IMG/VR virus record: IMGVR_UViG_3300021255_002891
Location: 1-64,000 of that record
Length of the DNA stretch: 64,000 nt
Source of the DNA: a virus
Taxonomy: Duplodnaviria; Caudoviricetes
Reading direction: 5' to 3' (one strand)
Shown: positions 1-64,000 of the stretch, in pieces
Layout: every line of letters begins with the position of its first letter
Position numbering within the stretch: position 1 is the stretch's first letter
Translations under genes and position numbers: made by a program
The notes under the pieces: model-generated
Databases searched by the model: none
Seen by the model: only the letters and a program-made list of their open reading frames with translations
Told to the model about the DNA's origin: nothing

Positions 1-314
1 CTTGGTGTTATTTCTGCCCTCCACATTATCTTACTTCCCACTGTAACGGTAGGTGAAGGAGTATTAGCGGCTAATTCTGTCCAAGTAGCCCCACCATCTA
101 TAGAATAGTTAATTGCTTTAGTAAATTGGAACGTACCATCTTCTAATGCTTCAAATGTCAGATAATCTTGTGAATAATCATGCGGAATAAATGCGTTATA
201 ATGTACCTCAACCTCTTCTTTGCAATGTGACACATTAGGTTTTATAAATTCAGTTGACGCTGTATAAGCTGTATACTGATTATGATTCTCAAATAGTTTT
301 AAATATAAACTCAT
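1..314 (-). CDS. N-terminal part of a probable virion/surface protein (runs off the left edge)
   Basis: Not in the ORF track. Manual translation from ATG at 314 gives MSLYLKLFENHNQYTAYTASTEFIKPNVSHC...YSIDGGATWTELAANT, open to position 1. It is preceded by TATTTATA at 334-341. I recall this N-terminus from adhesin-like proteins of Bacteroidota phages (not verified). Confidence 0.6.
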   Translation of the reverse strand, partial: MSLYLKLFENHNQYTAYTASTEFIKPNVSHCKEEVEVHYNAFIPHDYSQDYLTFEALEDGTFQFTKAINYSIDGGATWTELAANTPSPTVTVGSKIMWRAEITP

Positions 315-354
315 AATTCTAATATATTTTCTATATAAATATCAATATGAGAAT

Positions 355-394
355 AAAAAATGAGGAACTGCATAAGCAATTCCTCATTTTTTTT
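355..394. terminator. Rho-independent terminator hairpin
   Basis: AAAAAATGAGGAA-CTGC-ATAA-GCAA-TTCCTCATTTTTT, with A/T runs on both sides; ends the 384..764 gene. Confidence 0.75.
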
Positions 395-764
395 GTTTTC
401 TTCTTTCCTCTAATTTTTCCTTTATAAGCTTTCTTTGCAGCCTCTCGGCTAATACATCACCATGACATGCTAAAGGCTTACAGAAACATTGTAAATACAC
501 GTCCTCGCCATTTTTATAGTGTTTGTATATCTCATCAAATGCTTTTGTAAGTTCTTCATCAACCCCATACATCTTATCGAAATACTTCTCATATGCCTCT
601 ATAGCCTCTTCTCTTGTTTTCAAAGACAGCTTTGCTATGCTTGTTCTAACGCCATTATATGTAAACGGATTTCCCAATGGGTTTCCGTCTTTTGAACGGC
701 CTATGTAGTAATTGTTTTCCTTTGACGTAAAATCTTCATTGTGCGAGTTGTAAACGTATATCAT
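384..764 (-). CDS. DUF4326 family protein
   Basis: YYIGR...GNPF...L.CFCKPLACHGDVL signature. Confidence 0.85.
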   Translation of the reverse strand: MIYVYNSHNEDFTSKENNYYIGRSKDGNPLGNPFTYNGVRTSIAKLSLKTREEAIEAYEKYFDKMYGVDEELTKAFDEIYKHYKNGEDVYLQCFCKPLACHGDVLAERLQRKLIKEKLEERRKQKK

Positions 765-1266
765 CTTTTAACTTAAAATTATAAGTCTCACCCTTTTTGA
801 AAGGGCTGTTAATTTTCTTTTCGCTGTCATCTATATATTCCCTCAAGAACTTGTTCCAAAGGTGCTTGTAATAATTAACATACATTCCAATACCTTTGTA
901 TTCAAGCCACACCACTTTTCTTTTTCTACTAAGAAGAGGTTTTCCAGTAAATAAACTTTTTATTTCTTTAGTGTATTCCTTACCCTCATGTTCACTGCGC
1001 CATGTATCCCTAATGAGTTTATATCTAGGATTCTTATAAAACTTTTTTGTCAAATTTGGTGCAAGTATGAACAATCTAGTCATAAAGTTATTAAGTGCCC
1101 TATTATTCCTAGAAAGATACCCTTCAACAAAATCGTTCTTGTAAAGCCTCCTTTTCTTGAAATACTTATTTCCATTATTATACATAATGGTGTTTCTGAA
1201 AAACATATATTCCTCGTGTGTAAGGCATTTCTTCAAAAACATTAAAAATACTTGTGTAGCGGTCAT
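736..1266 (-). CDS. hypothetical protein
   Basis: 176-aa ORF; its start overlaps the stop of the upstream gene (ATGA-type coupling). Confidence 0.7.
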   Translation of the reverse strand: MTATQVFLMFLKKCLTHEEYMFFRNTIMYNNGNKYFKKRRLYKNDFVEGYLSRNNRALNNFMTRLFILAPNLTKKFYKNPRYKLIRDTWRSEHEGKEYTKEIKSLFTGKPLLSRKRKVVWLEYKGIGMYVNYYKHLWNKFLREYIDDSEKKINSPFKKGETYNFKLKDDIRLQLAQ

Positions 1267-1469
1267 ACCAAACTGTTATCAATATATTTCAACCAAGTGT
1301 TAATCTCTTCTGGACTTTTTTTACTCAGTTTGTTGATAATTGATGCCATTGCATTTTTATCAATCTTCTCACCATTGAACTTCTCAGCCATTTCAAATGC
1401 AGCATCAATCTGTTCTTTAGGAACGTTGAGCATTGATGCTACAGCCTTTTTCAAAAATATGTTGTTCAT
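1263..1469 (-). CDS. hypothetical protein
   Basis: 68-aa ORF directly downstream of a Bacteroidota-type promoter. Confidence 0.7.
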   Translation of the reverse strand: MNNIFLKKAVASMLNVPKEQIDAAFEMAEKFNGEKIDKNAMASIINKLSKKSPEEINTWLKYIDNSLV

Positions 1470-1495
1470 AACTATAGAAATTTTATTACTTTATG

Positions 1496-1527
1496 CAAAG
1501 ATATAAAAAATTATTCTAAATCCCAAA
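1496..1527 (-). promoter_or_regulatory. Bacteroidota sigma-A promoter (-33 TTTG / -7 TAnnTTTG)
   Basis: Minus strand TTTG (1524-1527), 20 nt, TATCTTTG (1496-1503). Confidence 0.8.
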
Positions 1528-1529
1528 AT

Positions 1530-1700
1530 TTAGAACTCATTTTTAATCTTATCTAACGATTCATACAAATCTTTTATCTCTTCTCTGTCTAGAGTAATAA
1601 CGTCAATATAATGTCCGTACTTGTCATATATTGTCATTTCATATTTTCTTTCATATGAATCATACTCTATTTCTAACTTATCACTCGTAAATACATTCAT
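1530..1700 (-). CDS. small acidic hypothetical protein (56 aa)
   Basis: Manual translation MNVFTSDKLEIEYDSYERKYEMTIYDKYGHYIDVITLDREEIKDLYESLDKIKNEF; fills the gap between neighbouring genes. Confidence 0.7.
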   Translation of the reverse strand: MNVFTSDKLEIEYDSYERKYEMTIYDKYGHYIDVITLDREEIKDLYESLDKIKNEF

Positions 1701-1722
1701 AATTTTTTCATTTTAAAAATGT

Positions 1723-2598
1723 TTATCTTTTTCTCATTAAACTATTTCTTCTTTGGTCATATGTCATACCATATCTGTCATTAACCTCATAAGCCTCCAT
1801 TTCGCCCTTATTAGAATAATAATTATCGTTCTCAATTTCATCAAAAGTTGGATAATTATCTAATCTATTTTTAGCATCTTTAATATAGTCATCTATACTT
1901 TCTCCACTTTGAACCCATAATGCAATATCCACAAACAATTTCCTTTCCATAGAATCTTTATTGTATGATTTTGCTATATTATAGATTTCTCTCCACTCAA
2001 GACCATCAACTCTTTTTGCCAATTCAATACTAGCCTTTAAACCGTCTATGACATTATTATATACCAATATATTTGGAACTGGTGCTCCAGAATTCCAATT
2101 TTCATACCTTTGTATTAAATGCTGTATTTCATGTTGAATCGTTAAATCACATTCTTTTTTTAAAAATTCTAATGGCAAATCTGACTTACTTTCCCACCAT
2201 AATAAAGATGGAGGTATTTGTATTCCTTGACCATTAGAACTTGCAAAATTGCTGTCATTATCATACTTTATCTTTACTGTAGCTTGTTTCAAACTTGGAT
2301 ACCATCTATACAAATCATCATCATCCCATAAATCAGATAAAACTCTTATGCTAGAAATGGGAACTTGCTTTACCGTTCCATCAACGCCTTCATATTTCCA
2401 ATTGCCATCATACCCTATCTCCCATCCAGTAGTTTGTTTTATTTTAAGAGGATTTTCGTTTTTCTCCATCATTGTTTTGGCATTTTGCAATGCCAACATT
2501 TCTATAGATTCACTCCCTAAATTAGCAAGACCACGCTCACCTCTAAATGATTCCGTAAATAACTTTTTGAATTTACTTTCTGTAAGTATAATAACCAT
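1723..2598 (-). CDS. LPD23-like domain plus zincin-like metallopeptidase, with [ILV]xE leader (probable internal head protein)
   Basis: AKTMMEK...IKQTTGWEIGYDGNWKYE matches the LPD23 pattern. HEIQH is an HExxH motif, with a downstream GEMEA Glu. The N-terminus is MVIILTESKFKKLFTES. Confidence 0.7.
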   Translation of the reverse strand: MVIILTESKFKKLFTESFRGERGLANLGSESIEMLALQNAKTMMEKNENPLKIKQTTGWEIGYDGNWKYEGVDGTVKQVPISSIRVLSDLWDDDDLYRWYPSLKQATVKIKYDNDSNFASSNGQGIQIPPSLLWWESKSDLPLEFLKKECDLTIQHEIQHLIQRYENWNSGAPVPNILVYNNVIDGLKASIELAKRVDGLEWREIYNIAKSYNKDSMERKLFVDIALWVQSGESIDDYIKDAKNRLDNYPTFDEIENDNYYSNKGEMEAYEVNDRYGMTYDQRRNSLMRKR

Positions 2599-2635
2599 AT
2601 AAAATAAATTTTATATAAATAGTCAAATAAAAATA

Positions 2636-2670
2636 AAAAAAAGTGCCACTATCTTCACAGACAATGACAC
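2636..2670 (-). terminator. Rho-independent terminator with GNRA loop
   Basis: Minus strand GTGTCATTGTCT-GTGA-AGATAGTGGCAC-TTTTTT (12-bp stem including G-U pairs). Confidence 0.75.
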
Positions 2671-2701
2671 CATACTATGAAAAAAACAATTCATCGATTT
2701 T

Positions 2702-2905
2702 TCAATCCCAACCCCATATTTCATGCGACATTGGAAACCTCATGGCCATGCGTTTCAACGACTCGTCAATAAACCATCTTTTCTTGCGGAAAAACCACTT
2801 GAACTTATTGTGTTTACCGCCCATTACATGAGCCACCCACCTCCTACTATGAGGTGTTTTATTCCAAAACCTTTTAGGAGTTTTATACTTTTTACCCTTA
2901 GACAT
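2702..2905 (-). CDS. small basic hypothetical protein (67 aa)
   Basis: MSKGKKYKTPKRFWNK...EIWGWD. Start moved to the ATG at 2905 because the tracked ORF extension runs through the tRNA-Gln. Confidence 0.6.
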   Translation of the reverse strand: MSKGKKYKTPKRFWNKTPHSRRWVAHVMGGKHNKFKWFFRKKRWFIDESLKRMAMRFPMSHEIWGWD

Positions 2906-2920
2906 AGTAAACAAATTTAG

Positions 2921-2991
2921 TTGGACATAGAGGAATCGAACCTCTACCCTGACAGCCAAAATGTCATGTGCGACCATCACACTGATGTCCA
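2921..2991 (-). tRNA. tRNA-Gln(UUG), non-canonical core, CCA not encoded
   Basis: TGGACAT/ATGTCCA acceptor stem, GTGT/GCAC D stem, TGACA-TTTTGGC-TGTCA anticodon arm, AGAGG-TTCGATT-CCTCT T arm. Confidence 0.92.
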
Positions 2992-3006
2992 ATGATTACC
3001 AAATTA

Positions 3007-3744
3007 TTACGTGTCAATTAAACCATATTTTATTAAATAATTCTTAATGGTTGTTCTTGAAACGTTTTTTTCTTTTGCCATATTAGTAAATGTAGCATGT
3101 CTGCTCATTAATTCCTCTAATTCATCTTTTGTAAAAGATATGCTATTATGGGCTTTTTCTGAACATTCACTAGAACAATATTTCCTATTTTTCTTTCCGT
3201 GAAATTCTTTCCCACAATACAAACAAATATGTTTTGATTTATCAATTGTTTCGTATTCTGGTTTTTTCTTTCTTACTTCTGTTCTTTTTTTATAAGAATC
3301 AGTTTGGGAATGACAGTTAGGGCATAATATTTGCAAATTTTCTAATGAGTTGTTATAATGATTACCATCTATATGGTGAAGTTCTAGAGTTAAATGTTTG
3401 CCTTGCCAAGTTTCGTCACACCCACATATTTCACATCTTCTTTCTTTATATCCTAATTTAAAGAGTTTATCTTTTAAATTTGGTGTTCTTATTCCAAGTT
3501 CGTTAGAAAATACTTTTTCTATTGGTATAACACTAACCCTAGGGTCATTTGTTTCTGTTTTACCTTTATTCCATAATTGTCCAGTAAAATGTGTTGTATC
3601 TAAATCATATTTAACGATATACTTTTTTAAAGTATGAAAATTAGACCCAACATCAACCAAACCAATTTTTCTTAGCACTTCAGCATAACTAAATGATTCT
3701 TTAACAACTTTTTCTAAATTTTCTTTTTTATAATACTCTTTCAT
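3007..3744 (-). CDS. free-standing HNH endonuclease
   Basis: CEIC...LELHHIDGNHYNNSLENLQILCPNCHSQT, followed by a second zinc ribbon (CLYC...YCSSEC) and a C-terminal HTH-like segment. Confidence 0.9.
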   Translation of the reverse strand: MKEYYKKENLEKVVKESFSYAEVLRKIGLVDVGSNFHTLKKYIVKYDLDTTHFTGQLWNKGKTETNDPRVSVIPIEKVFSNELGIRTPNLKDKLFKLGYKERRCEICGCDETWQGKHLTLELHHIDGNHYNNSLENLQILCPNCHSQTDSYKKRTEVRKKKPEYETIDKSKHICLYCGKEFHGKKNRKYCSSECSEKAHNSISFTKDELEELMSRHATFTNMAKEKNVSRTTIKNYLIKYGLIDT

Positions 3745-3818
3745 ATATTTATCCTTTTATAAATAAATATAATTTAAGTATTAAAAATCAACAGTTGCGT
3801 CTACCTTTTTTCACAAAG

Positions 3819-3911
3819 TGAGCGAGAGGGGAATCGAACCCCCATAGGACTTATTTGTATGCCCATTGGTTTTTAAGACCAACTTGTCTAACCAAATTGC
3901 AACACTCGCCC
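3819..3911 (-). tRNA. tRNA-Leu(UAA)
   Basis: GGGCGAG/CTCGCTC acceptor stem, TTGGT-CTTAAAA-ACCAA anticodon arm, long variable arm, GGGGG-TTCGATT-CCCCT T arm, A73. Confidence 0.9.
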
Positions 3912-3928
3912 ATATATTATCATTTTTG

Positions 3929-4014
3929 TACCTTCGGTGGGAGTCGAACCCACAATGTCCTTTCGGAACACTACATCCTTAGTGTAGCCTCTATACCAAT
4001 TCGAGTACGAAGGC
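3929..4014 (-). tRNA. tRNA-Leu(AAG), A34 anticodon
   Basis: GCCTTCG/CGAAGGT acceptor stem, CTC/GAG D stem, CTACA-CTAAGGA-TGTAG anticodon arm, long variable arm with GAAA loop, GTGGG-TTCGACT-CCCAC T arm, A73. Confidence 0.92.
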
Positions 4015-4023
4015 ATATTTTTG

Positions 4024-4111
4024 TAGCTCTGATTGGATTCGAACCAACACAAGGATTACTCCTTCCTCATTTTGAGTGAGGTGCGTCTCAACCAAATTGC
4101 GCCACAGAGCC
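4024..4111 (-). tRNA. tRNA-Leu(CAA)
   Basis: GGCTCTG/CAGAGCT acceptor stem, CCTCA-CTCAAAA-TGAGG anticodon arm, AAGGA-GTAA-TCCTT variable arm, GTTGG-TTCGAAT-CCAAT T arm, A73. Confidence 0.92.
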
Positions 4112-4155
4112 ATACAAAATTTGCACCGCAAACCATTCCCTTATGATTCACGATG

Positions 4156-4187
4156 CAAATATATGAAAAATTTTTCAATTAACCAAA
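4156..4187 (-). promoter_or_regulatory. Bacteroidota sigma-A promoter driving the tRNA-Leu cluster
   Basis: Minus strand TTTG (4184-4187), 20 nt, TATATTTG (4156-4163). Confidence 0.8.
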
Positions 4188-4201
4188 CAATTTAGAAGTT
4201 T

Positions 4202-4336
4202 TTAACGAATAATTCTCTTTTCGCTTCTTCTTGACCTTCCACTTTCATTCAGAGGTCTGCTTGGATTTGGATTAGCTGAAACTACCTTGTTTGCTGTTGT
4301 AGTATTAGCCTTGTTTTTCTGACAACCACATGCCAT
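4202..4336 (-). CDS. 44-aa basic microprotein with N-terminal CxC (MACGCQK...)
   Basis: Manual translation MACGCQKNKANTTTANKVVSANPNPSRPLNESGRSRRSEKRIIR. Confidence 0.65.
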   Translation of the reverse strand: MACGCQKNKANTTTANKVVSANPNPSRPLNESGRSRRSEKRIIR

Positions 4337-4383
4337 AATTCAATATATTTTAATAACGTTATTTTTTTTTGCATCGAGTCATA

Positions 4384-4482
4384 TTATGCCAATCCTTGCA
4401 AGAGTCCTTGGAGTACCCTTGCATAGCTACGTTGTAACAATAAGTTACGAATTTCTGACTCAATTGCTATAATTTTATTCAT
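4384..4482 (-). CDS. possible 32-aa microprotein
   Basis: MNKIIAIESEIRNLLLQRSYARVLQGLLQGLA, 20 nt downstream of TATTTATA (4503-4510); the region could instead be non-coding. Confidence 0.35.
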   Translation of the reverse strand: MNKIIAIESEIRNLLLQRSYARVLQGLLQGLA

Positions 4483-4530
4483 TGTTTAAATACTTTTGCT
4501 ATTATAAATATAATGAACTTCGAAAAACAA

Positions 4531-4638
4531 TCAATATTTATTGATTTTTTTCGTAATATCAGAATTAACTATTTTAACATATCTGTACATTGCATATTCA
4601 GCAGCCACAAACACTACTACAACAAAAACGTTAGTCAT
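4531..4638 (-). CDS. 35-aa membrane microprotein
   Basis: MTNVFVVVVFVAAEYAMYRYVKIVNSDITKKINKY; ATGA overlap with the stop of 4635..5156. Confidence 0.6.
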   Translation of the reverse strand: MTNVFVVVVFVAAEYAMYRYVKIVNSDITKKINKY

Positions 4639-5156
4639 TTTATTTTAAAATATTCTTCTTTTTGATTTGCGTATTCTAACACTTTTTTCCTTATCACCAA
4701 AATATCATTGGTATCATACAACGGAATGTCATAACTCCTACAAACGACTTTAACGTTATCATACCTATAGAAATTTGGATTGCAGAACACAATCATCTTA
4801 TGTTGCCTTGCAAACAATCCAATCTCCATCAGTGATATTGGAGATTTTGAATTTGGTAATATATTCATCACTATAAGGTCAGCCCTTTCAAGATGATATA
4901 ATTCCCATTCTATTTGCTTCTCTATTTCCGCATGGTCACTACTGCTAGGCCATTCTTCCCTTCTTGGATTATAAATCATAATAGGATGAACCGTATCATG
5001 TTCGTTTAGCTCATCTATCAACGCTTTTTGCCAATTCACAGAATCACCATTGTCAATAGTTCCTGCTATAAATAGATTTAACGGTATCTTTCCATCTATG
5101 GAATATATACCGTTATCCCACTCATGCGGTGGCGTAAATACTTTGTTCTTTTTCAT
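4635..5156 (-). CDS. nucleoside 2-deoxyribosyltransferase-like protein (Nuc_deoxyri_tr2 family)
   Basis: LFIAGTID..NWQ, IYNPRR, QIEWELYHLERAD, KSPISLMEIGL, NFYRYDNV motifs. Confidence 0.85.
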   Translation of the reverse strand: MKKNKVFTPPHEWDNGIYSIDGKIPLNLFIAGTIDNGDSVNWQKALIDELNEHDTVHPIMIYNPRREEWPSSSDHAEIEKQIEWELYHLERADLIVMNILPNSKSPISLMEIGLFARQHKMIVFCNPNFYRYDNVKVVCRSYDIPLYDTNDILVIRKKVLEYANQKEEYFKIK

Positions 5157-5163
5157 AACAGTG

Positions 5164-5195
5164 CAAATATATAGATTTTAAATGAAAAATCCAAA
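5164..5195 (-). promoter_or_regulatory. Bacteroidota sigma-A promoter
   Basis: Minus strand TTTG (5192-5195), 20 nt, TATATTTG (5164-5171). Confidence 0.8.
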
Positions 5196-5200
5196 TAAAA

Positions 5201-5881
5201 TTATGACTTCTTAGAAGGAACTAACACCTTATCAGCGATACCTAAATCAACAGCCTCTTGTCCGATAAACCACTTATCCCTATCACACAGATTTTCTATT
5301 TCTTCAAATGTGTGATTGGTATTGGCTGCAAGGATATTATATATATCTTCTTGGCATCTTATAGTTTGTTCCATTTCAATTTTAATGTCGGCAGTATGAC
5401 CTCTGAATCCGCTTGAAACTGAATGAATCATCACTCTGCTATGAGGAAGGACAAACCTCTTTCCTTTCGCACCATTACTTAACAACACTGCGCCCATTGA
5501 TGCTGCCATTCCTATACATGTGGTTGAAATGCCACAAGGAATGTAGTTCATTGTGTCTATAAGACCTAGGCCATCTACAACAGAACCACCAGGACTGTTA
5601 ATATACATATTGATGTCTCTCTCATCAACTGATGACAAATAAAGCAACTGTGCAACAGCAGTGTTACAACTCTCTTCATTCACCTCTCCAGTGAAATAGA
5701 TGATTCTATCATACATCAACCTTGAAAACACATCAAATGTTGCAACATTAAGCTGTCTTTCCTCAAGAATATAAGGGGTCAGCATATTATTGGCCTTTTT
5801 AATTTGGTCATCTAAAACTGATGCATTAACGTTAGTGTTGCTAATAGCAAACTTTCTAAAATCTTTTGTTAAATTTTCCAT
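5201..5881 (-). CDS. clpP: ATP-dependent Clp protease proteolytic subunit
   Basis: DVFSRLMYDRII, YINSPGGSV, GMAASMGAVLL (catalytic Ser), SRVMIH (His), CDRDKW (Asp), GIADKV. Confidence 0.95.
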   Translation of the reverse strand: MENLTKDFRKFAISNTNVNASVLDDQIKKANNMLTPYILEERQLNVATFDVFSRLMYDRIIYFTGEVNEESCNTAVAQLLYLSSVDERDINMYINSPGGSVVDGLGLIDTMNYIPCGISTTCIGMAASMGAVLLSNGAKGKRFVLPHSRVMIHSVSSGFRGHTADIKIEMEQTIRCQEDIYNILAANTNHTFEEIENLCDRDKWFIGQEAVDLGIADKVLVPSKKS

Positions 5882-5933
5882 AACTTAATCTGTAAATTGT
5901 TTTATTAAAACGCCAAAGGCATAAATTCAGTTT

Positions 5934-6827
5934 TCATTTTCCTCTTTCTTTCGGATAATCGTACACTTTATTCAACTCAAGAAACTTCTTCCTTAACTGT
6001 TTTGTTTCCCTCTTGTCTCTACCCAAGACAAACGCATACTTATGTTTATTTGGGAATATTACCTTTTCAGCGTTTTTGAACATTTCTTTAGAATATTCCC
6101 TAAGTCTTTTTTCCACATCATCTGGAATATTATTCCATAAAACACTAGACCTATCATTCCAATTTGATTGCCATTCTATACCCAAATCTTTTGCATATCG
6201 TTTAAACATACTTCTAGACCTAAACGTCCTGTCAGAAATTAAAGAATTTGGATTATATGGGTTTATGGCCTTTACAGTAGTTCCGCTAGCTTGCCCCAAA
6301 TAATAGAAATTAAGACCTTGATATATGCTCCCTATCTCATTCGCTTGGACATCGCTATAACAAGTAAATAACCTATAAGGAGTGTTGTTTACCATCCACT
6401 TAATGCACCACATAAGGAACTTACTACCTAAATTGAAAGGACACCATGAAGCAGAAGCACCTCTAGTTATTAAAGCTTCAATGTTCTCTGTCCCCTCACC
6501 TAACAGTTTAGAAAATGCATTAGGTGGACTCATTATAATAACACCGCCCAATATTCCCTTATATCTTGCCGTAAACCAAGCCATAGGAAAACCGCTTACA
6601 TCACCAAGCCATTCATACCTTTTTATGAAATCAATACATTCTTTCTTTTCTTCTTTTGACGTGACATTAGAAAATACAAAATCATCTAATTTTATATTAG
6701 AAATAAATTCATCGTTCCACCCTAAAATTTTTTTATCTTCTTCTATTGTATCTAATCGTCTTTGATATTGGTAACACCAAGGTTTATCATAGGTTTTTAT
6801 TTGTTCAAGTAATTTAATATCGCTCAT
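5934..6827 (-). CDS. Mom-like (GNAT-fold) DNA adenine-modification protein
   Basis: FIKRYEWLG, LITRGASASWCPFNLGSKFL, CYSDVQANEIGSIYQGLNFYYLG resemble the Mom-family YAD...G.IYQA.NF.Y.G motif. Confidence 0.7.
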   Translation of the reverse strand: MSDIKLLEQIKTYDKPWCYQYQRRLDTIEEDKKILGWNDEFISNIKLDDFVFSNVTSKEEKKECIDFIKRYEWLGDVSGFPMAWFTARYKGILGGVIIMSPPNAFSKLLGEGTENIEALITRGASASWCPFNLGSKFLMWCIKWMVNNTPYRLFTCYSDVQANEIGSIYQGLNFYYLGQASGTTVKAINPYNPNSLISDRTFRSRSMFKRYAKDLGIEWQSNWNDRSSVLWNNIPDDVEKRLREYSKEMFKNAEKVIFPNKHKYAFVLGRDKRETKQLRKKFLELNKVYDYPKERGK

Positions 6828-7130
6828 TTAACTTTTTCTTTTAACACCTATTGTACAATAAAAAACATCATCCAAAGAATCATTTTCCATTTTTATCATC
6901 CAAGCATCAAATCCATTTACAGACAAACCATCAAAAGTTCTTGTCAAACCTTTCAAGTAATTTATCCAATTTCCGTTTCCATTAAGTCCGCCAGTAAGTT
7001 TAACAATAAATGTTCCATATTCGTCAACAATATAATCAGATGCAAATATATTACTGTCTTCTAACCTATAAGACTCAACTAGTGACTTAACATCACCCCA
7101 AAGTCCTACCAAATCTAAATTCTCATTCAT
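6828..7130 (-). CDS. hypothetical protein
   Basis: 100-aa ORF in a tight operon. Confidence 0.7.
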   Translation of the reverse strand: MNENLDLVGLWGDVKSLVESYRLEDSNIFASDYIVDEYGTFIVKLTGGLNGNGNWINYLKGLTRTFDGLSVNGFDAWMIKMENDSLDDVFYCTIGVKRKS

Positions 7131-7147
7131 TTTTTTTTTGCCTAACT

Positions 7148-7852
7148 TTAATTATTTGTAATTTTCTGTCCAATTTCTTTTTCATACTCTGTTGTCGCCT
7201 TTAATGCTTCTTCGTTAAGAGTGCTACAGAAAGAAAGTGTTGCCTCATCCATTGTAGCTCCAGCATTTGCTAGCCCTCTATAGTTACTGACAGCGCAATT
7301 AATCATATCATAATTGTTTGAAAGTTTTTTCCTAGAGCCATAAGTCTTAAACTTGAAGCCAAGTTCATCAGCAGTCTTAGACGTGGTAATATCTGTGCCT
7401 TGATACATGAATTCCCAAGAATACTTATCAGTCTGTTCCTTAATCATGTCTTGAACTTGCTTTAAGGTGTATTCCCTCGAAGAGTTCTCCATGCCATCAG
7501 TCATTACAACCACAAGCGTCTTTCCTGGCATTTCCTCGCCATTTTCATCCCTTTTGTGAAGCCACTGGCCAACCTTATAAATTCCAGTTCCAATACCGTC
7601 ATTCATTGCAGTAGAGCCACCTGCTGCATACTCGAACTTCTTGATGTCGTTGATGTCAACGCCCAAATACTCTTCCGTGACCTTTTCATTGAAAGTGTAC
7701 AAGGAAACAGTAACCTTACCGTCCTTAATCGCCTTTTGTTCTTCAACGATTCTGTTAAAACCACCTATCACATCTTCCGTAGATGGATACATGCTTCCGC
7801 TTTTATCAATGATAAAAACTAGATTAATCCATTTGCTGTTTAAATTAGCCAT
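7148..7852 (-). CDS. von Willebrand factor A (vWA) domain protein
   Basis: MIDAS DKSGSM, GSTAMND (Thr), VVMTDGMENSSREY. Confidence 0.9.
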   Translation of the reverse strand: MANLNSKWINLVFIIDKSGSMYPSTEDVIGGFNRIVEEQKAIKDGKVTVSLYTFNEKVTEEYLGVDINDIKKFEYAAGGSTAMNDGIGTGIYKVGQWLHKRDENGEEMPGKTLVVVMTDGMENSSREYTLKQVQDMIKEQTDKYSWEFMYQGTDITTSKTADELGFKFKTYGSRKKLSNNYDMINCAVSNYRGLANAGATMDEATLSFCSTLNEEALKATTEYEKEIGQKITNN

Positions 7853-7869
7853 ATCTATTAAATATTTTA

Positions 7870-8346
7870 TTAATTATTTCTTTTTTTAGCTGCTCTTTCT
7901 TCAGCTTTTCTTAGTTTTTCCTCTTCCTTTCTTTGCTTTTCTTCTTCGGCAATCTGCTCAATTACCATAGTAGCGGTTTCAATAATATCCCCATAACTAG
8001 GATATTTCCTTCTCATCCTAATAAACTCTCCATACCTTGAATTATCTACTAATAGTTTGTCTTTCTCGGTATCATAAGACACATTGGATAACACACCTTC
8101 CATAAGTTTTTCCTTAAATTCATCTGAAAGCCTGTCAAATGCATCTTCATATACATACAATGTGATAATATCACTGTTCTTCGTTAAGAATTCAGTAGTG
8201 GCATTAGCCCTACCAACTTTAAGAACGTCTTTTGATTTGGTAACTGACATAACCTTTAGGTTCATACCCATTTGAGGCATACCAGTTTCATCAAACTTTG
8301 TGTTGGCCAACTCAACAATGTCGGCAGATGTTTCAAATATTTTCAT
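7870..8346 (-). CDS. hypothetical protein with C-terminal coiled coil
   Basis: 158-aa ORF with a charged C-terminal helix. Confidence 0.7.
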   Translation of the reverse strand: MKIFETSADIVELANTKFDETGMPQMGMNLKVMSVTKSKDVLKVGRANATTEFLTKNSDIITLYVYEDAFDRLSDEFKEKLMEGVLSNVSYDTEKDKLLVDNSRYGEFIRMRRKYPSYGDIIETATMVIEQIAEEEKQRKEEEKLRKAEERAAKKRNN

Positions 8347-8348
8347 AA

Positions 8349-8648
8349 TTAATTGTTATTTGTTAAAAGATTATTTAACTTATTTCCCATCCAATCAATT
8401 ACTCCGAACAATGGTTTTAGTCCGTCTTCCTCATTGAACGGCGTATATTCTTCTCTTTGATATTGACAAGGATTGTCACAGTATTTCCCAAGACAATGGA
8501 TAATCTGTTTTCTACCTACCAAGTCTTTGTTTTCCTCATAGTGCTCAAGATTACCGTTAAGTATTTCAGTCAATTTCTCGTGACATCCACCTTTGCATAT
8601 ATTTCTACATCTATCACATATAAAAGACCCACTGTTTATGTATTTCAT
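8349..8648 (-). CDS. Cys-rich hypothetical protein
   Basis: CDRCRNICKGGC...CLGKYCDNPC; first gene after a promoter. Confidence 0.7.
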   Translation of the reverse strand: MKYINSGSFICDRCRNICKGGCHEKLTEILNGNLEHYEENKDLVGRKQIIHCLGKYCDNPCQYQREEYTPFNEEDGLKPLFGVIDWMGNKLNNLLTNNN

Positions 8649-8665
8649 TTTCTATTTATTTTTTG

Positions 8666-8697
8666 CAAAGATATAAAAAAAAAGTTAAAAAAACAAG
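8666..8697 (-). promoter_or_regulatory. Bacteroidota sigma-A promoter (vWA/Mom/ClpP operon)
   Basis: Minus strand CTTG (variant -33, 8694-8697), 20 nt, TATCTTTG (8666-8673). Confidence 0.7.
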
Positions 8698-8741
8698 TAT
8701 ATCTTTAATAAATTTAACAAAATCTTATTTTTTATGAAAAA

Positions 8742-9074
8742 ATGGAAAAGAAAATAGAAACCCTAAATAACTTAATAGTTGATGACAGACTCACTTCTGA
8801 AGAGAGAAATGCCATTAGTACAGCATGTAATATTATGAGGCTATATTTACGCAAAAAAGAGCCTTATATAGACTTCCAAGGATGGGAGCAAAGAAAGCAT
8901 ACCATGAAGGATTTAAGGGAATTTGTTGACAAAAATGGCAACCTTGCTGATGACATACAAATACTTGTACTAGAAGATGATGGTATGGGATATGGTGCTA
9001 GAAATGGCTATTGTACAGACATATATTTAAGTGATGGGGGCAACGGTAAGAAAGAGGTTCAAATTTGGTTTTAA
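8742..9074 (+). CDS. hypothetical protein
   Basis: 110-aa ORF, abuts the next gene. Confidence 0.7.
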   Translation: MEKKIETLNNLIVDDRLTSEERNAISTACNIMRLYLRKKEPYIDFQGWEQRKHTMKDLREFVDKNGNLADDIQILVLEDDGMGYGARNGYCTDIYLSDGGNGKKEVQIWF

Positions 9075-9770
9075 ATGGGTCGTAGAAACAAAAAGAAAAT
9101 ATACAGCATAATATTGGTCAATCATGGAAAACAACAAAAAGTTATATGTAGCGAAACAACAGAAGAAAAAATATACAACAAATTCAACTCTCTGTTGAAA
9201 GAAAACAAAAAAGTTGTATTTCCGATGAGATACAACAACGAAAAACATGTAATGGTTGAATCAGAGCATGAATTGGTGATAATAAAATGCAAGGAACTTG
9301 GTGACAAGGATGTTATAAAGCTGCGCGATGACAGTGGAACATTCGTTAACTATGAGTCATCCGATGAGGATTGGGTTATAGTTGACCGTGCTTCATTTGA
9401 CATTGAAGAGACGTTCTGGGTTTACGGCTATCATCCCAAATTACAAAGAAAAACGTTTGAATGGATATTCAACGAATTTGTGTCCAAAGATGCTAGAAAC
9501 AAATACATGTTTAAGACGATACAGCTTTACTTGAACAAAATACTCATAGAGTGCAACGGAAACTTGGACATGGTAATATGCAAAAACAAAAAGGACTCAA
9601 TCAGATTCTACAACCAATTAGAAAATTGGTGCAGAGACAAGAAATACAAATACGTAATGTTCCTAGGTGATGCAGATAAAAGCAAATACAAGGCTGATTT
9701 AATAACTAAAATACAAGAACTTACCCATTGGTCTCGTAGAAAAGTAATTAGACCTAGCACAAGGCCATAA
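9075..9770 (+). CDS. hypothetical protein
   Basis: 231-aa ORF ending at a bidirectional terminator. Confidence 0.75.
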   Translation: MGRRNKKKIYSIILVNHGKQQKVICSETTEEKIYNKFNSLLKENKKVVFPMRYNNEKHVMVESEHELVIIKCKELGDKDVIKLRDDSGTFVNYESSDEDWVIVDRASFDIEETFWVYGYHPKLQRKTFEWIFNEFVSKDARNKYMFKTIQLYLNKILIECNGNLDMVICKNKKDSIRFYNQLENWCRDKKYKYVMFLGDADKSKYKADLITKIQELTHWSRRKVIRPSTRP

Positions 9771-9801
9771 AAAAGAGTGGGGATTGTTCCTCACTCTTTT
9801 T
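9769..9801. terminator. bidirectional terminator between convergent genes
   Basis: AAAAAAGAGTGGGGA-TTGT-TCCTCACTCTTTTT. Confidence 0.8.
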
Positions 9802-10039
9802 CTTTTACAATTATTTTAACTCCTTCAAAATTAATTATTATCTTACCTTCAGATGGCACAAACTTCTGGCTATCATCCTTTTTGTTTCTATAGAACAAAT
9901 CCTCATCCACTTTTTTGAACTGCTCTTTGTCTACATAAACATATAGTTCAGACTGCTGTGTAATACCATCATCTTTCAATCTTGCCGATATTAACTGCCC
10001 TAGTTCAAATATACTCATCGTACCAAATTTAAATTCCAT
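9791..10039 (-). CDS. hypothetical protein
   Basis: 82-aa ORF in an operon. Confidence 0.7.
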   Translation of the reverse strand: MEFKFGTMSIFELGQLISARLKDDGITQQSELYVYVDKEQFKKVDEDLFYRNKKDDSQKFVPSEGKIIINFEGVKIIVKEKE

Positions 10040-10242
10040 AGTAACTTATCAAAGTCATTCTTTATTCTTCTCCAAAAAGAAAATTGGACTTTCTTTTCTC
10101 CGCTTAACACCTCTGTAATGTCTTTACCCATAGAGCCATTTAGTTGTTCTGCTATTTTATTCTGGTATCCCTTCAGTGCTAACTCGTCCATCCTCTTTTC
10201 GCTTTCTAACGAAACAATTTCCCTATTTAACTCATTGTTCAT
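10015..10242 (-). CDS. hypothetical protein
   Basis: 75-aa ORF overlapping both neighbours. Confidence 0.65.
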   Translation of the reverse strand: MNNELNREIVSLESEKRMDELALKGYQNKIAEQLNGSMGKDITEVLSGEKKVQFSFWRRIKNDFDKLLWNLNLVR

Positions 10243-10600
10243 TTGTATTGCTCCTTTCCAAAGCCTCTTGTACTGTATTTATTAACCATGCAGCACCTGA
10301 TGCAAAGAATCCATCAAGTATCATCAACACCCACCAAGGTGCAGTACTACCAATCAATACCATGAATGGTGTGAGTGCAATTGTAGGTAATAGTAATGAA
10401 TTCAATGCACTAAGTATAAATCCTACCCATGTAGGAAAACAAATCATGCAGCCGAACAATTCACCCAAATTTGAATGGATTTTCTCTGCAATTTCCCTAA
10501 TCTTGTCATAAAGGTGAAAAGGGCCGTGAGCATACACAAAATGGTTTGATATTGAGTATGCCATTATAGAAAACACAAATATTACTAACCAACTATTCAT
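10232..10600 (-). CDS. DUF1360-like membrane protein
   Basis: Three hydrophobic segments and LGELFGCMICFPTWVG (CxxC..W) motif. Confidence 0.7.
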   Translation of the reverse strand: MNSWLVIFVFSIMAYSISNHFVYAHGPFHLYDKIREIAEKIHSNLGELFGCMICFPTWVGFILSALNSLLLPTIALTPFMVLIGSTAPWWVLMILDGFFASGAAWLINTVQEALERSNTNEQ

Positions 10601-11054
10601 TTGATTCTACTGCAATTTCTTCACTGTTATTTTTTTCTTCTGCCACTTTTTCGGATTTTTTCTTCTTGGTATATTTCCTCTTTGGCTTCTCTTGTTTTTC
10701 AAAGACAAAACGCAAATTAACTAAGTCATCATAAGGGGTGACTTGGAACAACTCTCTCAACTCGTTGACCTTATCCTTCAATAACTGGAGTTTAAGCAAT
10801 ATGTCTTGGTTTGCCTTAATTGTTTGTTCAACCAAATCAAATATTTCATCATATGTCGTATCTTTGGAATCAGCATAATAAAACGTCAGATTTGGGTCTG
10901 TCTCTGAAGGTGTGACCTTTATTCTTCCGTCATCGCTTGGGTATGCTTTCCATTTACTTGGATAAACAACCTTTACCATAAGAGCCTCATTGTACATTTC
11001 GATACCACGAAAATAAGGCTTCATATCATTCATTCTATCTTGTAACGACTTCAT
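10593..11054 (-). CDS. hypothetical protein
   Basis: 153-aa ORF with coiled coil and basic/acidic tail. Confidence 0.75.
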   Translation of the reverse strand: MKSLQDRMNDMKPYFRGIEMYNEALMVKVVYPSKWKAYPSDDGRIKVTPSETDPNLTFYYADSKDTTYDEIFDLVEQTIKANQDILLKLQLLKDKVNELRELFQVTPYDDLVNLRFVFEKQEKPKRKYTKKKKSEKVAEEKNNSEEIAVESNE

Positions 11055-11057
11055 ATT

Positions 11058-11252
11058 TTAGAATCCACATATTAACATTGTTAGTATATATGACAATGAA
11101 ATTCCAAATACCCACAAACTCTTATTTGAAGATACTAACTTGCCACTCTTCAAGCGGAACACGCTTATGACATGAAACATGTCTATTAAAACCACAAGTG
11201 CTGCCAATATGAATAGGAACACTTTTAATTGTAACAATAAACTAACTATCAT
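11058..11252 (-). CDS. small two-TM membrane protein
   Basis: Two hydrophobic stretches separated by a short basic loop. Confidence 0.65.
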   Translation of the reverse strand: MIVSLLLQLKVFLFILAALVVLIDMFHVISVFRLKSGKLVSSNKSLWVFGISLSYILTMLICGF

Positions 11253-11458
11253 AGCTCTTCAACATTTTCTAAGTGATTATTCCTAACAGTAATAACCTTA
11301 TCTTCTGTAACTGACCTTTCAAGACCGTTATCATCCACGATGAAAACGCTGATTGGTTTCAAATTAAACGGATTATAAAGTGTCTTTACATCTTTTAAAA
11401 CATATTCTCCGTCATTTGTTACTACTATACTACCTTTTTTAAATTCCATATTAAACAA
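11249..11458 (-). CDS. hypothetical protein
   Basis: 69-aa ORF, ATGA-coupled to the next gene. Confidence 0.65.
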   Translation of the reverse strand: MFNMEFKKGSIVVTNDGEYVLKDVKTLYNPFNLKPISVFIVDDNGLERSVTEDKVITVRNNHLENVEEL

Positions 11459-11493
11459 ATATTATTTAATTAAATATCTTATTATACATAAAA

Positions 11494-11536
11494 TATAAAA
11501 AAATTGCCTAACAATTAAACAATTGTTAAGCAATTT
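11494..11536 (-). terminator. Rho-independent terminator
   Basis: Minus strand AAATTGCTTAACAATT-GTTT-AATTGTTAGGCAATTT followed by a T run. Confidence 0.7.
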
Positions 11537-11541
11537 AATAA

Positions 11542-12237
11542 TTATTTCAAGTCAAATGTTATTGACGCACCAGCCATTATACCCCATTGTTTGTTTATGA
11601 CATCATAACCAGCGGTAACAGCAGGACCGAATGAAAATCTATTTAGGAACTTTCTCTTCTCTTTTTTCTTAAAGACTGTTACATCAGATATTATTCCACC
11701 ATTGTCATTACCTATTGTAATGTGATTCGGCCCATCTGGCGTATCTTGTTTGTTCACAATTGTAAACTTATTGCTGACCTTTGCTTGCAATGAATACCAA
11801 TTAGGTTCTGTAAATGAATTTACATTTAACTTATATTGGAACGTGTCATTAGGCTCACTAGTATATTCAAATGTCTTTGCAACTTGAGGAATCGTAATAG
11901 GTATTGTGTCATACACTATACTATCCTTTATTGTTGGTTTGGTTGTGACCTTGCCAGTGTTATATTCCTTTTCATGTTTGAATTGAATCAACACTGTAAT
12001 TTGGTCTTTGTACTCTTTCAATGAATCGTAAAGCTCTTTGTTTTCCTTCTTTAAATCCTTGAAAGTCTTGTCGTAGTATATTTTGTTATACTTGTTAAGA
12101 CTATCAATGTATTCAACTTCCTCAACTAGTTTCCTTGAATGGTCATATTCCTTTTTAGCAAACCATGACAAACCGCATGTAATGATAAACAATATCAATA
12201 CAACGTAAAAACATTTATGTTTAAGCGGATTCTCCAT
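11542..12237 (-). CDS. N-terminally anchored coiled-coil protein, candidate spanin
   Basis: TM segment FYVVLILFIITCGLSWFA, coiled coil, C-terminal amphipathic beta strands; directly follows the holin-like gene. Confidence 0.5.
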   Translation of the reverse strand: MENPLKHKCFYVVLILFIITCGLSWFAKKEYDHSRKLVEEVEYIDSLNKYNKIYYDKTFKDLKKENKELYDSLKEYKDQITVLIQFKHEKEYNTGKVTTKPTIKDSIVYDTIPITIPQVAKTFEYTSEPNDTFQYKLNVNSFTEPNWYSLQAKVSNKFTIVNKQDTPDGPNHITIGNDNGGIISDVTVFKKKEKRKFLNRFSFGPAVTAGYDVINKQWGIMAGASITFDLK

Positions 12238-13015
12238 TTTGTATTTCTATTTTTTTCTCTAATTGTTTCTTAAGGTCAAGCAATTCGCCAATTGTTATAC
12301 CATATGACTTGATTTTGTTTTCAATTAAATCGTGATTAGGTACTCTGTCCATGTCATGAAATGAAATGCCTAAAAATCCAAGAGGCCCATTTCCATTGCT
12401 CATGTATACCATTGCGACAAACTTTCCTCCATCATTTTTTAATGACTTTGCAAAATCATAGTCAATATCCTCAATCTCATCTGCTGTGCCTATGAAAAAT
12501 TTATATTTCCTCATATACTCTGGATAGGTATACATTGTAAGCGGCACATTAACATATTTTTCAAAAACTCTATCAACCCCTCTTTCTCTATTTGAAACCT
12601 CATAATTCATGTTGGCAAACGCAAATGGCAAACCGCTAGGATTTGACACACCATTATGTAACTCAAATATAAAAACTCTATCGGCATCAAGTGTGTATAA
12701 TATTGTTTCTATATCACGTTGTATCATTGGAGTGATGTCATCCCTTATAGCTTCCTTTTCGCGTTCAGTTGCTAAAAGTTTGTCTGTTGTCTTGTCAATA
12801 AATTTGTCGCTTTTGCTTACATTATAAGCGTAAAAGCCTACTAATGCTGTGGCTAGAAAGAAAAACGTAACAAAATAAACTTTAAATATTGTCTTCCACT
12901 TAGCATTTGCTATTGTATTCGCAATTGTTTTACCTATTCTAGTGAAAATCGGCTCTTTGGTCTTCTCTACTTCTGGAGAAACTTGATTGTTAATTATTAT
13001 GTTACCATTTTCCAT
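12221..13015 (-). CDS. single-TM protein with GAF-like C-terminal domain, candidate T4 gpT-like holin
   Basis: TM segment IFKVYFVTFFFLATALVGFYAY, then LDADRVFIFELHNG...LGFLGISF GAF-like pattern. Confidence 0.5.
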   Translation of the reverse strand: MENGNIIINNQVSPEVEKTKEPIFTRIGKTIANTIANAKWKTIFKVYFVTFFFLATALVGFYAYNVSKSDKFIDKTTDKLLATEREKEAIRDDITPMIQRDIETILYTLDADRVFIFELHNGVSNPSGLPFAFANMNYEVSNRERGVDRVFEKYVNVPLTMYTYPEYMRKYKFFIGTADEIEDIDYDFAKSLKNDGGKFVAMVYMSNGNGPLGFLGISFHDMDRVPNHDLIENKIKSYGITIGELLDLKKQLEKKIEIQNGESA

Positions 13016-13045
13016 TTCTTACTTCAAAAATTTTATATAGGTTTA

Positions 13046-13858
13046 TTAATCCATTAACTTTCTAGCCTTTTTCACCATATCGGCAAATTCGTTATTCTCT
13101 TGCACTCTAAAGTTAGATGTGGATATGTGAGATTCAGCACTCTTGTAACCCCAAAGCTGCTTGATTCTTTCCTTCTGTTCGTTGACCAACTTCATGTTGA
13201 CCTTCTTAGTTACTTTTGGCTCTTTGGAATTCCACTCAACCAAATACTGGTTGTCTGAACTGTCTCTCATAATAAATTTGTTTCCTTCAGTTTTATATTC
13301 ATCAGGTATCTTTGACATCATATGACCTTCAGAAATAAATTGCGTGTTCTTGAAAGATAACATTTTTATTTTCTTTGACTCATACATTGTTTTATCATTT
13401 TTTTCTATGTCAGTTTTATTTAATTCACGACCAGTTAGACCTATTTCACTTGCGACATCCTTGCCCTTCTTTGCCAATTCAGCATGTTCTTTAGCCGCAT
13501 TGTAAAACTCACCCTTCTTGTCAAAGGTTGCGTTGCCAAACTCATCGTCCTTGTGTTTGTCTTCTGCATCTTTTGATGCATAACCCTTCATTTGGGACTT
13601 TGTTCTGTCCATGAATGGTTTGCTGATGCTATCATATCTTAGGTCATGCATACCTAAGTTGTCAGTATGAATTTTAGTGTCACCTTTCTTGCTTGAAAGT
13701 CCACCGTCATATTTTTCGGTCTCCTTCTTGATGTCACTGTAGGCTTTCCTGTTAATTTCTGCGGATTCTTTATCGCCAAACTGGACTGGTTTAAATTCAT
13801 TTTTAGCCTCTTCGTTTAGAATCCTTCTTAACTCCCCAACTGAAATTTTAGTTACCAT
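13046..13858 (-). CDS. probable internal head/core protein with [ILV]xE leader
   Basis: N-terminus MVTKISVGELRRILNEEAK; charged composition; further xxE sites (FISE, LVNE). Confidence 0.6.
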   Translation of the reverse strand: MVTKISVGELRRILNEEAKNEFKPVQFGDKESAEINRKAYSDIKKETEKYDGGLSSKKGDTKIHTDNLGMHDLRYDSISKPFMDRTKSQMKGYASKDAEDKHKDDEFGNATFDKKGEFYNAAKEHAELAKKGKDVASEIGLTGRELNKTDIEKNDKTMYESKKIKMLSFKNTQFISEGHMMSKIPDEYKTEGNKFIMRDSSDNQYLVEWNSKEPKVTKKVNMKLVNEQKERIKQLWGYKSAESHISTSNFRVQENNEFADMVKKARKLMD

Positions 13859-13865
13859 AATTTAT

Positions 13866-14015
13866 TTATTTAAATTGATTTATGTATAATCCTCTTAACA
13901 TCTGTTCAAACATAAGCCTTGTTCTTTCTTTGCCATTAACACCGTCCTCATGCAACTTATCATCAATTTCACGAACACGCTTAACGGCTTCTTCGTTCAT
14001 TTCGTAGTCTATCAT
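13866..14015 (-). CDS. 49-aa hypothetical protein
   Basis: Manual translation MIDYEMNEEAVKRVREIDDKLHEDGVNGKERTRLMFEQMLRGLYINQFK; ATGA overlap with the upstream stop. Confidence 0.7.
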   Translation of the reverse strand: MIDYEMNEEAVKRVREIDDKLHEDGVNGKERTRLMFEQMLRGLYINQFK

Positions 14016-14761
14016 AACTTTCTAATGTCACTAGGAACTAAATAATACGCCCCATTATCATAAACAAAAGTAACGCTTGAATCAATGTCTCCGACTTTTC
14101 CACCACATTTGTCTATTAAACCTTTATTGGCTTTTAAAAACTTTTCCACTGGTATCTTCATATCATACTTTGGATAGTTTCGTATTTTAGCACTAATTTC
14201 TGGCGTGATGTTACGATATTTAGCGTTATTCCTTAGTAAATCATAAATAAGTGATGAGGTGTTTTCATCATCATATGTGATGTTATATTTTTGTGAATAA
14301 GGATGATTCACTACTTCTTTACCATTTATATAAGGATTTTCAGTATATTGATAATTTTGAGCATTAGCATTGTTACCTCCAAACATCATCATTGTGCCCA
14401 ATGCCCCAGCTCTTAAAGCATTACCAAATTTGCCTTCATTTACCTTACTTTCAACTGATTCTCCAACTCTTTCTTTAGGTATTGAAATTGACCCACCTTT
14501 ACCATTTTTTCTTTCCATCGCTGGAGTCATATCAACTTCTGACATTTTGCTTGACTTATTTCCCTTTGGACTATAACCCTTTCTTCTTTGTACAGCACCA
14601 AATGGGACATCAAAAGCGCCAACACGGTCACCAGAAGCACTTGTAGCGCCAGGAGTAGCGGCATCGCCACCCATAGCGCCATCTTCTTTCAATATTCTAA
14701 ATACAGATTCTCTTACGATGTTATGCAAATCACTTTCTGTAAGTCTTATGATTTTTTTCAT
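14012..14761 (-). CDS. probable internal head protein with RLTESDLH leader
   Basis: MKKIIRLTESDLHNIVRESVFRILKED leader; internal signal-peptide-like segment. Confidence 0.65.
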   Translation of the reverse strand: MKKIIRLTESDLHNIVRESVFRILKEDGAMGGDAATPGATSASGDRVGAFDVPFGAVQRRKGYSPKGNKSSKMSEVDMTPAMERKNGKGGSISIPKERVGESVESKVNEGKFGNALRAGALGTMMMFGGNNANAQNYQYTENPYINGKEVVNHPYSQKYNITYDDENTSSLIYDLLRNNAKYRNITPEISAKIRNYPKYDMKIPVEKFLKANKGLIDKCGGKVGDIDSSVTFVYDNGAYYLVPSDIRKL

Positions 14762-14763
14762 AA

Positions 14764-14976
14764 TTAACCTTGTGTTTCAGTATCCCCACTTTCTAGAGCA
14801 TCATTATTTTCTTCTTCATTTTCACTGTCTTCGTCTTCATTTTTATTTCCAAAGACATATTTTCTGTTTTTAATTTCTCCAACTTCGGAAATTGGGAATA
14901 ACTTATCAGAGTCCTTTGCGAAATCTCCACTTTCCTCATATCCGTAGAAATCAAGCGTTCTAACAAATTTCTTCAT
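14764..14976 (-). CDS. acidic hypothetical protein
   Basis: 70-aa ORF with a D/E-rich tail. Confidence 0.65.
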   Translation of the reverse strand: MKKFVRTLDFYGYEESGDFAKDSDKLFPISEVGEIKNRKYVFGNKNEDEDSENEEENNDALESGDTETQG

Positions 14977-15008
14977 TTTTACTATTTTTAGTGTATATTA
15001 TTTTTCAA

Positions 15009-15482
15009 CTACATTAAATCATTATATAGTTTTCTTATTTTATCCTTGAAATTTTCCTTGTGAACCTTATATGACACATAATATTTGGAAACTTTCTTGC
15101 CAGTAGTTTCATCAAATGGTTCATCAATGTTTTCCTTCTTGGTTATTACGTTATAGTCATATAGCTTTTTTCTAAGCTCCCCATTGTGAATACCAAGGTC
15201 AATCAAAACGTCACTAGGTTTTGTCTTTATTGGGTCGTTCAGCAAGCCCTTTATAAATTTTACAACTTCTTCATAGAAAGTCAAAAATGGAATCTTCTTC
15301 TTCCCATCATCTTCGGCAGTGTCTTCGTCAGAATTTTCTTTTGAGTCGGTTTTCTTGGCGTTGCCTACAATTTTTCCAATTTCTTTGTTAAGCTTCTCCA
15401 ACTCATCTTCCAAATCATCAATACTGTCCGAAATACTTAAAAGGTCATTGAACTTTGATTCGTTTATATGTATTAACTTCAT
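15009..15482 (-). CDS. probable internal head protein with [ILV]xE leader
   Basis: MKLIHINESKFNDLL N-terminus. Confidence 0.55.
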   Translation of the reverse strand: MKLIHINESKFNDLLSISDSIDDLEDELEKLNKEIGKIVGNAKKTDSKENSDEDTAEDDGKKKIPFLTFYEEVVKFIKGLLNDPIKTKPSDVLIDLGIHNGELRKKLYDYNVITKKENIDEPFDETTGKKVSKYYVSYKVHKENFKDKIRKLYNDLM

Positions 15483-15688
15483 CTAGTCACTCCCCCTTTC
15501 CATGTACTGCTGCGATTCCAAAGAGTCCTATACAAATCTTCAATTACTTCGGCTGTTATTTCCTTCACAGCCTTTTTGAAATCCCTTGAGTTATAGGCAG
15601 AACTTAAACGGTTGGATACAATTGATTCAACCTCTGTCTTTGACAACTCTTCGTTTATTATTTCTTTTATTCTATTATCTGAAATCAT
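15479..15688 (-). CDS. small protein with [ILV]xE leader
   Basis: MISDNRIKEIINEELSK; TATTTATA 18 nt upstream. Confidence 0.6.
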   Translation of the reverse strand: MISDNRIKEIINEELSKTEVESIVSNRLSSAYNSRDFKKAVKEITAEVIEDLYRTLWNRSSTWKGGVTR

Positions 15689-15706
15689 CGTACACAGTTA
15701 TTTACA

Positions 15707-15714
15707 TATAAATA
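15707..15714 (-). promoter_or_regulatory. candidate phage late promoter TATTTATA (one of about 9 copies)
   Basis: Other copies: exact at 334-341, 2614-2621, 3758-3765, 4503-4510, 26165-26172 and 30521-30528; single-mismatch at 16778-16785 and 58747-58754. Each lies 13-21 nt upstream of an ATG on the coding strand. Confidence 0.6.
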
Positions 15715-15725
15715 TAACAAACAAC

Positions 15726-15754
15726 AAAAAAGGATGCCATTTCTAGCACCCTTT
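15726..15754 (-). terminator. Rho-independent terminator
   Basis: Minus strand AAAGGGTGC-TAGAAATG-GCATCCTTT-TTT. Confidence 0.65.
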
Positions 15755-15800
15755 CTTTAATATTTAAACTCCTATTGTCTAAATTCTTTTTTTTTTGCCA

Positions 15801-16376
15801 TTAGTCCTTACTTTCTGCGGCTTTCTTTAGTTTTTCCATCAAATCACCATCTTGAGTGATTGAATCTTTCCAATTGCTAAATGCATCCCTAATTTTTCCT
15901 AGAGTCCTAGCATTGGTTTCAGTTAGCTGCATTGCCTCTGTCCATATATAGCATCCATCACCACTAGGGTCGTTATACCTGAACTGGAACTTCAAGTTTA
16001 AAGTATTAATCTTACCATTTAAAGTCATATCATCAGACTTTGGATAATACTTTAAGGCATCACTCTCCAACGTAATATTCTCACCTACTGTCTTCCTTAA
16101 TGCTTCTTCTTGGGATGTCCTGACATCACCGAACTGTGGAGTGTCTTTCCTTACCACAAATGATTCCTTGTGGGTTTCGTCAACTGTCTCCTCCTCTGTC
16201 AAGATTTTTTTTTTATTATTCTCAACAGCCTCTTGCATTAAAATCTTAGACCTTGTAATGAAATTATCATTTTCCTTTGATTCCATCACAAATTCTTGTG
16301 CTGCCTTTTTTGCTTGATTAACCCTACCTTCTCTAAGTTTTTCAAGCATTTGTTTGGTTACGCTCATTTCTGTCAT
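15801..16376 (-). CDS. hypothetical protein, possibly virion-associated
   Basis: Tracked 15801..16400; the likelier start is MTEMSV at 16376, which avoids the overlap. Contains LMQE and ILTEEE sites. Confidence 0.7.
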   Translation of the reverse strand: MTEMSVTKQMLEKLREGRVNQAKKAAQEFVMESKENDNFITRSKILMQEAVENNKKKILTEEETVDETHKESFVVRKDTPQFGDVRTSQEEALRKTVGENITLESDALKYYPKSDDMTLNGKINTLNLKFQFRYNDPSGDGCYIWTEAMQLTETNARTLGKIRDAFSNWKDSITQDGDLMEKLKKAAESKD

Positions 16377-16377
16377 A

Positions 16378-16758
16378 TTAGTAGTCCATTTCTTGTCCAT
16401 TCCACAAGTAACCGAACAAATGGTTTATTCTTTCGTTCACTTTATGGTTATTTATTTTCTTTATGTCTTCTATTTTTTCTTTGGCCTTTTTAACCATTTC
16501 TTCTTTAGGTGTGTTGACAAATTCGTCTAAATCATTGTTCTTCTCAACTAGTATTTCACTAGCAACATGCTTTAGAACTTGCTCCTTTAGCTTTTCATCC
16601 TCTTCAGGCATTTCTGCCTCTTCCACATCAATCAGCTCGTTGTTGGTGTCAACCTCTTCCATAACTGTTTCAACTGCTTCAACAACTGGTTTTTCAGCCT
16701 TTTTCCTAGGTGTTGTTTTTTTAGTTACTGACTTCTTCGTTGTTTCTTTTTTTGCCAT
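16378..16758 (-). CDS. K/E-rich, largely disordered hypothetical protein
   Basis: MAKKETTKKSVTKKTTPRKK then an acidic middle; TATTTATT motif 19 nt upstream. Confidence 0.7.
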   Translation of the reverse strand: MAKKETTKKSVTKKTTPRKKAEKPVVEAVETVMEEVDTNNELIDVEEAEMPEEDEKLKEQVLKHVASEILVEKNNDLDEFVNTPKEEMVKKAKEKIEDIKKINNHKVNERINHLFGYLWNGQEMDY

Positions 16759-16788
16759 ATTAAACTGTTTTATTTCTAATAAATATCA

Positions 16789-17508
16789 TTAAATAAATAA
16801 ATCTTCAAAATCATCGCATAACATTATTCTTGAGCGTAACTTCCTTATCGCATTAGACTTAATTTGTCTGACTCTTTCACTTGTCAAATTATACTTTTTG
16901 CCGATGTCAATTAGATTTAATTCTTTTTTATTGTTTATCCCATAATAATATTCAATAATATCCCTTTCCCTTTCGTTAAGGCTTTTCATGATTTTTCCAA
17001 CAACCGCTTTTTGATTAAGAGTAATCTCCTTTACCTTTTCATCGTATTCGTTGGAATATAATGAATTATATGAACTAGATTCATCTTCCTCATCTACAAG
17101 CTTGTTATTAATTGTAGAGTCGTTGTTTTCATTAGGCTCAATATCAACAAAATTGATTGCCTTATTCTTTTTTATGGCATCACTCATGGCTTGCCTAATC
17201 CACCATACGGCATAGGATATAAACTTTACATCCTTGGAGTCATCGAACTTATCTATCGCTTTTAAAAGCCCCATATTCCCTTCTGAAATAAGTTCAGATA
17301 TGGATAGGCCGCGACCAGTGTAATGTTTGGCAACATCAAACACAAACTTCAAATTAGCTTCCAAAAGTTCATTTTTTGCCTTTGTGCTGCCTCTCTTGCT
17401 CTGTTTAAGCAGCCTTTTTTCTTTCGCCTTAGTTAAAGGTTTGTATTTTTTCAAATCGTCATAGTATACTCTGACTGTATTAGTGAAATCATTTGCATAT
17501 TGATTCAT
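16789..17508 (-). CDS. phage sigma70-family RNA polymerase sigma factor
   Basis: Region 1.2 (VRVYYDDLKKYKPLT..KE), region 2 (LLEANLKFV..VAKHY.GRGL...ELISEGNMGLLKAIDKFD...KFISYAVWWIRQA), region 4 HTH (LNERERDII...IGKKYNLTSERVRQI). Confidence 0.95.
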   Translation of the reverse strand: MNQYANDFTNTVRVYYDDLKKYKPLTKAKEKRLLKQSKRGSTKAKNELLEANLKFVFDVAKHYTGRGLSISELISEGNMGLLKAIDKFDDSKDVKFISYAVWWIRQAMSDAIKKNKAINFVDIEPNENNDSTINNKLVDEEDESSSYNSLYSNEYDEKVKEITLNQKAVVGKIMKSLNERERDIIEYYYGINNKKELNLIDIGKKYNLTSERVRQIKSNAIRKLRSRIMLCDDFEDLFI

Positions 17509-17529
17509 ATTAATTGGTTAAACATTTAA

Positions 17530-19902
17530 TCATTTCAAAGCAATCTTCGAAATGTTATTTTCCTTCGTCACTGTTATATGATAATCACAAAAATCCTTAA
17601 AATCATCTAAATGCGTTATGTTTATGATGAAATCATAACTAGATAGTATTTTTTCTATAAGATGTTTGATGTTATCATAATTTTCCTTGGCAACGCGCCC
17701 TAAAATCTCATCGAACACCAAAAAATTATTTTTGGGGATTGTGGACATGTCAGCTAAAACAGCTCTTAGAGCCAATGCGGATGCAGTAAGCTCAAATCCA
17801 CTTCCACTTGCTAAGTCAGAATAAACTCCATCCTTAATCAAATAGAACATGACATCATTTTTCATATTTATACCAACTTCGACATCAAAATCGCATACAT
17901 CACCAAGAAGCTGTGACAGTCTAGCATTTATTATAGGTAAAGTCTTTCTTAAAACCATTTTTGAAATTCCGTTCTTGCCAACAAGGTCAAGGTAGATTTT
18001 CCAGTTCTTTACCAAGACTTCCTCTTCTTTAATCTTGTTTATGATTTTGATTCTGTTGTCTATTTGTTCCCTATGTGACTTAATGTTTGCTTCATTCGTT
18101 GCAATGTGAGTAGAATTAACCTCTCTGTTTTTTCTCTTGGCATTAATGTAGACATCAGTATTTCTAATCTGTAAGTCTATTTGGTTGTTCTTATCTATTG
18201 CCTCACTGTTCTTTTCGTATTCCTTTTTCAATGAGTTATTTTCCTTGTACTCAGTCCTAAGACGTTCAACATTGACTTCAAGCGCAGACTTCTTAACCAC
18301 TAATTGATTCTTCTTATCGTAAAGCTGTCTGTCCTTTTTAATTTCCTCTAACTTTTTTGAAAGAGTCTCTGTTTCAAGTCTTTTCTTTTTGCCATCCTCT
18401 TCTATTTTACTTAACTCTTCCTCAAGTGTTTTAATCATACTTGAATTGTCAACATTGTCAAGCTTTCTATGGCAAGTAGGACATATTTCGCTAGATTTCA
18501 AATGAGTAATGCTATGTTTTACGTTTTTGTATTTTTCGCCTATGACAGCAAACTCCTTGTTAGCCTCAGATACGGCTTCTTGCAGTTTATCATACTTTTC
18601 AACAGAAAAGTTAATATCACCTATATCCTCTATTTCTTTTGTGATGTTTTTAAGTTCTTCGGCTTTTTTCTTACCTTCTACAATATTTCTTTCAATTGTG
18701 TTTTTAAGTGTTGTAATGTCAATTTTCAACAAAGATTCATCAATTGCTCTTTTGGATGATAAAAGTGTACTCTTATTAGACTCTAGGTTAGATATTTCCT
18801 TATCTAAGTCAGAATTTTCCTTGATGTATTTTTTGTTATCACTGACCAATGTCTTTATGTTTACTTCAAACGCACTGATTTCTTGTCTAAGAGTTTCTTC
18901 ATTATATTGGTTTGAAACCAAACTTGGCTTTATGGTTGAATTGAACGTTTCCCTAGCAATGGCATCTTTCTCTTCTATTGGCAATAAACCAATCCATCTT
19001 GAAAGCAGCCTACCCCTTTCAGTTTCCTTTTTATTAACCAAATCATCCAAAGAAGACTCTGTTATGGACATTATCAAGTCAAAGTCACTTTCCCTACCGA
19101 TTGCTTCTTTAATTGCCTTGTTGGTCTGAATACTGTTTTCCTCTTGCTGGTTGTCTATATAATCCTCAAGTTCTTCTTTTCCGTCACCAACAACCTTGTA
19201 ATATTCAACTTTTTGTGTTGTCTTACTCTTGTCGGTTCTCTTGTCTAGAGGCGGTCTAGAAAGTGTTCTCTTGATTATGTAATCAACACCATCAATCGTG
19301 ATACATCCTTCTACAACAACATTTGTTGACTGTGGAATATGTTTGTTAAATATTTTGTCTTGAGTTGGAACTTTCGTTGTCTTTCCGAAAAGCAAAAAAT
19401 GCAACAAATCAATTGCAAAAGTTGTCTTGCCACTCTGATTTGCAGGTTCTCCGTTCAACAGAACAAGATTTTTGATATTTGTAAAATCGAAATAGTTACT
19501 GGCTCCATAGCTGAGAAAATTATCCCATCGTATCCACTTGATAGAATATCTCCTATATTTATCGTAAACTTGGTAATCAATTTGCGCATTTATTTCGGAA
19601 TCTATTTTTTTTATTAGTTCAAAATCATAGTCAGTTATGTTGTTCAGTTTCAAATAGTCTTGGAACAATTTCAACTGAAACTGTGGTTCTTGTATATTTT
19701 GTATTATTTCATTGGTGATAGAAACGTCATCACCACCATCTGACTTCATTATAAACTCAGGTATAACCTTAATCCTATCCTTTGGCAGTCCATACTTTTT
19801 ACTAACCTTTGCTATAATTGAGTTTAACTTCTCTTTTGAGTAGTCGTATGGTGATACATTCCAATGAATGTTTACTTTTGATTTACTTCCAACTTCAATC
19901 AT
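17530..19902 (-). CDS. Rad50/SbcC (T4 gp46-like) ABC ATPase with ~115-aa N-terminal extension
   Basis: Walker A GEPANQSGKTT, coiled coils with zinc hook CPTC, signature LASGSGFE, Walker B/D-loop LVFDEILG, H-loop NITH. Confidence 0.93.
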   Translation of the reverse strand: MIEVGSKSKVNIHWNVSPYDYSKEKLNSIIAKVSKKYGLPKDRIKVIPEFIMKSDGGDDVSITNEIIQNIQEPQFQLKLFQDYLKLNNITDYDFELIKKIDSEINAQIDYQVYDKYRRYSIKWIRWDNFLSYGASNYFDFTNIKNLVLLNGEPANQSGKTTFAIDLLHFLLFGKTTKVPTQDKIFNKHIPQSTNVVVEGCITIDGVDYIIKRTLSRPPLDKRTDKSKTTQKVEYYKVVGDGKEELEDYIDNQQEENSIQTNKAIKEAIGRESDFDLIMSITESSLDDLVNKKETERGRLLSRWIGLLPIEEKDAIARETFNSTIKPSLVSNQYNEETLRQEISAFEVNIKTLVSDNKKYIKENSDLDKEISNLESNKSTLLSSKRAIDESLLKIDITTLKNTIERNIVEGKKKAEELKNITKEIEDIGDINFSVEKYDKLQEAVSEANKEFAVIGEKYKNVKHSITHLKSSEICPTCHRKLDNVDNSSMIKTLEEELSKIEEDGKKKRLETETLSKKLEEIKKDRQLYDKKNQLVVKKSALEVNVERLRTEYKENNSLKKEYEKNSEAIDKNNQIDLQIRNTDVYINAKRKNREVNSTHIATNEANIKSHREQIDNRIKIINKIKEEEVLVKNWKIYLDLVGKNGISKMVLRKTLPIINARLSQLLGDVCDFDVEVGINMKNDVMFYLIKDGVYSDLASGSGFELTASALALRAVLADMSTIPKNNFLVFDEILGRVAKENYDNIKHLIEKILSSYDFIINITHLDDFKDFCDYHITVTKENNISKIALK

Positions 19903-19904
19903 AT

Positions 19905-20264
19905 TTATTTTTTCTTGATTATTTGTATTTTCCTAACAGTTATTGGTTTTGCTGTAGTTGTTTCTTCTCTTGATACACTTTTTTCTTCTGGCTCTTCAGC
20001 TATTCTTTCTTCTCCTTTTTTCTGTTCTCCTTCATTTTTTGTAGGAGTGTCTTTTTTCTTTGAATTCGTACCATTTTTTTTAATGTCTTTAATACCGTTA
20101 TTTTCCCTTTCGATGTTGTCCTTTGGGGAAACACCAAACTTTACTATGTTAAAACCTTGCGTAGCACACCTGTTTGCAAACGCATTAATGTCTTCAATTT
20201 CATTAAGTTCACAATAAGACCTAATTGCTTTTTCTAGTGTAGGATTGATGTATAATCTAGCCAT
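19905..20264 (-). CDS. hypothetical protein
   Basis: 119-aa ORF, first gene after a host-type promoter. Confidence 0.7.
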   Translation of the reverse strand: MARLYINPTLEKAIRSYCELNEIEDINAFANRCATQGFNIVKFGVSPKDNIERENNGIKDIKKNGTNSKKKDTPTKNEGEQKKGEERIAEEPEEKSVSREETTTAKPITVRKIQIIKKK

Positions 20265-20278
20265 TTAACATATTTTTG

Positions 20279-20310
20279 CAAAAATATAAAAAAAATATTA
20301 AAAAAACAAA
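20279..20310 (-). promoter_or_regulatory. Bacteroidota sigma-A promoter for the gp46/sigma operon
   Basis: Minus strand TTTG (20307-20310), 20 nt, TATTTTTG (20279-20286). Confidence 0.8.
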
Positions 20311-20366
20311 TCTTTTGTTTATTAATATTATTTAATATATTATTTTTTAATAAAAAATTATATATA

Positions 20367-21140
20367 ATGAATAAAAATAACAATAATATTATACTAGGCT
20401 TAGATGTGTCTACTCAGTGTATAGGAATCTGTATACTCATAGATGATGGGTCTGAGTATGGAAAAATTGTGGAACTTACTCACATAAACCCTAAAGTTCC
20501 AGCCAAAATAAAGGGCATTGAACAACTGTTCCTAAAGAAAAAAATATTTGAAGAGTTCCTAGTTAAATACAAAGACTTCGGAATAGACGATGTGATTATA
20601 GAAGAGCCTCTTCTAAGGTCTAACAATGTTTTAACTGTATCAACGCTTCTAAGGTTTAACGGTATGGTTTCAGACTGCGTGTATAATATTTTAGGCATTG
20701 TTCCACAGTACATTTCGTCATATAACGCAAGAGAGTATTCATTCCCTGAACTGATGTCCATAAGGAAATACGGAAAAGATGAAAAACAATATGAATTTTC
20801 CAAAATATATAAAGAAATCAAAGACTGTAAACTAGTTTTGTTTGGAGGATACCCTTGGACTATTGACAAGAAAACTGTAATCCAAGGAAAAGTGGCTGAA
20901 ATATTCCCAGACATTGAATGGTTATATGACAAAAAGGGCGAACTTAAAAAGGAGAACTTTGACGCTTGTGATGCTTATGTAGCTGTCCTAGGATGGCTTA
21001 ACAACAAACGAAACGGCGAGCTTGAGTTTAAGAGCGAAATAGTTGGTGAGACAAACGATAGGAATGGCAATATAGAAATCATATATAACGTTAAATATTG
21101 GAATAAGATAGTTGAAAGAAAAACTTTTGTAAATAAATGA
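20367..21140 (+). CDS. RuvC-like Holliday junction resolvase
   Basis: ILGLDVST (Asp), VIIEEP (Glu), FDACDAYVA (Asp pair). Confidence 0.85.
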   Translation: MNKNNNNIILGLDVSTQCIGICILIDDGSEYGKIVELTHINPKVPAKIKGIEQLFLKKKIFEEFLVKYKDFGIDDVIIEEPLLRSNNVLTVSTLLRFNGMVSDCVYNILGIVPQYISSYNAREYSFPELMSIRKYGKDEKQYEFSKIYKEIKDCKLVLFGGYPWTIDKKTVIQGKVAEIFPDIEWLYDKKGELKKENFDACDAYVAVLGWLNNKRNGELEFKSEIVGETNDRNGNIEIIYNVKYWNKIVERKTFVNK

Positions 21141-22297
21141 AAACATATATAAGTTTATTTAGTAGTGCTGGAGTTGGTTGCTATGGTTTTAAACTTAATG
21201 GCTTTGAATGCATAGCAACCAATGAACTTTTAGAATCTAGAATGAATGTTCAAAAAGCCAACAATAAATGTAAGTATCAATCTGGCTACATTCTTGGAGA
21301 CATAACAACTGAAGAAATACATAAAAAATTATTAGATGAAATCAATATGTGGAAAGAAAAAGAAAACTTAACACAAGTTGATGTAGTATTTGCGACACCT
21401 CCTTGTCAAGGAATGTCTACAGCTAATTATAAAAAAACTGATGATGAGCAAATACGAAACTCTTTGGTAGTACAAGCAATTAAGCTTATCTCACAAATCA
21501 AACCAAAGATTTTTATTTTTGAGAATGTCCGTGCTTTTATGAAAACCATATGTACGGATACTGATGGAACTGATAAACCTATAAGTGATAGCATCTTTAG
21601 CAATCTTGGAGAAAAATATAATATTTATTATAAAGTTATTAATTTCAAAGATTATGGAGTGCCATCAAGTAGACCAAGGACAATTGTAATTGGAACAAGC
21701 AAAGAACTGAAAAATGTAACGCCAGAAATGTTGTTCCCTTCAAAACAAAAAGAAATAACGCTTAAAGAAGCAATTGGCGATTTACCGCATTTGGAATATT
21801 GTCAAAAAGATGCACAAGATTTTCTACATTTTGCAAGACCTTTTCCAAAGGAGCAATTAGATTGGATAAAACATCTTAAAGAAGGTCAAAGCGCTTTTGA
21901 CCAACCCATTGAACATCAACCTGGCCATTATGATAAAGATGGAAAGAAAGTTGTCAACAAGGGTGCATACATGGGCAATAAGTATCGCAGACTTGTGTGG
22001 GATAAAGTATGTTCTTGTATTCATACAAGAAATGATGTGCTATCTAGCCAAGACACAATACACCCTACGGACAATAGGGTATTAAGCATTAGAGAACTCA
22101 TGAGAGTTATGACAATTCCACTATCTTTTCAGTGGACTGACCACGATGCAAGCGTTACAGCAGAAAATTCTGATAAATATTTGAAAGAAAATGAATTAAA
22201 CATTAGAAAATGTATCGGAGAAGCAGTACCAACACAAATAATAATAGATATTTCAAATAAAATCAATAAAGTTTTATTAGACTCAATAAACAAATAA
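21137..22297 (+). CDS. DNA (cytosine-5)-methyltransferase
   Basis: Motif I SLFSSAGVG, catalytic TPPCQG, FENV, SRPRT, LSIRELMR, IGEAVP. Confidence 0.93.
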   Translation: MKTYISLFSSAGVGCYGFKLNGFECIATNELLESRMNVQKANNKCKYQSGYILGDITTEEIHKKLLDEINMWKEKENLTQVDVVFATPPCQGMSTANYKKTDDEQIRNSLVVQAIKLISQIKPKIFIFENVRAFMKTICTDTDGTDKPISDSIFSNLGEKYNIYYKVINFKDYGVPSSRPRTIVIGTSKELKNVTPEMLFPSKQKEITLKEAIGDLPHLEYCQKDAQDFLHFARPFPKEQLDWIKHLKEGQSAFDQPIEHQPGHYDKDGKKVVNKGAYMGNKYRRLVWDKVCSCIHTRNDVLSSQDTIHPTDNRVLSIRELMRVMTIPLSFQWTDHDASVTAENSDKYLKENELNIRKCIGEAVPTQIIIDISNKINKVLLDSINK

Positions 22298-22367
22298 AGT
22301 AATCATTGTTAAAAAAAAATGGCATATATACTGAGCATTCATCATCTATTGTTTTATTGATAAAATC

Positions 22368-22403
22368 AAAAAAGGATGAACTTCAATTAGTTCATCCTTT
22401 TTT
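22368..22403. terminator. bidirectional terminator
   Basis: AAAAAAGGATGAACT-TCAATT-AGTTCATCCTTTTTT between convergent genes. Confidence 0.85.
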
Positions 22404-22486
22404 ATGTGTAAATACACAGCCAAAGTATTGAGACTTGTATATGTATTGGTCTATATATTCAACCCTAACGTCTTAAATGACTTTTT

Positions 22487-24001
22487 TCATAACAATCTCA
22501 TTTTTAAAGAATCCTTTACAATATTTCTGCGTCTTTCTCTGATTTTATCTATAACTTTACTTTTTGTTTTTGTATTTTCGTTACTAACATTAGGCTTAAT
22601 GTTATTGTTTGGCGTAGTAGAATTAATTCTACGAGAATGTGCGCCATTCCATAAGAAAAACTCAGATTTACATATTGTTTTACTCATATATGTTACTTTA
22701 ACATCTTGATTTTTCCATAAAACATAATTAAATGACAACTGGTCTCTATGTGACCCATTCTTTAGTTCTTCAAACCAATCCTCCATTAACTTAATGCAAT
22801 CAGCCTCATTGTGTTTTCTTAAAAGAATATTGCTTTGTAACAAACCATATTTCTTAGGAAACCCTTCATTTTTATATTTTTCGATTTGTGGGTTTACATT
22901 TTCAGCATTATCCTTTTTCATTCTTATAACAATAGTGGCCTCATCGTATATGCAATCTCTACTTGGATGCTTGGGAACATATATCGAACAATCTGACTTA
23001 ATATTTTGGTCAATAAACTTGTTTAAATCTCCTTTAATAGAAACACAGCCATCAACCCATATTGATAAATCATATTCACTAAGAACTTTGTGAGGGTTTA
23101 TTTTAACATATCTTTGTTTTTTTACTTGAGATAAACCTTCAACTTCTTTTGGTAATGGTTTAATAATCCACACATTACTTTTAAAATTAGTATTGTCTGT
23201 AAAACAAATATAATCAAATCCATCACTTATATAAGTAGGTTCTCTTAAAAAGTCGTAATCTCCAGTTATGCAAGTATAAATTACTTTTTTGTTTTTCTCA
23301 TTTGACCATAATTTTTTATTCAAAGAAAGCCATTCTTTATCAGTAACTTTCATTTTTTCACCAATTTTATTCCATGAACCGTGTCCATAATGCACTACAT
23401 AATCATTAAAATTTATTTCTTCGTGTTTGTATTTTAAAGATTGAATGTAAAATGCGCCACCAGTATCATATCTATCTGCAACTCCATTTTTCCATAACCC
23501 ATGCATATAGTTGTCATCAAAATAGTGTACTCCTTTTTCCTTACACATTTTCACATTGATGTAACATATGAATGGTAATACTCTCTTTATGGAAGATTTT
23601 GGTTGAGTTATGACATTACCAATATACATAAGGTCATCCCTGTATAAATTGGATATATCTCTCTTTAATAATACATCAGAATCCAATAAAACAAAATTTT
23701 CTTTAATAAGTTCCATACATTTTTCTACACTGTAGCAATGCTTGGCACTTCCCCAAAGATTTGCTTTTCCAGGAGACTTCATCCTATTTGGATATTTCTC
23801 TAACCACTTATCAAAATCAATTATCTGGCCTTTTGTATTATCAAAAACAGTAACATTGTCAAAGTGCGCAATAAATGGATTCTTATCACTATTGTCAAAT
23901 ATATATATTACTGCATCTTTGACAAACAAATTAATACTCCTCACCAAGCACTCAGTAAGGTAAGGAGTATTGTAGTGTATTATTAGGATATTTTTTTTCA
24001 T
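22487..24001 (-). CDS. bifunctional glycosyltransferase: GT-A/GT2-like domain fused to DUF616 domain
   Basis: N-terminal IIHYNTP...IFDNSD...LLDSDV (DxD); C-terminal KVIYTCITGDYD, DYICFTD, SIWVDG, HPSRDCIYDE, RDQLSFNYVLWK. Confidence 0.85.
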   Translation of the reverse strand: MKKNILIIHYNTPYLTECLVRSINLFVKDAVIYIFDNSDKNPFIAHFDNVTVFDNTKGQIIDFDKWLEKYPNRMKSPGKANLWGSAKHCYSVEKCMELIKENFVLLDSDVLLKRDISNLYRDDLMYIGNVITQPKSSIKRVLPFICYINVKMCKEKGVHYFDDNYMHGLWKNGVADRYDTGGAFYIQSLKYKHEEINFNDYVVHYGHGSWNKIGEKMKVTDKEWLSLNKKLWSNEKNKKVIYTCITGDYDFLREPTYISDGFDYICFTDNTNFKSNVWIIKPLPKEVEGLSQVKKQRYVKINPHKVLSEYDLSIWVDGCVSIKGDLNKFIDQNIKSDCSIYVPKHPSRDCIYDEATIVIRMKKDNAENVNPQIEKYKNEGFPKKYGLLQSNILLRKHNEADCIKLMEDWFEELKNGSHRDQLSFNYVLWKNQDVKVTYMSKTICKSEFFLWNGAHSRRINSTTPNNNIKPNVSNENTKTKSKVIDKIRERRRNIVKDSLKMRLL

Positions 24002-24013
24002 AATATTAACCTT

Positions 24014-24139
24014 TTATTGAAACGCCATTTGTATCTTTTTTATAATCCAAAGAGGGATAACACAAATCCAAGATAAACTAATCATTACTTTTTCCCACAT
24101 AGGGTGTTTCCATTTGCTTACAATAAACTTATAAGTCAT
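24014..24139 (-). CDS. 41-aa membrane microprotein
   Basis: Manual translation MTYKFIVSKWKHPMWEKVMISLSWICVIPLWIIKKIQMAFQ. Confidence 0.55.
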   Translation of the reverse strand: MTYKFIVSKWKHPMWEKVMISLSWICVIPLWIIKKIQMAFQ

Positions 24140-24209
24140 AAATGAAATAATTAAATATAATAAAATAATAATACCGATTAACATGTTCATTTAATTTTTA
24201 TTTTTGTTA

Positions 24210-25487
24210 TTAACTATTTGCCCAATTACTATTATCGTCTGGGTCTATACCTTGTCTTAAAAGATGCTTTTTAGTAACAATTTTATATTGTTTAGGGTCT
24301 AAATCATAATCAATCAAATCTACAATAAAATAATCCTTTTTAAATTGTCTTAACTCTTCTGGGTCATATCCCTCATAATCCCATCCGTTAACTATCTTAT
24401 TGGTTGACTTATTTACTGCAAAATGAGAATAATTTTGATTATTCCTAAAACTTTCAGTCATAATTTTTCTAACTGCATTTTTTACTATTGCATGTAAATC
24501 AGACTCAGTAAGTCTAACTAATTTTTTATTGTTTCTATTTACAGATTCACCGTATATATCATAATATTTTTGTCTATCTACATGGGTAATTGGATAATTT
24601 TCATTATCTCCATCTAACGGATTAAAATTTTTATCATATTTTTTATTAGCAAGCTTTAGGAATACATTAGGATTAATAGGTATTGAATTACTTCCACTTC
24701 CTATATGGTCTGTGAGCCTATCATTAATGGCAAACTTCTTAACTCCGTCAATTGTGCAACTAACCCATAGTATTCTTTCATACATTAGTTTTAAAACACT
24801 AAAGTTCAAGTTTTTAAGGTCTTGAATATATTTTTTGATTTCGTTTTCTTGTACACCAAGTTCTCTTAATGCCTTAACGCCATCTGGGTCACTCTTTGAT
24901 ACAAGACTAGCAACGGCATTTTTATTAAGCCCGCCATAAAGTTTACCATCTTTAACCATAAAATATGAAGTGTCATACTTGTCCGTTGTAGCACCATTTT
25001 GGTGGGTATATAATCTTCCCATAGTATTATCAGTTGCGCCTACAGAAACATTTCCACTTCCAAAATTTTGTTTTTTGTCATATTTCTCATCACGAGTACC
25101 TAGTTCAGCTCCATAAGGTTTCAATAAATTGTTTACACTATCTTTGTATTTTCCATAAGCCTTTCCATAGTTGTCTTCGGTCTGCCAATGAAAAGTAATG
25201 ACTGAACGCTTTATGATACCAACTGGTAACTTATTTTTCCTATCAGCACCACCTTGATGAAATTTTTTCAACACATCATAGCCTCTAGTACTCTTTCTTT
25301 GGTACTGTTCAATATCGTTACCAAATTTATCAATATCAATGTTCTTTCCAGTCAAAGTTTTGCCTATATTTGCTGAACTTATGTAACACAAAGTTAAATA
25401 AGTGCCACCTTTTGCAGTAGACAAAGCATCAATTATACTGTTAAAACTTACCCTTTGTCTTCTCTCTTTTCCACCTTCTCCTATCAT
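24210..25487 (-). CDS. two-domain protein with internal RLTESDLH linker
   Basis: 425-aa ORF; KKLVRLTESDLHAIVKNAVRKIMTES precedes a discrete ~80-aa C-terminal domain. Confidence 0.75.
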   Translation of the reverse strand: MIGEGGKERRQRVSFNSIIDALSTAKGGTYLTLCYISSANIGKTLTGKNIDIDKFGNDIEQYQRKSTRGYDVLKKFHQGGADRKNKLPVGIIKRSVITFHWQTEDNYGKAYGKYKDSVNNLLKPYGAELGTRDEKYDKKQNFGSGNVSVGATDNTMGRLYTHQNGATTDKYDTSYFMVKDGKLYGGLNKNAVASLVSKSDPDGVKALRELGVQENEIKKYIQDLKNLNFSVLKLMYERILWVSCTIDGVKKFAINDRLTDHIGSGSNSIPINPNVFLKLANKKYDKNFNPLDGDNENYPITHVDRQKYYDIYGESVNRNNKKLVRLTESDLHAIVKNAVRKIMTESFRNNQNYSHFAVNKSTNKIVNGWDYEGYDPEELRQFKKDYFIVDLIDYDLDPKQYKIVTKKHLLRQGIDPDDNSNWANS

Positions 25488-25491
25488 AGTA

Positions 25492-25764
25492 TTAATAGTT
25501 TTTTAGCCAATAAGCATTCTGAAGATTTTCATCAAACTCATCGTTATTTGTACGATATAGTTCTGCTGCCGTTGTTGCGCTAGCTGAATCTATATTGTCT
25601 TGACTGTTGTACTCTTTGTCACCGAACACACTGCTCACTTGAGTAATGTCATAGTAAGCACCGATGGCATAATGACCATTTGCACCGAAAACAACAGAGT
25701 CTTCATCCAAATGCATTGCCATTGCATTCAATATATCACTGTCTTTATATGCTTTAGTATCCAT
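25492..25764 (-). CDS. acidic hypothetical protein
   Basis: 90-aa ORF between two leader-bearing genes. Confidence 0.7.
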   Translation of the reverse strand: MDTKAYKDSDILNAMAMHLDEDSVVFGANGHYAIGAYYDITQVSSVFGDKEYNSQDNIDSASATTAAELYRTNNDEFDENLQNAYWLKNY

Positions 25765-25785
25765 AGTTTTTTTAGATTTATTTTT

Positions 25786-26145
25786 TTATGTACCTACTTT
25801 CCTAATTTTTCCGTCTCTATTATAGTAGAATATTTCACCATTATCCAAAATGATATTAGGCCATCTTTTTGTATAGCCATTATAATTAGCTTGCATTGCC
25901 CTCACCCACATTCCACCATCTAAAACTTTTTTTTCTAATGGTGATAAACGGTCTTGGTTATCATATAGGTCTTGCATTTCTTTTTCAGAATAGATGTGCT
26001 TTTGTGGCTTTTTATCTACAAGTTCATTCGGCTTTTTACTTTTCTTGCCAAAAAGCCATCCTTCATTAGCCAATATTCTATGTACGGATTCCTTCACAAT
26101 ACTATGCAAATCACTTTCCGTAAGTCTTATAATCTTTTTTGACAT
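25786..26145 (-). CDS. probable internal head protein with RLTESDLH leader
   Basis: MSKKIIRLTESDLHSIVKESVHRILANE; TATTTATA 19 nt upstream. Confidence 0.7.
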   Translation of the reverse strand: MSKKIIRLTESDLHSIVKESVHRILANEGWLFGKKSKKPNELVDKKPQKHIYSEKEMQDLYDNQDRLSPLEKKVLDGGMWVRAMQANYNGYTKRWPNIILDNGEIFYYNRDGKIRKVGT

Positions 26146-26182
26146 AATAAAAAAAGTAATTTATTATAAATATCTTTTAACA

Positions 26183-26214
26183 TTTGTTTTTCTCATTTTT
26201 TTAACATATCTTTG
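26183..26214 (+). promoter_or_regulatory. Bacteroidota sigma-A promoter for primase
   Basis: TTTG (26183-26186), 20 nt, TATCTTTG (26207-26214), ATG at 26219. Confidence 0.85.
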
Positions 26215-26218
26215 CAAT

Positions 26219-27256
26219 ATGAAACAAGAACTTGAAAAGTTATACAACATATTAACAGTTTTCCTAGGAGAGGCAAAGAATGGGTTTGATGAAAACACCT
26301 ACCAATACCAATTCCCTTGCCCTAAGTGCATTGATAGGGATGGTATTATGGAAGCTAGGAAATACAACCTAGAGGTCAACATTCAGAAGCAAGTCTTCCA
26401 ATGTTGGAAATGCTCATCAATGGAAGATGACATGAAAGGTTCTATCACGAAACTAATCAGAATGTACGGAAATGAAAAGCTTCTTTCAGAATACAAGGAA
26501 ATCATACGTTCAATTAGGGAAAGCGAATTGTACAAGCTCCATTTCAGTGATAGTGACTTCAATATAGACACTTCCATAATAGAAAAGGAAGACTTGAAAT
26601 TTCCACCAAGCTTCAAACTGTTCAAAAAAGACGGCAAAAACAACTATGGTGCATTGAAATACCTTCAAAACAGAGGAATCGATTGGAACATCATAGAACA
26701 ATACAAAATAGGCTTTACCGAAAGGGAAGAAGATGATAAGATGAGAAAGTATTCATATAGGGTCATTATACCGTCATATAACGCCCTAGGAGAGCTTAAT
26801 TATTGGGTGGGTAGGGATTACCTACCTACGTCAGATAAATTCGCTCTGAGGACAAAATATGCGAATCCTCAAGTAAAGAAAACTGAAATCATATTCAATG
26901 AAGAGAAGATTAATTGGGATGCCGACATCACATTGGTTGAAGGTGCTTTCGACCATATTGTAGTTCCAAATTCAATTGCGTTGTTGGGTAAGGCACTAGA
27001 CAAGGATTATAAGTTATATTGGGAATTAATTACTAAAGCTAATGCAAACGTGAATATATTTTTAGATAATGATATTAAAGATAATGGAAAAGAAATATAT
27101 GCATTATTAAATCATGGTAGACTATATAATAAAATCAGATATATATATTCAGATTTAGGGAAAGACCCAAGTGAAATTTATCAAGAATATGGCTACAAGG
27201 GAATAATCAAATGCTTACGAAATGCTAAACAAATTGAAGAGGTTTATTTACAATAA
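26219..27256 (+). CDS. DNA primase (zinc finger plus TOPRIM)
   Basis: CPKC...CWKC zinc finger, RVIIP, LVEGAFD and FLDND TOPRIM motifs. Start moved from 25994 to the ATG at 26219. Confidence 0.9.
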   Translation: MKQELEKLYNILTVFLGEAKNGFDENTYQYQFPCPKCIDRDGIMEARKYNLEVNIQKQVFQCWKCSSMEDDMKGSITKLIRMYGNEKLLSEYKEIIRSIRESELYKLHFSDSDFNIDTSIIEKEDLKFPPSFKLFKKDGKNNYGALKYLQNRGIDWNIIEQYKIGFTEREEDDKMRKYSYRVIIPSYNALGELNYWVGRDYLPTSDKFALRTKYANPQVKKTEIIFNEEKINWDADITLVEGAFDHIVVPNSIALLGKALDKDYKLYWELITKANANVNIFLDNDIKDNGKEIYALLNHGRLYNKIRYIYSDLGKDPSEIYQEYGYKGIIKCLRNAKQIEEVYLQ

Positions 27257-27262
27257 CATACT

Positions 27263-27294
27263 AAAGGAGTATCCATTAATTTGGATGCTCCTTT
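27263..27294. terminator. bidirectional terminator
   Basis: AAAGGAGTATCCA-TTAATT-TGGATGCTCCTTT between convergent genes. Confidence 0.75.
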
Positions 27295-27692
27295 GTCAAG
27301 TATTCTCTAAAATTATTCACTCTATGCTCAAACATTTCGTCTGTTATCATTATATCTTCTTTGCCTTCCATTTCAGCTTCTCTAAATAAGTTATCAATGT
27401 CTTCATCTGTGACAAATTTTCTATTTAACTTGTCACAAATCCTTAGCATACATATACCACCACCATAAGAGTATCTTCCCTCAAACCTTGTTATTGTTAT
27501 GTCATCTTCTGATAATGGATTTTCTTCATCTTGATAAAAACGTAAAACGCCAACAGCACTATCATATTCACTATCTTCAACCATAAATGAATATGCTGAC
27601 TCTTTTACATCCTCCATGTTAATGACTTTAAATCCGTTTTCTCTAAGTTCCCTAATCTTTATTGGGATGTTTAAAACATATGTTACACTCAT
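27276..27692 (-). CDS. hypothetical protein
   Basis: 138-aa ORF. Confidence 0.7.
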   Translation of the reverse strand: MSVTYVLNIPIKIRELRENGFKVINMEDVKESAYSFMVEDSEYDSAVGVLRFYQDEENPLSEDDITITRFEGRYSYGGGICMLRICDKLNRKFVTDEDIDNLFREAEMEGKEDIMITDEMFEHRVNNFREYLTKEHPN

Positions 27693-27822
27693 ATTTTGTT
27701 TCTTTTAAAAAAATTATTTTATCTAGTAAAATGTTCTAATAACACTGACCTTTAAAATATAAAAATTATATTATAAAAACCAAGCATAAAACCATATTTT
27801 ATTATAAACATACTTTAAAAAT

Positions 27823-27854
27823 AAAAAAATGCAGCCATTTCTGACTGCATTTTA
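27823..27854 (-). terminator. Rho-independent terminator
   Basis: AAAAATGCAGCCA-TTTC-TGACTGCATTTTT. Confidence 0.75.
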
Positions 27855-27879
27855 TAAATTATTTGTGCCAACTGCGATG

Positions 27880-28260
27880 TTATTGCCTTAAATAATTTCC
27901 ATATTTCTCACATTTCATTTTCAAATCCTCAAAATATTTCATTGCCTCTTCATTGGTACTGAATTTTGCATATACATTGCTATCTGCATTATTGCAGCAT
28001 ACATCAACCCTTGCCTTGTAATATAATTTATAACCTATTGGAACAACATAGTCATCCTCCCAAAAATGACATAGATTTAAAAAGGCGTTTTTTACTGTCG
28101 TAAAACGGCACAAGCGACAAGGGTTCTCATTCTTATATAAGTTATGCCTAGCACGAAGTGGGATGAGTGGGATAAGTCCGAACAATTTCCAATAATAAAG
28201 TTTACCTTTTGGAACTGCCAACTCAATTCCGCCAATTTCCTTCAATGGAGTAAACTTCAT
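27880..28260 (-). CDS. hypothetical protein (probably N-terminally truncated by a homopolymer indel)
   Basis: 126-aa ORF; the frame stays open upstream as far as the A6 run at 28314-28319. Confidence 0.6.
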   Translation of the reverse strand: MKFTPLKEIGGIELAVPKGKLYYWKLFGLIPLIPLRARHNLYKNENPCRLCRFTTVKNAFLNLCHFWEDDYVVPIGYKLYYKARVDVCCNNADSNVYAKFSTNEEAMKYFEDLKMKCEKYGNYLRQ

Positions 28261-28424
28261 GTTCTTAACACTCTCATAAAATACTTTTCCCTCAACCTTA
28301 ATTGGCTGATAAGTTTTTTACGCTAATTGACTGATAATTTTTCATATTATTTTATTTTTTTATTAATGTATAAATGCACAAAAATAAGCTTTACTATTAA
28401 CATTGGTCACCCATTTCATTTTAC

Positions 28425-28688
28425 TTATGCTCCTGGTGCAAATCTATAGTCATTGTCTTCATACCAATCACCTGGTCCAAGCTCATTAGACTGTGAAATA
28501 TTATGACTACAAGAGTGCTCAGAGGTTTTATGCCCAAGTTCATCCATTGGAATTCCAAGTTCATCCATAAGTCCCTCAGTTGTTTTTCTTGCTGCGTTAG
28601 CAAGTGCTTCTACCATACATTGAAAAACACAACATTTTTTGCTTGGTATAAAAGCATTTGTCAAACCAAATAATTTACCTGTAATCAT
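28425..28688 (-). CDS. hypothetical protein
   Basis: 87-aa ORF with short xDELG repeats. Confidence 0.5.
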   Translation of the reverse strand: MITGKLFGLTNAFIPSKKCCVFQCMVEALANAARKTTEGLMDELGIPMDELGHKTSEHSCSHNISQSNELGPGDWYEDNDYRFAPGA

Positions 28689-28717
28689 ATTTATCTATAT
28701 TATGTTATTGCCTTTAT

Positions 28718-29332
28718 TTATACTTCGTAGCCTTTTAATTTTAACATAAATTCTTCTACTGCTGTACTCAACTCATATATAGATAATGAATTGAATTTTT
28801 TGTGCGAGTCATAATCTTCACTTAGCACAAAATAATGCCTATTTTTTATATCTAAAATTATATTGAACAATAAATCAATGTCTGTAACACTTTCCAAATT
28901 TAACGTGCAACCATTCGTTAATATTAATTTATGACAATTCAATCTTGACCAAGTTAAGCTATTAGAGTGCTTTATTTGATGCGCATTTGCAATAAATTGC
29001 TTTGGCTTTTCGCCAAACCCAACTTTTTTAAATATTTCTTGTATATATTCTACCATTTCTTCTGCATATGTAGAAATCAAGTAATCTGCTTTCAAAGTTA
29101 ATAATTTTTTATACTTTTCGGCATCTTCCTCATTGTTAAAAACGTCACAAACTCTGCAAAACGGCCTCGTTCTGTCAGCACACTCAATATCGCACTTTGT
29201 AAATGAATTGAGACTTGACTGTCTTACTGTAACGTTTTCATACTCATCAACTAACACTTTTGGCTTGCGATAAACATCCATAGAAAGATGAACATACCAC
29301 ACTTTTTCATACTTTTCATTAAAACGTACCAT
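28718..29332 (-). CDS. hypothetical protein
   Basis: 204-aa ORF. Confidence 0.7.
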   Translation of the reverse strand: MVRFNEKYEKVWYVHLSMDVYRKPKVLVDEYENVTVRQSSLNSFTKCDIECADRTRPFCRVCDVFNNEEDAEKYKKLLTLKADYLISTYAEEMVEYIQEIFKKVGFGEKPKQFIANAHQIKHSNSLTWSRLNCHKLILTNGCTLNLESVTDIDLLFNIILDIKNRHYFVLSEDYDSHKKFNSLSIYELSTAVEEFMLKLKGYEV

Positions 29333-29365
29333 AATTTTTATATTTATAATTAAATTTTTTATCTA

Positions 29366-29575
29366 TTAGGAAGTTAGCGTTTCATCAAACTTATATTCGA
29401 TGATAAGCTTTAACATCTTACTATTCTCTGTCTTCATTTCAATTAGGCCATCACAAGCGAATGGATGCTTAATATTATCGGTGAAATACAGAGAAATTCC
29501 CTTATTATAAACATCCTCAACTTCTCTCTCAATTACTGCACTTTTAATCTGATTGTAAAACTTACTTGTTGCCAT
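29366..29575 (-). pseudogene. truncated PD-(D/E)xK nuclease (restriction-enzyme-like N-terminal fragment)
   Basis: EREVEDVY...ACDGLI...LIIEYK pattern ends abruptly six residues later at TAA TAG. Confidence 0.5.
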
Positions 29576-29601
29576 ATATTTTCTTTGTTTATTTTACGTT
29601 G

Positions 29602-29632
29602 CAAATATACGACAAAAAAATGGATTGACAAA
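29602..29632 (-). promoter_or_regulatory. Bacteroidota sigma-A promoter
   Basis: Minus strand TTTG (29629-29632), 19 nt, TATATTTG (29602-29609). Confidence 0.8.
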
Positions 29633-29723
29633 ATTAACCAATCCATTTCTATTAAATACTTAACATATTTTAATAAAAAGTTAAAGCAACTATATAGGAT
29701 TTGACCCCAAATAGTTTACATTG

Positions 29724-29846
29724 TTATAATATAAATTCAAAAAATGGTATTCCATCTTTCCCAATAAGCCAAACAACCTTAGTATATGGTACATCTTTTT
29801 CAACCGATGACCATGTTAAACCCATATCTCTATATACGCTTTCCAT
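29724..29846 (-). CDS. 40-aa hypothetical protein
   Basis: Manual translation MESVYRDMGLTWSSVEKDVPYTKVVWLIGKDGIPFFEFIL, immediately after the endolysin. Confidence 0.5.
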   Translation of the reverse strand: MESVYRDMGLTWSSVEKDVPYTKVVWLIGKDGIPFFEFIL

Positions 29847-29851
29847 AATTA

Positions 29852-30499
29852 TTATTTTTTCAAAGAGTTAAGATAATCTAGAATTCCTTCAATATGAGTC
29901 CTAACTGTAGCATGTACACCTATAGTTGAAGTTAAATACTCCAAGTCATCCTTGTTGTCATAGAAGAAATTCTCAGTCAATACTGCTGGACACTTTGATT
30001 TCTTGATGATATAGAAATCAGCTTCCTTATCCCTATCACCGTCAGTCCAATCAGTTCTTATTTTCCTACCTTCAAAGTTCTTTTCAGCCCTTTTGTAAAG
30101 ATACTCAGCAAGTGTATCTGACTTAGTTTTACCTCTTGTTGTATAAGCTTCCCATCCTTTTGCATTCATCCAGTCATTTCCAAGACCAACTGCATTAGAA
30201 TGAATTGACACCAATATTACATTACTAGCCCCATACTTATTGCATAATGTATTGACCCTTCTAACTCTTTCAGAAAGCGAAATATCTGTGTCTTCAGGAA
30301 CCAACAACCTTGCATCATAACCATAGGCTTTCAATTCTTCAACAACATCGTCTGCTATGACTCTGTTGTATTTCCACTCACGGAATCTTCCCTTATTGGT
30401 AAACTCTGCATCAATTTTCATGTCACTCTCTAATAAAGGACTGAATTTTCCGTTCTGCTCTGTATTAGAGCCATGTCCATTGTCAATTAGTATAATCAT
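29852..30499 (-). CDS. N-acetylmuramoyl-L-alanine amidase (Amidase_3), probable endolysin
   Basis: ILIDNGHG, REWKYNR, LSERVRRVN, VSIHSNA, AVLTENFFYDN. Start set at MIILID (30499), with TATTTATA 21 nt upstream. Confidence 0.93.
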   Translation of the reverse strand: MIILIDNGHGSNTEQNGKFSPLLESDMKIDAEFTNKGRFREWKYNRVIADDVVEELKAYGYDARLLVPEDTDISLSERVRRVNTLCNKYGASNVILVSIHSNAVGLGNDWMNAKGWEAYTTRGKTKSDTLAEYLYKRAEKNFEGRKIRTDWTDGDRDKEADFYIIKKSKCPAVLTENFFYDNKDDLEYLTSTIGVHATVRTHIEGILDYLNSLKK

Positions 30500-30528
30500 A
30501 ATTTTTTTATATTTTATTATTATAAATA

Positions 30529-30560
30529 TTTGCATTTTAACATTATTTTACATATCTTTG
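30529..30560 (+). promoter_or_regulatory. Bacteroidota sigma-A promoter for the Mre11/gp47 gene
   Basis: TTTG (30529-30532), 20 nt, TATCTTTG (30553-30560). Confidence 0.85.
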
Positions 30561-30575
30561 CAGAAAGTTTAAAAT

Positions 30576-31394
30576 ATGATAAAATGCGTAATACATTGCA
30601 GCGATATTCACATAAGGAACTTCCAAAGACTTTCAGAATACGCTGAACAGCTTACAAAATTTGTGGAAAAGTGTAATGAAATTGCACAAAACTATGAAAG
30701 GGAAGAAATAAGAATTGTGGTTGCTGGAGACTTGGTACATCAGAAAAACAATATTTCAAACGAACTAATGACTTTCAGCAGTTTCTTTCTAAGACAATTA
30801 GAAGAAATAGCCGATGTAATAGTTATAGCTGGAAATCACGACCTTTTAGTAAACAACACCTCAAGAACCGACACATTGACGGCATTGTTTGACACTGCTA
30901 ACTTTACAAACTGTAAGTTCTTTGACGGAATGCTTAACTATGAAAGCGGAATTATAGAGGACGAAAACATCACATGGGTACTATACTCAATATACAACGG
31001 ATATAAAGCTCCTGACATCAGTGAAATCAACAGAGAAGGTAAAACGGTTATAGGGCTGTATCATGGAATGGTTGACGGTGCTAGTCTTAACAACGGAAGC
31101 GTTGTGGACAACGGAGTTGAAGGGTCTTTGTTTGAAGGGTGCGATTTTGTTATGGCTGGTGACATTCATAAACGACAAGTCCTCAAAAGAGGTGATTGTG
31201 AAATAGTATATCCAGGTTCTCTTATCCAACAGACATTCGGTGAAACGGTATCACAACATGGTTTTGTTGTTTGGGACATGGAAAATCTAACATATGAATT
31301 CGTTGATTTGGAAACGGATTATGGATTATATGACATTGAAATTGAATCTATAGATGATATAGACGAAGACAAAGAAAAACTGATTAACTTTTAA
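30576..31394 (+). CDS. Mre11/SbcD (T4 gp47-like) metallophosphoesterase nuclease
   Basis: HCSDIH, VAGDLVH, AGNHD, LYHG, AGDIH, YPGSLIQQTFGE. Confidence 0.9.
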   Translation: MIKCVIHCSDIHIRNFQRLSEYAEQLTKFVEKCNEIAQNYEREEIRIVVAGDLVHQKNNISNELMTFSSFFLRQLEEIADVIVIAGNHDLLVNNTSRTDTLTALFDTANFTNCKFFDGMLNYESGIIEDENITWVLYSIYNGYKAPDISEINREGKTVIGLYHGMVDGASLNNGSVVDNGVEGSLFEGCDFVMAGDIHKRQVLKRGDCEIVYPGSLIQQTFGETVSQHGFVVWDMENLTYEFVDLETDYGLYDIEIESIDDIDEDKEKLINF

Positions 31395-31396
31395 GG

Positions 31397-32005
31397 TTAA
31401 TCAGTTTTTATTATTTCTATAGTTCCGTTTGAATTATGCTTTAATGCAATTGTTAATTTGTTTTTTGATTTTTCTTGAGTAATAATAATCAAAAATTTAA
31501 ATTCAAAACCACTTTCTTCTTCAGAAACTATATTGAGCTTAGTTTTAGTATATGATACATTCAAATTATAAGGCTTTCCGTCATATTCAACACTCCAAGG
31601 ATGATTTTTTCCATTGACTTTTGACACTACATTAATTTTTATTGTTTCTGATTCTGTTGTAACTTTTCCTAGTTTAAATGTATACACCTTTTCTTTAATA
31701 GCTTCTTGATTAGGAAGTATTTTTATTAAAATGGAATCTTTTTTACTATTTTTTAAAGTCACTAATGCTTCATTTTTAAAAGTTTCAAGATTATTAATTT
31801 TAATTGTTAATCTATTCCTATAGTCAGTATAATATGAAACCCCCCCACCATTAGCAAACGAAACAGACCATGATAAAAACATATCACCATCAAAAGATTC
31901 AACGTTCAATATATATTCATCATCAAATGATTGGTTTAAATCTAAAATATATTCTTTTATTGCATTATTAACTTTAATCATATAACTAAATGTTATGGAC
32001 AACAA
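31397..32005 (-). CDS. beta-rich hypothetical protein, probably virion-associated
   Basis: 202-aa ORF at the end of the structural operon. Confidence 0.6.
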   Translation of the reverse strand: MLSITFSYMIKVNNAIKEYILDLNQSFDDEYILNVESFDGDMFLSWSVSFANGGGVSYYTDYRNRLTIKINNLETFKNEALVTLKNSKKDSILIKILPNQEAIKEKVYTFKLGKVTTESETIKINVVSKVNGKNHPWSVEYDGKPYNLNVSYTKTKLNIVSEEESGFEFKFLIIITQEKSKNKLTIALKHNSNGTIEIIKTD

Positions 32006-34341
32006 ACAGAACTATCTGTTTGTTTTATTCTTACATTTCTTATTTCTCCAGTAGGTATCCACTCGCCATGCTCATCTTGTATTTCTTCACGTTCAAATTC
32101 ATAGAGGTTACAATCTGCACTACCCAATTTAAATGCAACTGTTCCACCATTGTAATCCATCATATCAGAACCACTTTGAATTGTTAAGCTACAATTACAA
32201 GTTTCTTTTACAACTTCACAACATCCTGTGTCAGCAGTCCATCTACTTGCAACTTCTCCGTTTAATTCTTTCATTTCGCCACACCAAATGCTAATTGTTG
32301 ATGGGTTAAATGTATAACCAACCCTATATGGTTCTGCCACCAAATAACGAGTAGTTACACTAGTTGAATATACTGCAATTCCATCCAAAACTGTTATTGT
32401 ACCTAACAATGTCTTCGGAGTAGTTTCTGGATTATAAAATTTAACGCTAGTTGCATTTGTTTTTAATGTAACTGTACATACATAACCGCATTCAGTTGAA
32501 TTTTCTTGAATAAGTCCACCAAGTCTAGTTTCAACTGGATTAGATGTATGCCAAATTAAATTATCATCCTCATCATAATCGCCATATGAAACTTCTTTAA
32601 CTTCATTGTTGTGTAAATTTACCCCATCGCAAGTAGTTCCACTAACAACCCATCTAGTTAATTGTCCTTCTGGTACAGGGCAACAAATAGGACTTTCTTC
32701 TTCAATAACTTTTCTTTCGCCAATTTCTTTTGTATCTGGATGTCTTATCTCACCAGTAGGCTTCCAATTTTCATTAATTGGGTCATACTTATATTCTTTT
32801 TCATAAGCATAATAGCCACAATCACTATTACCTACAGCAAATGAAACTGTTCCGCCATAAAACTCCATCATTTCTTGTCCACTTTCAACTGTTAAACTAC
32901 AGTTACAATCGTCACTTTCACAGCACCCTTCATAATATTCCCATTTATTATCTGGCAACACTCCACAACAAACTGTATACGGTGGTTCATTTCCTTCCCA
33001 AGCTGAATGTTCTGGACTTTTCTTATCTTCAGGTTCCTCTCTTTCCCACTTCTCATAGGCAAGTATATAAGCTTCACAAGCTGTTGATGGATATAACACT
33101 CCATTAACAGTATGATGTTCCCTACTTTCGCCACTCCATACGTAGTAGCCATCACTTGCCTCCATCCAAGCAGCATAAGCTTCATCTAAAACCTCGTATT
33201 CAGCATAAGTATCCCACCATTCTATGTGTTCTTTCCACCACTCTTGATGGTCAATTTCCCACTGAGGGTGCGCTACATCATGCCAATAGTTCCAATCTGT
33301 CTGCCATTGTGCATGGTCAATTTCCCATTGAGCATATGCTGCTTCATATTCTTCTTGAGTAACATATTGGTATCTCTTCGGCTCAACAGGCTCTATTGGC
33401 TCAATCGGTTCAATAGGCTCACTTTCAATCCATATCCTATATGACTCATAACACATTGGTGAATTTTGCCTTATAAGTGTGTCTCTATAATCGTCAGTCG
33501 TTTGCCAACATCTTTTTTCACTACAGCTGCACTCACTAGTAGGGGTGCATGTTTTTAATACCTCTTTTTGGAATCTGTCACAGTTCTCTTCATTACAAAA
33601 GTATTCAACAACAATCCATTTGCTTTGTTCTCTAGCATATCCACAATGTTCAGAATTAACCTCAATCAATTTTCTATCAACGCCACCAGTATTTTCCCAA
33701 ACACCTGTTTCTTTGTTTAAACGTTGTTGCGTCCTTATTTCGTAAAAATCAAATCCTGTACACCCAGTATTAGTAACCCACCTATATTCTCCATCTGGAG
33801 GAACATCGGTACAATCACTTGAATGAACTTCAAGCAATTCTTTATTTACTGCTCCAGTATATACATAACTTAATCCACCATCATAAGAAACTTTTTGTGC
33901 ATAAATTTTATACTTATCATATCCGATACATGTTGTGCCACTTTCATCCCATTTATATATAGGGGAGCTAGGTGAACCACAGCCACAATATGTTGAATTT
34001 GCCTCCACGAAATCGGTATATTCTATCCCAGTAGGTCTATAGTTCTCACCATTATCATACGACACGGTTTGAGAACTAACTATATATTTATCACATCCAG
34101 AGCAAGTATATCCTGTATCCCATTTATATATAGGAGGAGTTGGAGTAACAATTTCAGGGCAATCGCTAGAATTTTCTTCAGTAGTTATTTTTTGTGATAC
34201 AACTATCCATGACGCAAAATCATCATAAGACACTAACGTTTGCGATGTTGTTACCTTAGTCTGGCGTGACGCACTCCCACTCCTCAACTTGTTTTTCTTG
34301 TTTATTGCTTTGCTCATTATCTTTATAGTATATATCAACAA
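31993..34341 (-). CDS. Cys-rich repeat virion protein (tail fibre/appendage candidate)
   Basis: Five or more W-x(4-6)-C...VSYD.G...C repeats, a (PIE)n linker, a Trp-rich helical segment and a duplicated CC..CNCSLT module; start uncertain. Confidence 0.7.
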   Translation of the reverse strand: MLIYTIKIMSKAINKKNKLRSGSASRQTKVTTSQTLVSYDDFASWIVVSQKITTEENSSDCPEIVTPTPPIYKWDTGYTCSGCDKYIVSSQTVSYDNGENYRPTGIEYTDFVEANSTYCGCGSPSSPIYKWDESGTTCIGYDKYKIYAQKVSYDGGLSYVYTGAVNKELLEVHSSDCTDVPPDGEYRWVTNTGCTGFDFYEIRTQQRLNKETGVWENTGGVDRKLIEVNSEHCGYAREQSKWIVVEYFCNEENCDRFQKEVLKTCTPTSECSCSEKRCWQTTDDYRDTLIRQNSPMCYESYRIWIESEPIEPIEPIEPVEPKRYQYVTQEEYEAAYAQWEIDHAQWQTDWNYWHDVAHPQWEIDHQEWWKEHIEWWDTYAEYEVLDEAYAAWMEASDGYYVWSGESREHHTVNGVLYPSTACEAYILAYEKWEREEPEDKKSPEHSAWEGNEPPYTVCCGVLPDNKWEYYEGCCESDDCNCSLTVESGQEMMEFYGGTVSFAVGNSDCGYYAYEKEYKYDPINENWKPTGEIRHPDTKEIGERKVIEEESPICCPVPEGQLTRWVVSGTTCDGVNLHNNEVKEVSYGDYDEDDNLIWHTSNPVETRLGGLIQENSTECGYVCTVTLKTNATSVKFYNPETTPKTLLGTITVLDGIAVYSTSVTTRYLVAEPYRVGYTFNPSTISIWCGEMKELNGEVASRWTADTGCCEVVKETCNCSLTIQSGSDMMDYNGGTVAFKLGSADCNLYEFEREEIQDEHGEWIPTGEIRNVRIKQTDSSVCCP

Positions 34342-37300
34342 TTACTGTAGAAGGTAACATTTGTGTTAAATAATTCATCACAATGTTATCCAAATATTTG
34401 ACTTCTGTTTGTCCAGAATTTGAATACCAATTCTTTGATTTCAAATTAAATATAATTGACAGCCTCTTGTTGTTCATAATTTGATTTGTGGATTCATCTA
34501 TAATATCTTTGTTTATTACTTCTGCTGTCACAAGTTCATCATTCCATAGTTTAAACTTTTTATCAGTTTGAATATCAATGATTGGATTTGTGCTCGTTCC
34601 ACTAGGTATTGTTAATGTAGTAGAAGGTGTTTCACTAGTAACTGCTTCCTTTGGAATCCATTTTTTTTTAGTTTCATCGAATACATGGTCTAGTTTAATG
34701 GTTTTATCACTAAAACCAACAGCATAATCTTTCAATGTATAACTAATCACAGAACCACTATATTCACTATAATCATTTATATACCTTATTTCGTCATTAT
34801 AGATTTTTTCTTGGTTTTCTCCATATATATAGATTTTACCTATCTCATTAGCATCTGTACCTACGCTACCTTTTCTAGTTTTATAATTTCCGAAATAACG
34901 TATTTTAGTATCACCAGATATTAAAAATGGAGTATAATGTTTAATTAATTCGTTTTTGTCAATTAGCCCATTAAAACCGCAACTATTTATCTCAACTAAA
35001 TAATCGCTATACTCTTCACCTGTATATTCATTTGTGTAACTAACATCATTAAAACATCTTTCATCAAATAGCCTATTATCATGAGCATGTTTGAATATTC
35101 TATTGAAATACGTGAAATATTCATGTCCTGAATCGTAAATCATTTTACCATTATGAGGGTTATTTCCCTTATAATAGTTTTCAATTGTATTAACCTTCAA
35201 ATAATCACAGTCATAGTTTTTTAACCTTTTCCAACCATATGTCCAACTCTCATTTTTCTTGTTAATCAAAGTGTCACTAAAATCAACATTCTCCAACAAG
35301 AAATAATTGGTATCATCATCTTCGCTTGTTACCATGTTAAATGAATTGGTAACATAATTACTTTCACTTGATTTGCAAACAAACTGTGGGCTTTGATTTT
35401 CAAAAATATACGCTTTCAAAACCATTCCATCTTTCATGTTAGCCACGTCACGTTCAACCTCATGGCCATTTCTATCATATACGATAATATTTTTGTCGAA
35501 ATACATTCCATAAGTGGCTCTAATAAACCCATCAGATTTAACTAACTCGATATATTTTAATGGCTCATTTTCATTAGTTTCATTATATTCATACTTGATG
35601 TCATAAACAGTATTTCCTATAACTGCAATATCTTTCTCAATTTTAGCGACATATACAATTACACCATTATATAGTTCATTTTTTGGTATTGCTAATAATT
35701 CTTTAATATTATCAACCAATCTTATATTTCTAATTGTCTCTTTAAATAATGGTCTGTTATCAATAATTGTGTTGTTTTCATCAGTATATCCACTATCTAT
35801 TCTATTAGTAAAAACAACATTATCATCTAAATCAAATTGGAAATTATAAATATTCTTATCGCTACCTATTGACTTAGAAAGCCATCCTCCATCCATCTGG
35901 AAATATGGATTACCGTCTAATTGCTCATCTTTATTGAATTGAGGGTAAAGATACCTTCTCTTAACTGGAGCATTGTTTCTACTTATTTCTTTAAATGCTT
36001 CAGTTGAAGATGATGTTGTTTGAATTGTACCTGTCCATGAATAATCCAATGCTTGAACCTTAATATAAGGAGAATAATTAGTAGCAGAACTAACAAACTT
36101 ATCACTATATTCATATTCATCCCTATAAGCTACAGGAATTCCTTGATACGTCAAATAATTTAGTCTGTCTGCTCCATTAGTATTATACTTTGACACAGTT
36201 CTGTAATCGTAAGTGATTGTCTTAGTAGAGTTTAGCCAATCAATTCTATACATTTGGTGTGACGCATCCCATTGTTCTTCAATTCTATTGGTAAAAGAAG
36301 AATATTCTACAATTTCATAGTCGTAAGCATTTTTATTGTTTTTGTACTTACAATTATTGTTCGCTTCAACCCATCTTTTACTTTTTAAACCGAACATTCC
36401 TAATATCATTTCAATACCTTCAACTGTTCCTTTATTGCGCCAGATATAAGGAGAATTAATCTTTAACCTCCTCAAAAACTCATTGTTTGCTTCTAAATAT
36501 GAATATTGCCTTTCATCAGTAAAAGATTTAACTCTATACTTTAAACGGTTATCAAGTTTACAACCGCATTCTTCTTCTTCATCTGATTCTTTGGCAGTTC
36601 CATCATAATAAGTTGAACCTGAAGCCTTTAAGAACTTGTACTGAGAACCAACATAACCGCAAGACACATCTTGTACAAAACTAGTATCACCGTCACAAGT
36701 AAGGACAAAATAGCCATCTTTAACGCTTGAAGGTAGGTTTTCTTTAGAATAAGGAATTACTTTTTCATCAGACGTTTGTGAAAATTGTCTCATGAAATAT
36801 CTACTCCCAACAGAATTCTCTAATTGTGATTTTAAGGTATAAGTCGTATTTTCACTTCTATCATTTAAAAATACTTCCTTTAAACCATAAGGTATTACAA
36901 GTTTAACATCCCAACCAGAGTCAGTTACTGTATCAGTTAGGAAATAATCTGGTAAGTTGTTTCTTTCATCATATGATATGTTATTGGAATTTGCTATATT
37001 GTCTATATATGATTTAATTTCATCAAACTCTCTAGCAAAAAGTCTCAATGTTTTCTGTATTTTTTCGCCGCCAAAAACATATTCTTGCTCATCACCTTCA
37101 TAGAACTCACGAGTAAATGTCCAGTCAAAATTCTTGATTGCCTCATGGGTCATAGACCTATATAAATTGTCGGTAAAATACTCGTCATAATATGCGCCTA
37201 TCTCAGCTAATCTTGTTGTATATGTATTAAATCCATACTCAGATATATCTAAGTTGTAACCACCTTCAGCAGTAGGAAATACGAACTCTTCCATTTCTCT

Positions 37301-38347
37301 GTAATAGCCGTAATCATTTTCTTTGATTACAGAGAAAATAGCTTTATATTTAGGAGTTGTTTTCCTGTTTAATATAATTTTTTCAAAATTATCACATTCG
37401 TTATAAAACTTAGAAATATATTTCTCTGTTGGCCTTATGTGAATAGTAGTGTTTCCACTATAAAGGTAGCATAATTCATCACCCAACCAAGCTTCTATCT
37501 CAACATTTCCATCAGTAGTACCAATAGTTATAACTGCCGCTTTCTCTCCCTTACAAGGATATGGTGTTCCACTAGTTTCACTTGTGACTTTGGTTTCGCT
37601 AGTGTCCTTTGTGGTTGCGCTATAGTTTATGTATTGTTTTGTCTTTTTATCATACTCAAAATAATAATAATCAACATCCCAACTAGTGATTTCAATAGGA
37701 TTTTCTTCATCATCATTTTCGATAATTTCATAGTTTTTATATCCTTCCTCTGCAAAGTATTTTAAAAAATCACCATCTTTAGGCATAGATATACTATGAA
37801 TGTTTATTCCATAAGGATTAAACACATACTTTAAGTTTTCATTACCCAATAAAGTCTTTTCAACATCATCGTAATATTCACCGATTTCTTTTGTTGTACC
37901 ACTAGTATAATAAGCATTTGGATTGTCTTTTGACAAATACAATTCTCCAGGAAATCTTTGTGCCAAATCTATAATAGCAGCCCTAAACATTTCAGACAAT
38001 GAACCATAATAAGCAAAATCATTAAAGTCATAATAATCTTGCTTCAATACAATTTTTACATCATTTTCATCTTCAAATGGAGAAACCATTTCATCAACAT
38101 TTTCAAGAGTCCATATAGTGCCCTCTGAGTTTTCATACCATTTTGGTTTATTGAATTGGTTTCTGATTCTTCCATCATTCCTTACAGAAATGATGAAATT
38201 GTTGCTACGATATATTGGCACTTGTCCAGGAGAGAACTGGTTAACACCACCAATCGTTGTAATGTCACGTTCCCATATTGTTCCATCTGAAACTGTCTGA
38301 TGTTTTGATTTCAAAACATAGTTTGAATGAGATTTAATTAAAGCCAT
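34256..38347 (-). CDS. large tail/baseplate-region structural protein (1363 aa)
   Basis: Long ORF in the continuous operon downstream of the gp25/gp6 homologues. Confidence 0.75.
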   Translation of the reverse strand: MALIKSHSNYVLKSKHQTVSDGTIWERDITTIGGVNQFSPGQVPIYRSNNFIISVRNDGRIRNQFNKPKWYENSEGTIWTLENVDEMVSPFEDENDVKIVLKQDYYDFNDFAYYGSLSEMFRAAIIDLAQRFPGELYLSKDNPNAYYTSGTTKEIGEYYDDVEKTLLGNENLKYVFNPYGINIHSISMPKDGDFLKYFAEEGYKNYEIIENDDEENPIEITSWDVDYYYFEYDKKTKQYINYSATTKDTSETKVTSETSGTPYPCKGEKAAVITIGTTDGNVEIEAWLGDELCYLYSGNTTIHIRPTEKYISKFYNECDNFEKIILNRKTTPKYKAIFSVIKENDYGYYREMEEFVFPTAEGGYNLDISEYGFNTYTTRLAEIGAYYDEYFTDNLYRSMTHEAIKNFDWTFTREFYEGDEQEYVFGGEKIQKTLRLFAREFDEIKSYIDNIANSNNISYDERNNLPDYFLTDTVTDSGWDVKLVIPYGLKEVFLNDRSENTTYTLKSQLENSVGSRYFMRQFSQTSDEKVIPYSKENLPSSVKDGYFVLTCDGDTSFVQDVSCGYVGSQYKFLKASGSTYYDGTAKESDEEEECGCKLDNRLKYRVKSFTDERQYSYLEANNEFLRRLKINSPYIWRNKGTVEGIEMILGMFGLKSKRWVEANNNCKYKNNKNAYDYEIVEYSSFTNRIEEQWDASHQMYRIDWLNSTKTITYDYRTVSKYNTNGADRLNYLTYQGIPVAYRDEYEYSDKFVSSATNYSPYIKVQALDYSWTGTIQTTSSSTEAFKEISRNNAPVKRRYLYPQFNKDEQLDGNPYFQMDGGWLSKSIGSDKNIYNFQFDLDDNVVFTNRIDSGYTDENNTIIDNRPLFKETIRNIRLVDNIKELLAIPKNELYNGVIVYVAKIEKDIAVIGNTVYDIKYEYNETNENEPLKYIELVKSDGFIRATYGMYFDKNIIVYDRNGHEVERDVANMKDGMVLKAYIFENQSPQFVCKSSESNYVTNSFNMVTSEDDDTNYFLLENVDFSDTLINKKNESWTYGWKRLKNYDCDYLKVNTIENYYKGNNPHNGKMIYDSGHEYFTYFNRIFKHAHDNRLFDERCFNDVSYTNEYTGEEYSDYLVEINSCGFNGLIDKNELIKHYTPFLISGDTKIRYFGNYKTRKGSVGTDANEIGKIYIYGENQEKIYNDEIRYINDYSEYSGSVISYTLKDYAVGFSDKTIKLDHVFDETKKKWIPKEAVTSETPSTTLTIPSGTSTNPIIDIQTDKKFKLWNDELVTAEVINKDIIDESTNQIMNNKRLSIIFNLKSKNWYSNSGQTEVKYLDNIVMNYLTQMLPSTVIVDIYYKDNEQSNKQEKQVEEWECVTPD

Positions 38348-38349
38348 AA

Positions 38350-39267
38350 TTATCCTATTTTATCGCTAATGGTTTGACTGAAATCAATATTGTTATTTTT
38401 GTTTTGTTTTACCTCATAAACTGGATTGCCAGTGTATTGGTCTTTAAGTGTAAAGTGTTCTGCTTGATGATATATTTCATTGTTATCATTATAAGTTGTA
38501 ACAACTCCATTATCCAAATCTCTCAACTGGCTATTTTCAAGCATATAACTAATTGTATCTACATCATGCGTGGTTAACTCAATATCTATTTGTATTGGTT
38601 CAAACCAAGTATTTACCAACAAAATCCTTTGTGTTGGTTTACCGATATAAGGCGCTGCATTATCTTTAAATGTTGGCGCAGATGAAGGAGAAACAGTAAC
38701 GAATATTAAACTAGAGCTGTCTTCATAACGGTATGTATATGATTTATCACTAGAGCTGTTAGGAGCTTGTACTACTGGTTCACATTTATTATTGCTAGTA
38801 ATTATTCTATAAAAATCTTGCCTTCTTGAACTTTCATCAAGATATATAATCCTGTATCCAACAAGTTCATTGTTAGACCTAGCTAAAACTTTAACAGTGT
38901 CATCTTTAATCTGTTCGGTATCAATCACAAGACCCCTTACATTTGGAAATGCTGTAAGGTTGCCAACATCAGTTATAACAGTTTCTATCTCTCTTGGCTT
39001 GATATAAACAGTATAAAATCCCTTTTTATTGAACTCACTAATAGGAAGCTGTAAGTTATACATTCCCTCTATTATATTATCGGCATCTGTAGTAGATATA
39101 TCTCTAACTGCTTGAGTTAATAAAGTGCTATCCAATTCCTTATATCTCATATTAGTAATGGAATCATAAGACATACTTTCGTGATAACAATAAGAAATAT
39201 CAACCAAGCTAGGTATATGTCCGTTGCTAATGTTTATTGGTATTGTCGTTCCATATGCTCCAATCAT
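38350..39267 (-). CDS. structural-operon protein (305 aa)
   Basis: Tightly spaced within the tail/baseplate operon. Confidence 0.7.
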   Translation of the reverse strand: MIGAYGTTIPINISNGHIPSLVDISYCYHESMSYDSITNMRYKELDSTLLTQAVRDISTTDADNIIEGMYNLQLPISEFNKKGFYTVYIKPREIETVITDVGNLTAFPNVRGLVIDTEQIKDDTVKVLARSNNELVGYRIIYLDESSRRQDFYRIITSNNKCEPVVQAPNSSSDKSYTYRYEDSSSLIFVTVSPSSAPTFKDNAAPYIGKPTQRILLVNTWFEPIQIDIELTTHDVDTISYMLENSQLRDLDNGVVTTYNDNNEIYHQAEHFTLKDQYTGNPVYEVKQNKNNNIDFSQTISDKIG

Positions 39268-39279
39268 ATTCGTTTGTTT

Positions 39280-42200
39280 TTATCCTTCAATTATTTTAAA
39301 ATATCCATTTCCATATTGTTCTAACGCCTCCAAAGAATATACTTCTCCTAACTTCAAATGCTTTTCAAAAGAAGCGTTTATACCTCTGTCTATATAAATA
39401 TCTGAATCTATTTTTTCAATGGTAGAAATACCCATTTTATATTCTTCCCTAAATACTGGGAAAACCTCTAAATTGTTCCTCTTCGCCATATCTTTCCAAT
39501 TGTCATATTCCCATTTACTACCATTTTTTATGTTAATAGTGGCTTCAAAATTAGCAAGAGCAACTTCATATGATGTACCGTATAATGTGGAATTAATAGC
39601 AGTTTTATCTTGCTCTAATTTGTATATGTATATTGGAAAATACACGTCATTGTTACTTGGTTTCAATTCATCAATTGGCAATACCTTTTTATTTGGTTTT
39701 CTTAGGAAATATTTTTCTTCAGTTTTAACAAACCTAACTGTTTCAGTATATTTAACACCAGTGTTATATTCTGTGTTGTCTGCTAACTGATAATGGCCAC
39801 CCTTCGTTCTAGACAAAGTAGCACCAACATAATACGTTATGTCGCATCTTATATCATCCAATAATGGATAATCTTGTTCAACATCTTCTTTTGCTTTAGT
39901 TGCTGATTTTATTGCCCCTAATGAAGAAGTAATGGAAGTATCAGCAGTATCTGGAATTGTCTTCCTAGTTGATTCAATTGGTTTACCACTGCCATCACAA
40001 TAATAGAACGACATTTCAGTTATAATATCACCAACAAAGTAGTTCGTATTTCCGCTTCCTATTTCATCTTCATCTTGAACAGTTAAACTAAATCGTCTTA
40101 TATTGGCTGTATTTCCAACTTGATATATTGGTTCAATTTGTCCATATTGAGGCGGTTGCATATATTTTTTAATTTTGTATCGCTCAGGATGTTCTGCATC
40201 ATAAGGTGTATCATAATCTGGTCTTACTTTGTATATACCCTCTAACTTTTGTCCAATATCATCAACCAATAAACTAGGATAACGCAAATCATAAAGTTTA
40301 GAAGCCGTTTTACCTGTAACTATTTTAGCATCATATACTGTTGTGGTGACTGAATCTTTATACAAAATGCACCATTTACCATTTCCATCACCACTAATAT
40401 TAGTGCTTTGTGTACAATACCAATATAAATCAGTTTTTTTAAGCGTGCTAGTATCAGCTATATTTATTCTAGTACACCCACTTTCATAACCACTTGTATT
40501 ACAATCAATTATAGGTACTGATTCGCCACTGTAGACAGTTGAACCAGTGCAGTAATAATTAGTACCTTCTTTATCTTGGAAAATTCCATCAACCCTGAAT
40601 ACCAAGTTTTGATTTACAACATTATATAATGTTGGAACTGTACCATCATTTTCAACCACATAATCTAAACCATGATATGTAATATAGTTTTTAAACTTTG
40701 TGGCTTGTTTTCCCCACCTAGGGAAAGTTTGGAAATCAGTTATGTTGAATATCTCATTATTACAATAACTTACACCTTTTTTACATTTATTACTTTCACA
40801 TTCATTGTTCTCGCAACAATTGTTCTTTACTTTAAAGAACGTAAAATAATATACTGGAGTTGTACCACTGTAATACAATGTTCCATATGTTTTTTTACCA
40901 TTTATAACAACATATGGTGTATCAGTTTCTCTTTCTCTATATACAAAATATGTGTTTCCACTTAAAAATGGGTCATTATAGTCGTAAATACCATATTCAT
41001 GCCTTTTTATTTCGTACAAATAACCATCAATATACATTGAATTTGTTGATTCTATTTCATATACTTCAGCGCACAACTTTGCTTTAACTTGAGGGGTAAT
41101 AGATGTGCCAGTCCACGTAACCTTTCTATTGTCCTCAGTGAAACAATATTGGTTAAATTCTGTAATATTAAACTCGTCTTCGTGACTATCAATATATGCT
41201 TGCGAATAGCTAGTAAAAGCTGTATCATCATATTTTTTTTCCATAAGTACTGGGTCAAAATAGAATCCAGGACCACTATTATTTTTTAACATCATAGAAT
41301 CGCCACTTACTGTTACAACAGTTCCACCATGTGTATTACCATTATCGTACTTAATGGTTGTTCTAACCTTACCGCTTACAGTCTCGACAGTTCTGTAATC
41401 AGTACCAAGTTCGTAGTCTTTAGAAAATATACTAAATTCTCCCAAATCATAAACAGAATTCTGAAGCTCAGTTGGCAAAATAATGGTAGGAATAAAAGAG
41501 TTTACTGAACCGCTAACAGTCTCGTTAATGGTTTTGATGTTTTTTTGTACATCCTTATACCATGCAACCATTGCATCATAAGTTCTTCTGCCACCTTTTC
41601 CAAAATATTTTTCACAGTCACAGCAATCATCAACTTTTTTGTTTTTACAATCCCATAATTCTACCTCATTATCGGTATTTGGCTGATAATTTCCAAAATT
41701 AACCCCTTCTTTATCATAATCAAGTCTTTCTGCGAACCACGCAAGTTCTTTTACTACATCTGGATAAAACAGCGTTGTCCTATTCCAATAATCTCTATAC
41801 TCAAAAGGTATTGTAAATCTAGGAACAATATTCTCACACATCCATTTATAAAGTCCTGCATCTACATAAGATGTTTTAAAGTTTTCTGTGGAAGAAACTA
41901 TACCACCTTTTTCAGTAAATTCAATATCTAAATCTATATATGTTTGTTCATCTGTACCGTATATCATTTGGGTGGCATAATTTGATTTAGATTCATTAAG
42001 GTAATATTCAGTGGCACTAGAATATGTCATACTACAATGTCCGTAATTATTCAACAAATTATAGTATTCCTCAAAAAAATGATACCATTTACTAAACGTA
42101 TCAAAAGACAATGTGTAACCAGACCCATCATCGCCATGTTCAAATTCGTCATATGGGTGTGGTATTAATTCCATTTCTCCATTAACTGAAATATTTCCAT

Positions 42201-42435
42201 AGGAATGAGTTCCACTTACTAAATGATACTTGTCATATGTATAGCTAGAACTTGGTTTACGGTCTAGAACAATATTAACTGGCACCAAACCCCAATTACT
42301 AGTATATTCATATTTTCTTGCCCTTAATGAGTCATCATCAAAGTAATACAATTTATTATCCAAATAAGCTGGCAACACACTAGGCAATCTAGATGTCATT
42401 GGCTCTAATGAAATTGTTTTTTGTATCTTTCTCAT
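39280..42435 (-). CDS. large structural-operon protein (1051 aa)
   Basis: Long ORF with Cys clusters, in the tail/baseplate operon. Confidence 0.75.
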   Translation of the reverse strand: MRKIQKTISLEPMTSRLPSVLPAYLDNKLYYFDDDSLRARKYEYTSNWGLVPVNIVLDRKPSSSYTYDKYHLVSGTHSYGNISVNGEMELIPHPYDEFEHGDDGSGYTLSFDTFSKWYHFFEEYYNLLNNYGHCSMTYSSATEYYLNESKSNYATQMIYGTDEQTYIDLDIEFTEKGGIVSSTENFKTSYVDAGLYKWMCENIVPRFTIPFEYRDYWNRTTLFYPDVVKELAWFAERLDYDKEGVNFGNYQPNTDNEVELWDCKNKKVDDCCDCEKYFGKGGRRTYDAMVAWYKDVQKNIKTINETVSGSVNSFIPTIILPTELQNSVYDLGEFSIFSKDYELGTDYRTVETVSGKVRTTIKYDNGNTHGGTVVTVSGDSMMLKNNSGPGFYFDPVLMEKKYDDTAFTSYSQAYIDSHEDEFNITEFNQYCFTEDNRKVTWTGTSITPQVKAKLCAEVYEIESTNSMYIDGYLYEIKRHEYGIYDYNDPFLSGNTYFVYRERETDTPYVVINGKKTYGTLYYSGTTPVYYFTFFKVKNNCCENNECESNKCKKGVSYCNNEIFNITDFQTFPRWGKQATKFKNYITYHGLDYVVENDGTVPTLYNVVNQNLVFRVDGIFQDKEGTNYYCTGSTVYSGESVPIIDCNTSGYESGCTRINIADTSTLKKTDLYWYCTQSTNISGDGNGKWCILYKDSVTTTVYDAKIVTGKTASKLYDLRYPSLLVDDIGQKLEGIYKVRPDYDTPYDAEHPERYKIKKYMQPPQYGQIEPIYQVGNTANIRRFSLTVQDEDEIGSGNTNYFVGDIITEMSFYYCDGSGKPIESTRKTIPDTADTSITSSLGAIKSATKAKEDVEQDYPLLDDIRCDITYYVGATLSRTKGGHYQLADNTEYNTGVKYTETVRFVKTEEKYFLRKPNKKVLPIDELKPSNNDVYFPIYIYKLEQDKTAINSTLYGTSYEVALANFEATINIKNGSKWEYDNWKDMAKRNNLEVFPVFREEYKMGISTIEKIDSDIYIDRGINASFEKHLKLGEVYSLEALEQYGNGYFKIIEG

Positions 42436-42441
42436 AATCTA

Positions 42442-45400
42442 TTATTTGTTAAAATAATTTATAGAAAACATATCTTCGTTGATATTAATTCTTCCTACTT
42501 TTTGTTTTCTAGGGTCAGTAGGTGGTGCGCTAGGATTTTCCTCAACTTCATCCATAATTTTCATTTCAAATAAATCAATATTCAAAATACCTTTTTTATG
42601 TAAAATATCTTTATTATTTTCTGTTAAATATCTTTCATCAATAACATAAACGTATTGTTTGTTGATAAAATCATACACAGCATAAAAAGGTATGTATAAT
42701 TGTGAATATAAACAAGACAATGGTATTCCTTTCTTTAAATCTTTTATATCATTGCTATCACTTAATGTTAATGCTGAAATTGGATTTATTTTAAGATTTT
42801 TATAATCATTTAAATCAGTTGATGTTTTACCAGAAGCCCATTTCATAGGAACTAACATTGGGATTATTTTACCAATACCAGCGTGATTATATTCTATTTT
42901 CATATAAATTGGCTTTGGATGTAAATCCTCTGAATATTCCCTGAATATATAGTGATAGAAACCTTCTGAAGAAGTGTCTGTTTGATATTTGTTTTTAATT
43001 GTAAGTCTACTGCTTATTCTATGAGACTCATCAAATGTAACTGCACTTGCACCTCTCCAACTGCCTTTATAATGATTTATCTTTGTATAATTTTCATTTT
43101 TATTTTCTCCTAAAAACTCAGTCATCAATGAAATTTTATACACAACATCTGGTTTTGATGTATCAGCACTACTAATCTGACCTTGAGTATTTGCTGTATA
43201 CTCCATTTCAGGTGCTTTAACTAATCCAAATGCATTAACATTTTTTCTAGAGTTATCAATTAATTTTTTGTATAACGAGTGTTCATCTACAAATACAGAA
43301 GAAGTATCCAATAATGATTGAGTCTGTGGGTCTATTGAATCATACAATGATAATCTAACAAAGGACTTTGCAACTTTTGATTTTTGATAGAATACATCAT
43401 CATATGTAAAATTAAGCAATCCCATCAAATCAGAAGAATCCATAAGCTGTTTTTTCCTCTCAATGATTTTTTTCATTTCCTCTTCATCTTCACTTTCAGC
43501 TTCTAGCATGTCTTTATATGGATGAAAGTCGGTAACAAACCAGTTGTCAGTATCAGCAGATAATGATTCTGCTGAATCATATCTTTCGTTAACTTTCCAA
43601 TTATCTAAGGTTCTAGTTCTAAAATGGAAATTTAAATTAATCTCATATATCGGTTTAAATTCTGTTAAAGAACCAATGTATTTTTCTTTATATTCTTTTT
43701 TATTTTCATCTGTTAAATCATTTAAAATAAAGTATTCATCTATTGCTTCATCAGAGTTGAAAATATACATTGGTGAATACACATCCTTTTCCATATCTAC
43801 AATATCATTTATCGCTTTTTCTTTTTCCACCCTATAGAATTGGTCATTAACAATATCGTCTTGTATTGTGTTATTAGCATAATTGACATTCAAGTTTAAT
43901 GGAATTAAAATGTGTCCACTTGGCACTAGTATTTTAGGATTATACTTCTCAGTATAAAACCACATCAAACTATCTTCAATGGTAGAATATGCATATCTAT
44001 ATTCCCAACCAGAGTATTCTGTAATTTCTTCATCACCGAACACCTTGTTTTTAACCATCAAACTCATAGTAGCTTGGTTAAGAACAACATCATTTACCAT
44101 CAATTTGGACATATAGGATGAAAAACTTCTAGTTAAGTTGTTTGGTATAATTGGCTCACAAATTAACATAGAGCTACCAATCCTATCATTAACATTGAAA
44201 GAAATGTTTTTCCTTTCGCCAACAGAAACCACCTTTGTATATATTGGGTCTCCACTTATTATATCCTCTTTAATTACTAGTTTATAAGGTTTTCCATTAA
44301 CTAATATACCATCGTGAGGGTTTATGTCGTAAAGAATATCAGATGCCCTCACTTCTCCATTGCCACATGTATCAACAGCAACCCTACCATATTTTCTCAA
44401 CTGCCACTTAGTTGGGTCATCAGGGTCTTGTTTTAGCCTCATTGGTATATTTTCGCCATAAAATTCTACTATTGCATCTTTACCATCTACTTTACCATTA
44501 ATGTAGTCAATAACGAATTCGTTAGCTAACCCTTTTTTTATTTTTTCTTCTAATGGTAAAGCTTCTTGTTCATTTGTTAATGCACTAACTGGCACTACAG
44601 CCCTATCACATAAATTCTCATAAACCTTACATTTTTTGCCATTATATAAGACGAATTCGTCTGTGTCTCCACTTTCTGCATCATAGTCTTGTAAGTTATA
44701 AACTACTTCCTCGTTTTCAGTTTTATATATGTCATAGAAAAACACTTCATCGTTTATATGTACTCCAGAATCATCGTTATTTATATAAACTATTATAAGA
44801 TTACCATTATTACTGTTTTGTATGTCATGAGAAACAATTTTTTCAGCTTTCTCAATTATCACATAAGAAGAAATTTTATGTAAATCTTGAATTGTGAATA
44901 TATTCAATTTTTCAGCATCTTCTTTTGTTAAAATTTTTTCACTGTCATAGTTTCTTATTGGGTATAATAATGGTTTTAATTGATTTTCCTTTCTATCAAA
45001 TGGTTCAATGATATATTTTGGTATTTCGCACACAAACATAGGTCTAGCACTCGCTTCCCAATCTTCAAAAACAAATTCTGTATCTGATATATCCGTTTCT
45101 CTTACTTTAAGATAATTGTCTTTAAATGAAACATAGTAGTAATAATTACCACAACTAACATCTTCAAAGTTACATTCTGCGTATTCTTTTGATGTAATCG
45201 TGAATTTGCAAACCTCTTCATAATTTTTAGTATCATAAGGATGAAGCACAATTTTTTCAGCCTCTGGAACAATTTCGTTGGCCTCGCCAGTATTAGGGTC
45301 TTTTTCCAATCTAAGAGGTGCTCCATTTTCAAAATATCTTAAAGTTCCATTAGAGCCTTCATTTGGGTTAAATAAATAAACATCACCATCTATATTAACT

Positions 45401-45960
45401 TGACCGTTTTCAATCCAATATATCGTGTCTATTAAAAGTTTATTTACATTAGCATCACTTTTTATTTCTGTAGGATATATGGTTTTTTCAATTGGTTTGC
45501 CAACTTGGTCAACTAAAAAGTCAGTAATCATAAAACATTCGCTAGGATTAGGATTACCTTCTGTTGGGTTTGGCTTTATCTTATAGTAATATTTGCCATT
45601 GATGAATACACATTGGTATTTCTTACCATTTTCATCTGTAGCACCATAATGTACCTCTTTACCACTAGAATCAAATATTCCAGTTTTGTATGTGGTTACG
45701 CTTCCACTTATAATTTCATATGGTTTCTTTTTAACAACAATATAGCCTTGTCTTGTTACTGTTTCACAATCTAACCTATTACCAGACTGAATACCGTAAT
45801 AGTCATTTCTAACTATTAGAGAATTAAATCTTTCAAGATGATAATCCGTTGACGTAACGCCACTGATAAATGAAAGGTCTGGAGAGATATATTTTTCTCT
45901 CCAAATCAATTCATCTTGATTTAAACCATTACCACTTACTTTAAATTTATATTTTAACAT
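42442..45960 (-). CDS. large structural-operon protein (1172 aa)
   Basis: Long ORF overlapping the upstream gene by 7 nt. Confidence 0.75.
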   Translation of the reverse strand: MLKYKFKVSGNGLNQDELIWREKYISPDLSFISGVTSTDYHLERFNSLIVRNDYYGIQSGNRLDCETVTRQGYIVVKKKPYEIISGSVTTYKTGIFDSSGKEVHYGATDENGKKYQCVFINGKYYYKIKPNPTEGNPNPSECFMITDFLVDQVGKPIEKTIYPTEIKSDANVNKLLIDTIYWIENGQVNIDGDVYLFNPNEGSNGTLRYFENGAPLRLEKDPNTGEANEIVPEAEKIVLHPYDTKNYEEVCKFTITSKEYAECNFEDVSCGNYYYYVSFKDNYLKVRETDISDTEFVFEDWEASARPMFVCEIPKYIIEPFDRKENQLKPLLYPIRNYDSEKILTKEDAEKLNIFTIQDLHKISSYVIIEKAEKIVSHDIQNSNNGNLIIVYINNDDSGVHINDEVFFYDIYKTENEEVVYNLQDYDAESGDTDEFVLYNGKKCKVYENLCDRAVVPVSALTNEQEALPLEEKIKKGLANEFVIDYINGKVDGKDAIVEFYGENIPMRLKQDPDDPTKWQLRKYGRVAVDTCGNGEVRASDILYDINPHDGILVNGKPYKLVIKEDIISGDPIYTKVVSVGERKNISFNVNDRIGSSMLICEPIIPNNLTRSFSSYMSKLMVNDVVLNQATMSLMVKNKVFGDEEITEYSGWEYRYAYSTIEDSLMWFYTEKYNPKILVPSGHILIPLNLNVNYANNTIQDDIVNDQFYRVEKEKAINDIVDMEKDVYSPMYIFNSDEAIDEYFILNDLTDENKKEYKEKYIGSLTEFKPIYEINLNFHFRTRTLDNWKVNERYDSAESLSADTDNWFVTDFHPYKDMLEAESEDEEEMKKIIERKKQLMDSSDLMGLLNFTYDDVFYQKSKVAKSFVRLSLYDSIDPQTQSLLDTSSVFVDEHSLYKKLIDNSRKNVNAFGLVKAPEMEYTANTQGQISSADTSKPDVVYKISLMTEFLGENKNENYTKINHYKGSWRGASAVTFDESHRISSRLTIKNKYQTDTSSEGFYHYIFREYSEDLHPKPIYMKIEYNHAGIGKIIPMLVPMKWASGKTSTDLNDYKNLKINPISALTLSDSNDIKDLKKGIPLSCLYSQLYIPFYAVYDFINKQYVYVIDERYLTENNKDILHKKGILNIDLFEMKIMDEVEENPSAPPTDPRKQKVGRININEDMFSINYFNK

Positions 45961-48900
45961 ACTATTTCATCTTCTTTAGCGTAGTAATTTTCAGTTGCAG
46001 TATCCATTTCATTACCAAGAATATCGACTTCAGAATAAAGCCCCCATTGATTGTGTGGGTCTTGTCTTCTAGTGTACAAATCAATTCTTTTGTTTACATA
46101 AAAAGCACCATTAGTAAAAGGATACTCTTCTATGGCATCTTTATTGATACTGTCACCATTGTTTAACAAATCTCTCCAAATGATTCTACATGTGCCATCT
46201 TTCAAAACTTTAGCATAACTAGGAACATCTAAATTGTCGATTTTAAATAGTTTATAAGCTGCATACAAATCATCTTTAGGTGTTAACGTATCAAGAATCG
46301 GATTGTTTTCATCTTTCATTATATCACAAGCAAACTCTTCGTCAGAATCCAAATAAACAGTACAAGTGAACACATTATCATTTATGTTTTCAATTGTTTT
46401 AAGAATATAGTATTTTTCGTTGATTCTGTCATAAATCATTGATTTATCTCCGAATTTTAGAAAATGTTTCTGTAATGTTGTTATTTTATATGTTCCTGTA
46501 GACAACCAATGTAATTCTCTTATTACAAGAAAATCTGGCATCACCGTCTTAACTTTATCGAAAGTTTTAATTGGTATTTCATAATGAGGGTTATAATAAT
46601 ATCCTTCTTTAAATGAACATAAATTAGTTTTTTTAATGTCTATATATCCATAACTTCCCAACACAAATGCATCGCCAATATCATAATCATCTTTTTCTAT
46701 TTCATCATAATTAAAATTCAAGTAGTATTTTTGCGAATTAGTTGATGTACACTCCCTTTGGCTTGTGTTAAACCTATGAAGAATTGGTTGTATACTCCTT
46801 TCAATTGCGTTATAAGCATCGTAATAGCATAAATCTCCATAGAAATGCTTGTCTGTTTCATAAGACACCTCAAAATCATTTATCCTCAAATTAGAGTCTC
46901 TAGTATACAGATACCTTCTTTCTTCTCCTCCGTTAATAACGCTGACATCATATCCGTTTTTTCCATCAACATTGTTTATTTTTTTAATTGATACAACATC
47001 TTCATTATATATTGACTCTTCCGATGCATCTATCCCACAAGTTATCATACCAAAACAATGTGAAAACTCTACATTTTCAGCTTTAGTTCTTATAAGTTGC
47101 CCAGACCAATAATCATTAGGGGCATCAAATCCATACCATTCTTTATAACCTTGATTGTTTTTTATTGCTGTAAAATAAAGGCTAGATAAAGGTCTACCTA
47201 AGTTGTCTTTTAAGTATGATAAATCTATGTCATCTGTGAAAACGATTTCTGAAATATCATCGCCATAAATGTTTTTAGCAAAAGCAAGCTTACTCAAATG
47301 ATTTTCAAATTCATATTCTTTAGCTTGATAATATGATATGGTTTCTCCTGAGTTTTTATATATTTCATATTCATTTGACGTGCTAGCACTAGCATATTTA
47401 AAATTAGGCAATTTAGAAAAAATCCTTACATAATATTCACACTCAATATCACCTACCACTTTTTTATAGGATATTTGTTGAGCTTTGTCATCAAGATTAA
47501 CATATCTATCATTAACAATATAGTATTTAAAAGACTCCTCTGGTTTGCCTTTAGTATAATATTTTCTAGTTATTGAATCTATGTTATATATAACATAATT
47601 ATCATCGTCATCATTTGTTTTAGCAGAAATATCTTCACTGTATAAATCTTTATCATCCAAATAAACCCAATATTTACTTATCTGAAAATAAGAATTGAAT
47701 ACTGTGAATATATAATCATCAACAACTTCTGCTACCTCCGCATTATCAATTATCTTTCTTGTTACAAGAACATCTTTTTCGTTTTTAACAGAATACTTAT
47801 TATTAGGATTTTTGTCCTCTTTTTGCAATTCGGCTGACAAATAACTAGCTTCATCTTTACTTTCAAATTTTTCACTAACAATAGTTCCGTTTTTCTCAAC
47901 CCAGTATAAATCAGTGGTATACGTTTTATATATGTTAACGTAATCACCAACATCTAAACCATGCTTCGCAATACTGTATATGACAAGTTGTGATGTTCCG
48001 TTATCTGACCTTGTGTTCTCATCAAAATATATGGCTTTCATTGAATTAACGCCATCATTACATTCAATAATATCAGTAAATGGACTGTATATCTTTGTTT
48101 CTTTACCTTCCACCTTAACAGTTTTTATATAAGGTGTAAATGATGAGCTAGGATATGTTATGCAATAGTTCCAATTCTTTTCCAATCTATTCTGATATTC
48201 ATTATATTTAGGAACAAATGAAAACAAATCATGAGAAGGGTACATGTCAACAAAATCACCAGAATTATAATACATTAAAGGTCTTTCCATATTAAGCTCT
48301 TTATCAAGTTTAAAATTAGAATAAGACTTAATTTTAGATGTATTTTCAAAGCCAACCCAACCATCATATTTATAAATTAGTTTTTTCTTAACAGTATCTT
48401 CAAATGTATCTATGTTATCGGCATCGTATAAATGCATAGCCACAAATTTTGCCCCATCTGGAACGTTTGCTTTAATAGGAAAATAATATTTCTCGCAAAT
48501 TTTATGTCCAGTCACATCCCTCATTAAATCTGCAATGGTATTAAAAGCTGAATAAGTTGCATTAGAGCCGCCATCAGGCATTTTGCAGACAGTTCTGAAC
48601 GTATTACTTCTAATTAAATGGCTATTCAAAAAATCTAATCCACAATGATATACAAAACCTAAATTCGATAATTGTGTATCTCTAATAGAGTTTGTAGGAT
48701 GTAGCCAGTCAGTAGTAGGATTAATCCTTCCATCATCATTATGCTTAAGGTCATTAGTAAGGGCTGAAATTGGTTTACTTCTATCATTATTTAATGAGTT
48801 TTTTACTTTCCAGTCTTCTGATTGGTATGTCATACCATTACTGCCCCAAAATCCCATTTCTTCATTCTTGTAGAGAACGCCACTAAACTCAGTATTATCA

Positions 48901-49187
48901 CCGACACCATAATTTACATTAACGACATCGTTACTTCCTTCTCTCTTAACTATCTCAGTTATTTTATTGAATAAAACATTAGAACACAATGTATTAACTT
49001 GACAAGTTAATCTTATTTTGTTACAATTTCTTCTTTCTTCAAGATACTGGTCATATTGGCTAATAACTTCGGCAACGTCATTGAAGGGTAATAATTTCCT
49101 ATTACCCCTCAAATTAACGCTTACACTACTACTAGTGTTGACAGATTTTTTACTGTCATATGAATTAAGAAATATTTGTTTATCCAT
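45954..49187 (-). CDS. large structural-operon protein (1077 aa)
   Basis: Long ORF with coupled overlaps on both sides. Confidence 0.75.
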   Translation of the reverse strand: MDKQIFLNSYDSKKSVNTSSSVSVNLRGNRKLLPFNDVAEVISQYDQYLEERRNCNKIRLTCQVNTLCSNVLFNKITEIVKREGSNDVVNVNYGVGDNTEFSGVLYKNEEMGFWGSNGMTYQSEDWKVKNSLNNDRSKPISALTNDLKHNDDGRINPTTDWLHPTNSIRDTQLSNLGFVYHCGLDFLNSHLIRSNTFRTVCKMPDGGSNATYSAFNTIADLMRDVTGHKICEKYYFPIKANVPDGAKFVAMHLYDADNIDTFEDTVKKKLIYKYDGWVGFENTSKIKSYSNFKLDKELNMERPLMYYNSGDFVDMYPSHDLFSFVPKYNEYQNRLEKNWNYCITYPSSSFTPYIKTVKVEGKETKIYSPFTDIIECNDGVNSMKAIYFDENTRSDNGTSQLVIYSIAKHGLDVGDYVNIYKTYTTDLYWVEKNGTIVSEKFESKDEASYLSAELQKEDKNPNNKYSVKNEKDVLVTRKIIDNAEVAEVVDDYIFTVFNSYFQISKYWVYLDDKDLYSEDISAKTNDDDDNYVIYNIDSITRKYYTKGKPEESFKYYIVNDRYVNLDDKAQQISYKKVVGDIECEYYVRIFSKLPNFKYASASTSNEYEIYKNSGETISYYQAKEYEFENHLSKLAFAKNIYGDDISEIVFTDDIDLSYLKDNLGRPLSSLYFTAIKNNQGYKEWYGFDAPNDYWSGQLIRTKAENVEFSHCFGMITCGIDASEESIYNEDVVSIKKINNVDGKNGYDVSVINGGEERRYLYTRDSNLRINDFEVSYETDKHFYGDLCYYDAYNAIERSIQPILHRFNTSQRECTSTNSQKYYLNFNYDEIEKDDYDIGDAFVLGSYGYIDIKKTNLCSFKEGYYYNPHYEIPIKTFDKVKTVMPDFLVIRELHWLSTGTYKITTLQKHFLKFGDKSMIYDRINEKYYILKTIENINDNVFTCTVYLDSDEEFACDIMKDENNPILDTLTPKDDLYAAYKLFKIDNLDVPSYAKVLKDGTCRIIWRDLLNNGDSINKDAIEEYPFTNGAFYVNKRIDLYTRRQDPHNQWGLYSEVDILGNEMDTATENYYAKEDEIVC

Positions 49188-52100
49188 TTTTAATACTGAA
49201 ATCTGTTTTTAGTTTTTTACCTATTGTCATTTTATCTTTACTGTGCTCTGCCTCAATAATACATTCACCTCTGTCATTCACTTGATAACACTGGTTATCT
49301 AATGCTATTGTGAACTCAGACAATTTATATGTGAAATTAGATGGAGTTTTAGCATAAATTTCAACTAATGCTCCACTACTCCAATTATTATCTATCATAA
49401 TACCCATATTCTGCGTCCATTTAACAACAAAGTCTAAGAAATATACGTCATCTCTACTTTTCTTTGAAAAATAAAATTCATTACAATTTACATAATATAT
49501 ATTATTTGCATTATCCGTAAACTTAAATATATATGACATCATTTCATAATTAGCAAAAGCTTGACATTGCCATGCCGTAGGAAGGCCAGTAGTAGAGAAT
49601 TTCATTCTAAATGCTAATACTTGAATATGTATCTTGGTGTTAGCACTAGCGTTGGCAGCTTCTGTAGCAGCACTAGATACCATTACATAAGATGCTGGGG
49701 TGTCATAACTAGTTGCGACCCCCTCATCATTAATCTCTACTGGAATACCTGGGTTATTAGGCGTTGGTTTAAGTAGCACATGTCTTGCATCAAATAAATC
49801 AGAACATTCTACCGTTCTAAATCTTCTATTAAGCATATCCTCAGATTTATAAAGATACTCTCTATCAATAACTATTGCAAAAACAGAAGCGCCATTGTCT
49901 TCGTTTACATCAATTGTATATCCGAATAAAATGTTAGCAAAATCAGTGTCATCAGATTTAAGCCATTCTTTATCTCCTTCAACAGTTTTATAATAGAACT
50001 GACCCTTAGTGGGAGCACCATTTTTCAACGTAAAGCCATCACTAATCTTCACTCCATTAGGTAATGTTGTGTCTTTATTAATGAACCAAAATGTTTGATT
50101 AGGATGGTTAAATTTATGTAATTTAATAGCTCTATCTGTTAATATGTTATATATATCAACGCCCCTTATACAAGCATCTTGAGTTGTTGGATTATTCAAT
50201 GATGCTGTTTTATAGTATGTAATACCATCTACATAATGACCATTAGCTCGGCAAATATATCCTAAGTCTCCTGTGTTTGTATCTCTAGTTAATACTTTAA
50301 TCATTATAGGAACTCTAGTGTATATATCAAAATCGTCACTTTCCCTAGGTGTAAACTTAAAGTTTAAAGATACACTATCAGCCACAAACTTTACATAATT
50401 ATCGTCTTCTACTGACAATTTCTTAAATACGACATTTCCATAGTCATCATTGCCCTCAGTAGGCGGTATAAACTGTATTGGAGAAGAGAAATCGAAACTA
50501 AAATCAAATGATTCACCATTACTTGCCTTTATTTCAAGTGAATTATCTGGATTTATATCCACATTAGTTCCATAGCCACATGAAATATATGAAAAATCAT
50601 ATCTTTCAGCAGGATAAATGTTTCCAACATCCAAATATCTAATGGTAGGATAGTTTTTATCAACTGCCACCCTTTCTCTATTAAATTCCCAGTTATAACC
50701 TAATTGGTTTTGGCTGCTATACGGATAACAATATACATAGAAAGGTAGACTCGGTTCGTACATTCCAGCTGGGCCACCTTGTTCGTTATTACAATAATAT
50801 CCTAATCGTGTTCTGTTAAACGCTGACCAATATAAGTTTCTTATATCAAGAGTACCAAACGTAGATTCATAAGGACGTTTTATTATTTGAGAATCGCCCT
50901 CATCAGTCTCCCATACAGAATCGGTAAGAGCCGCATTATAATATGTTTTGGCATCTTCATAAGGTGAATCAGATGAAGAATAAGAATATTCTAGTCTATT
51001 ATTCTTAGTGAAACCATTGTCACTTGTGTTTGCAGAAACTATATTATAGTCTTTGTCATAAGACATTTCAATTCCATTATATGTAAAACCGTATATTCTA
51101 GTAGATTTCCACACTCTATCTACAGCTGGGTTCTCATGTAAAGAAAAACTATCACCAAAACAAGGCCCTAATACAGTTAAGTCAAAATCAAATCTCCTAT
51201 CAACGAATAAAGACCTTAAATATGGTTGAGTTTTACTCATACGCTGACAATCAGCAGTTTGATTATCTTTTGAGTTATATGCCCTTATAAAATTAGTAAT
51301 AGGTCCAGTTATATCTTGACCTAATTTTTTAACACTAACGTTATCACCATAAGGAAACTGCGTAGTATAATTTGGAAGTCTCATTGTGTTTATATCACAA
51401 TTTATAGCAGACGTAGACACATATCTTCCGTTTTGCGTGAATGCAGCAAAATAATTACCCAATTTGTCGCTGTTCTCATACTGTTCGTTCCATAGTGGAC
51501 CCATGCTGCTTCCAGTTCTGCCAGAATATATTCTAGGTACTATATGAGGGAATGATGAATCTGGTAGTGTTGCAGTATTATAATCGTTAAGAACGTATTG
51601 ACTAAACATTAAATCCATTTCCTCATAACGAGGTACTACGCTTCTATATAATATCCTAGAGCCACCTCCAGTTGCAGTATATTCAAACGTAAGGTCTGAA
51701 TTTTCAGTTACATAAGCCGCATCAGAAAGGCTAAACATTGTATTGAATTTATACTGTAATATTCTTTGTCTAGTATCCAAAGAATCAATACCTAAATCCA
51801 AATCAACAAAATCTTCCCACGTTCTTTCATTATCAGGAGTTGTCGGAACAAACCTATATGTGTCTTCTTGATGCAAACCATACCAACCCTTTATATGTGA
51901 ATCTGTTTCAGAACTACTATAGAAATAACTTTGATTTGCTACAGTAGCTTGTTGATTGTCATTTGTAGTTCCAAGCATAAACTTAACTGGCATTGTGTTC
52001 AAATATGTGTTGAAGTTTTCACCATTGTTAATTTGTACTGAAATTGATGTAGTATTATCAACTAAAATACAAGCATCTTCGAAACAGCCACAATATTGGG

Positions 52101-55100
52101 ATATTGTAAGAACAAAACTAGTTGGTTGATAAACATTAAACACAATGGCATATGTTCCAGTTCCATTCCCATATTCATCTAAATTTTCAACCACACTAAC
52201 CCAATAATGTGCTATGCTAGCCAAATCCCAAGATAAACCACCTGTTGAGGCTGCAATTGAGGACGGACGATTATTCTGGTCACATAAACAGTCCATAGTT
52301 GTTAACCCAGACTCAACATTAGCTTGTAATGTGATTAAAACATTAACATCTAACATTGGAACTTCCTCGTTTTGCCTTTCAGCATGAACATTTAATCTAT
52401 AAAGATTATTTACATATGGAAGCGCAGTGACATTAGTAACATTTTTTATGACAAAAATATAGCCGTCTACGGAAATATTAGTTATCTTTATTTTACCATA
52501 CAAATTGTTTTTATCATTACAAATAAAATCAATTCTACTAGTAGCTTCATCATAAAACTTAGTACCCAATTCTTCAGTTTCTACAGTTGCATTTATTTTT
52601 GTTTTCTCCAAATTAACTTTTTCAGAAACCATTTTACCCTCTCTATCTATGAGTTCAAGTACATATATTTGGTTATCTAAGTGTTCGATGATTGTTCCTG
52701 TTCCATTACTTTCGATTTGGTATTTAACATTACCATTTTCGTTAACTTTAACACATTTCTTACCACCATCTTCTATAAAAGTTCCACCTATGACGAAATC
52801 TGTCATAGTCATTCCACTTTCCCTAATTATTTCTATATTATTTGAATCATATAGAGCATAGGTATATGGAGCTTTAATATCGTCAACCATGACCCTTATA
52901 TATCCATAAGCATAGTTTTGACTGTAATCACATACTGTAGTAGTAGTGTTAGCATCATATTCTATTGGGCAATATGATTTGCCTTGTGTTTCTATTATTG
53001 GCGTAAACGGCATTTTAACATTTTTGAAACATACAGCATTAAACATTTCATTAAACTTATCAATTGCAGTACTTCCAGGTTTTATACCAAAATAAAAATA
53101 GAATGAGTTATTATACAAAGGCATATGATGGTCATTATCATCTTTATGAATGTAGAAATGCCTTATTCTACCTTCAGGATTATCATTTTTGTTTCCGCTT
53201 TCAGCACCCAATCTAAATGTTAAGTATTGTTCATCCCTTTCATCAAAAAGAGCTTGCCTAAAACTTTTTTTATATTTTTTCATGGGTATTTGAAGCCTTC
53301 CATCAAAATCGACTGGATAAATAAACTTAAACTTAGGAATTAAATAATTCGTATTATCATCAAGTACTTGTGTTGTGTATCCACTAACTGAATCTTGGTA
53401 ATCTTGTGGAATAAAGCCAATATGATTCATTGTTGCAAACATAGCGCGATTTTCCATGTCATCAAGTTCTAATTTGTTTATAAAGCCATCAGTCTCGAAA
53501 GGTGCTACTTCGGGCTGTTTTGCCGTGCTTGAATTTACATAACTCATATCGTATGACATATCAAGATTAACACCATACTCGCTAAGTCTTTCAACATTAA
53601 AACAAGATTTTGGTCTAGTTTTTGCATATGTACATGCCAAATCCATAAACAATCCAGTTCTATAAACTGGAACTTGTTTATTTCCGTTATGACCCCAATC
53701 CATTCCTGTTGTTATCGTTGTACCTGAATCTTCTCCACCGCCAGTATCAACATTAGAATCTTCATCATCACCCTTGGTAATAGACTCCTCTTCAATTGTA
53801 GCAATTGGAGGTACATTAGCTGTGGTTGATGGTAATGATTTGAAGAACTGAGGGATGCCATATAGGTTATTTTCTCTTAAATTACCTAAAAGTATAATAT
53901 CAGTAGCATAAAGTCTTATTGCTGGGAAAGGATTTATCCTTTCTAGCATTGCCAAATCTTGATTAGTAACATCTGTTGTTGGTTGTAATGCAACATAATA
54001 ATATGCTGTTAATCCATCTTTATTTTCAACAGGTTTAATCAACCCATTAAAATATCTAACTCGGCTTTTTTTAAACTTGTGCCATCTTTCTTCTTTATCT
54101 GGAATATCACTTTCATTTATTTCCAAAGAATTGTTTTTATAGTTAACATCACAAGTTACATATGTTTTAAGCTTACCATATTTCTTATCACAACTGCAAT
54201 ACTCGTTTTTAGCCCTAGACTTAATTAGTCCAAATAACCAAGACTTCTTTTTCCTTTTTCTCCAATACCATAATGGCATATAAAGGCATCCATTAACCCA
54301 ATCTTGATATAGGTCTAATTTAACCACTTTAAAATCTTGTGCTAATTTTTGCTGTATTTTATCTATTAACTCTTCATTGTTAGAGCTTTTAGTACAGTTA
54401 TTTCCCATGTCTGTTGGACAATCAGTATGCCTACAGTCAATGCTACCAGGACATCCACATCCTGGATAATATGCTACATTACCTCCATCAATTCCACCTT
54501 GTATGTTTATACATCCTATAAGTTTTATATCAGGTATTACCTTTTTAAGACCTTTACCAACCAAAGGTAGTTTACCAATTAATCTTCTAAACTCTCTAAA
54601 AATGTTAAGTATTTTATTAATCGGTCTTATAATGAACTCATTAATAAAATATATCACATAAGTTACTATGATAAACACGAGACAAATTACCATATAAGTA
54701 AATGGTAAATCTATATTAAGTTTATTAAATGGTATTTGGTTTTGGTCTGCTGCTAGGTTTGCTCCTTTTAATGCGCTATAATTCTTAGAATAAGCTCTGT
54801 GAGCAACTTGTGTTTTAGGAATATAGTTTTTAATGCTGTACACATTATTCCAATACAAGTCACGGAAACAACTCTGAGGGGTAGACGTGCCAAATGTATA
54901 CATCCTTTCAACTTCTTTACCACTAATATTAATGGTTGGAACGACTTTTGTCTCGTCAAACATAGGATTCATAGGCACAAGATACTTGGCAGTGTGTCTT
55001 GAAATAGCCTCATCACCAGTTTCATCCTTGCTTATTCTAAACCTAACTTGAGTTCTAGTTGCTATACCCTTATTTGGATTGTCGGTTGGAACTATATTTC

Positions 55101-56091
55101 CATATTCATCAGTTCCGATATAGTCCAAATTCATTGGAATCTGATAACACCAGACTCCATCGTTATTTATTAGTCTATTTCCTTTAATCTGGTATTCCTC
55201 AATAAAACCATCAACAGTCTTACGAATCATTTCAATAGTACCCTCACTAGCCACCAACTGGTCATTCATACCATTGTTTACGCTTGGGGCGCATTTATGA
55301 CCAATTGAATTGCTTCCATTGTCTGACACAATAGAACCCATAAACACACAAGTTGGTTCAAACTTATATTGAACTTGTATGTCACTTCTAGTTATTGCAG
55401 CAACACCATTATCAACATCACCCCAGAATGGATACACAAAAACGCTTTTATTTTGTGAAATAATCTGTGCTAAATTGTCTAAGTTGGTACTCTCCTTAAA
55501 TTGCTTTGGGCTATCGAACATTTCAAGATTATAACCCTTGTATGTAAAATCAGTAGGTGTCTGAGATAATATACCAATATCTGACAAATCAATGTCAACA
55601 TGTAATTTTTGACTTCCACTAGGAACGCCAAAAATCATATAGTCACCAGCGTTATTAGTAACTGTAGTGTATTTCCAATACTTGTCATATATTTCTAACT
55701 GAATGCTATCATCTAGTACTAATCTTTTGTTTGGGAATGTTCCAACAACCCTATAGCAATCATTATCGCTATAGTCTGGCAATATATTATACCTCCTACC
55801 TTCTCTGTCCTTAGACATTACATCTGAATATGGGTAAATGGACTCTATTAGTGTAGAATCATTTTCGTCTCTTTCAATGAACAGCGATATTTTTGCATTA
55901 GAAATACCAAATGCATCATTAGCAAGAACCCTTCCAATTATAACACCATAATTGGAAGAGTGTAATCTGTAAGCATCTTTCTGTCTTAACTTCAATGACA
56001 AGATTTCCATGAAATCGAAATCTTGTTTCATGTTTACATTAAGAACAGTATCACTTGCTATGTTTGTATGTATTCTATAGTTTTTTTCCAT
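49180..56091 (-). CDS. giant structural-operon protein (2303 aa) with internal membrane segment
   Basis: N-terminal GVIIGRV...NAKISLF beta-sandwich-like region; TM segment near residues 460-485; Cys-rich patch. Confidence 0.75.
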   Translation of the reverse strand: MEKNYRIHTNIASDTVLNVNMKQDFDFMEILSLKLRQKDAYRLHSSNYGVIIGRVLANDAFGISNAKISLFIERDENDSTLIESIYPYSDVMSKDREGRRYNILPDYSDNDCYRVVGTFPNKRLVLDDSIQLEIYDKYWKYTTVTNNAGDYMIFGVPSGSQKLHVDIDLSDIGILSQTPTDFTYKGYNLEMFDSPKQFKESTNLDNLAQIISQNKSVFVYPFWGDVDNGVAAITRSDIQVQYKFEPTCVFMGSIVSDNGSNSIGHKCAPSVNNGMNDQLVASEGTIEMIRKTVDGFIEEYQIKGNRLINNDGVWCYQIPMNLDYIGTDEYGNIVPTDNPNKGIATRTQVRFRISKDETGDEAISRHTAKYLVPMNPMFDETKVVPTINISGKEVERMYTFGTSTPQSCFRDLYWNNVYSIKNYIPKTQVAHRAYSKNYSALKGANLAADQNQIPFNKLNIDLPFTYMVICLVFIIVTYVIYFINEFIIRPINKILNIFREFRRLIGKLPLVGKGLKKVIPDIKLIGCINIQGGIDGGNVAYYPGCGCPGSIDCRHTDCPTDMGNNCTKSSNNEELIDKIQQKLAQDFKVVKLDLYQDWVNGCLYMPLWYWRKRKKKSWLFGLIKSRAKNEYCSCDKKYGKLKTYVTCDVNYKNNSLEINESDIPDKEERWHKFKKSRVRYFNGLIKPVENKDGLTAYYYVALQPTTDVTNQDLAMLERINPFPAIRLYATDIILLGNLRENNLYGIPQFFKSLPSTTANVPPIATIEEESITKGDDEDSNVDTGGGEDSGTTITTGMDWGHNGNKQVPVYRTGLFMDLACTYAKTRPKSCFNVERLSEYGVNLDMSYDMSYVNSSTAKQPEVAPFETDGFINKLELDDMENRAMFATMNHIGFIPQDYQDSVSGYTTQVLDDNTNYLIPKFKFIYPVDFDGRLQIPMKKYKKSFRQALFDERDEQYLTFRLGAESGNKNDNPEGRIRHFYIHKDDNDHHMPLYNNSFYFYFGIKPGSTAIDKFNEMFNAVCFKNVKMPFTPIIETQGKSYCPIEYDANTTTTVCDYSQNYAYGYIRVMVDDIKAPYTYALYDSNNIEIIRESGMTMTDFVIGGTFIEDGGKKCVKVNENGNVKYQIESNGTGTIIEHLDNQIYVLELIDREGKMVSEKVNLEKTKINATVETEELGTKFYDEATSRIDFICNDKNNLYGKIKITNISVDGYIFVIKNVTNVTALPYVNNLYRLNVHAERQNEEVPMLDVNVLITLQANVESGLTTMDCLCDQNNRPSSIAASTGGLSWDLASIAHYWVSVVENLDEYGNGTGTYAIVFNVYQPTSFVLTISQYCGCFEDACILVDNTTSISVQINNGENFNTYLNTMPVKFMLGTTNDNQQATVANQSYFYSSSETDSHIKGWYGLHQEDTYRFVPTTPDNERTWEDFVDLDLGIDSLDTRQRILQYKFNTMFSLSDAAYVTENSDLTFEYTATGGGSRILYRSVVPRYEEMDLMFSQYVLNDYNTATLPDSSFPHIVPRIYSGRTGSSMGPLWNEQYENSDKLGNYFAAFTQNGRYVSTSAINCDINTMRLPNYTTQFPYGDNVSVKKLGQDITGPITNFIRAYNSKDNQTADCQRMSKTQPYLRSLFVDRRFDFDLTVLGPCFGDSFSLHENPAVDRVWKSTRIYGFTYNGIEMSYDKDYNIVSANTSDNGFTKNNRLEYSYSSSDSPYEDAKTYYNAALTDSVWETDEGDSQIIKRPYESTFGTLDIRNLYWSAFNRTRLGYYCNNEQGGPAGMYEPSLPFYVYCYPYSSQNQLGYNWEFNRERVAVDKNYPTIRYLDVGNIYPAERYDFSYISCGYGTNVDINPDNSLEIKASNGESFDFSFDFSSPIQFIPPTEGNDDYGNVVFKKLSVEDDNYVKFVADSVSLNFKFTPRESDDFDIYTRVPIMIKVLTRDTNTGDLGYICRANGHYVDGITYYKTASLNNPTTQDACIRGVDIYNILTDRAIKLHKFNHPNQTFWFINKDTTLPNGVKISDGFTLKNGAPTKGQFYYKTVEGDKEWLKSDDTDFANILFGYTIDVNEDNGASVFAIVIDREYLYKSEDMLNRRFRTVECSDLFDARHVLLKPTPNNPGIPVEINDEGVATSYDTPASYVMVSSAATEAANASANTKIHIQVLAFRMKFSTTGLPTAWQCQAFANYEMMSYIFKFTDNANNIYYVNCNEFYFSKKSRDDVYFLDFVVKWTQNMGIMIDNNWSSGALVEIYAKTPSNFTYKLSEFTIALDNQCYQVNDRGECIIEAEHSKDKMTIGKKLKTDFSIKNG

Positions 56092-56326
56092 TACTTAACT
56101 TTTCTATAAATTTACTTGGAACTTTAATACCCATTGTCTTTCCGACCAATAATTGGTAAGACAGTATAATAATGATAATAGGAACAGTCAATACCATAAG
56201 AGGCATAATTAAAAGGCCAACTATAATTCTTTTGATGGCTTTTACCAACTTTCCAAAATAACTATCATTTTGATTTTCGTTTTGCTTATTCTGAAGCTCC
56301 GTAACTTTTTTACAATTACATCCCAT
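56075..56326 (-). CDS. small membrane protein with N-terminal CxC (MGCNCKK)
   Basis: 83 aa with a long hydrophobic stretch IIVGLLIMPLMVLTVPIIIIILSY. Confidence 0.7.
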   Translation of the reverse strand: MGCNCKKVTELQNKQNENQNDSYFGKLVKAIKRIIVGLLIMPLMVLTVPIIIIILSYQLLVGKTMGIKVPSKFIEKLSNGKKL

Positions 56327-56330
56327 AACA

Positions 56331-58340
56331 TTAAACTAATCTACATTGAACTTGAATATCGTTCTTAGGATTTCTTATCTCATACATCGAGTTATAATCA
56401 CCATACAATACCTTATCTATTGCCATAAGGTCTATTTCTGCTGACATTGATGCGTTATCTTTAAGTATAAATGGTGTAGAACTCACTACCTCACACGTTC
56501 CCTCTGTTACTTCTGGAAGAGGGCATTTATCGCTGCTGTAACCTCCGAACCATATCTTATATACTCTTAGACTAATTAAGCTGACAACACCATCAAGCAA
56601 TGTTATTTCCTTTTCCAAGTCACCAACAAATATGTCATCACCCATATCGTGTTTATTAACATCAAAATATGCTGCCACTTTATTAATGATTGTTTCTATA
56701 ACGTTACCTGCATTATAGTTTTTGTCTATAAACACATCAATTGATATTCCAATATTATAGATGAGCCCACTTTTTATTTCAATATAATCATTAATTTGTT
56801 TATAATGAGACAAATACTCTATAACGTTTCTAACTAGCCTATCTGGTAAAGCTGAATCCAATTTTCCGCTAGCGTTAAGACCCAAGAAATCCATTTCTAC
56901 CTTATTATTGGTCTCAATGGCACAAGAACGGAAAGGAGCACCATATTTAGGAGGCATCTGCATCAGTTTTACTTTATAATCTTTAACTGTAACAGCACGA
57001 TTCTGTGCGGCAGTATTATACCTCATTAAGTGTTTTATCTCTTCTTCAGATGGCATATCCTTACCAGCGACAGCAGTTGATAGGTTTGTAACTTTCAAAG
57101 AAGAAATAACTCTACCACCCATATTTCCATTCCATCCTTGTAGTTCAGTGCTTCCGCCCCACTCTATGTTTGCAAGAGAAATGGTGTTAATTGAACCAGG
57201 ACCTAAATTACTTGATATGCCGCCACCAACACGATAAAGGATAAACATACTCCATCCAGCTTTAGGCAATATACCTAACATATTATTGTTAATTAAATTA
57301 GAAGCAACGCTGTCTGAATAGCTTGTTGCACTCTCAGGCACTGAATCATACCCATTTCCTGCCCCAAAAATAATTTTTATATAACCATTATCAGTAAATT
57401 CAGTAATGTATTTTTGCGTTAATGGCTTCCATCTTCCAATGTAATATCTACTAGTTCTTTGAGTATCACCACTTTCTGTGAATTCTGTGTAATCTTCGTA
57501 GAGTTCAGGTTGATATTTGTCTTTTATAACAAAATTGTCTATGTTACTATCTGTACCAAATCTCCATTGGTCTGCCAAAGAATCACATTCAAAAAACCTA
57601 TATGTCATAACTGCTTGACTGCTTTTTCTATACTCCTCTTCGTCAACATAAAATTCCCACAACTCAGGCGCACTAGAAAAGTCACTAGACTCTTTAAAAA
57701 TGATTGATTCAACATTCATCACATCATTTTCTGGAAGTACAAATTCCATAAATGGTTTTAAATCGTCAGCATTAATAATTTTCTTATATATTTTTGATAT
57801 ACCATTAATGGCAACTACAGATTTTGACACAGTATAACTAGTTATATTACCATTGCTATCTCTAGATGGGGTAATGGTTCTATTTGAAAAACCATTGCTA
57901 TTAAACTGATTTTTAAAATTAACATCCTCGGTTAATTCAAAGTTAAAAGCCCCAGCAGAAACAATACTAGATTTAAGCAATATTGGAGCATAATTCCAAT
58001 CAGGAATGCTTATATTCGTTGAATTTAATGGTAATTCACAACTAATTTCCACCTCACACATTGATGCTTTACGTCCAGGAATCTTAAAACCATTAGCCCT
58101 AGCTTGATTAAAAATAGTGCTCCTTAAATTTGCACTATCAATATTTGTCTCTTGATACATTCTATCTGTATGGTAAGACAAATCATCACCTACTGCTGAT
58201 ACAAGGTCTATAAACCAAGCACCAACACTAGAATCGTTAAAACTATCAGAAAGTTCAGGATAATATCTATTGCTAAACTTTATAAGTTCTTCTTTAATGC
58301 TATTAAAATCTCTGCTTAAATAATTAATTTTCTTTTCCAT
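56331..58340 (-). CDS. baseplate wedge protein (T4 gp6 / baseplate J-like)
   Basis: INYLSRDFNSIKEELIKF, FIDLVSAVGDDLSYHTD, SANLRSTIFNQARANGFK, QNRAVTVKDY; adjacent to the gp25-like gene. Confidence 0.88.
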   Translation of the reverse strand: MEKKINYLSRDFNSIKEELIKFSNRYYPELSDSFNDSSVGAWFIDLVSAVGDDLSYHTDRMYQETNIDSANLRSTIFNQARANGFKIPGRKASMCEVEISCELPLNSTNISIPDWNYAPILLKSSIVSAGAFNFELTEDVNFKNQFNSNGFSNRTITPSRDSNGNITSYTVSKSVVAINGISKIYKKIINADDLKPFMEFVLPENDVMNVESIIFKESSDFSSAPELWEFYVDEEEYRKSSQAVMTYRFFECDSLADQWRFGTDSNIDNFVIKDKYQPELYEDYTEFTESGDTQRTSRYYIGRWKPLTQKYITEFTDNGYIKIIFGAGNGYDSVPESATSYSDSVASNLINNNMLGILPKAGWSMFILYRVGGGISSNLGPGSINTISLANIEWGGSTELQGWNGNMGGRVISSLKVTNLSTAVAGKDMPSEEEIKHLMRYNTAAQNRAVTVKDYKVKLMQMPPKYGAPFRSCAIETNNKVEMDFLGLNASGKLDSALPDRLVRNVIEYLSHYKQINDYIEIKSGLIYNIGISIDVFIDKNYNAGNVIETIINKVAAYFDVNKHDMGDDIFVGDLEKEITLLDGVVSLISLRVYKIWFGGYSSDKCPLPEVTEGTCEVVSSTPFILKDNASMSAEIDLMAIDKVLYGDYNSMYEIRNPKNDIQVQCRLV

Positions 58341-58729
58341 TATAATTGTACTGCTATGCTATCATTAGTTACTTTATTCCCTTCCACAACGCTATAATCC
58401 AATCTAATGAATACTTCAGATTCATCTTCTGCGTTTTTTACTACATGTATGTCTCGTAAAGATATATTAGTTGCCCATCTGTTAACTGAATCTCTTATTT
58501 CATTCTTAACAGATTCCCAAGTCATACCATCACTCTGCTCAAAAATATACTTAATTAAATCAGTTCCAAACTCTGGATTTCTTATTCTTTGCCCCTTTGG
58601 AGTAAAGACAATATGCATTAACTGACTTTTAACTTTATCCTTTAAAGTGTTGTTGGCATCAACAAAAAAATGTTGAAAGCCATCAGACGTAAAGGGATAT
58701 TTAATACCGAAATACTGTTTTTTTGCCAT
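58340..58729 (-). CDS. baseplate wedge subunit (T4 gp25-like)
   Basis: FGIKYPF...VKSQLMHIVFTPKGQRIRNPEFGTDL. Confidence 0.92.
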   Translation of the reverse strand: MAKKQYFGIKYPFTSDGFQHFFVDANNTLKDKVKSQLMHIVFTPKGQRIRNPEFGTDLIKYIFEQSDGMTWESVKNEIRDSVNRWATNISLRDIHVVKNAEDESEVFIRLDYSVVEGNKVTNDSIAVQL

Positions 58730-58787
58730 TAGTTAAAATTATTTCTTATAAGTATCTAAAAAATAATAATTTTAATGATTTTATAAA

Positions 58788-58817
58788 TAAAAAAGGTGAC
58801 GATTACTCGCCACCTTT
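58788..58817 (-). terminator. Rho-independent terminator ending the nrd operon
   Basis: Minus strand AAAGGTGGCGA-GTAA-TCGTCACCTTT-TTT (GNRA loop). Confidence 0.75.
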
Positions 58818-59273
58818 CTTCTTCCAAAACAAAAAAGTATTGTCTTCCATTTCGTCATCTTTTATGACGTAAAACCTCTGATTTGTGGTTTCCTTATCCA
58901 AACCACCCAAGTCTTCTTTATACTCTCCAAGTTTAATAAAATCAAAGTTCTTCAAAGAAATGTCTTTGGATAACTCGTTTCTACCACTGTACCACCCTAC
59001 TTTTAACTTCTTAAAATGCTTTAAATAAAATGCATATCCATTGATATATTTGGGTTCTCTGTCACCACCCATAAAACAAACACACGTTATACCACTGTTT
59101 TTCTCAAGCAAACTGTTAAGTTCCTTTGCCGTTAATTCTGTTCCTTTATCTTCCCATAAAAACTGTGAATGACATCCCTTACAATGACAAGGGCAATTTG
59201 TAATGTTAATCGCTAAAGTAATTTCGTTAGGTATCTCTTCAAATACCACCATTGCATTATAATATTTTACCAT
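58803..59273 (-). CDS. nrdG: anaerobic ribonucleotide reductase activating protein (radical SAM)
   Basis: EIPNEITLAINITNCPCHCKGCHS (CxxxCxxC), CVCFMGG, GGL...TTNQRFY; same operon as nrdD. Confidence 0.93.
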   Translation of the reverse strand: MVKYYNAMVVFEEIPNEITLAINITNCPCHCKGCHSQFLWEDKGTELTAKELNSLLEKNSGITCVCFMGGDREPKYINGYAFYLKHFKKLKVGWYSGRNELSKDISLKNFDFIKLGEYKEDLGGLDKETTNQRFYVIKDDEMEDNTFLFWKKKGGE

Positions 59274-59277
59274 AAAT

Positions 59278-59511
59278 TTACCTTTTTGTTATGTAATCCC
59301 AATTTGAATCTTTTACATACAACCCACATTCACATTTATTTTTCATTGTGTAGTCAGTGCAAGGGCAGTGCAAATCTTTACCCTCATAGTCCTCAGAATT
59401 ATGCACACAAGGGCATAAACCATCGTTCTTCTCACACCTCTTGAGTATTGCATTGACAATTTTGTCATTTGGGTTTAAAACCCACCCATCTTTACGCAAT
59501 ATTGAAATCAT
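59278..59511 (-). CDS. ferredoxin:thioredoxin reductase catalytic-subunit-like protein
   Basis: LNPNDKIV..I......GLCPC-x13-CPC-x8-CECGLY. Confidence 0.85.
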   Translation of the reverse strand: MISILRKDGWVLNPNDKIVNAILKRCEKNDGLCPCVHNSEDYEGKDLHCPCTDYTMKNKCECGLYVKDSNWDYITKR

Positions 59512-59515
59512 CTTC

Positions 59516-60211
59516 TTAAATCTTTAGTTTCATTATGTAATCAAAACTCACCTTCTCGCACTTTATGACATTAATGACATTCTCATCTATTATTACCACA
59601 TTCTTCTCACCGCTCAAGTCTCTCTTTGAAAGCTTTCTTGTGTTCATGTCATATATAATTCCGTTGTACCCTTTTGACAACAGCAATTCATTCATTTGGT
59701 CATCCGAAAAGCCGTTAGTCTTTTGTATTCTGATATACTCATCCCTGCTGATATAATTAGGGTTCTGTATTTCAACGGTATAAATGTATGCATACCTTCT
59801 AACGGAATCTATTTCTTTTAAGAAATTAACCCATTCTTCCCTATTTCCGACACCATCGTTTATAAACTTGTTTACAAGCCTCTTAACAGACACTGTGTAG
59901 TTGTTGTTAAGATATGACGTTAAAATGCCGTTAGGGTCATCATATGAGTGTACACATGCGTTGTATTTATCCATTAGGGTTTCAGTATGTGACAATTCAT
60001 CAGCATAAAACATTGCCGTTTCCTTATCAGTTGTAAAATAGAGACCCTTTCCGAAATCTTGCGAATGCTGTCCAGTGTTTATTTTGGACATCAAGAACTT
60101 GTCAAATTTGTGTGGAGAACCATGATACAACAGTGTAGGGAGCATGTTTTTACTCTCTAGTGCCTCTTCGATTACTTTTTTTATTATATTATTAATTCTT
60201 TTATTTATCAT
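59516..60211 (-). CDS. ADP-ribosyltransferase-like protein (ART-PolyVal-like) with [ILV]xE leader
   Basis: LYHGS..FDKF......G....FGKGLYFT, YIYTVEI, KGYNGIIY; leader MINKRINNIIKKVIEEALES. ATG at 60211 (the track uses GTG at 60220). Confidence 0.75.
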   Translation of the reverse strand: MINKRINNIIKKVIEEALESKNMLPTLLYHGSPHKFDKFLMSKINTGQHSQDFGKGLYFTTDKETAMFYADELSHTETLMDKYNACVHSYDDPNGILTSYLNNNYTVSVKRLVNKFINDGVGNREEWVNFLKEIDSVRRYAYIYTVEIQNPNYISRDEYIRIQKTNGFSDDQMNELLLSKGYNGIIYDMNTRKLSKRDLSGEKNVVIIDENVINVIKCEKVSFDYIMKLKI

Positions 60212-60216
60212 AATAA

Positions 60217-62409
60217 TCACACGTTATTGTAATTTCTCATACTTTCCTCAACTTGTCTAGCTTCGTTGAACGAACTCACCCTCTTCAAGTATCCAATTAT
60301 CCTGGTTAAGTAATCTATATTATGACTGCCGCATTTAGGACACGTATCAATAGTATCTTTACTTATATAGCCGCAATCATTGCAAATGCTGTTTTTACAA
60401 TTAAAAGTAAAATATGAACAGCCATATTCAGAAGCAACTTTCAAAAGTTGTCTATATTGCGCAAAAGATAAATGTTCATTTATATTAATATGACAAGCTT
60501 GTCCTCCATCTAACCATTTAACGAAGTCATTACCATGTAACTTCATTTTATCTAAAATAGATAATGAATCATCTTCTGGGTTGAAAAAATAGCTGCTATA
60601 CATAATGTGTTTTGGTGATACATAGTATCCGTCTTTCTTATCCCAATTATAGTTCTTGTTTGAAAGGTTCTCACCAGGGACAAATTCACAGTTGTACATG
60701 CAGTCTCTAGTCTTATCCTTTCTATTTGAAATGTTGATGGTTTCAAGAACATTGTTCACAAACTCCTCATAATCAGCATTTAGATTAGGCTCTATGCCAA
60801 GGAATTCTGCTGCATCTGTCAAACCATTTACACCAACTGTAAGGTATTGCTTACGCATATTAATGAATCCAGCTCTATACACATCTAGCATCTTGGCATT
60901 GAGGAAATCCTTTATAATGTCATTAAATGCCCTTTGATACTTGTGTACTCTTTCAGTCATTTCGGTGATGCCGTTTGAAATGTACTCATACAGCACCTTT
61001 TTATCACTAACTTTATTGATGTCAACCTTTGCACCGTTCTCTAGTTTAATACTTTCTATCTCTTCAAAATACTGTCTTGTAGCGTTCTGTATAACACGGT
61101 TAAGATTGATGGTCATAACTGACTTTGAACCAGTTGCTACGGACGCAGTACCCATAGAGAATTGGTGTGTGGTGTGGTTATGCTCATCATCCTCACCATC
61201 TTTAAGAGAGTTTCTAAGTCTGCAACATGAACTCAATGAATCTGGTGAGTCACTTAAATAGCAGAAGAACGAATGCCCTTCAGCCCACATTTCAGCAGTG
61301 AAATCAGCATATTCCTTATCAACTATATCATGGCCATCTGTAAGCATTGCCATTGTCTCTACTGGGAACGTCAACACATATTTGTTTCTTTCCTCATTAA
61401 ACCACTTCATAAACTTCTTTTGAAGCCAAGACAGTGTTTCCCACTTTGGTGCTGTTCCATCTGGGAATCTGAATTCCCCAAATACTCCATCAAAATAGTT
61501 CTTGTCGAAATATCCGACATTCCAAAATACAGTTTGATAACCACGATTACCTGCTGGCATGTTCATTGAATGAACTACTTGTTGGAATGCATTTTCAATG
61601 ACTTGTTCAAGTGTTCTACCCTTTCTGTTTAGTTCAACAACCTTATCTAATATTGTTAGATAATCGTCACCATAGTCTTTTCTGATGAAATAATCCATAT
61701 ACATTAGGAATTCAGGTGTAGCCACAGCACCCATAAACTGTGATGACACAGAATATACAAGGTTTATAAACTCTCCACAATATGATTTAAGGTCGGTTGG
61801 GGCTTTTGACTGGCCACCTAGATTTCTTAATCCATCCACCAAGAACGGATACATTGTGATTGCCACGCAGTATGGGTATCCTGGAGTTCCACTCTCGTCA
61901 TGCTTATATAACACATGACTTTCCAAGTCTTTAATGTACTGGTCTGCAAGTTTTTTAGAATATAATGCTCTAATTTTGTTGTGCATTATATATCTGTTCT
62001 GCATAATATTTTTCCCTTTATGAAGCTCTTGGCCTAGGGTTACAACATTTTTGTTTTCTACATTGGCATTTGAGTCGTATTTTGAACCAGTTGATGCATT
62101 TGATGCGTTGATGTAATCTTGAATGAAATCTCTGTCTTTCTGCAACACATGCTGCTTACCTTCTTTTTCCTCATAGTTCTTAATGTAAGCTCTAGCCACT
62201 TTTTTGTTTACTGACATCAAAGCTTCTTCAACTTGTCTGCGTATTTCCTTTGAGCTTATCTTGTCATAAATGAAAAGATTCTTAATTAATGATTCAATAA
62301 GTCCATCAGGACAGACCTCATTTACAGCTACATATGCCTCGCAAATTCCATGCTTTACCTTCGAAGGGTTATATTCTTCAAAGTATCCTTCGCTTTTTCG
62401 TACTTCCAT
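60217..62409 (-). CDS. nrdD: class III (anaerobic) ribonucleoside-triphosphate reductase
   Basis: N-terminal ATP-cone-like region, PYCVAI, SSCCRLRN, VPGE, CNDC...CPKC zinc site, TRIIGYL glycyl-radical loop. Confidence 0.96.
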   Translation of the reverse strand: MEVRKSEGYFEEYNPSKVKHGICEAYVAVNEVCPDGLIESLIKNLFIYDKISSKEIRRQVEEALMSVNKKVARAYIKNYEEKEGKQHVLQKDRDFIQDYINASNASTGSKYDSNANVENKNVVTLGQELHKGKNIMQNRYIMHNKIRALYSKKLADQYIKDLESHVLYKHDESGTPGYPYCVAITMYPFLVDGLRNLGGQSKAPTDLKSYCGEFINLVYSVSSQFMGAVATPEFLMYMDYFIRKDYGDDYLTILDKVVELNRKGRTLEQVIENAFQQVVHSMNMPAGNRGYQTVFWNVGYFDKNYFDGVFGEFRFPDGTAPKWETLSWLQKKFMKWFNEERNKYVLTFPVETMAMLTDGHDIVDKEYADFTAEMWAEGHSFFCYLSDSPDSLSSCCRLRNSLKDGEDDEHNHTTHQFSMGTASVATGSKSVMTINLNRVIQNATRQYFEEIESIKLENGAKVDINKVSDKKVLYEYISNGITEMTERVHKYQRAFNDIIKDFLNAKMLDVYRAGFINMRKQYLTVGVNGLTDAAEFLGIEPNLNADYEEFVNNVLETINISNRKDKTRDCMYNCEFVPGENLSNKNYNWDKKDGYYVSPKHIMYSSYFFNPEDDSLSILDKMKLHGNDFVKWLDGGQACHININEHLSFAQYRQLLKVASEYGCSYFTFNCKNSICNDCGYISKDTIDTCPKCGSHNIDYLTRIIGYLKRVSSFNEARQVEESMRNYNNV

Positions 62410-62525
62410 TAAAGCAAAACGTTTTTATTCATTATTTTCATGTTCAATCGGTTAACCTTTTAAATTTTTTTCAATCTAGATGTAAGAATAAATATGCCAA
62501 AATCATTCAAAATTTTCCAAAAAAT

Positions 62526-62567
62526 AAAAAAAAATTGGCCATCAAATTGTAAACCTTTGATAGCCAA
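62526..62567 (-). terminator. Rho-independent terminator after the helicase
   Basis: Minus strand TTGGCTATCAAA-GGTTTACAA-TTTGATGGCCAA followed by a T run. Confidence 0.75.
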
Positions 62568-62629
62568 AATAATCTCTGAAAAAAAAATTTTTTTTAATTT
62601 TAGCACCAAAAAAACTATTTTTAGTATAT

Positions 62630-64000
62630 TTAATTAGTCTTTTTTGAAAAGCTTTTCACTATTTCAGCTTGGAGTTTTATCTTATCATCTTCCTTCTTTT
62701 TCTTAACCTCTAAAAGACTGTCCATTTCATTGACATTATCAGTGCTGATACGGCATGTACCGTTGTTGAACTCAACGTTATCAAAGACTTTTCCGCTCTT
62801 TCCTGCACGATTTTTAAGGATAGCTATTGTTGCCTTATTGTCAGCGATGTCTTCTACAGTTCTTGCGATTGACATGATTACGTGAGCTATCTGTGCTTTC
62901 TTCACAGAACCGCCTATCTTATCCATTGTAACCAACTCTAAGTTGATTGAGTCTTTTGTTCCTTGCGATGGAATCCAAATGGCCATATCAAGCTCGCCAG
63001 CCATTGCTTCAAACCTACGCATGGTTTTACCTTCCTTTTCAAACTCGTTGGTGATTGACTTGTCAGTTTCATGCTCCAAACACTCGAAATAGTCAATAAT
63101 TGTTAAGTCTGGTTTAAAACCACTGTTTATCAACCTTTTGATATACCTTTCAATTTGCCTAGCTGTTTTTTCGCCACTTGGAAACTTAACAATTCTTAAA
63201 TTCTTTTGAAGTTCTTCCTTCTGTGGAAAACTATCAATTGTAGCCCTTACATAATCTATGTTACTAGGTTTTGAAAGGTCTTTGGCTTCAATACCTGTAA
63301 TACGTCCTATGTGCTTCCTTTGAATTTGCTTAATTCTATCCTCAAATACAATCTGCAAAACCTTATATCCGCTACAAGCTGCATGTGAAGCCATTGCAGT
63401 TGTTAAAGATGTGTTATGAGTCACAATGAAATTATCTGTTAAATAAAGTTCATCTTCAGCATCCACTTTAATACATTGCCCATCACATATTCTTGACTTC
63501 TCAACTCTATCAAAAAACCTTTCATCGCTACGCAATGTTCTATAAACAACTCTGTCTTGCTTCCTCTTTAATCTGAAAATTGGTATTGAACTATCACACA
63601 ATGTAATAGTTACTTCATAATGAGTGCCACAGTCTCTAATCTCATTATACTTTTTGTTAAAATATTTAGCTCGCTTTTCTCTAACTTTCGCAAAGCCACC
63701 AAGTGATAATACAAGAATTTTAATATCTTCTGCAAGTTGTTTTGACTTGGTATTAAAGCAAGAACACCCATTTTTCATGCAAGTACCGTCACTATCCATA
63801 AGTCCATTAAGAATCGCAATTCTATCCTCTAATGAGCTATATAGATAATCTTCTGGAATATATTTTCCACTAGATGTTAAAGATAAATCAAAATATTTCG
63901 ACAATTCTTTTTTCAAATTAGCGCCATAGCTCAATGAAAATGCCCTATTTTTTCTTTCATACAAATTGAATTTAAAATTACATTCTGACAATAATTTAGA
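62630..64000 (-). CDS. DnaB/gp41-like replicative helicase, C-terminal part, interrupted by an intein (5' end outside window)
   Basis: C-extein TSLTTAMA (end of Walker A), QIVFED, IIDYFECL (Walker B), IWIPSQ, ILKNRAG; the frame stays open to the window edge. Confidence 0.9.
   Translation of the reverse strand, partial: SKLLSECNFKFNLYERKNRAFSLSYGANLKKELSKYFDLSLTSSGKYIPEDYLYSSLEDRIAILNGLMDSDGTCMKNGCSCFNTKSKQLAEDIKILVLSLGGFAKVREKRAKYFNKKYNEIRDCGTHYEVTITLCDSSIPIFRLKRKQDRVVYRTLRSDERFFDRVEKSRICDGQCIKVDAEDELYLTDNFIVTHNTSLTTAMASHAACSGYKVLQIVFEDRIKQIQRKHIGRITGIEAKDLSKPSNIDYVRATIDSFPQKEELQKNLRIVKFPSGEKTARQIERYIKRLINSGFKPDLTIIDYFECLEHETDKSITNEFEKEGKTMRRFEAMAGELDMAIWIPSQGTKDSINLELVTMDKIGGSVKKAQIAHVIMSIARTVEDIADNKATIAILKNRAGKSGKVFDNVEFNNGTCRISTDNVNEMDSLLEVKKKKEDDKIKLQAEIVKSFSKKTN
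63413..64000 (-). mobile_element. intein with LAGLIDADG homing endonuclease in the helicase P-loop
   Basis: LNGLMDSDG LAGLIDADG block, QCIKVD...LYLTDNFIVTHN C-terminal splicing motif, Thr as the +1 extein residue (63410-63412). Confidence 0.93.

Follow-up and report, generated by a model that had tools for sequence, protein, structure and literature searches.

What is the function of a short peptide that recurs, almost unchanged, in otherwise unrelated proteins of a single phage? The question is raised by the stretch of 64,000 nucleotides analysed here (the window), which belongs to an 83.5-kb virus record estimated to be 38% complete. The earlier note on this DNA described three near-identical copies of such a leader, and all three were recovered: two are N-terminal, in the genes at 14012-14761 and 25786-26145, and one is internal, in the gene at 24210-25487. 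The leader is a peptide of 26-27 residues, KK[IL][IV]RLTESDLHxIVKESVxRILKE, and its carriers in the window are as follows.

14012-14761, minus strand: gene for P0001 (249 aa), canonical leader at residues 1-27 (nt 14681-14761; profile E 1e-19)
25786-26145, minus strand: gene for P0002 (119 aa), canonical leader at residues 2-28 (nt 26062-26142)
24210-25487, minus strand: gene for P0003 (425 aa), internal leader at residues 320-346 (nt 24450-24530)

A profile of the motif gave exactly four matches in the 83.5-kb record (E 1e-18 to 1e-19), and beyond these none at E<1. The fourth copy forms the N-terminus of the product of genome 82484-82996 (minus strand), 19 kb past the window, and three of the four copies in the record are N-terminal. 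The P0001 payload is basic (pI 9.3) and has no Pfam or PHROG match; 122-aa orthologues of the P0002 payload occur in metagenomes, and the AlphaFold model of P0002, poor overall (pLDDT 44), places residues 10-27 in a helix. Within the leader, KKIIRLT forms a short extended segment and ESDLHxIVKESVxRILKE, which comes after it, an amphipathic helix. The leader genes of the window sit among DNA-metabolism genes (sigma factor, Rad50-like, methylase and primase-like).

The likeness of the copies extends to the DNA, as the earlier note had remarked, with 58-77% nucleotide identity, although this is merely what a shared peptide entails. The leaders of P0001 and P0019 share 22 of 26 residues, and 15 of these 22 are encoded by different codons. 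Across the leader copies all synonymous codons are in use, with Ser and Leu each drawn from both of their codon families, while residues R6, L7, T8, E9, L12 and V20 are 97%-99% conserved and E26 is 95% conserved. Since synonymous codons vary freely, selection acts on the peptide, and the peptide itself is, on this codon evidence, its target. Three hydrophobic-x-Glu motifs lie within the leader: LTE at 7-9, [VI]xE at 16-18 and [LIVM]xE at 24-26, with L7-T8-E9 99% conserved, L24 84%, V16 77% and E18 67%, so that the motif L/I-x-E is present. The invariant polar residues are R6, T8, E9, S10, D11, H13 and S19.

The profile scan of this genome and its relatives that the earlier note had proposed was run, and beside the four copies here it returned thousands of clusters in which recognisable payload domains were nearly absent. 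The leader matches 4963 clusters at 50% identity with E<=1e-3 (801 with E<=1e-10) and occurs in at least 268 IMG/VR stretches. Between 8 and 17 copies (8-17) were counted in each relative of 171-412 kb, the complete ones being 280-412 kb in size. The window phage belongs to this family, as its baseplate wedge protein is 51%-72% identical to the proteins of the relatives. Among 149 top representatives, the copy is N-terminal in 122 and C-terminal in four, and some further copies are internal. Clustering the payloads of the N-terminal carriers in this set gave 87 groups, of which 71 have a single member, and the regions that follow the leader in different carriers are unrelated. The proposal of a portable leader on unrelated payloads stands as far as the N-terminal position and the diversity of payloads are concerned, whereas the effector domains expected of them are missing, Pfam domains being almost absent from leader-bearing payloads. 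Compared with background, payload pI showed no significant charge bias (p=0.12). Many proteins contain two leader copies, and internal leaders are preceded by a conserved N-E-S-K-N junction.

The leader is a strong unannotated family, without a Pfam or PHROG model. It has no match in Pfam, PHROG or PDB, where the best profile hit to PDB sequences (E=0.05) was a chance match to ClpV; no known family emerged for its carriers from Pfam or PHROG, and in the ESM Atlas its carriers fall into unnamed clusters only (at 0.85). A tblastn search of 50,697 phage records with the leader gave one weak match, to an uncultured 484-kb record, and none to a cultured phage; megablast of 14 kb of the window against cultured phages gave no match. 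A literature search for the letters of the motif retrieved irrelevant matches only and no paper on the motif.

The internal copy had led the earlier note to regard the 425-aa P0003 as a polyprotein. The AlphaFold model of P0003 is good (pLDDT 83.6) and divides the protein into an N-domain (~10-290), a disordered linker (315-323), the leader helix (328-345) and a small C-domain (355-420). Of 120 homologues, 109 retain the order of N-domain, leader and variable C-part, and this conserved internal leader, together with the modelled disordered linker before it, is compatible with a polyprotein. Foldseek of the model against PDB gave no fold match (E>=0.24), nor did a VIA-wide search give a convincing one (best Z 5.2 over 60 residues). 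The top BFVD match (E=8e-8) would make P0003 a PolyVal ART, and this assignment was rejected, the TM being 0.16, with no convincing fold.

No protease, capsid protein or portal was found in the 38%-complete record of the window, and because of this the argument from the head module rests on relatives. Each of the nine relatives with a completeness of 80% or more encodes a Peptidase_S77 (T4 gp21) protease. Their capsid protein is of the gp23 family, aligns with T4 gp23 from residue 1 and has a conserved ...GSFE/T opposite the T4 cut site ...GSFLTE65/A (slash, cut). The presumed cut site in the relatives' capsid protein is thus S-F-E, not L/I-x-E, and the P3 preference of the protease may therefore differ from that motif. 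Protease and capsid protein were not found in the 241.7-kb and 171-kb relatives of the window's own clade, both incomplete; a weak S77 match in this clade falls in a fibre-like ORF and was discarded.

The gene order in the relatives is TerL, portal, p765, p144, 1-4 leader genes, protease, scaffold-like protein and capsid protein; the T4 order is 20, 67, 68, 21, 22, 23. In at least five lineages leader genes thus occupy the gp67/gp68 slot beside the protease, as small genes between portal and prohead protease, and in five of six lineages they lie within 3 kb of the protease (Fisher combined p=1e-5), the slot-bearing lineages sharing this arrangement by descent and so not being independent observations. 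One slot gene, lead110, encodes an acidic tail (pI 4.05, D+E 30%), comparable to T4 gp67 (pI 4.05). The leader profile gave negative bit scores against T4 gp67 and gp68, which means no homology. Most leader copies are dispersed outside the head module.

Upstream DNA motifs common to many carriers are ATATTTAT and AATACGTAT...ATG. The former is found at -18 to -50 of the TerL, portal, protease, scaffold, capsid and sheath genes of the relatives, and it precedes 53% of N-terminal leader genes as against 18% of other ORFs at the same loci (odds ratio 5.2, p=1e-16). The following elements were located in the window.

26166-26173, minus strand: ATATTTAT promoter-like motif, 21 nt upstream of the start of 25786-26145
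15708-15715, minus strand: ATATTTAT promoter-like motif, heading the tight minus-strand gene run from 15688 to 13046
15726-15757, minus strand: terminator-like hairpin, directly upstream of the 15708-15715 motif

The gene run from 15688 to 13046 includes the leader gene 14012-14761, and the hairpin marks its putative boundary as a transcription unit.

We lean, with slightly better than even confidence, towards the view that the leader is a portable and removable head-targeting tag, a variant of the capsid-targeting principle of T4. The leader would dock the attached protein onto the assembling prohead core; a Glu-directed prohead protease of the T4 gp21 type would then cut it at one or more of the three hydrophobic-x-Glu motifs, and cleavage would free the payload inside the capsid. 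Leader carriers would be present in virions; their payloads may be injected effectors, may be inert accessories of core or scaffold that are degraded, or may stay in the head. This reading gains support from the T4-type head module of the relatives, the gp67/gp68 slot, the promoter-like motif of head genes and the three hydrophobic-x-Glu motifs. Counting against it are the position of the window leader genes amid DNA-metabolism genes, the internal or C-terminal location of some copies, the length of the leader relative to the T4 tag and its lack of homology to gp67 and gp68, the S-F-E cut site presumed for the capsid protein, payload pI that does not depart from background, and the frequency with which helices of any kind contain hydrophobic-x-Glu in so AT-rich a proteome. 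The idea of the earlier note, in which a transferable N-terminal tag serves to load the head and is cleaved at Glu, is partly supported, by its genomic context.

In T4, IPIII begins with a 10-residue capsid targeting sequence (CTS), gp21 cuts after L/I-x-E, and the T-even internal proteins are diverse save for their shared tag (PMC9026906, PMC3012670). The CTS of IPI-III and the Alt propeptides, which gp21 removes, are likewise short N-terminal peptides on otherwise unrelated proteins. The CTS and the leader both end in hydrophobic-x-Glu, the phages concerned (here, the relatives) encode a protease of the gp21 family and a capsid protein of the gp23 family, and in both cases the genes of the carriers are dispersed over the genome (PMC9026906, PMC3012670). 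The leader differs in being about 2.5 times as long (26-27 residues versus 10) and in its three hydrophobic-x-Glu motifs and long, highly conserved helix; it is found on 8-17 carriers per genome and on thousands of payload families, with some internal copies. Homology to T4 proteins is not detectable for gp67 and gp68, the proteins compared, the 10-residue CTS being too short for comparison. The slot carriers of the relatives nevertheless resemble gp67/gp68 in being small and in lying between portal and protease, the N-terminal helices of gp67/gp68 carry hydrophobic-x-Glu sites as the leader does, and gp67 and lead110 both have an acidic tail. Differently from T4, the huge phages have 1-4 slot genes and many carriers elsewhere, and sequence similarity is lacking.

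The propeptides of inner-body and ejection proteins in phiKZ, 201phi2-1 and SPN3US are cut after Glu by a diverged gp21-like protease (PMC9026906). These giant phages, which load many head proteins with Glu-directed processing and redundant cut sites, may offer a further parallel (PMC9026906). Their propeptides are, however, long and without a single conserved portable motif, the cleavage motif is S/A/G-x-E, and their capsid protein and head module are of a different lineage from those of the leader phages. In encapsulins, a short conserved cargo-loading peptide docks diverse cargo inside an HK97-fold shell. The docking principle is the one proposed here, although encapsulin peptides are usually C-terminal and uncleaved, serve bacterial nanocompartments rather than virions, and have no sequence relation to the leader.

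Several other explanations have to be weighed. The leader could be a helix for assembly of the prohead core or scaffold, its carriers being gp67/gp68-like core accessories that build and size the head and are then degraded, not injected. It would suit such accessories that the carriers with the best support are precisely the ones located at the gp67/gp68 position, that one of these has a gp67-like acidic tail, and that payloads lack enzyme or effector domains. A structural role, however, needs far less diversity than is seen, with 8-17 copies per genome, 149 representatives whose payloads form 87 clusters, and some 5000 clusters overall, and the copies are mostly dispersed beyond the head module, like the ip and alt genes of T4; we consider this explanation unlikely. 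Somewhat more doubtful in our judgement is a general docking or oligomerisation module for a hub other than the capsid (such as a chaperone, the transcription machinery, or an enzyme of host or phage), with proximity to head genes being incidental. The invariant polar residues (R6, T8, E9, S10, D11, H13, S19) do suggest a specific partner, internal and C-terminal copies exist, and the window genes lie amid DNA-metabolism genes with a sigma factor adjoining. An incidental association would nevertheless have to accommodate the slot beside the protease, conserved for leader genes in at least five lineages, the enrichment of leader genes for the promoter-like motif of structural genes, and the strong N-terminal bias of the copies.

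Arc/CopG-type repeats begin with a basic strand and an N-capped amphipathic helix, and the order of KKIIRLT and the helix that follows it resembles this start. The leader might accordingly be half of a ribbon-helix-helix unit (beta-strand and helix A) that pairs with another copy, for which the many proteins with two copies would be convenient, and its carriers would be DNA-binding or DNA-associated. Pfam scans revealed no ribbon-helix-helix family, helix B is absent, since the post-leader sequence is unrelated between carriers, and the profile search of PDB sequences gave nothing significant, which leaves this idea highly improbable. As for conservation of a nucleic-acid element (a translation-initiation region, a regulatory RNA or a recombination cassette), T4-type phages do have promoter-stem-loop cassettes, and a mobile 5' cassette would be one way to explain the upstream motifs that many carriers share (ATATTTAT; AATACGTAT...ATG). 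Against this, residues are 90%-99% conserved although synonymous sites are saturated, and internal copies that lack a start codon are conserved as well. An RNA fold search on the four genome copies gave no stable structure (z -0.4 to -0.9 for three copies, -2.05 for the internal one). With synonymous sites free and 15 of the 22 identical P0001/P0019 residues differently coded, a nucleic-acid element is essentially refuted.

A bolder version of the head-targeting reading, which we put forward tentatively as possible rather than probable, is that huge phages from gut and rumen, a large uncultured family, use the leader as a universal, transferable packaging signal. Each virion would contain 8-17 tagged proteins, drawn from about 5000 payload families and delivered into the host with the DNA, and internal leaders with their N-E-S-K-N would be polyprotein joints cut by the head protease, releasing two payloads. 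Were this so, sequence would suffice to tell which proteins these phages package. If the leader loads the head at all, the packaged, and perhaps injected, proteins of widespread uncultured phages of 200-410 kb could be listed without further information than sequence. The T4 capsid-targeting principle would then have been reinvented, or have diverged beyond recognition, at a far larger scale, thousands of "dark" payload families would become candidates for host take-over or counter-defence, and a defined 27-residue tag would be available with which to load such capsids with foreign proteins. The motif deserves a database model even should its carriers be core accessories only.

The earlier note had also seen looser versions of the leader in six further proteins (2598, 13858, 15482, 15688, 60211 and 15801-16376) and had named effector-like payloads for some of them. 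None of the six survived profile searches, scoring E>1 against both the narrow profile and a broad one derived from 354 leader copies. Nor can a generic [ILV]-x-E criterion tell leaders from other sequence in so AT-rich a genome: 20-residue windows contain [IL]xE in 28% of cases at N-termini and in 20% in the interior. In a test confined to N-termini, 13046-13858 (p=0.0015) and 1723-2598 (p=0.0024) ranked just behind the true copies, which at a false-discovery rate of about 0.1 is suggestive only of their being leader carriers. As for 1723-2598, conservation of its N-terminus is confined to its LPD23 orthologues, and no other payload shows it. The two proteins with named payloads are the following.

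59516-60211, minus strand: ART-like protein, leader test p=0.018 among 89 N-termini, no significant leader
1723-2598, minus strand: LPD23 and HExxH-type protein P0004, leader profile E 8.7, no significant leader

Neither the LPD23/peptidase nor the ART-like protein thus has a significant leader, and their description as tagged effectors is not supported. The ART assignment of 59516-60211 is itself borderline, DUF3990 scoring above its cut-off (32.6 versus 32.2 bits) and ART-PolyVal below (30.8 versus 31.2). The presence of LPD23 in 1723-2598 was confirmed by Pfam (36.4 bits versus a cut-off of 27). A TATTTAT motif is located at -23 of this gene.

Translation bears out the three near-identical copies of the leader, a peptide of 26-27 residues, that the earlier note had read from the DNA. 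A leader profile run against six frames of the whole record returned four matches (E 1e-18 to 1e-19) and no further copy below E=1:

14012-14761 (-), 249-aa protein, leader at the N-terminus
25786-26145 (-), 119-aa protein, leader at the N-terminus
24210-25487 (-), 425-aa protein, leader internal
82484-82996 (genome coordinates, outside the window), 170-aa protein, leader at the N-terminus; the fourth copy, found with the profile

Six looser leaders had also been claimed (2598, 13858, 15482, 15688, 60211 and 15801-16376), none of which was recovered even by a broad profile built from 354 copies out of many phages. Residues K, I, E, N and L abound in the proteome, and [IL]xE occurs in 28% of its N-terminal versus 20% of its interior 20-residue windows. 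In a position-restricted test of 89 N-termini, 13046-13858 (p=0.0015) and 1723-2598 (p=0.0024) ranked next after the true copies; their leader-like sequences are suggestive only, and the N-terminus of 1723-2598 is confined to its own LPD23 orthologues. The LPD23/peptidase and ART-like proteins, which would fit the picture of effectors, are without a significant leader. The core observation is confirmed and its looser part rejected, and the interpretation as a capsid tag is partly supported: context from relatives (a T4-type head module, a leader-gene slot between portal and prohead protease, a promoter-like motif) speaks for it, the named effector payloads and looser leaders do not.

Scanning the genome and its relatives with the leader profile, a route proposed for cataloguing payload domains, yielded many carriers and almost no Pfam domains among the 149 top representatives. 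Searched against 1.84 billion representatives, the profile matched 4,963 clusters at E<=1e-3 and 801 at E<=1e-10. At least 268 confirmed leader stretches are present in IMG/VR, many on records of 280-412 kb, and ten relatives (171-412 kb, 53-100% complete) carry 8-17 copies per genome, mostly on ORFs of 80-300 aa. The leader is N-terminal in 122 of the 149 top representatives and exclusively internal in 27; 70/149 have at least two copies and 4/149 a C-terminal one. With the leader masked, the payloads of these 149 formed 87 clusters (71 singletons). The leader is unannotated in databases: it matched no Pfam or PHROG family, no PDB sequence and no named ESM Atlas cluster, tblastn against phage records found no cultured phage with it, and no paper on it was found in the literature. 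One 661-aa protein of a relative (L100:804-2789(+)) has two internal leader-like copies, and its N-terminus matches a 'starvation-inducible transcriptional regulator' PHROG (phrog_858, E=2e-5).

The baseplate wedge protein of this phage is 51-72% identical to those of the large relatives, and the phage is in the same family. A Peptidase_S77 protease, of the T4 gp21 family, is encoded by 9/9 relatives that are >=80% complete. Their gene order is large terminase, portal, 765-aa protein, 144-aa protein, one to four leader genes, protease, scaffold-like protein of 480-520 aa and T4 gp23-family capsid protein; set against the T4 order 20 (portal), 67 and 68 (prohead core proteins), 21 (protease), 22 (scaffold) and 23 (capsid), this puts the leader genes in the gp67/gp68 slot. 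One slot leader protein (~110 aa) shares with gp67 a strongly acidic tail (pI 4.05); the leader has no sequence homology to gp67 or gp68. In 5/6 lineages no more than 3 kb separates leader genes from the protease (combined p=1e-5); the arrangement being inherited, this shows conservation of the slot and not repeated independent events. The relatives' capsid proteins align with gp23 from the first residue, and opposite the T4 maturation site ...GSFLTE65/A (slash at the cut) stands ...NSGSFE/T in all five lineages, so Glu-directed capsid maturation has very likely been kept, although the residue two before Glu is Ser in the relatives and Leu or Ile in the T4-type motif.

Several peculiarities of these head modules were also seen. 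The relatives' capsid proteins (L082:12142-14175 and orthologues, 650-678 aa) have a large insertion relative to gp23 after a conserved ...PVGKLFF.... Two 410-kb phages, and not the others, have an HNH homing-endonuclease gene between slot leader gene and prohead protease (L082:8708-9679(-), L083:9097-10110(+)). In a 349-kb relative the ORF that holds the protease domain encodes 607 aa (L086:5810-7633(+)), over double the normal size, and a leader gene lies 30 nt downstream of it; in another relative a 241-aa protein with a weak leader-profile match (L088:6723-7448(+), E=0.0012) adjoins the protease.

In the relatives, ATATTTAT begins 18-50 nt ahead of the start codon of the genes for terminase, portal, protease, scaffold, capsid and sheath. 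The motif stands ahead of 66/125 N-terminal leader genes versus 206/1,167 other ORFs of the same loci (odds ratio 5.2, p=1e-16), and we infer from this gene content that it is a putative late, structural-gene promoter. For this genome, TATTTATA has separately been proposed as the virion-gene promoter class. On the present record ATATTTAT precedes few genes, among them:

26166-26173, ATATTTAT ahead of the leader gene 25786-26145
15708-15715, ATATTTAT ahead of 15479-15688
position -23, variant TATTTAT ahead of 1723-2598

Among the annotated DNA-metabolism genes of the record, none but one HNH gene has it. Immediately upstream of the motif at 15708-15715 is a terminator-like hairpin, and the motif stands at the head of a series of closely spaced genes that extends to 13046 and includes leader gene 14012-14761. 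MNKK-type leader genes of relatives (e.g., L074, L054, L023) share, besides ATATTTAT, a DNA motif in the 30 nt before the ATG. It has AATACGTAT as its palindromic core, lies 10-20 nt before the start codon and may be a regulator-binding site.

The constraint on the leader is on the peptide, not the DNA. Leader copies within the genome share 58-77% DNA identity, and the leaders of 14012-14761 and of another carrier (P0019) agree at 22/26 residues with different codons at 15 of those 22. Among 111 distinct leader copies of related phages, R6, L7, T8, E9, L12 and V20 (numbered along the leader) are conserved at 97-99%, E26 at 95%, and D11, H13, I15 and S19 at 90-93%, with all synonymous codons in use, both serine and both leucine families included. 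Synonymous choice is thus free, and no stable RNA fold was found at the leader copies, which together argue that selection acts on the peptide; a nucleic-acid element is essentially excluded by the codon data. That the leader docks its carriers to a hub which has nothing to do with the capsid is improbable; that it is half of a ribbon-helix-helix unit is far more so.

In T4, a tag made of the first ten residues of IPIII is enough to direct proteins to the prohead core, where gp21 cleaves behind L/I-x-E; except for the shared tag, the T-even internal proteins are diverse (PMC9026906, PMC3012670). The present leader is N-terminal too, with a basic, hydrophobic start, and differs in being a longer form of the same logic. 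It holds three hydrophobic-x-Glu motifs (LTE 7-9, [VI]xE 16-18 and [LIVM]xE 24-26), the first being the tripeptide of the T4 capsid-protein cut site, and the invariant polar residues of its amphipathic helix suggest that it has a specific partner. Because it follows the logic of the T4 tag, we lean towards a leader that would bring its carrier protein to the head and would be cut by a gp21-type protease. That the carriers are structural core accessories only is rather unlikely, and we rank it next, ahead of the unrelated hub. Injected effectors are one possible role for the payloads, which have no recognisable domains. The system is a candidate, from sequence, for the T4 capsid-targeting principle in a new variant in uncultured huge phages.

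Internal copies follow a conserved junction (consensus N-E-S-K-N-(M/I/T)), with E-[S/N] no more than eight residues upstream in 32/54 of them versus 17% of background windows (p=6e-12). The Glu and Ser codons differ between copies, which makes the junction, too, a feature of the peptide. In the 425-aa protein the order N-domain, leader, variable C-part is kept in 109/120 homologues, and one relative has the C-domain behind a decayed leader and an N-terminal part of another kind. Its AlphaFold model (pLDDT 83.6) has a confident N-domain, a disordered linker (315-323), a leader helix (328-345) and a small C-domain; the N-domain matched no solved fold, and the best viral match had a low TM-score. 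The gene of this internal-leader protein and the glycosyltransferase-like gene that comes after it form a conserved pair, present at 22487-25487(-) of the window and in L097 of a 412-kb relative.

The window (GC content 30-35%) covers positions 1 to 64,000 of an IMG/VR virus record that is 83.5 kb long and was rated 38% complete; no head genes were found on the record. It encodes a baseplate wedge protein, anaerobic ribonucleotide reductase, DnaB-type helicase, sigma-70-type factor, Rad50-like protein, C5 methylase, and glycosyltransferase-like and primase-like proteins; an exonuclease, methylases, an HNH nuclease and a UvsX-like recombinase lie in the last 19.5 kb, beyond the window. Two gene groups stand out:

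2920-4111 (-), four tRNA genes in a row: Gln(UUG), Leu(UAA), Leu(AAG), Leu(CAA)
34256-56091 (-), five consecutive very large ORFs (1363, 1051, 1172, 1077 and 2303 aa), no PHROG match at E<=1e-5

An A34 Leu(AAG) tRNA is unusual in bacteria and their phages. The five ORFs may encode tail or fibre proteins; the minus-strand wedge gene 56331-58340 lies immediately upstream of them. In the helicase ORF 62630-63991(-), DnaB family matches are confined to residues 194-434 and residues 25-198 match 'terminase large subunit' PHROGs, a pattern that suggests an insertion, for instance an intein. A plus-strand ORF (25994-27256, 420 aa) overlaps the opposite-strand leader gene 25786-26145; since its sole family hint, a primase core at residues 216-247, is far downstream of the start, its true start is probably after 26170.
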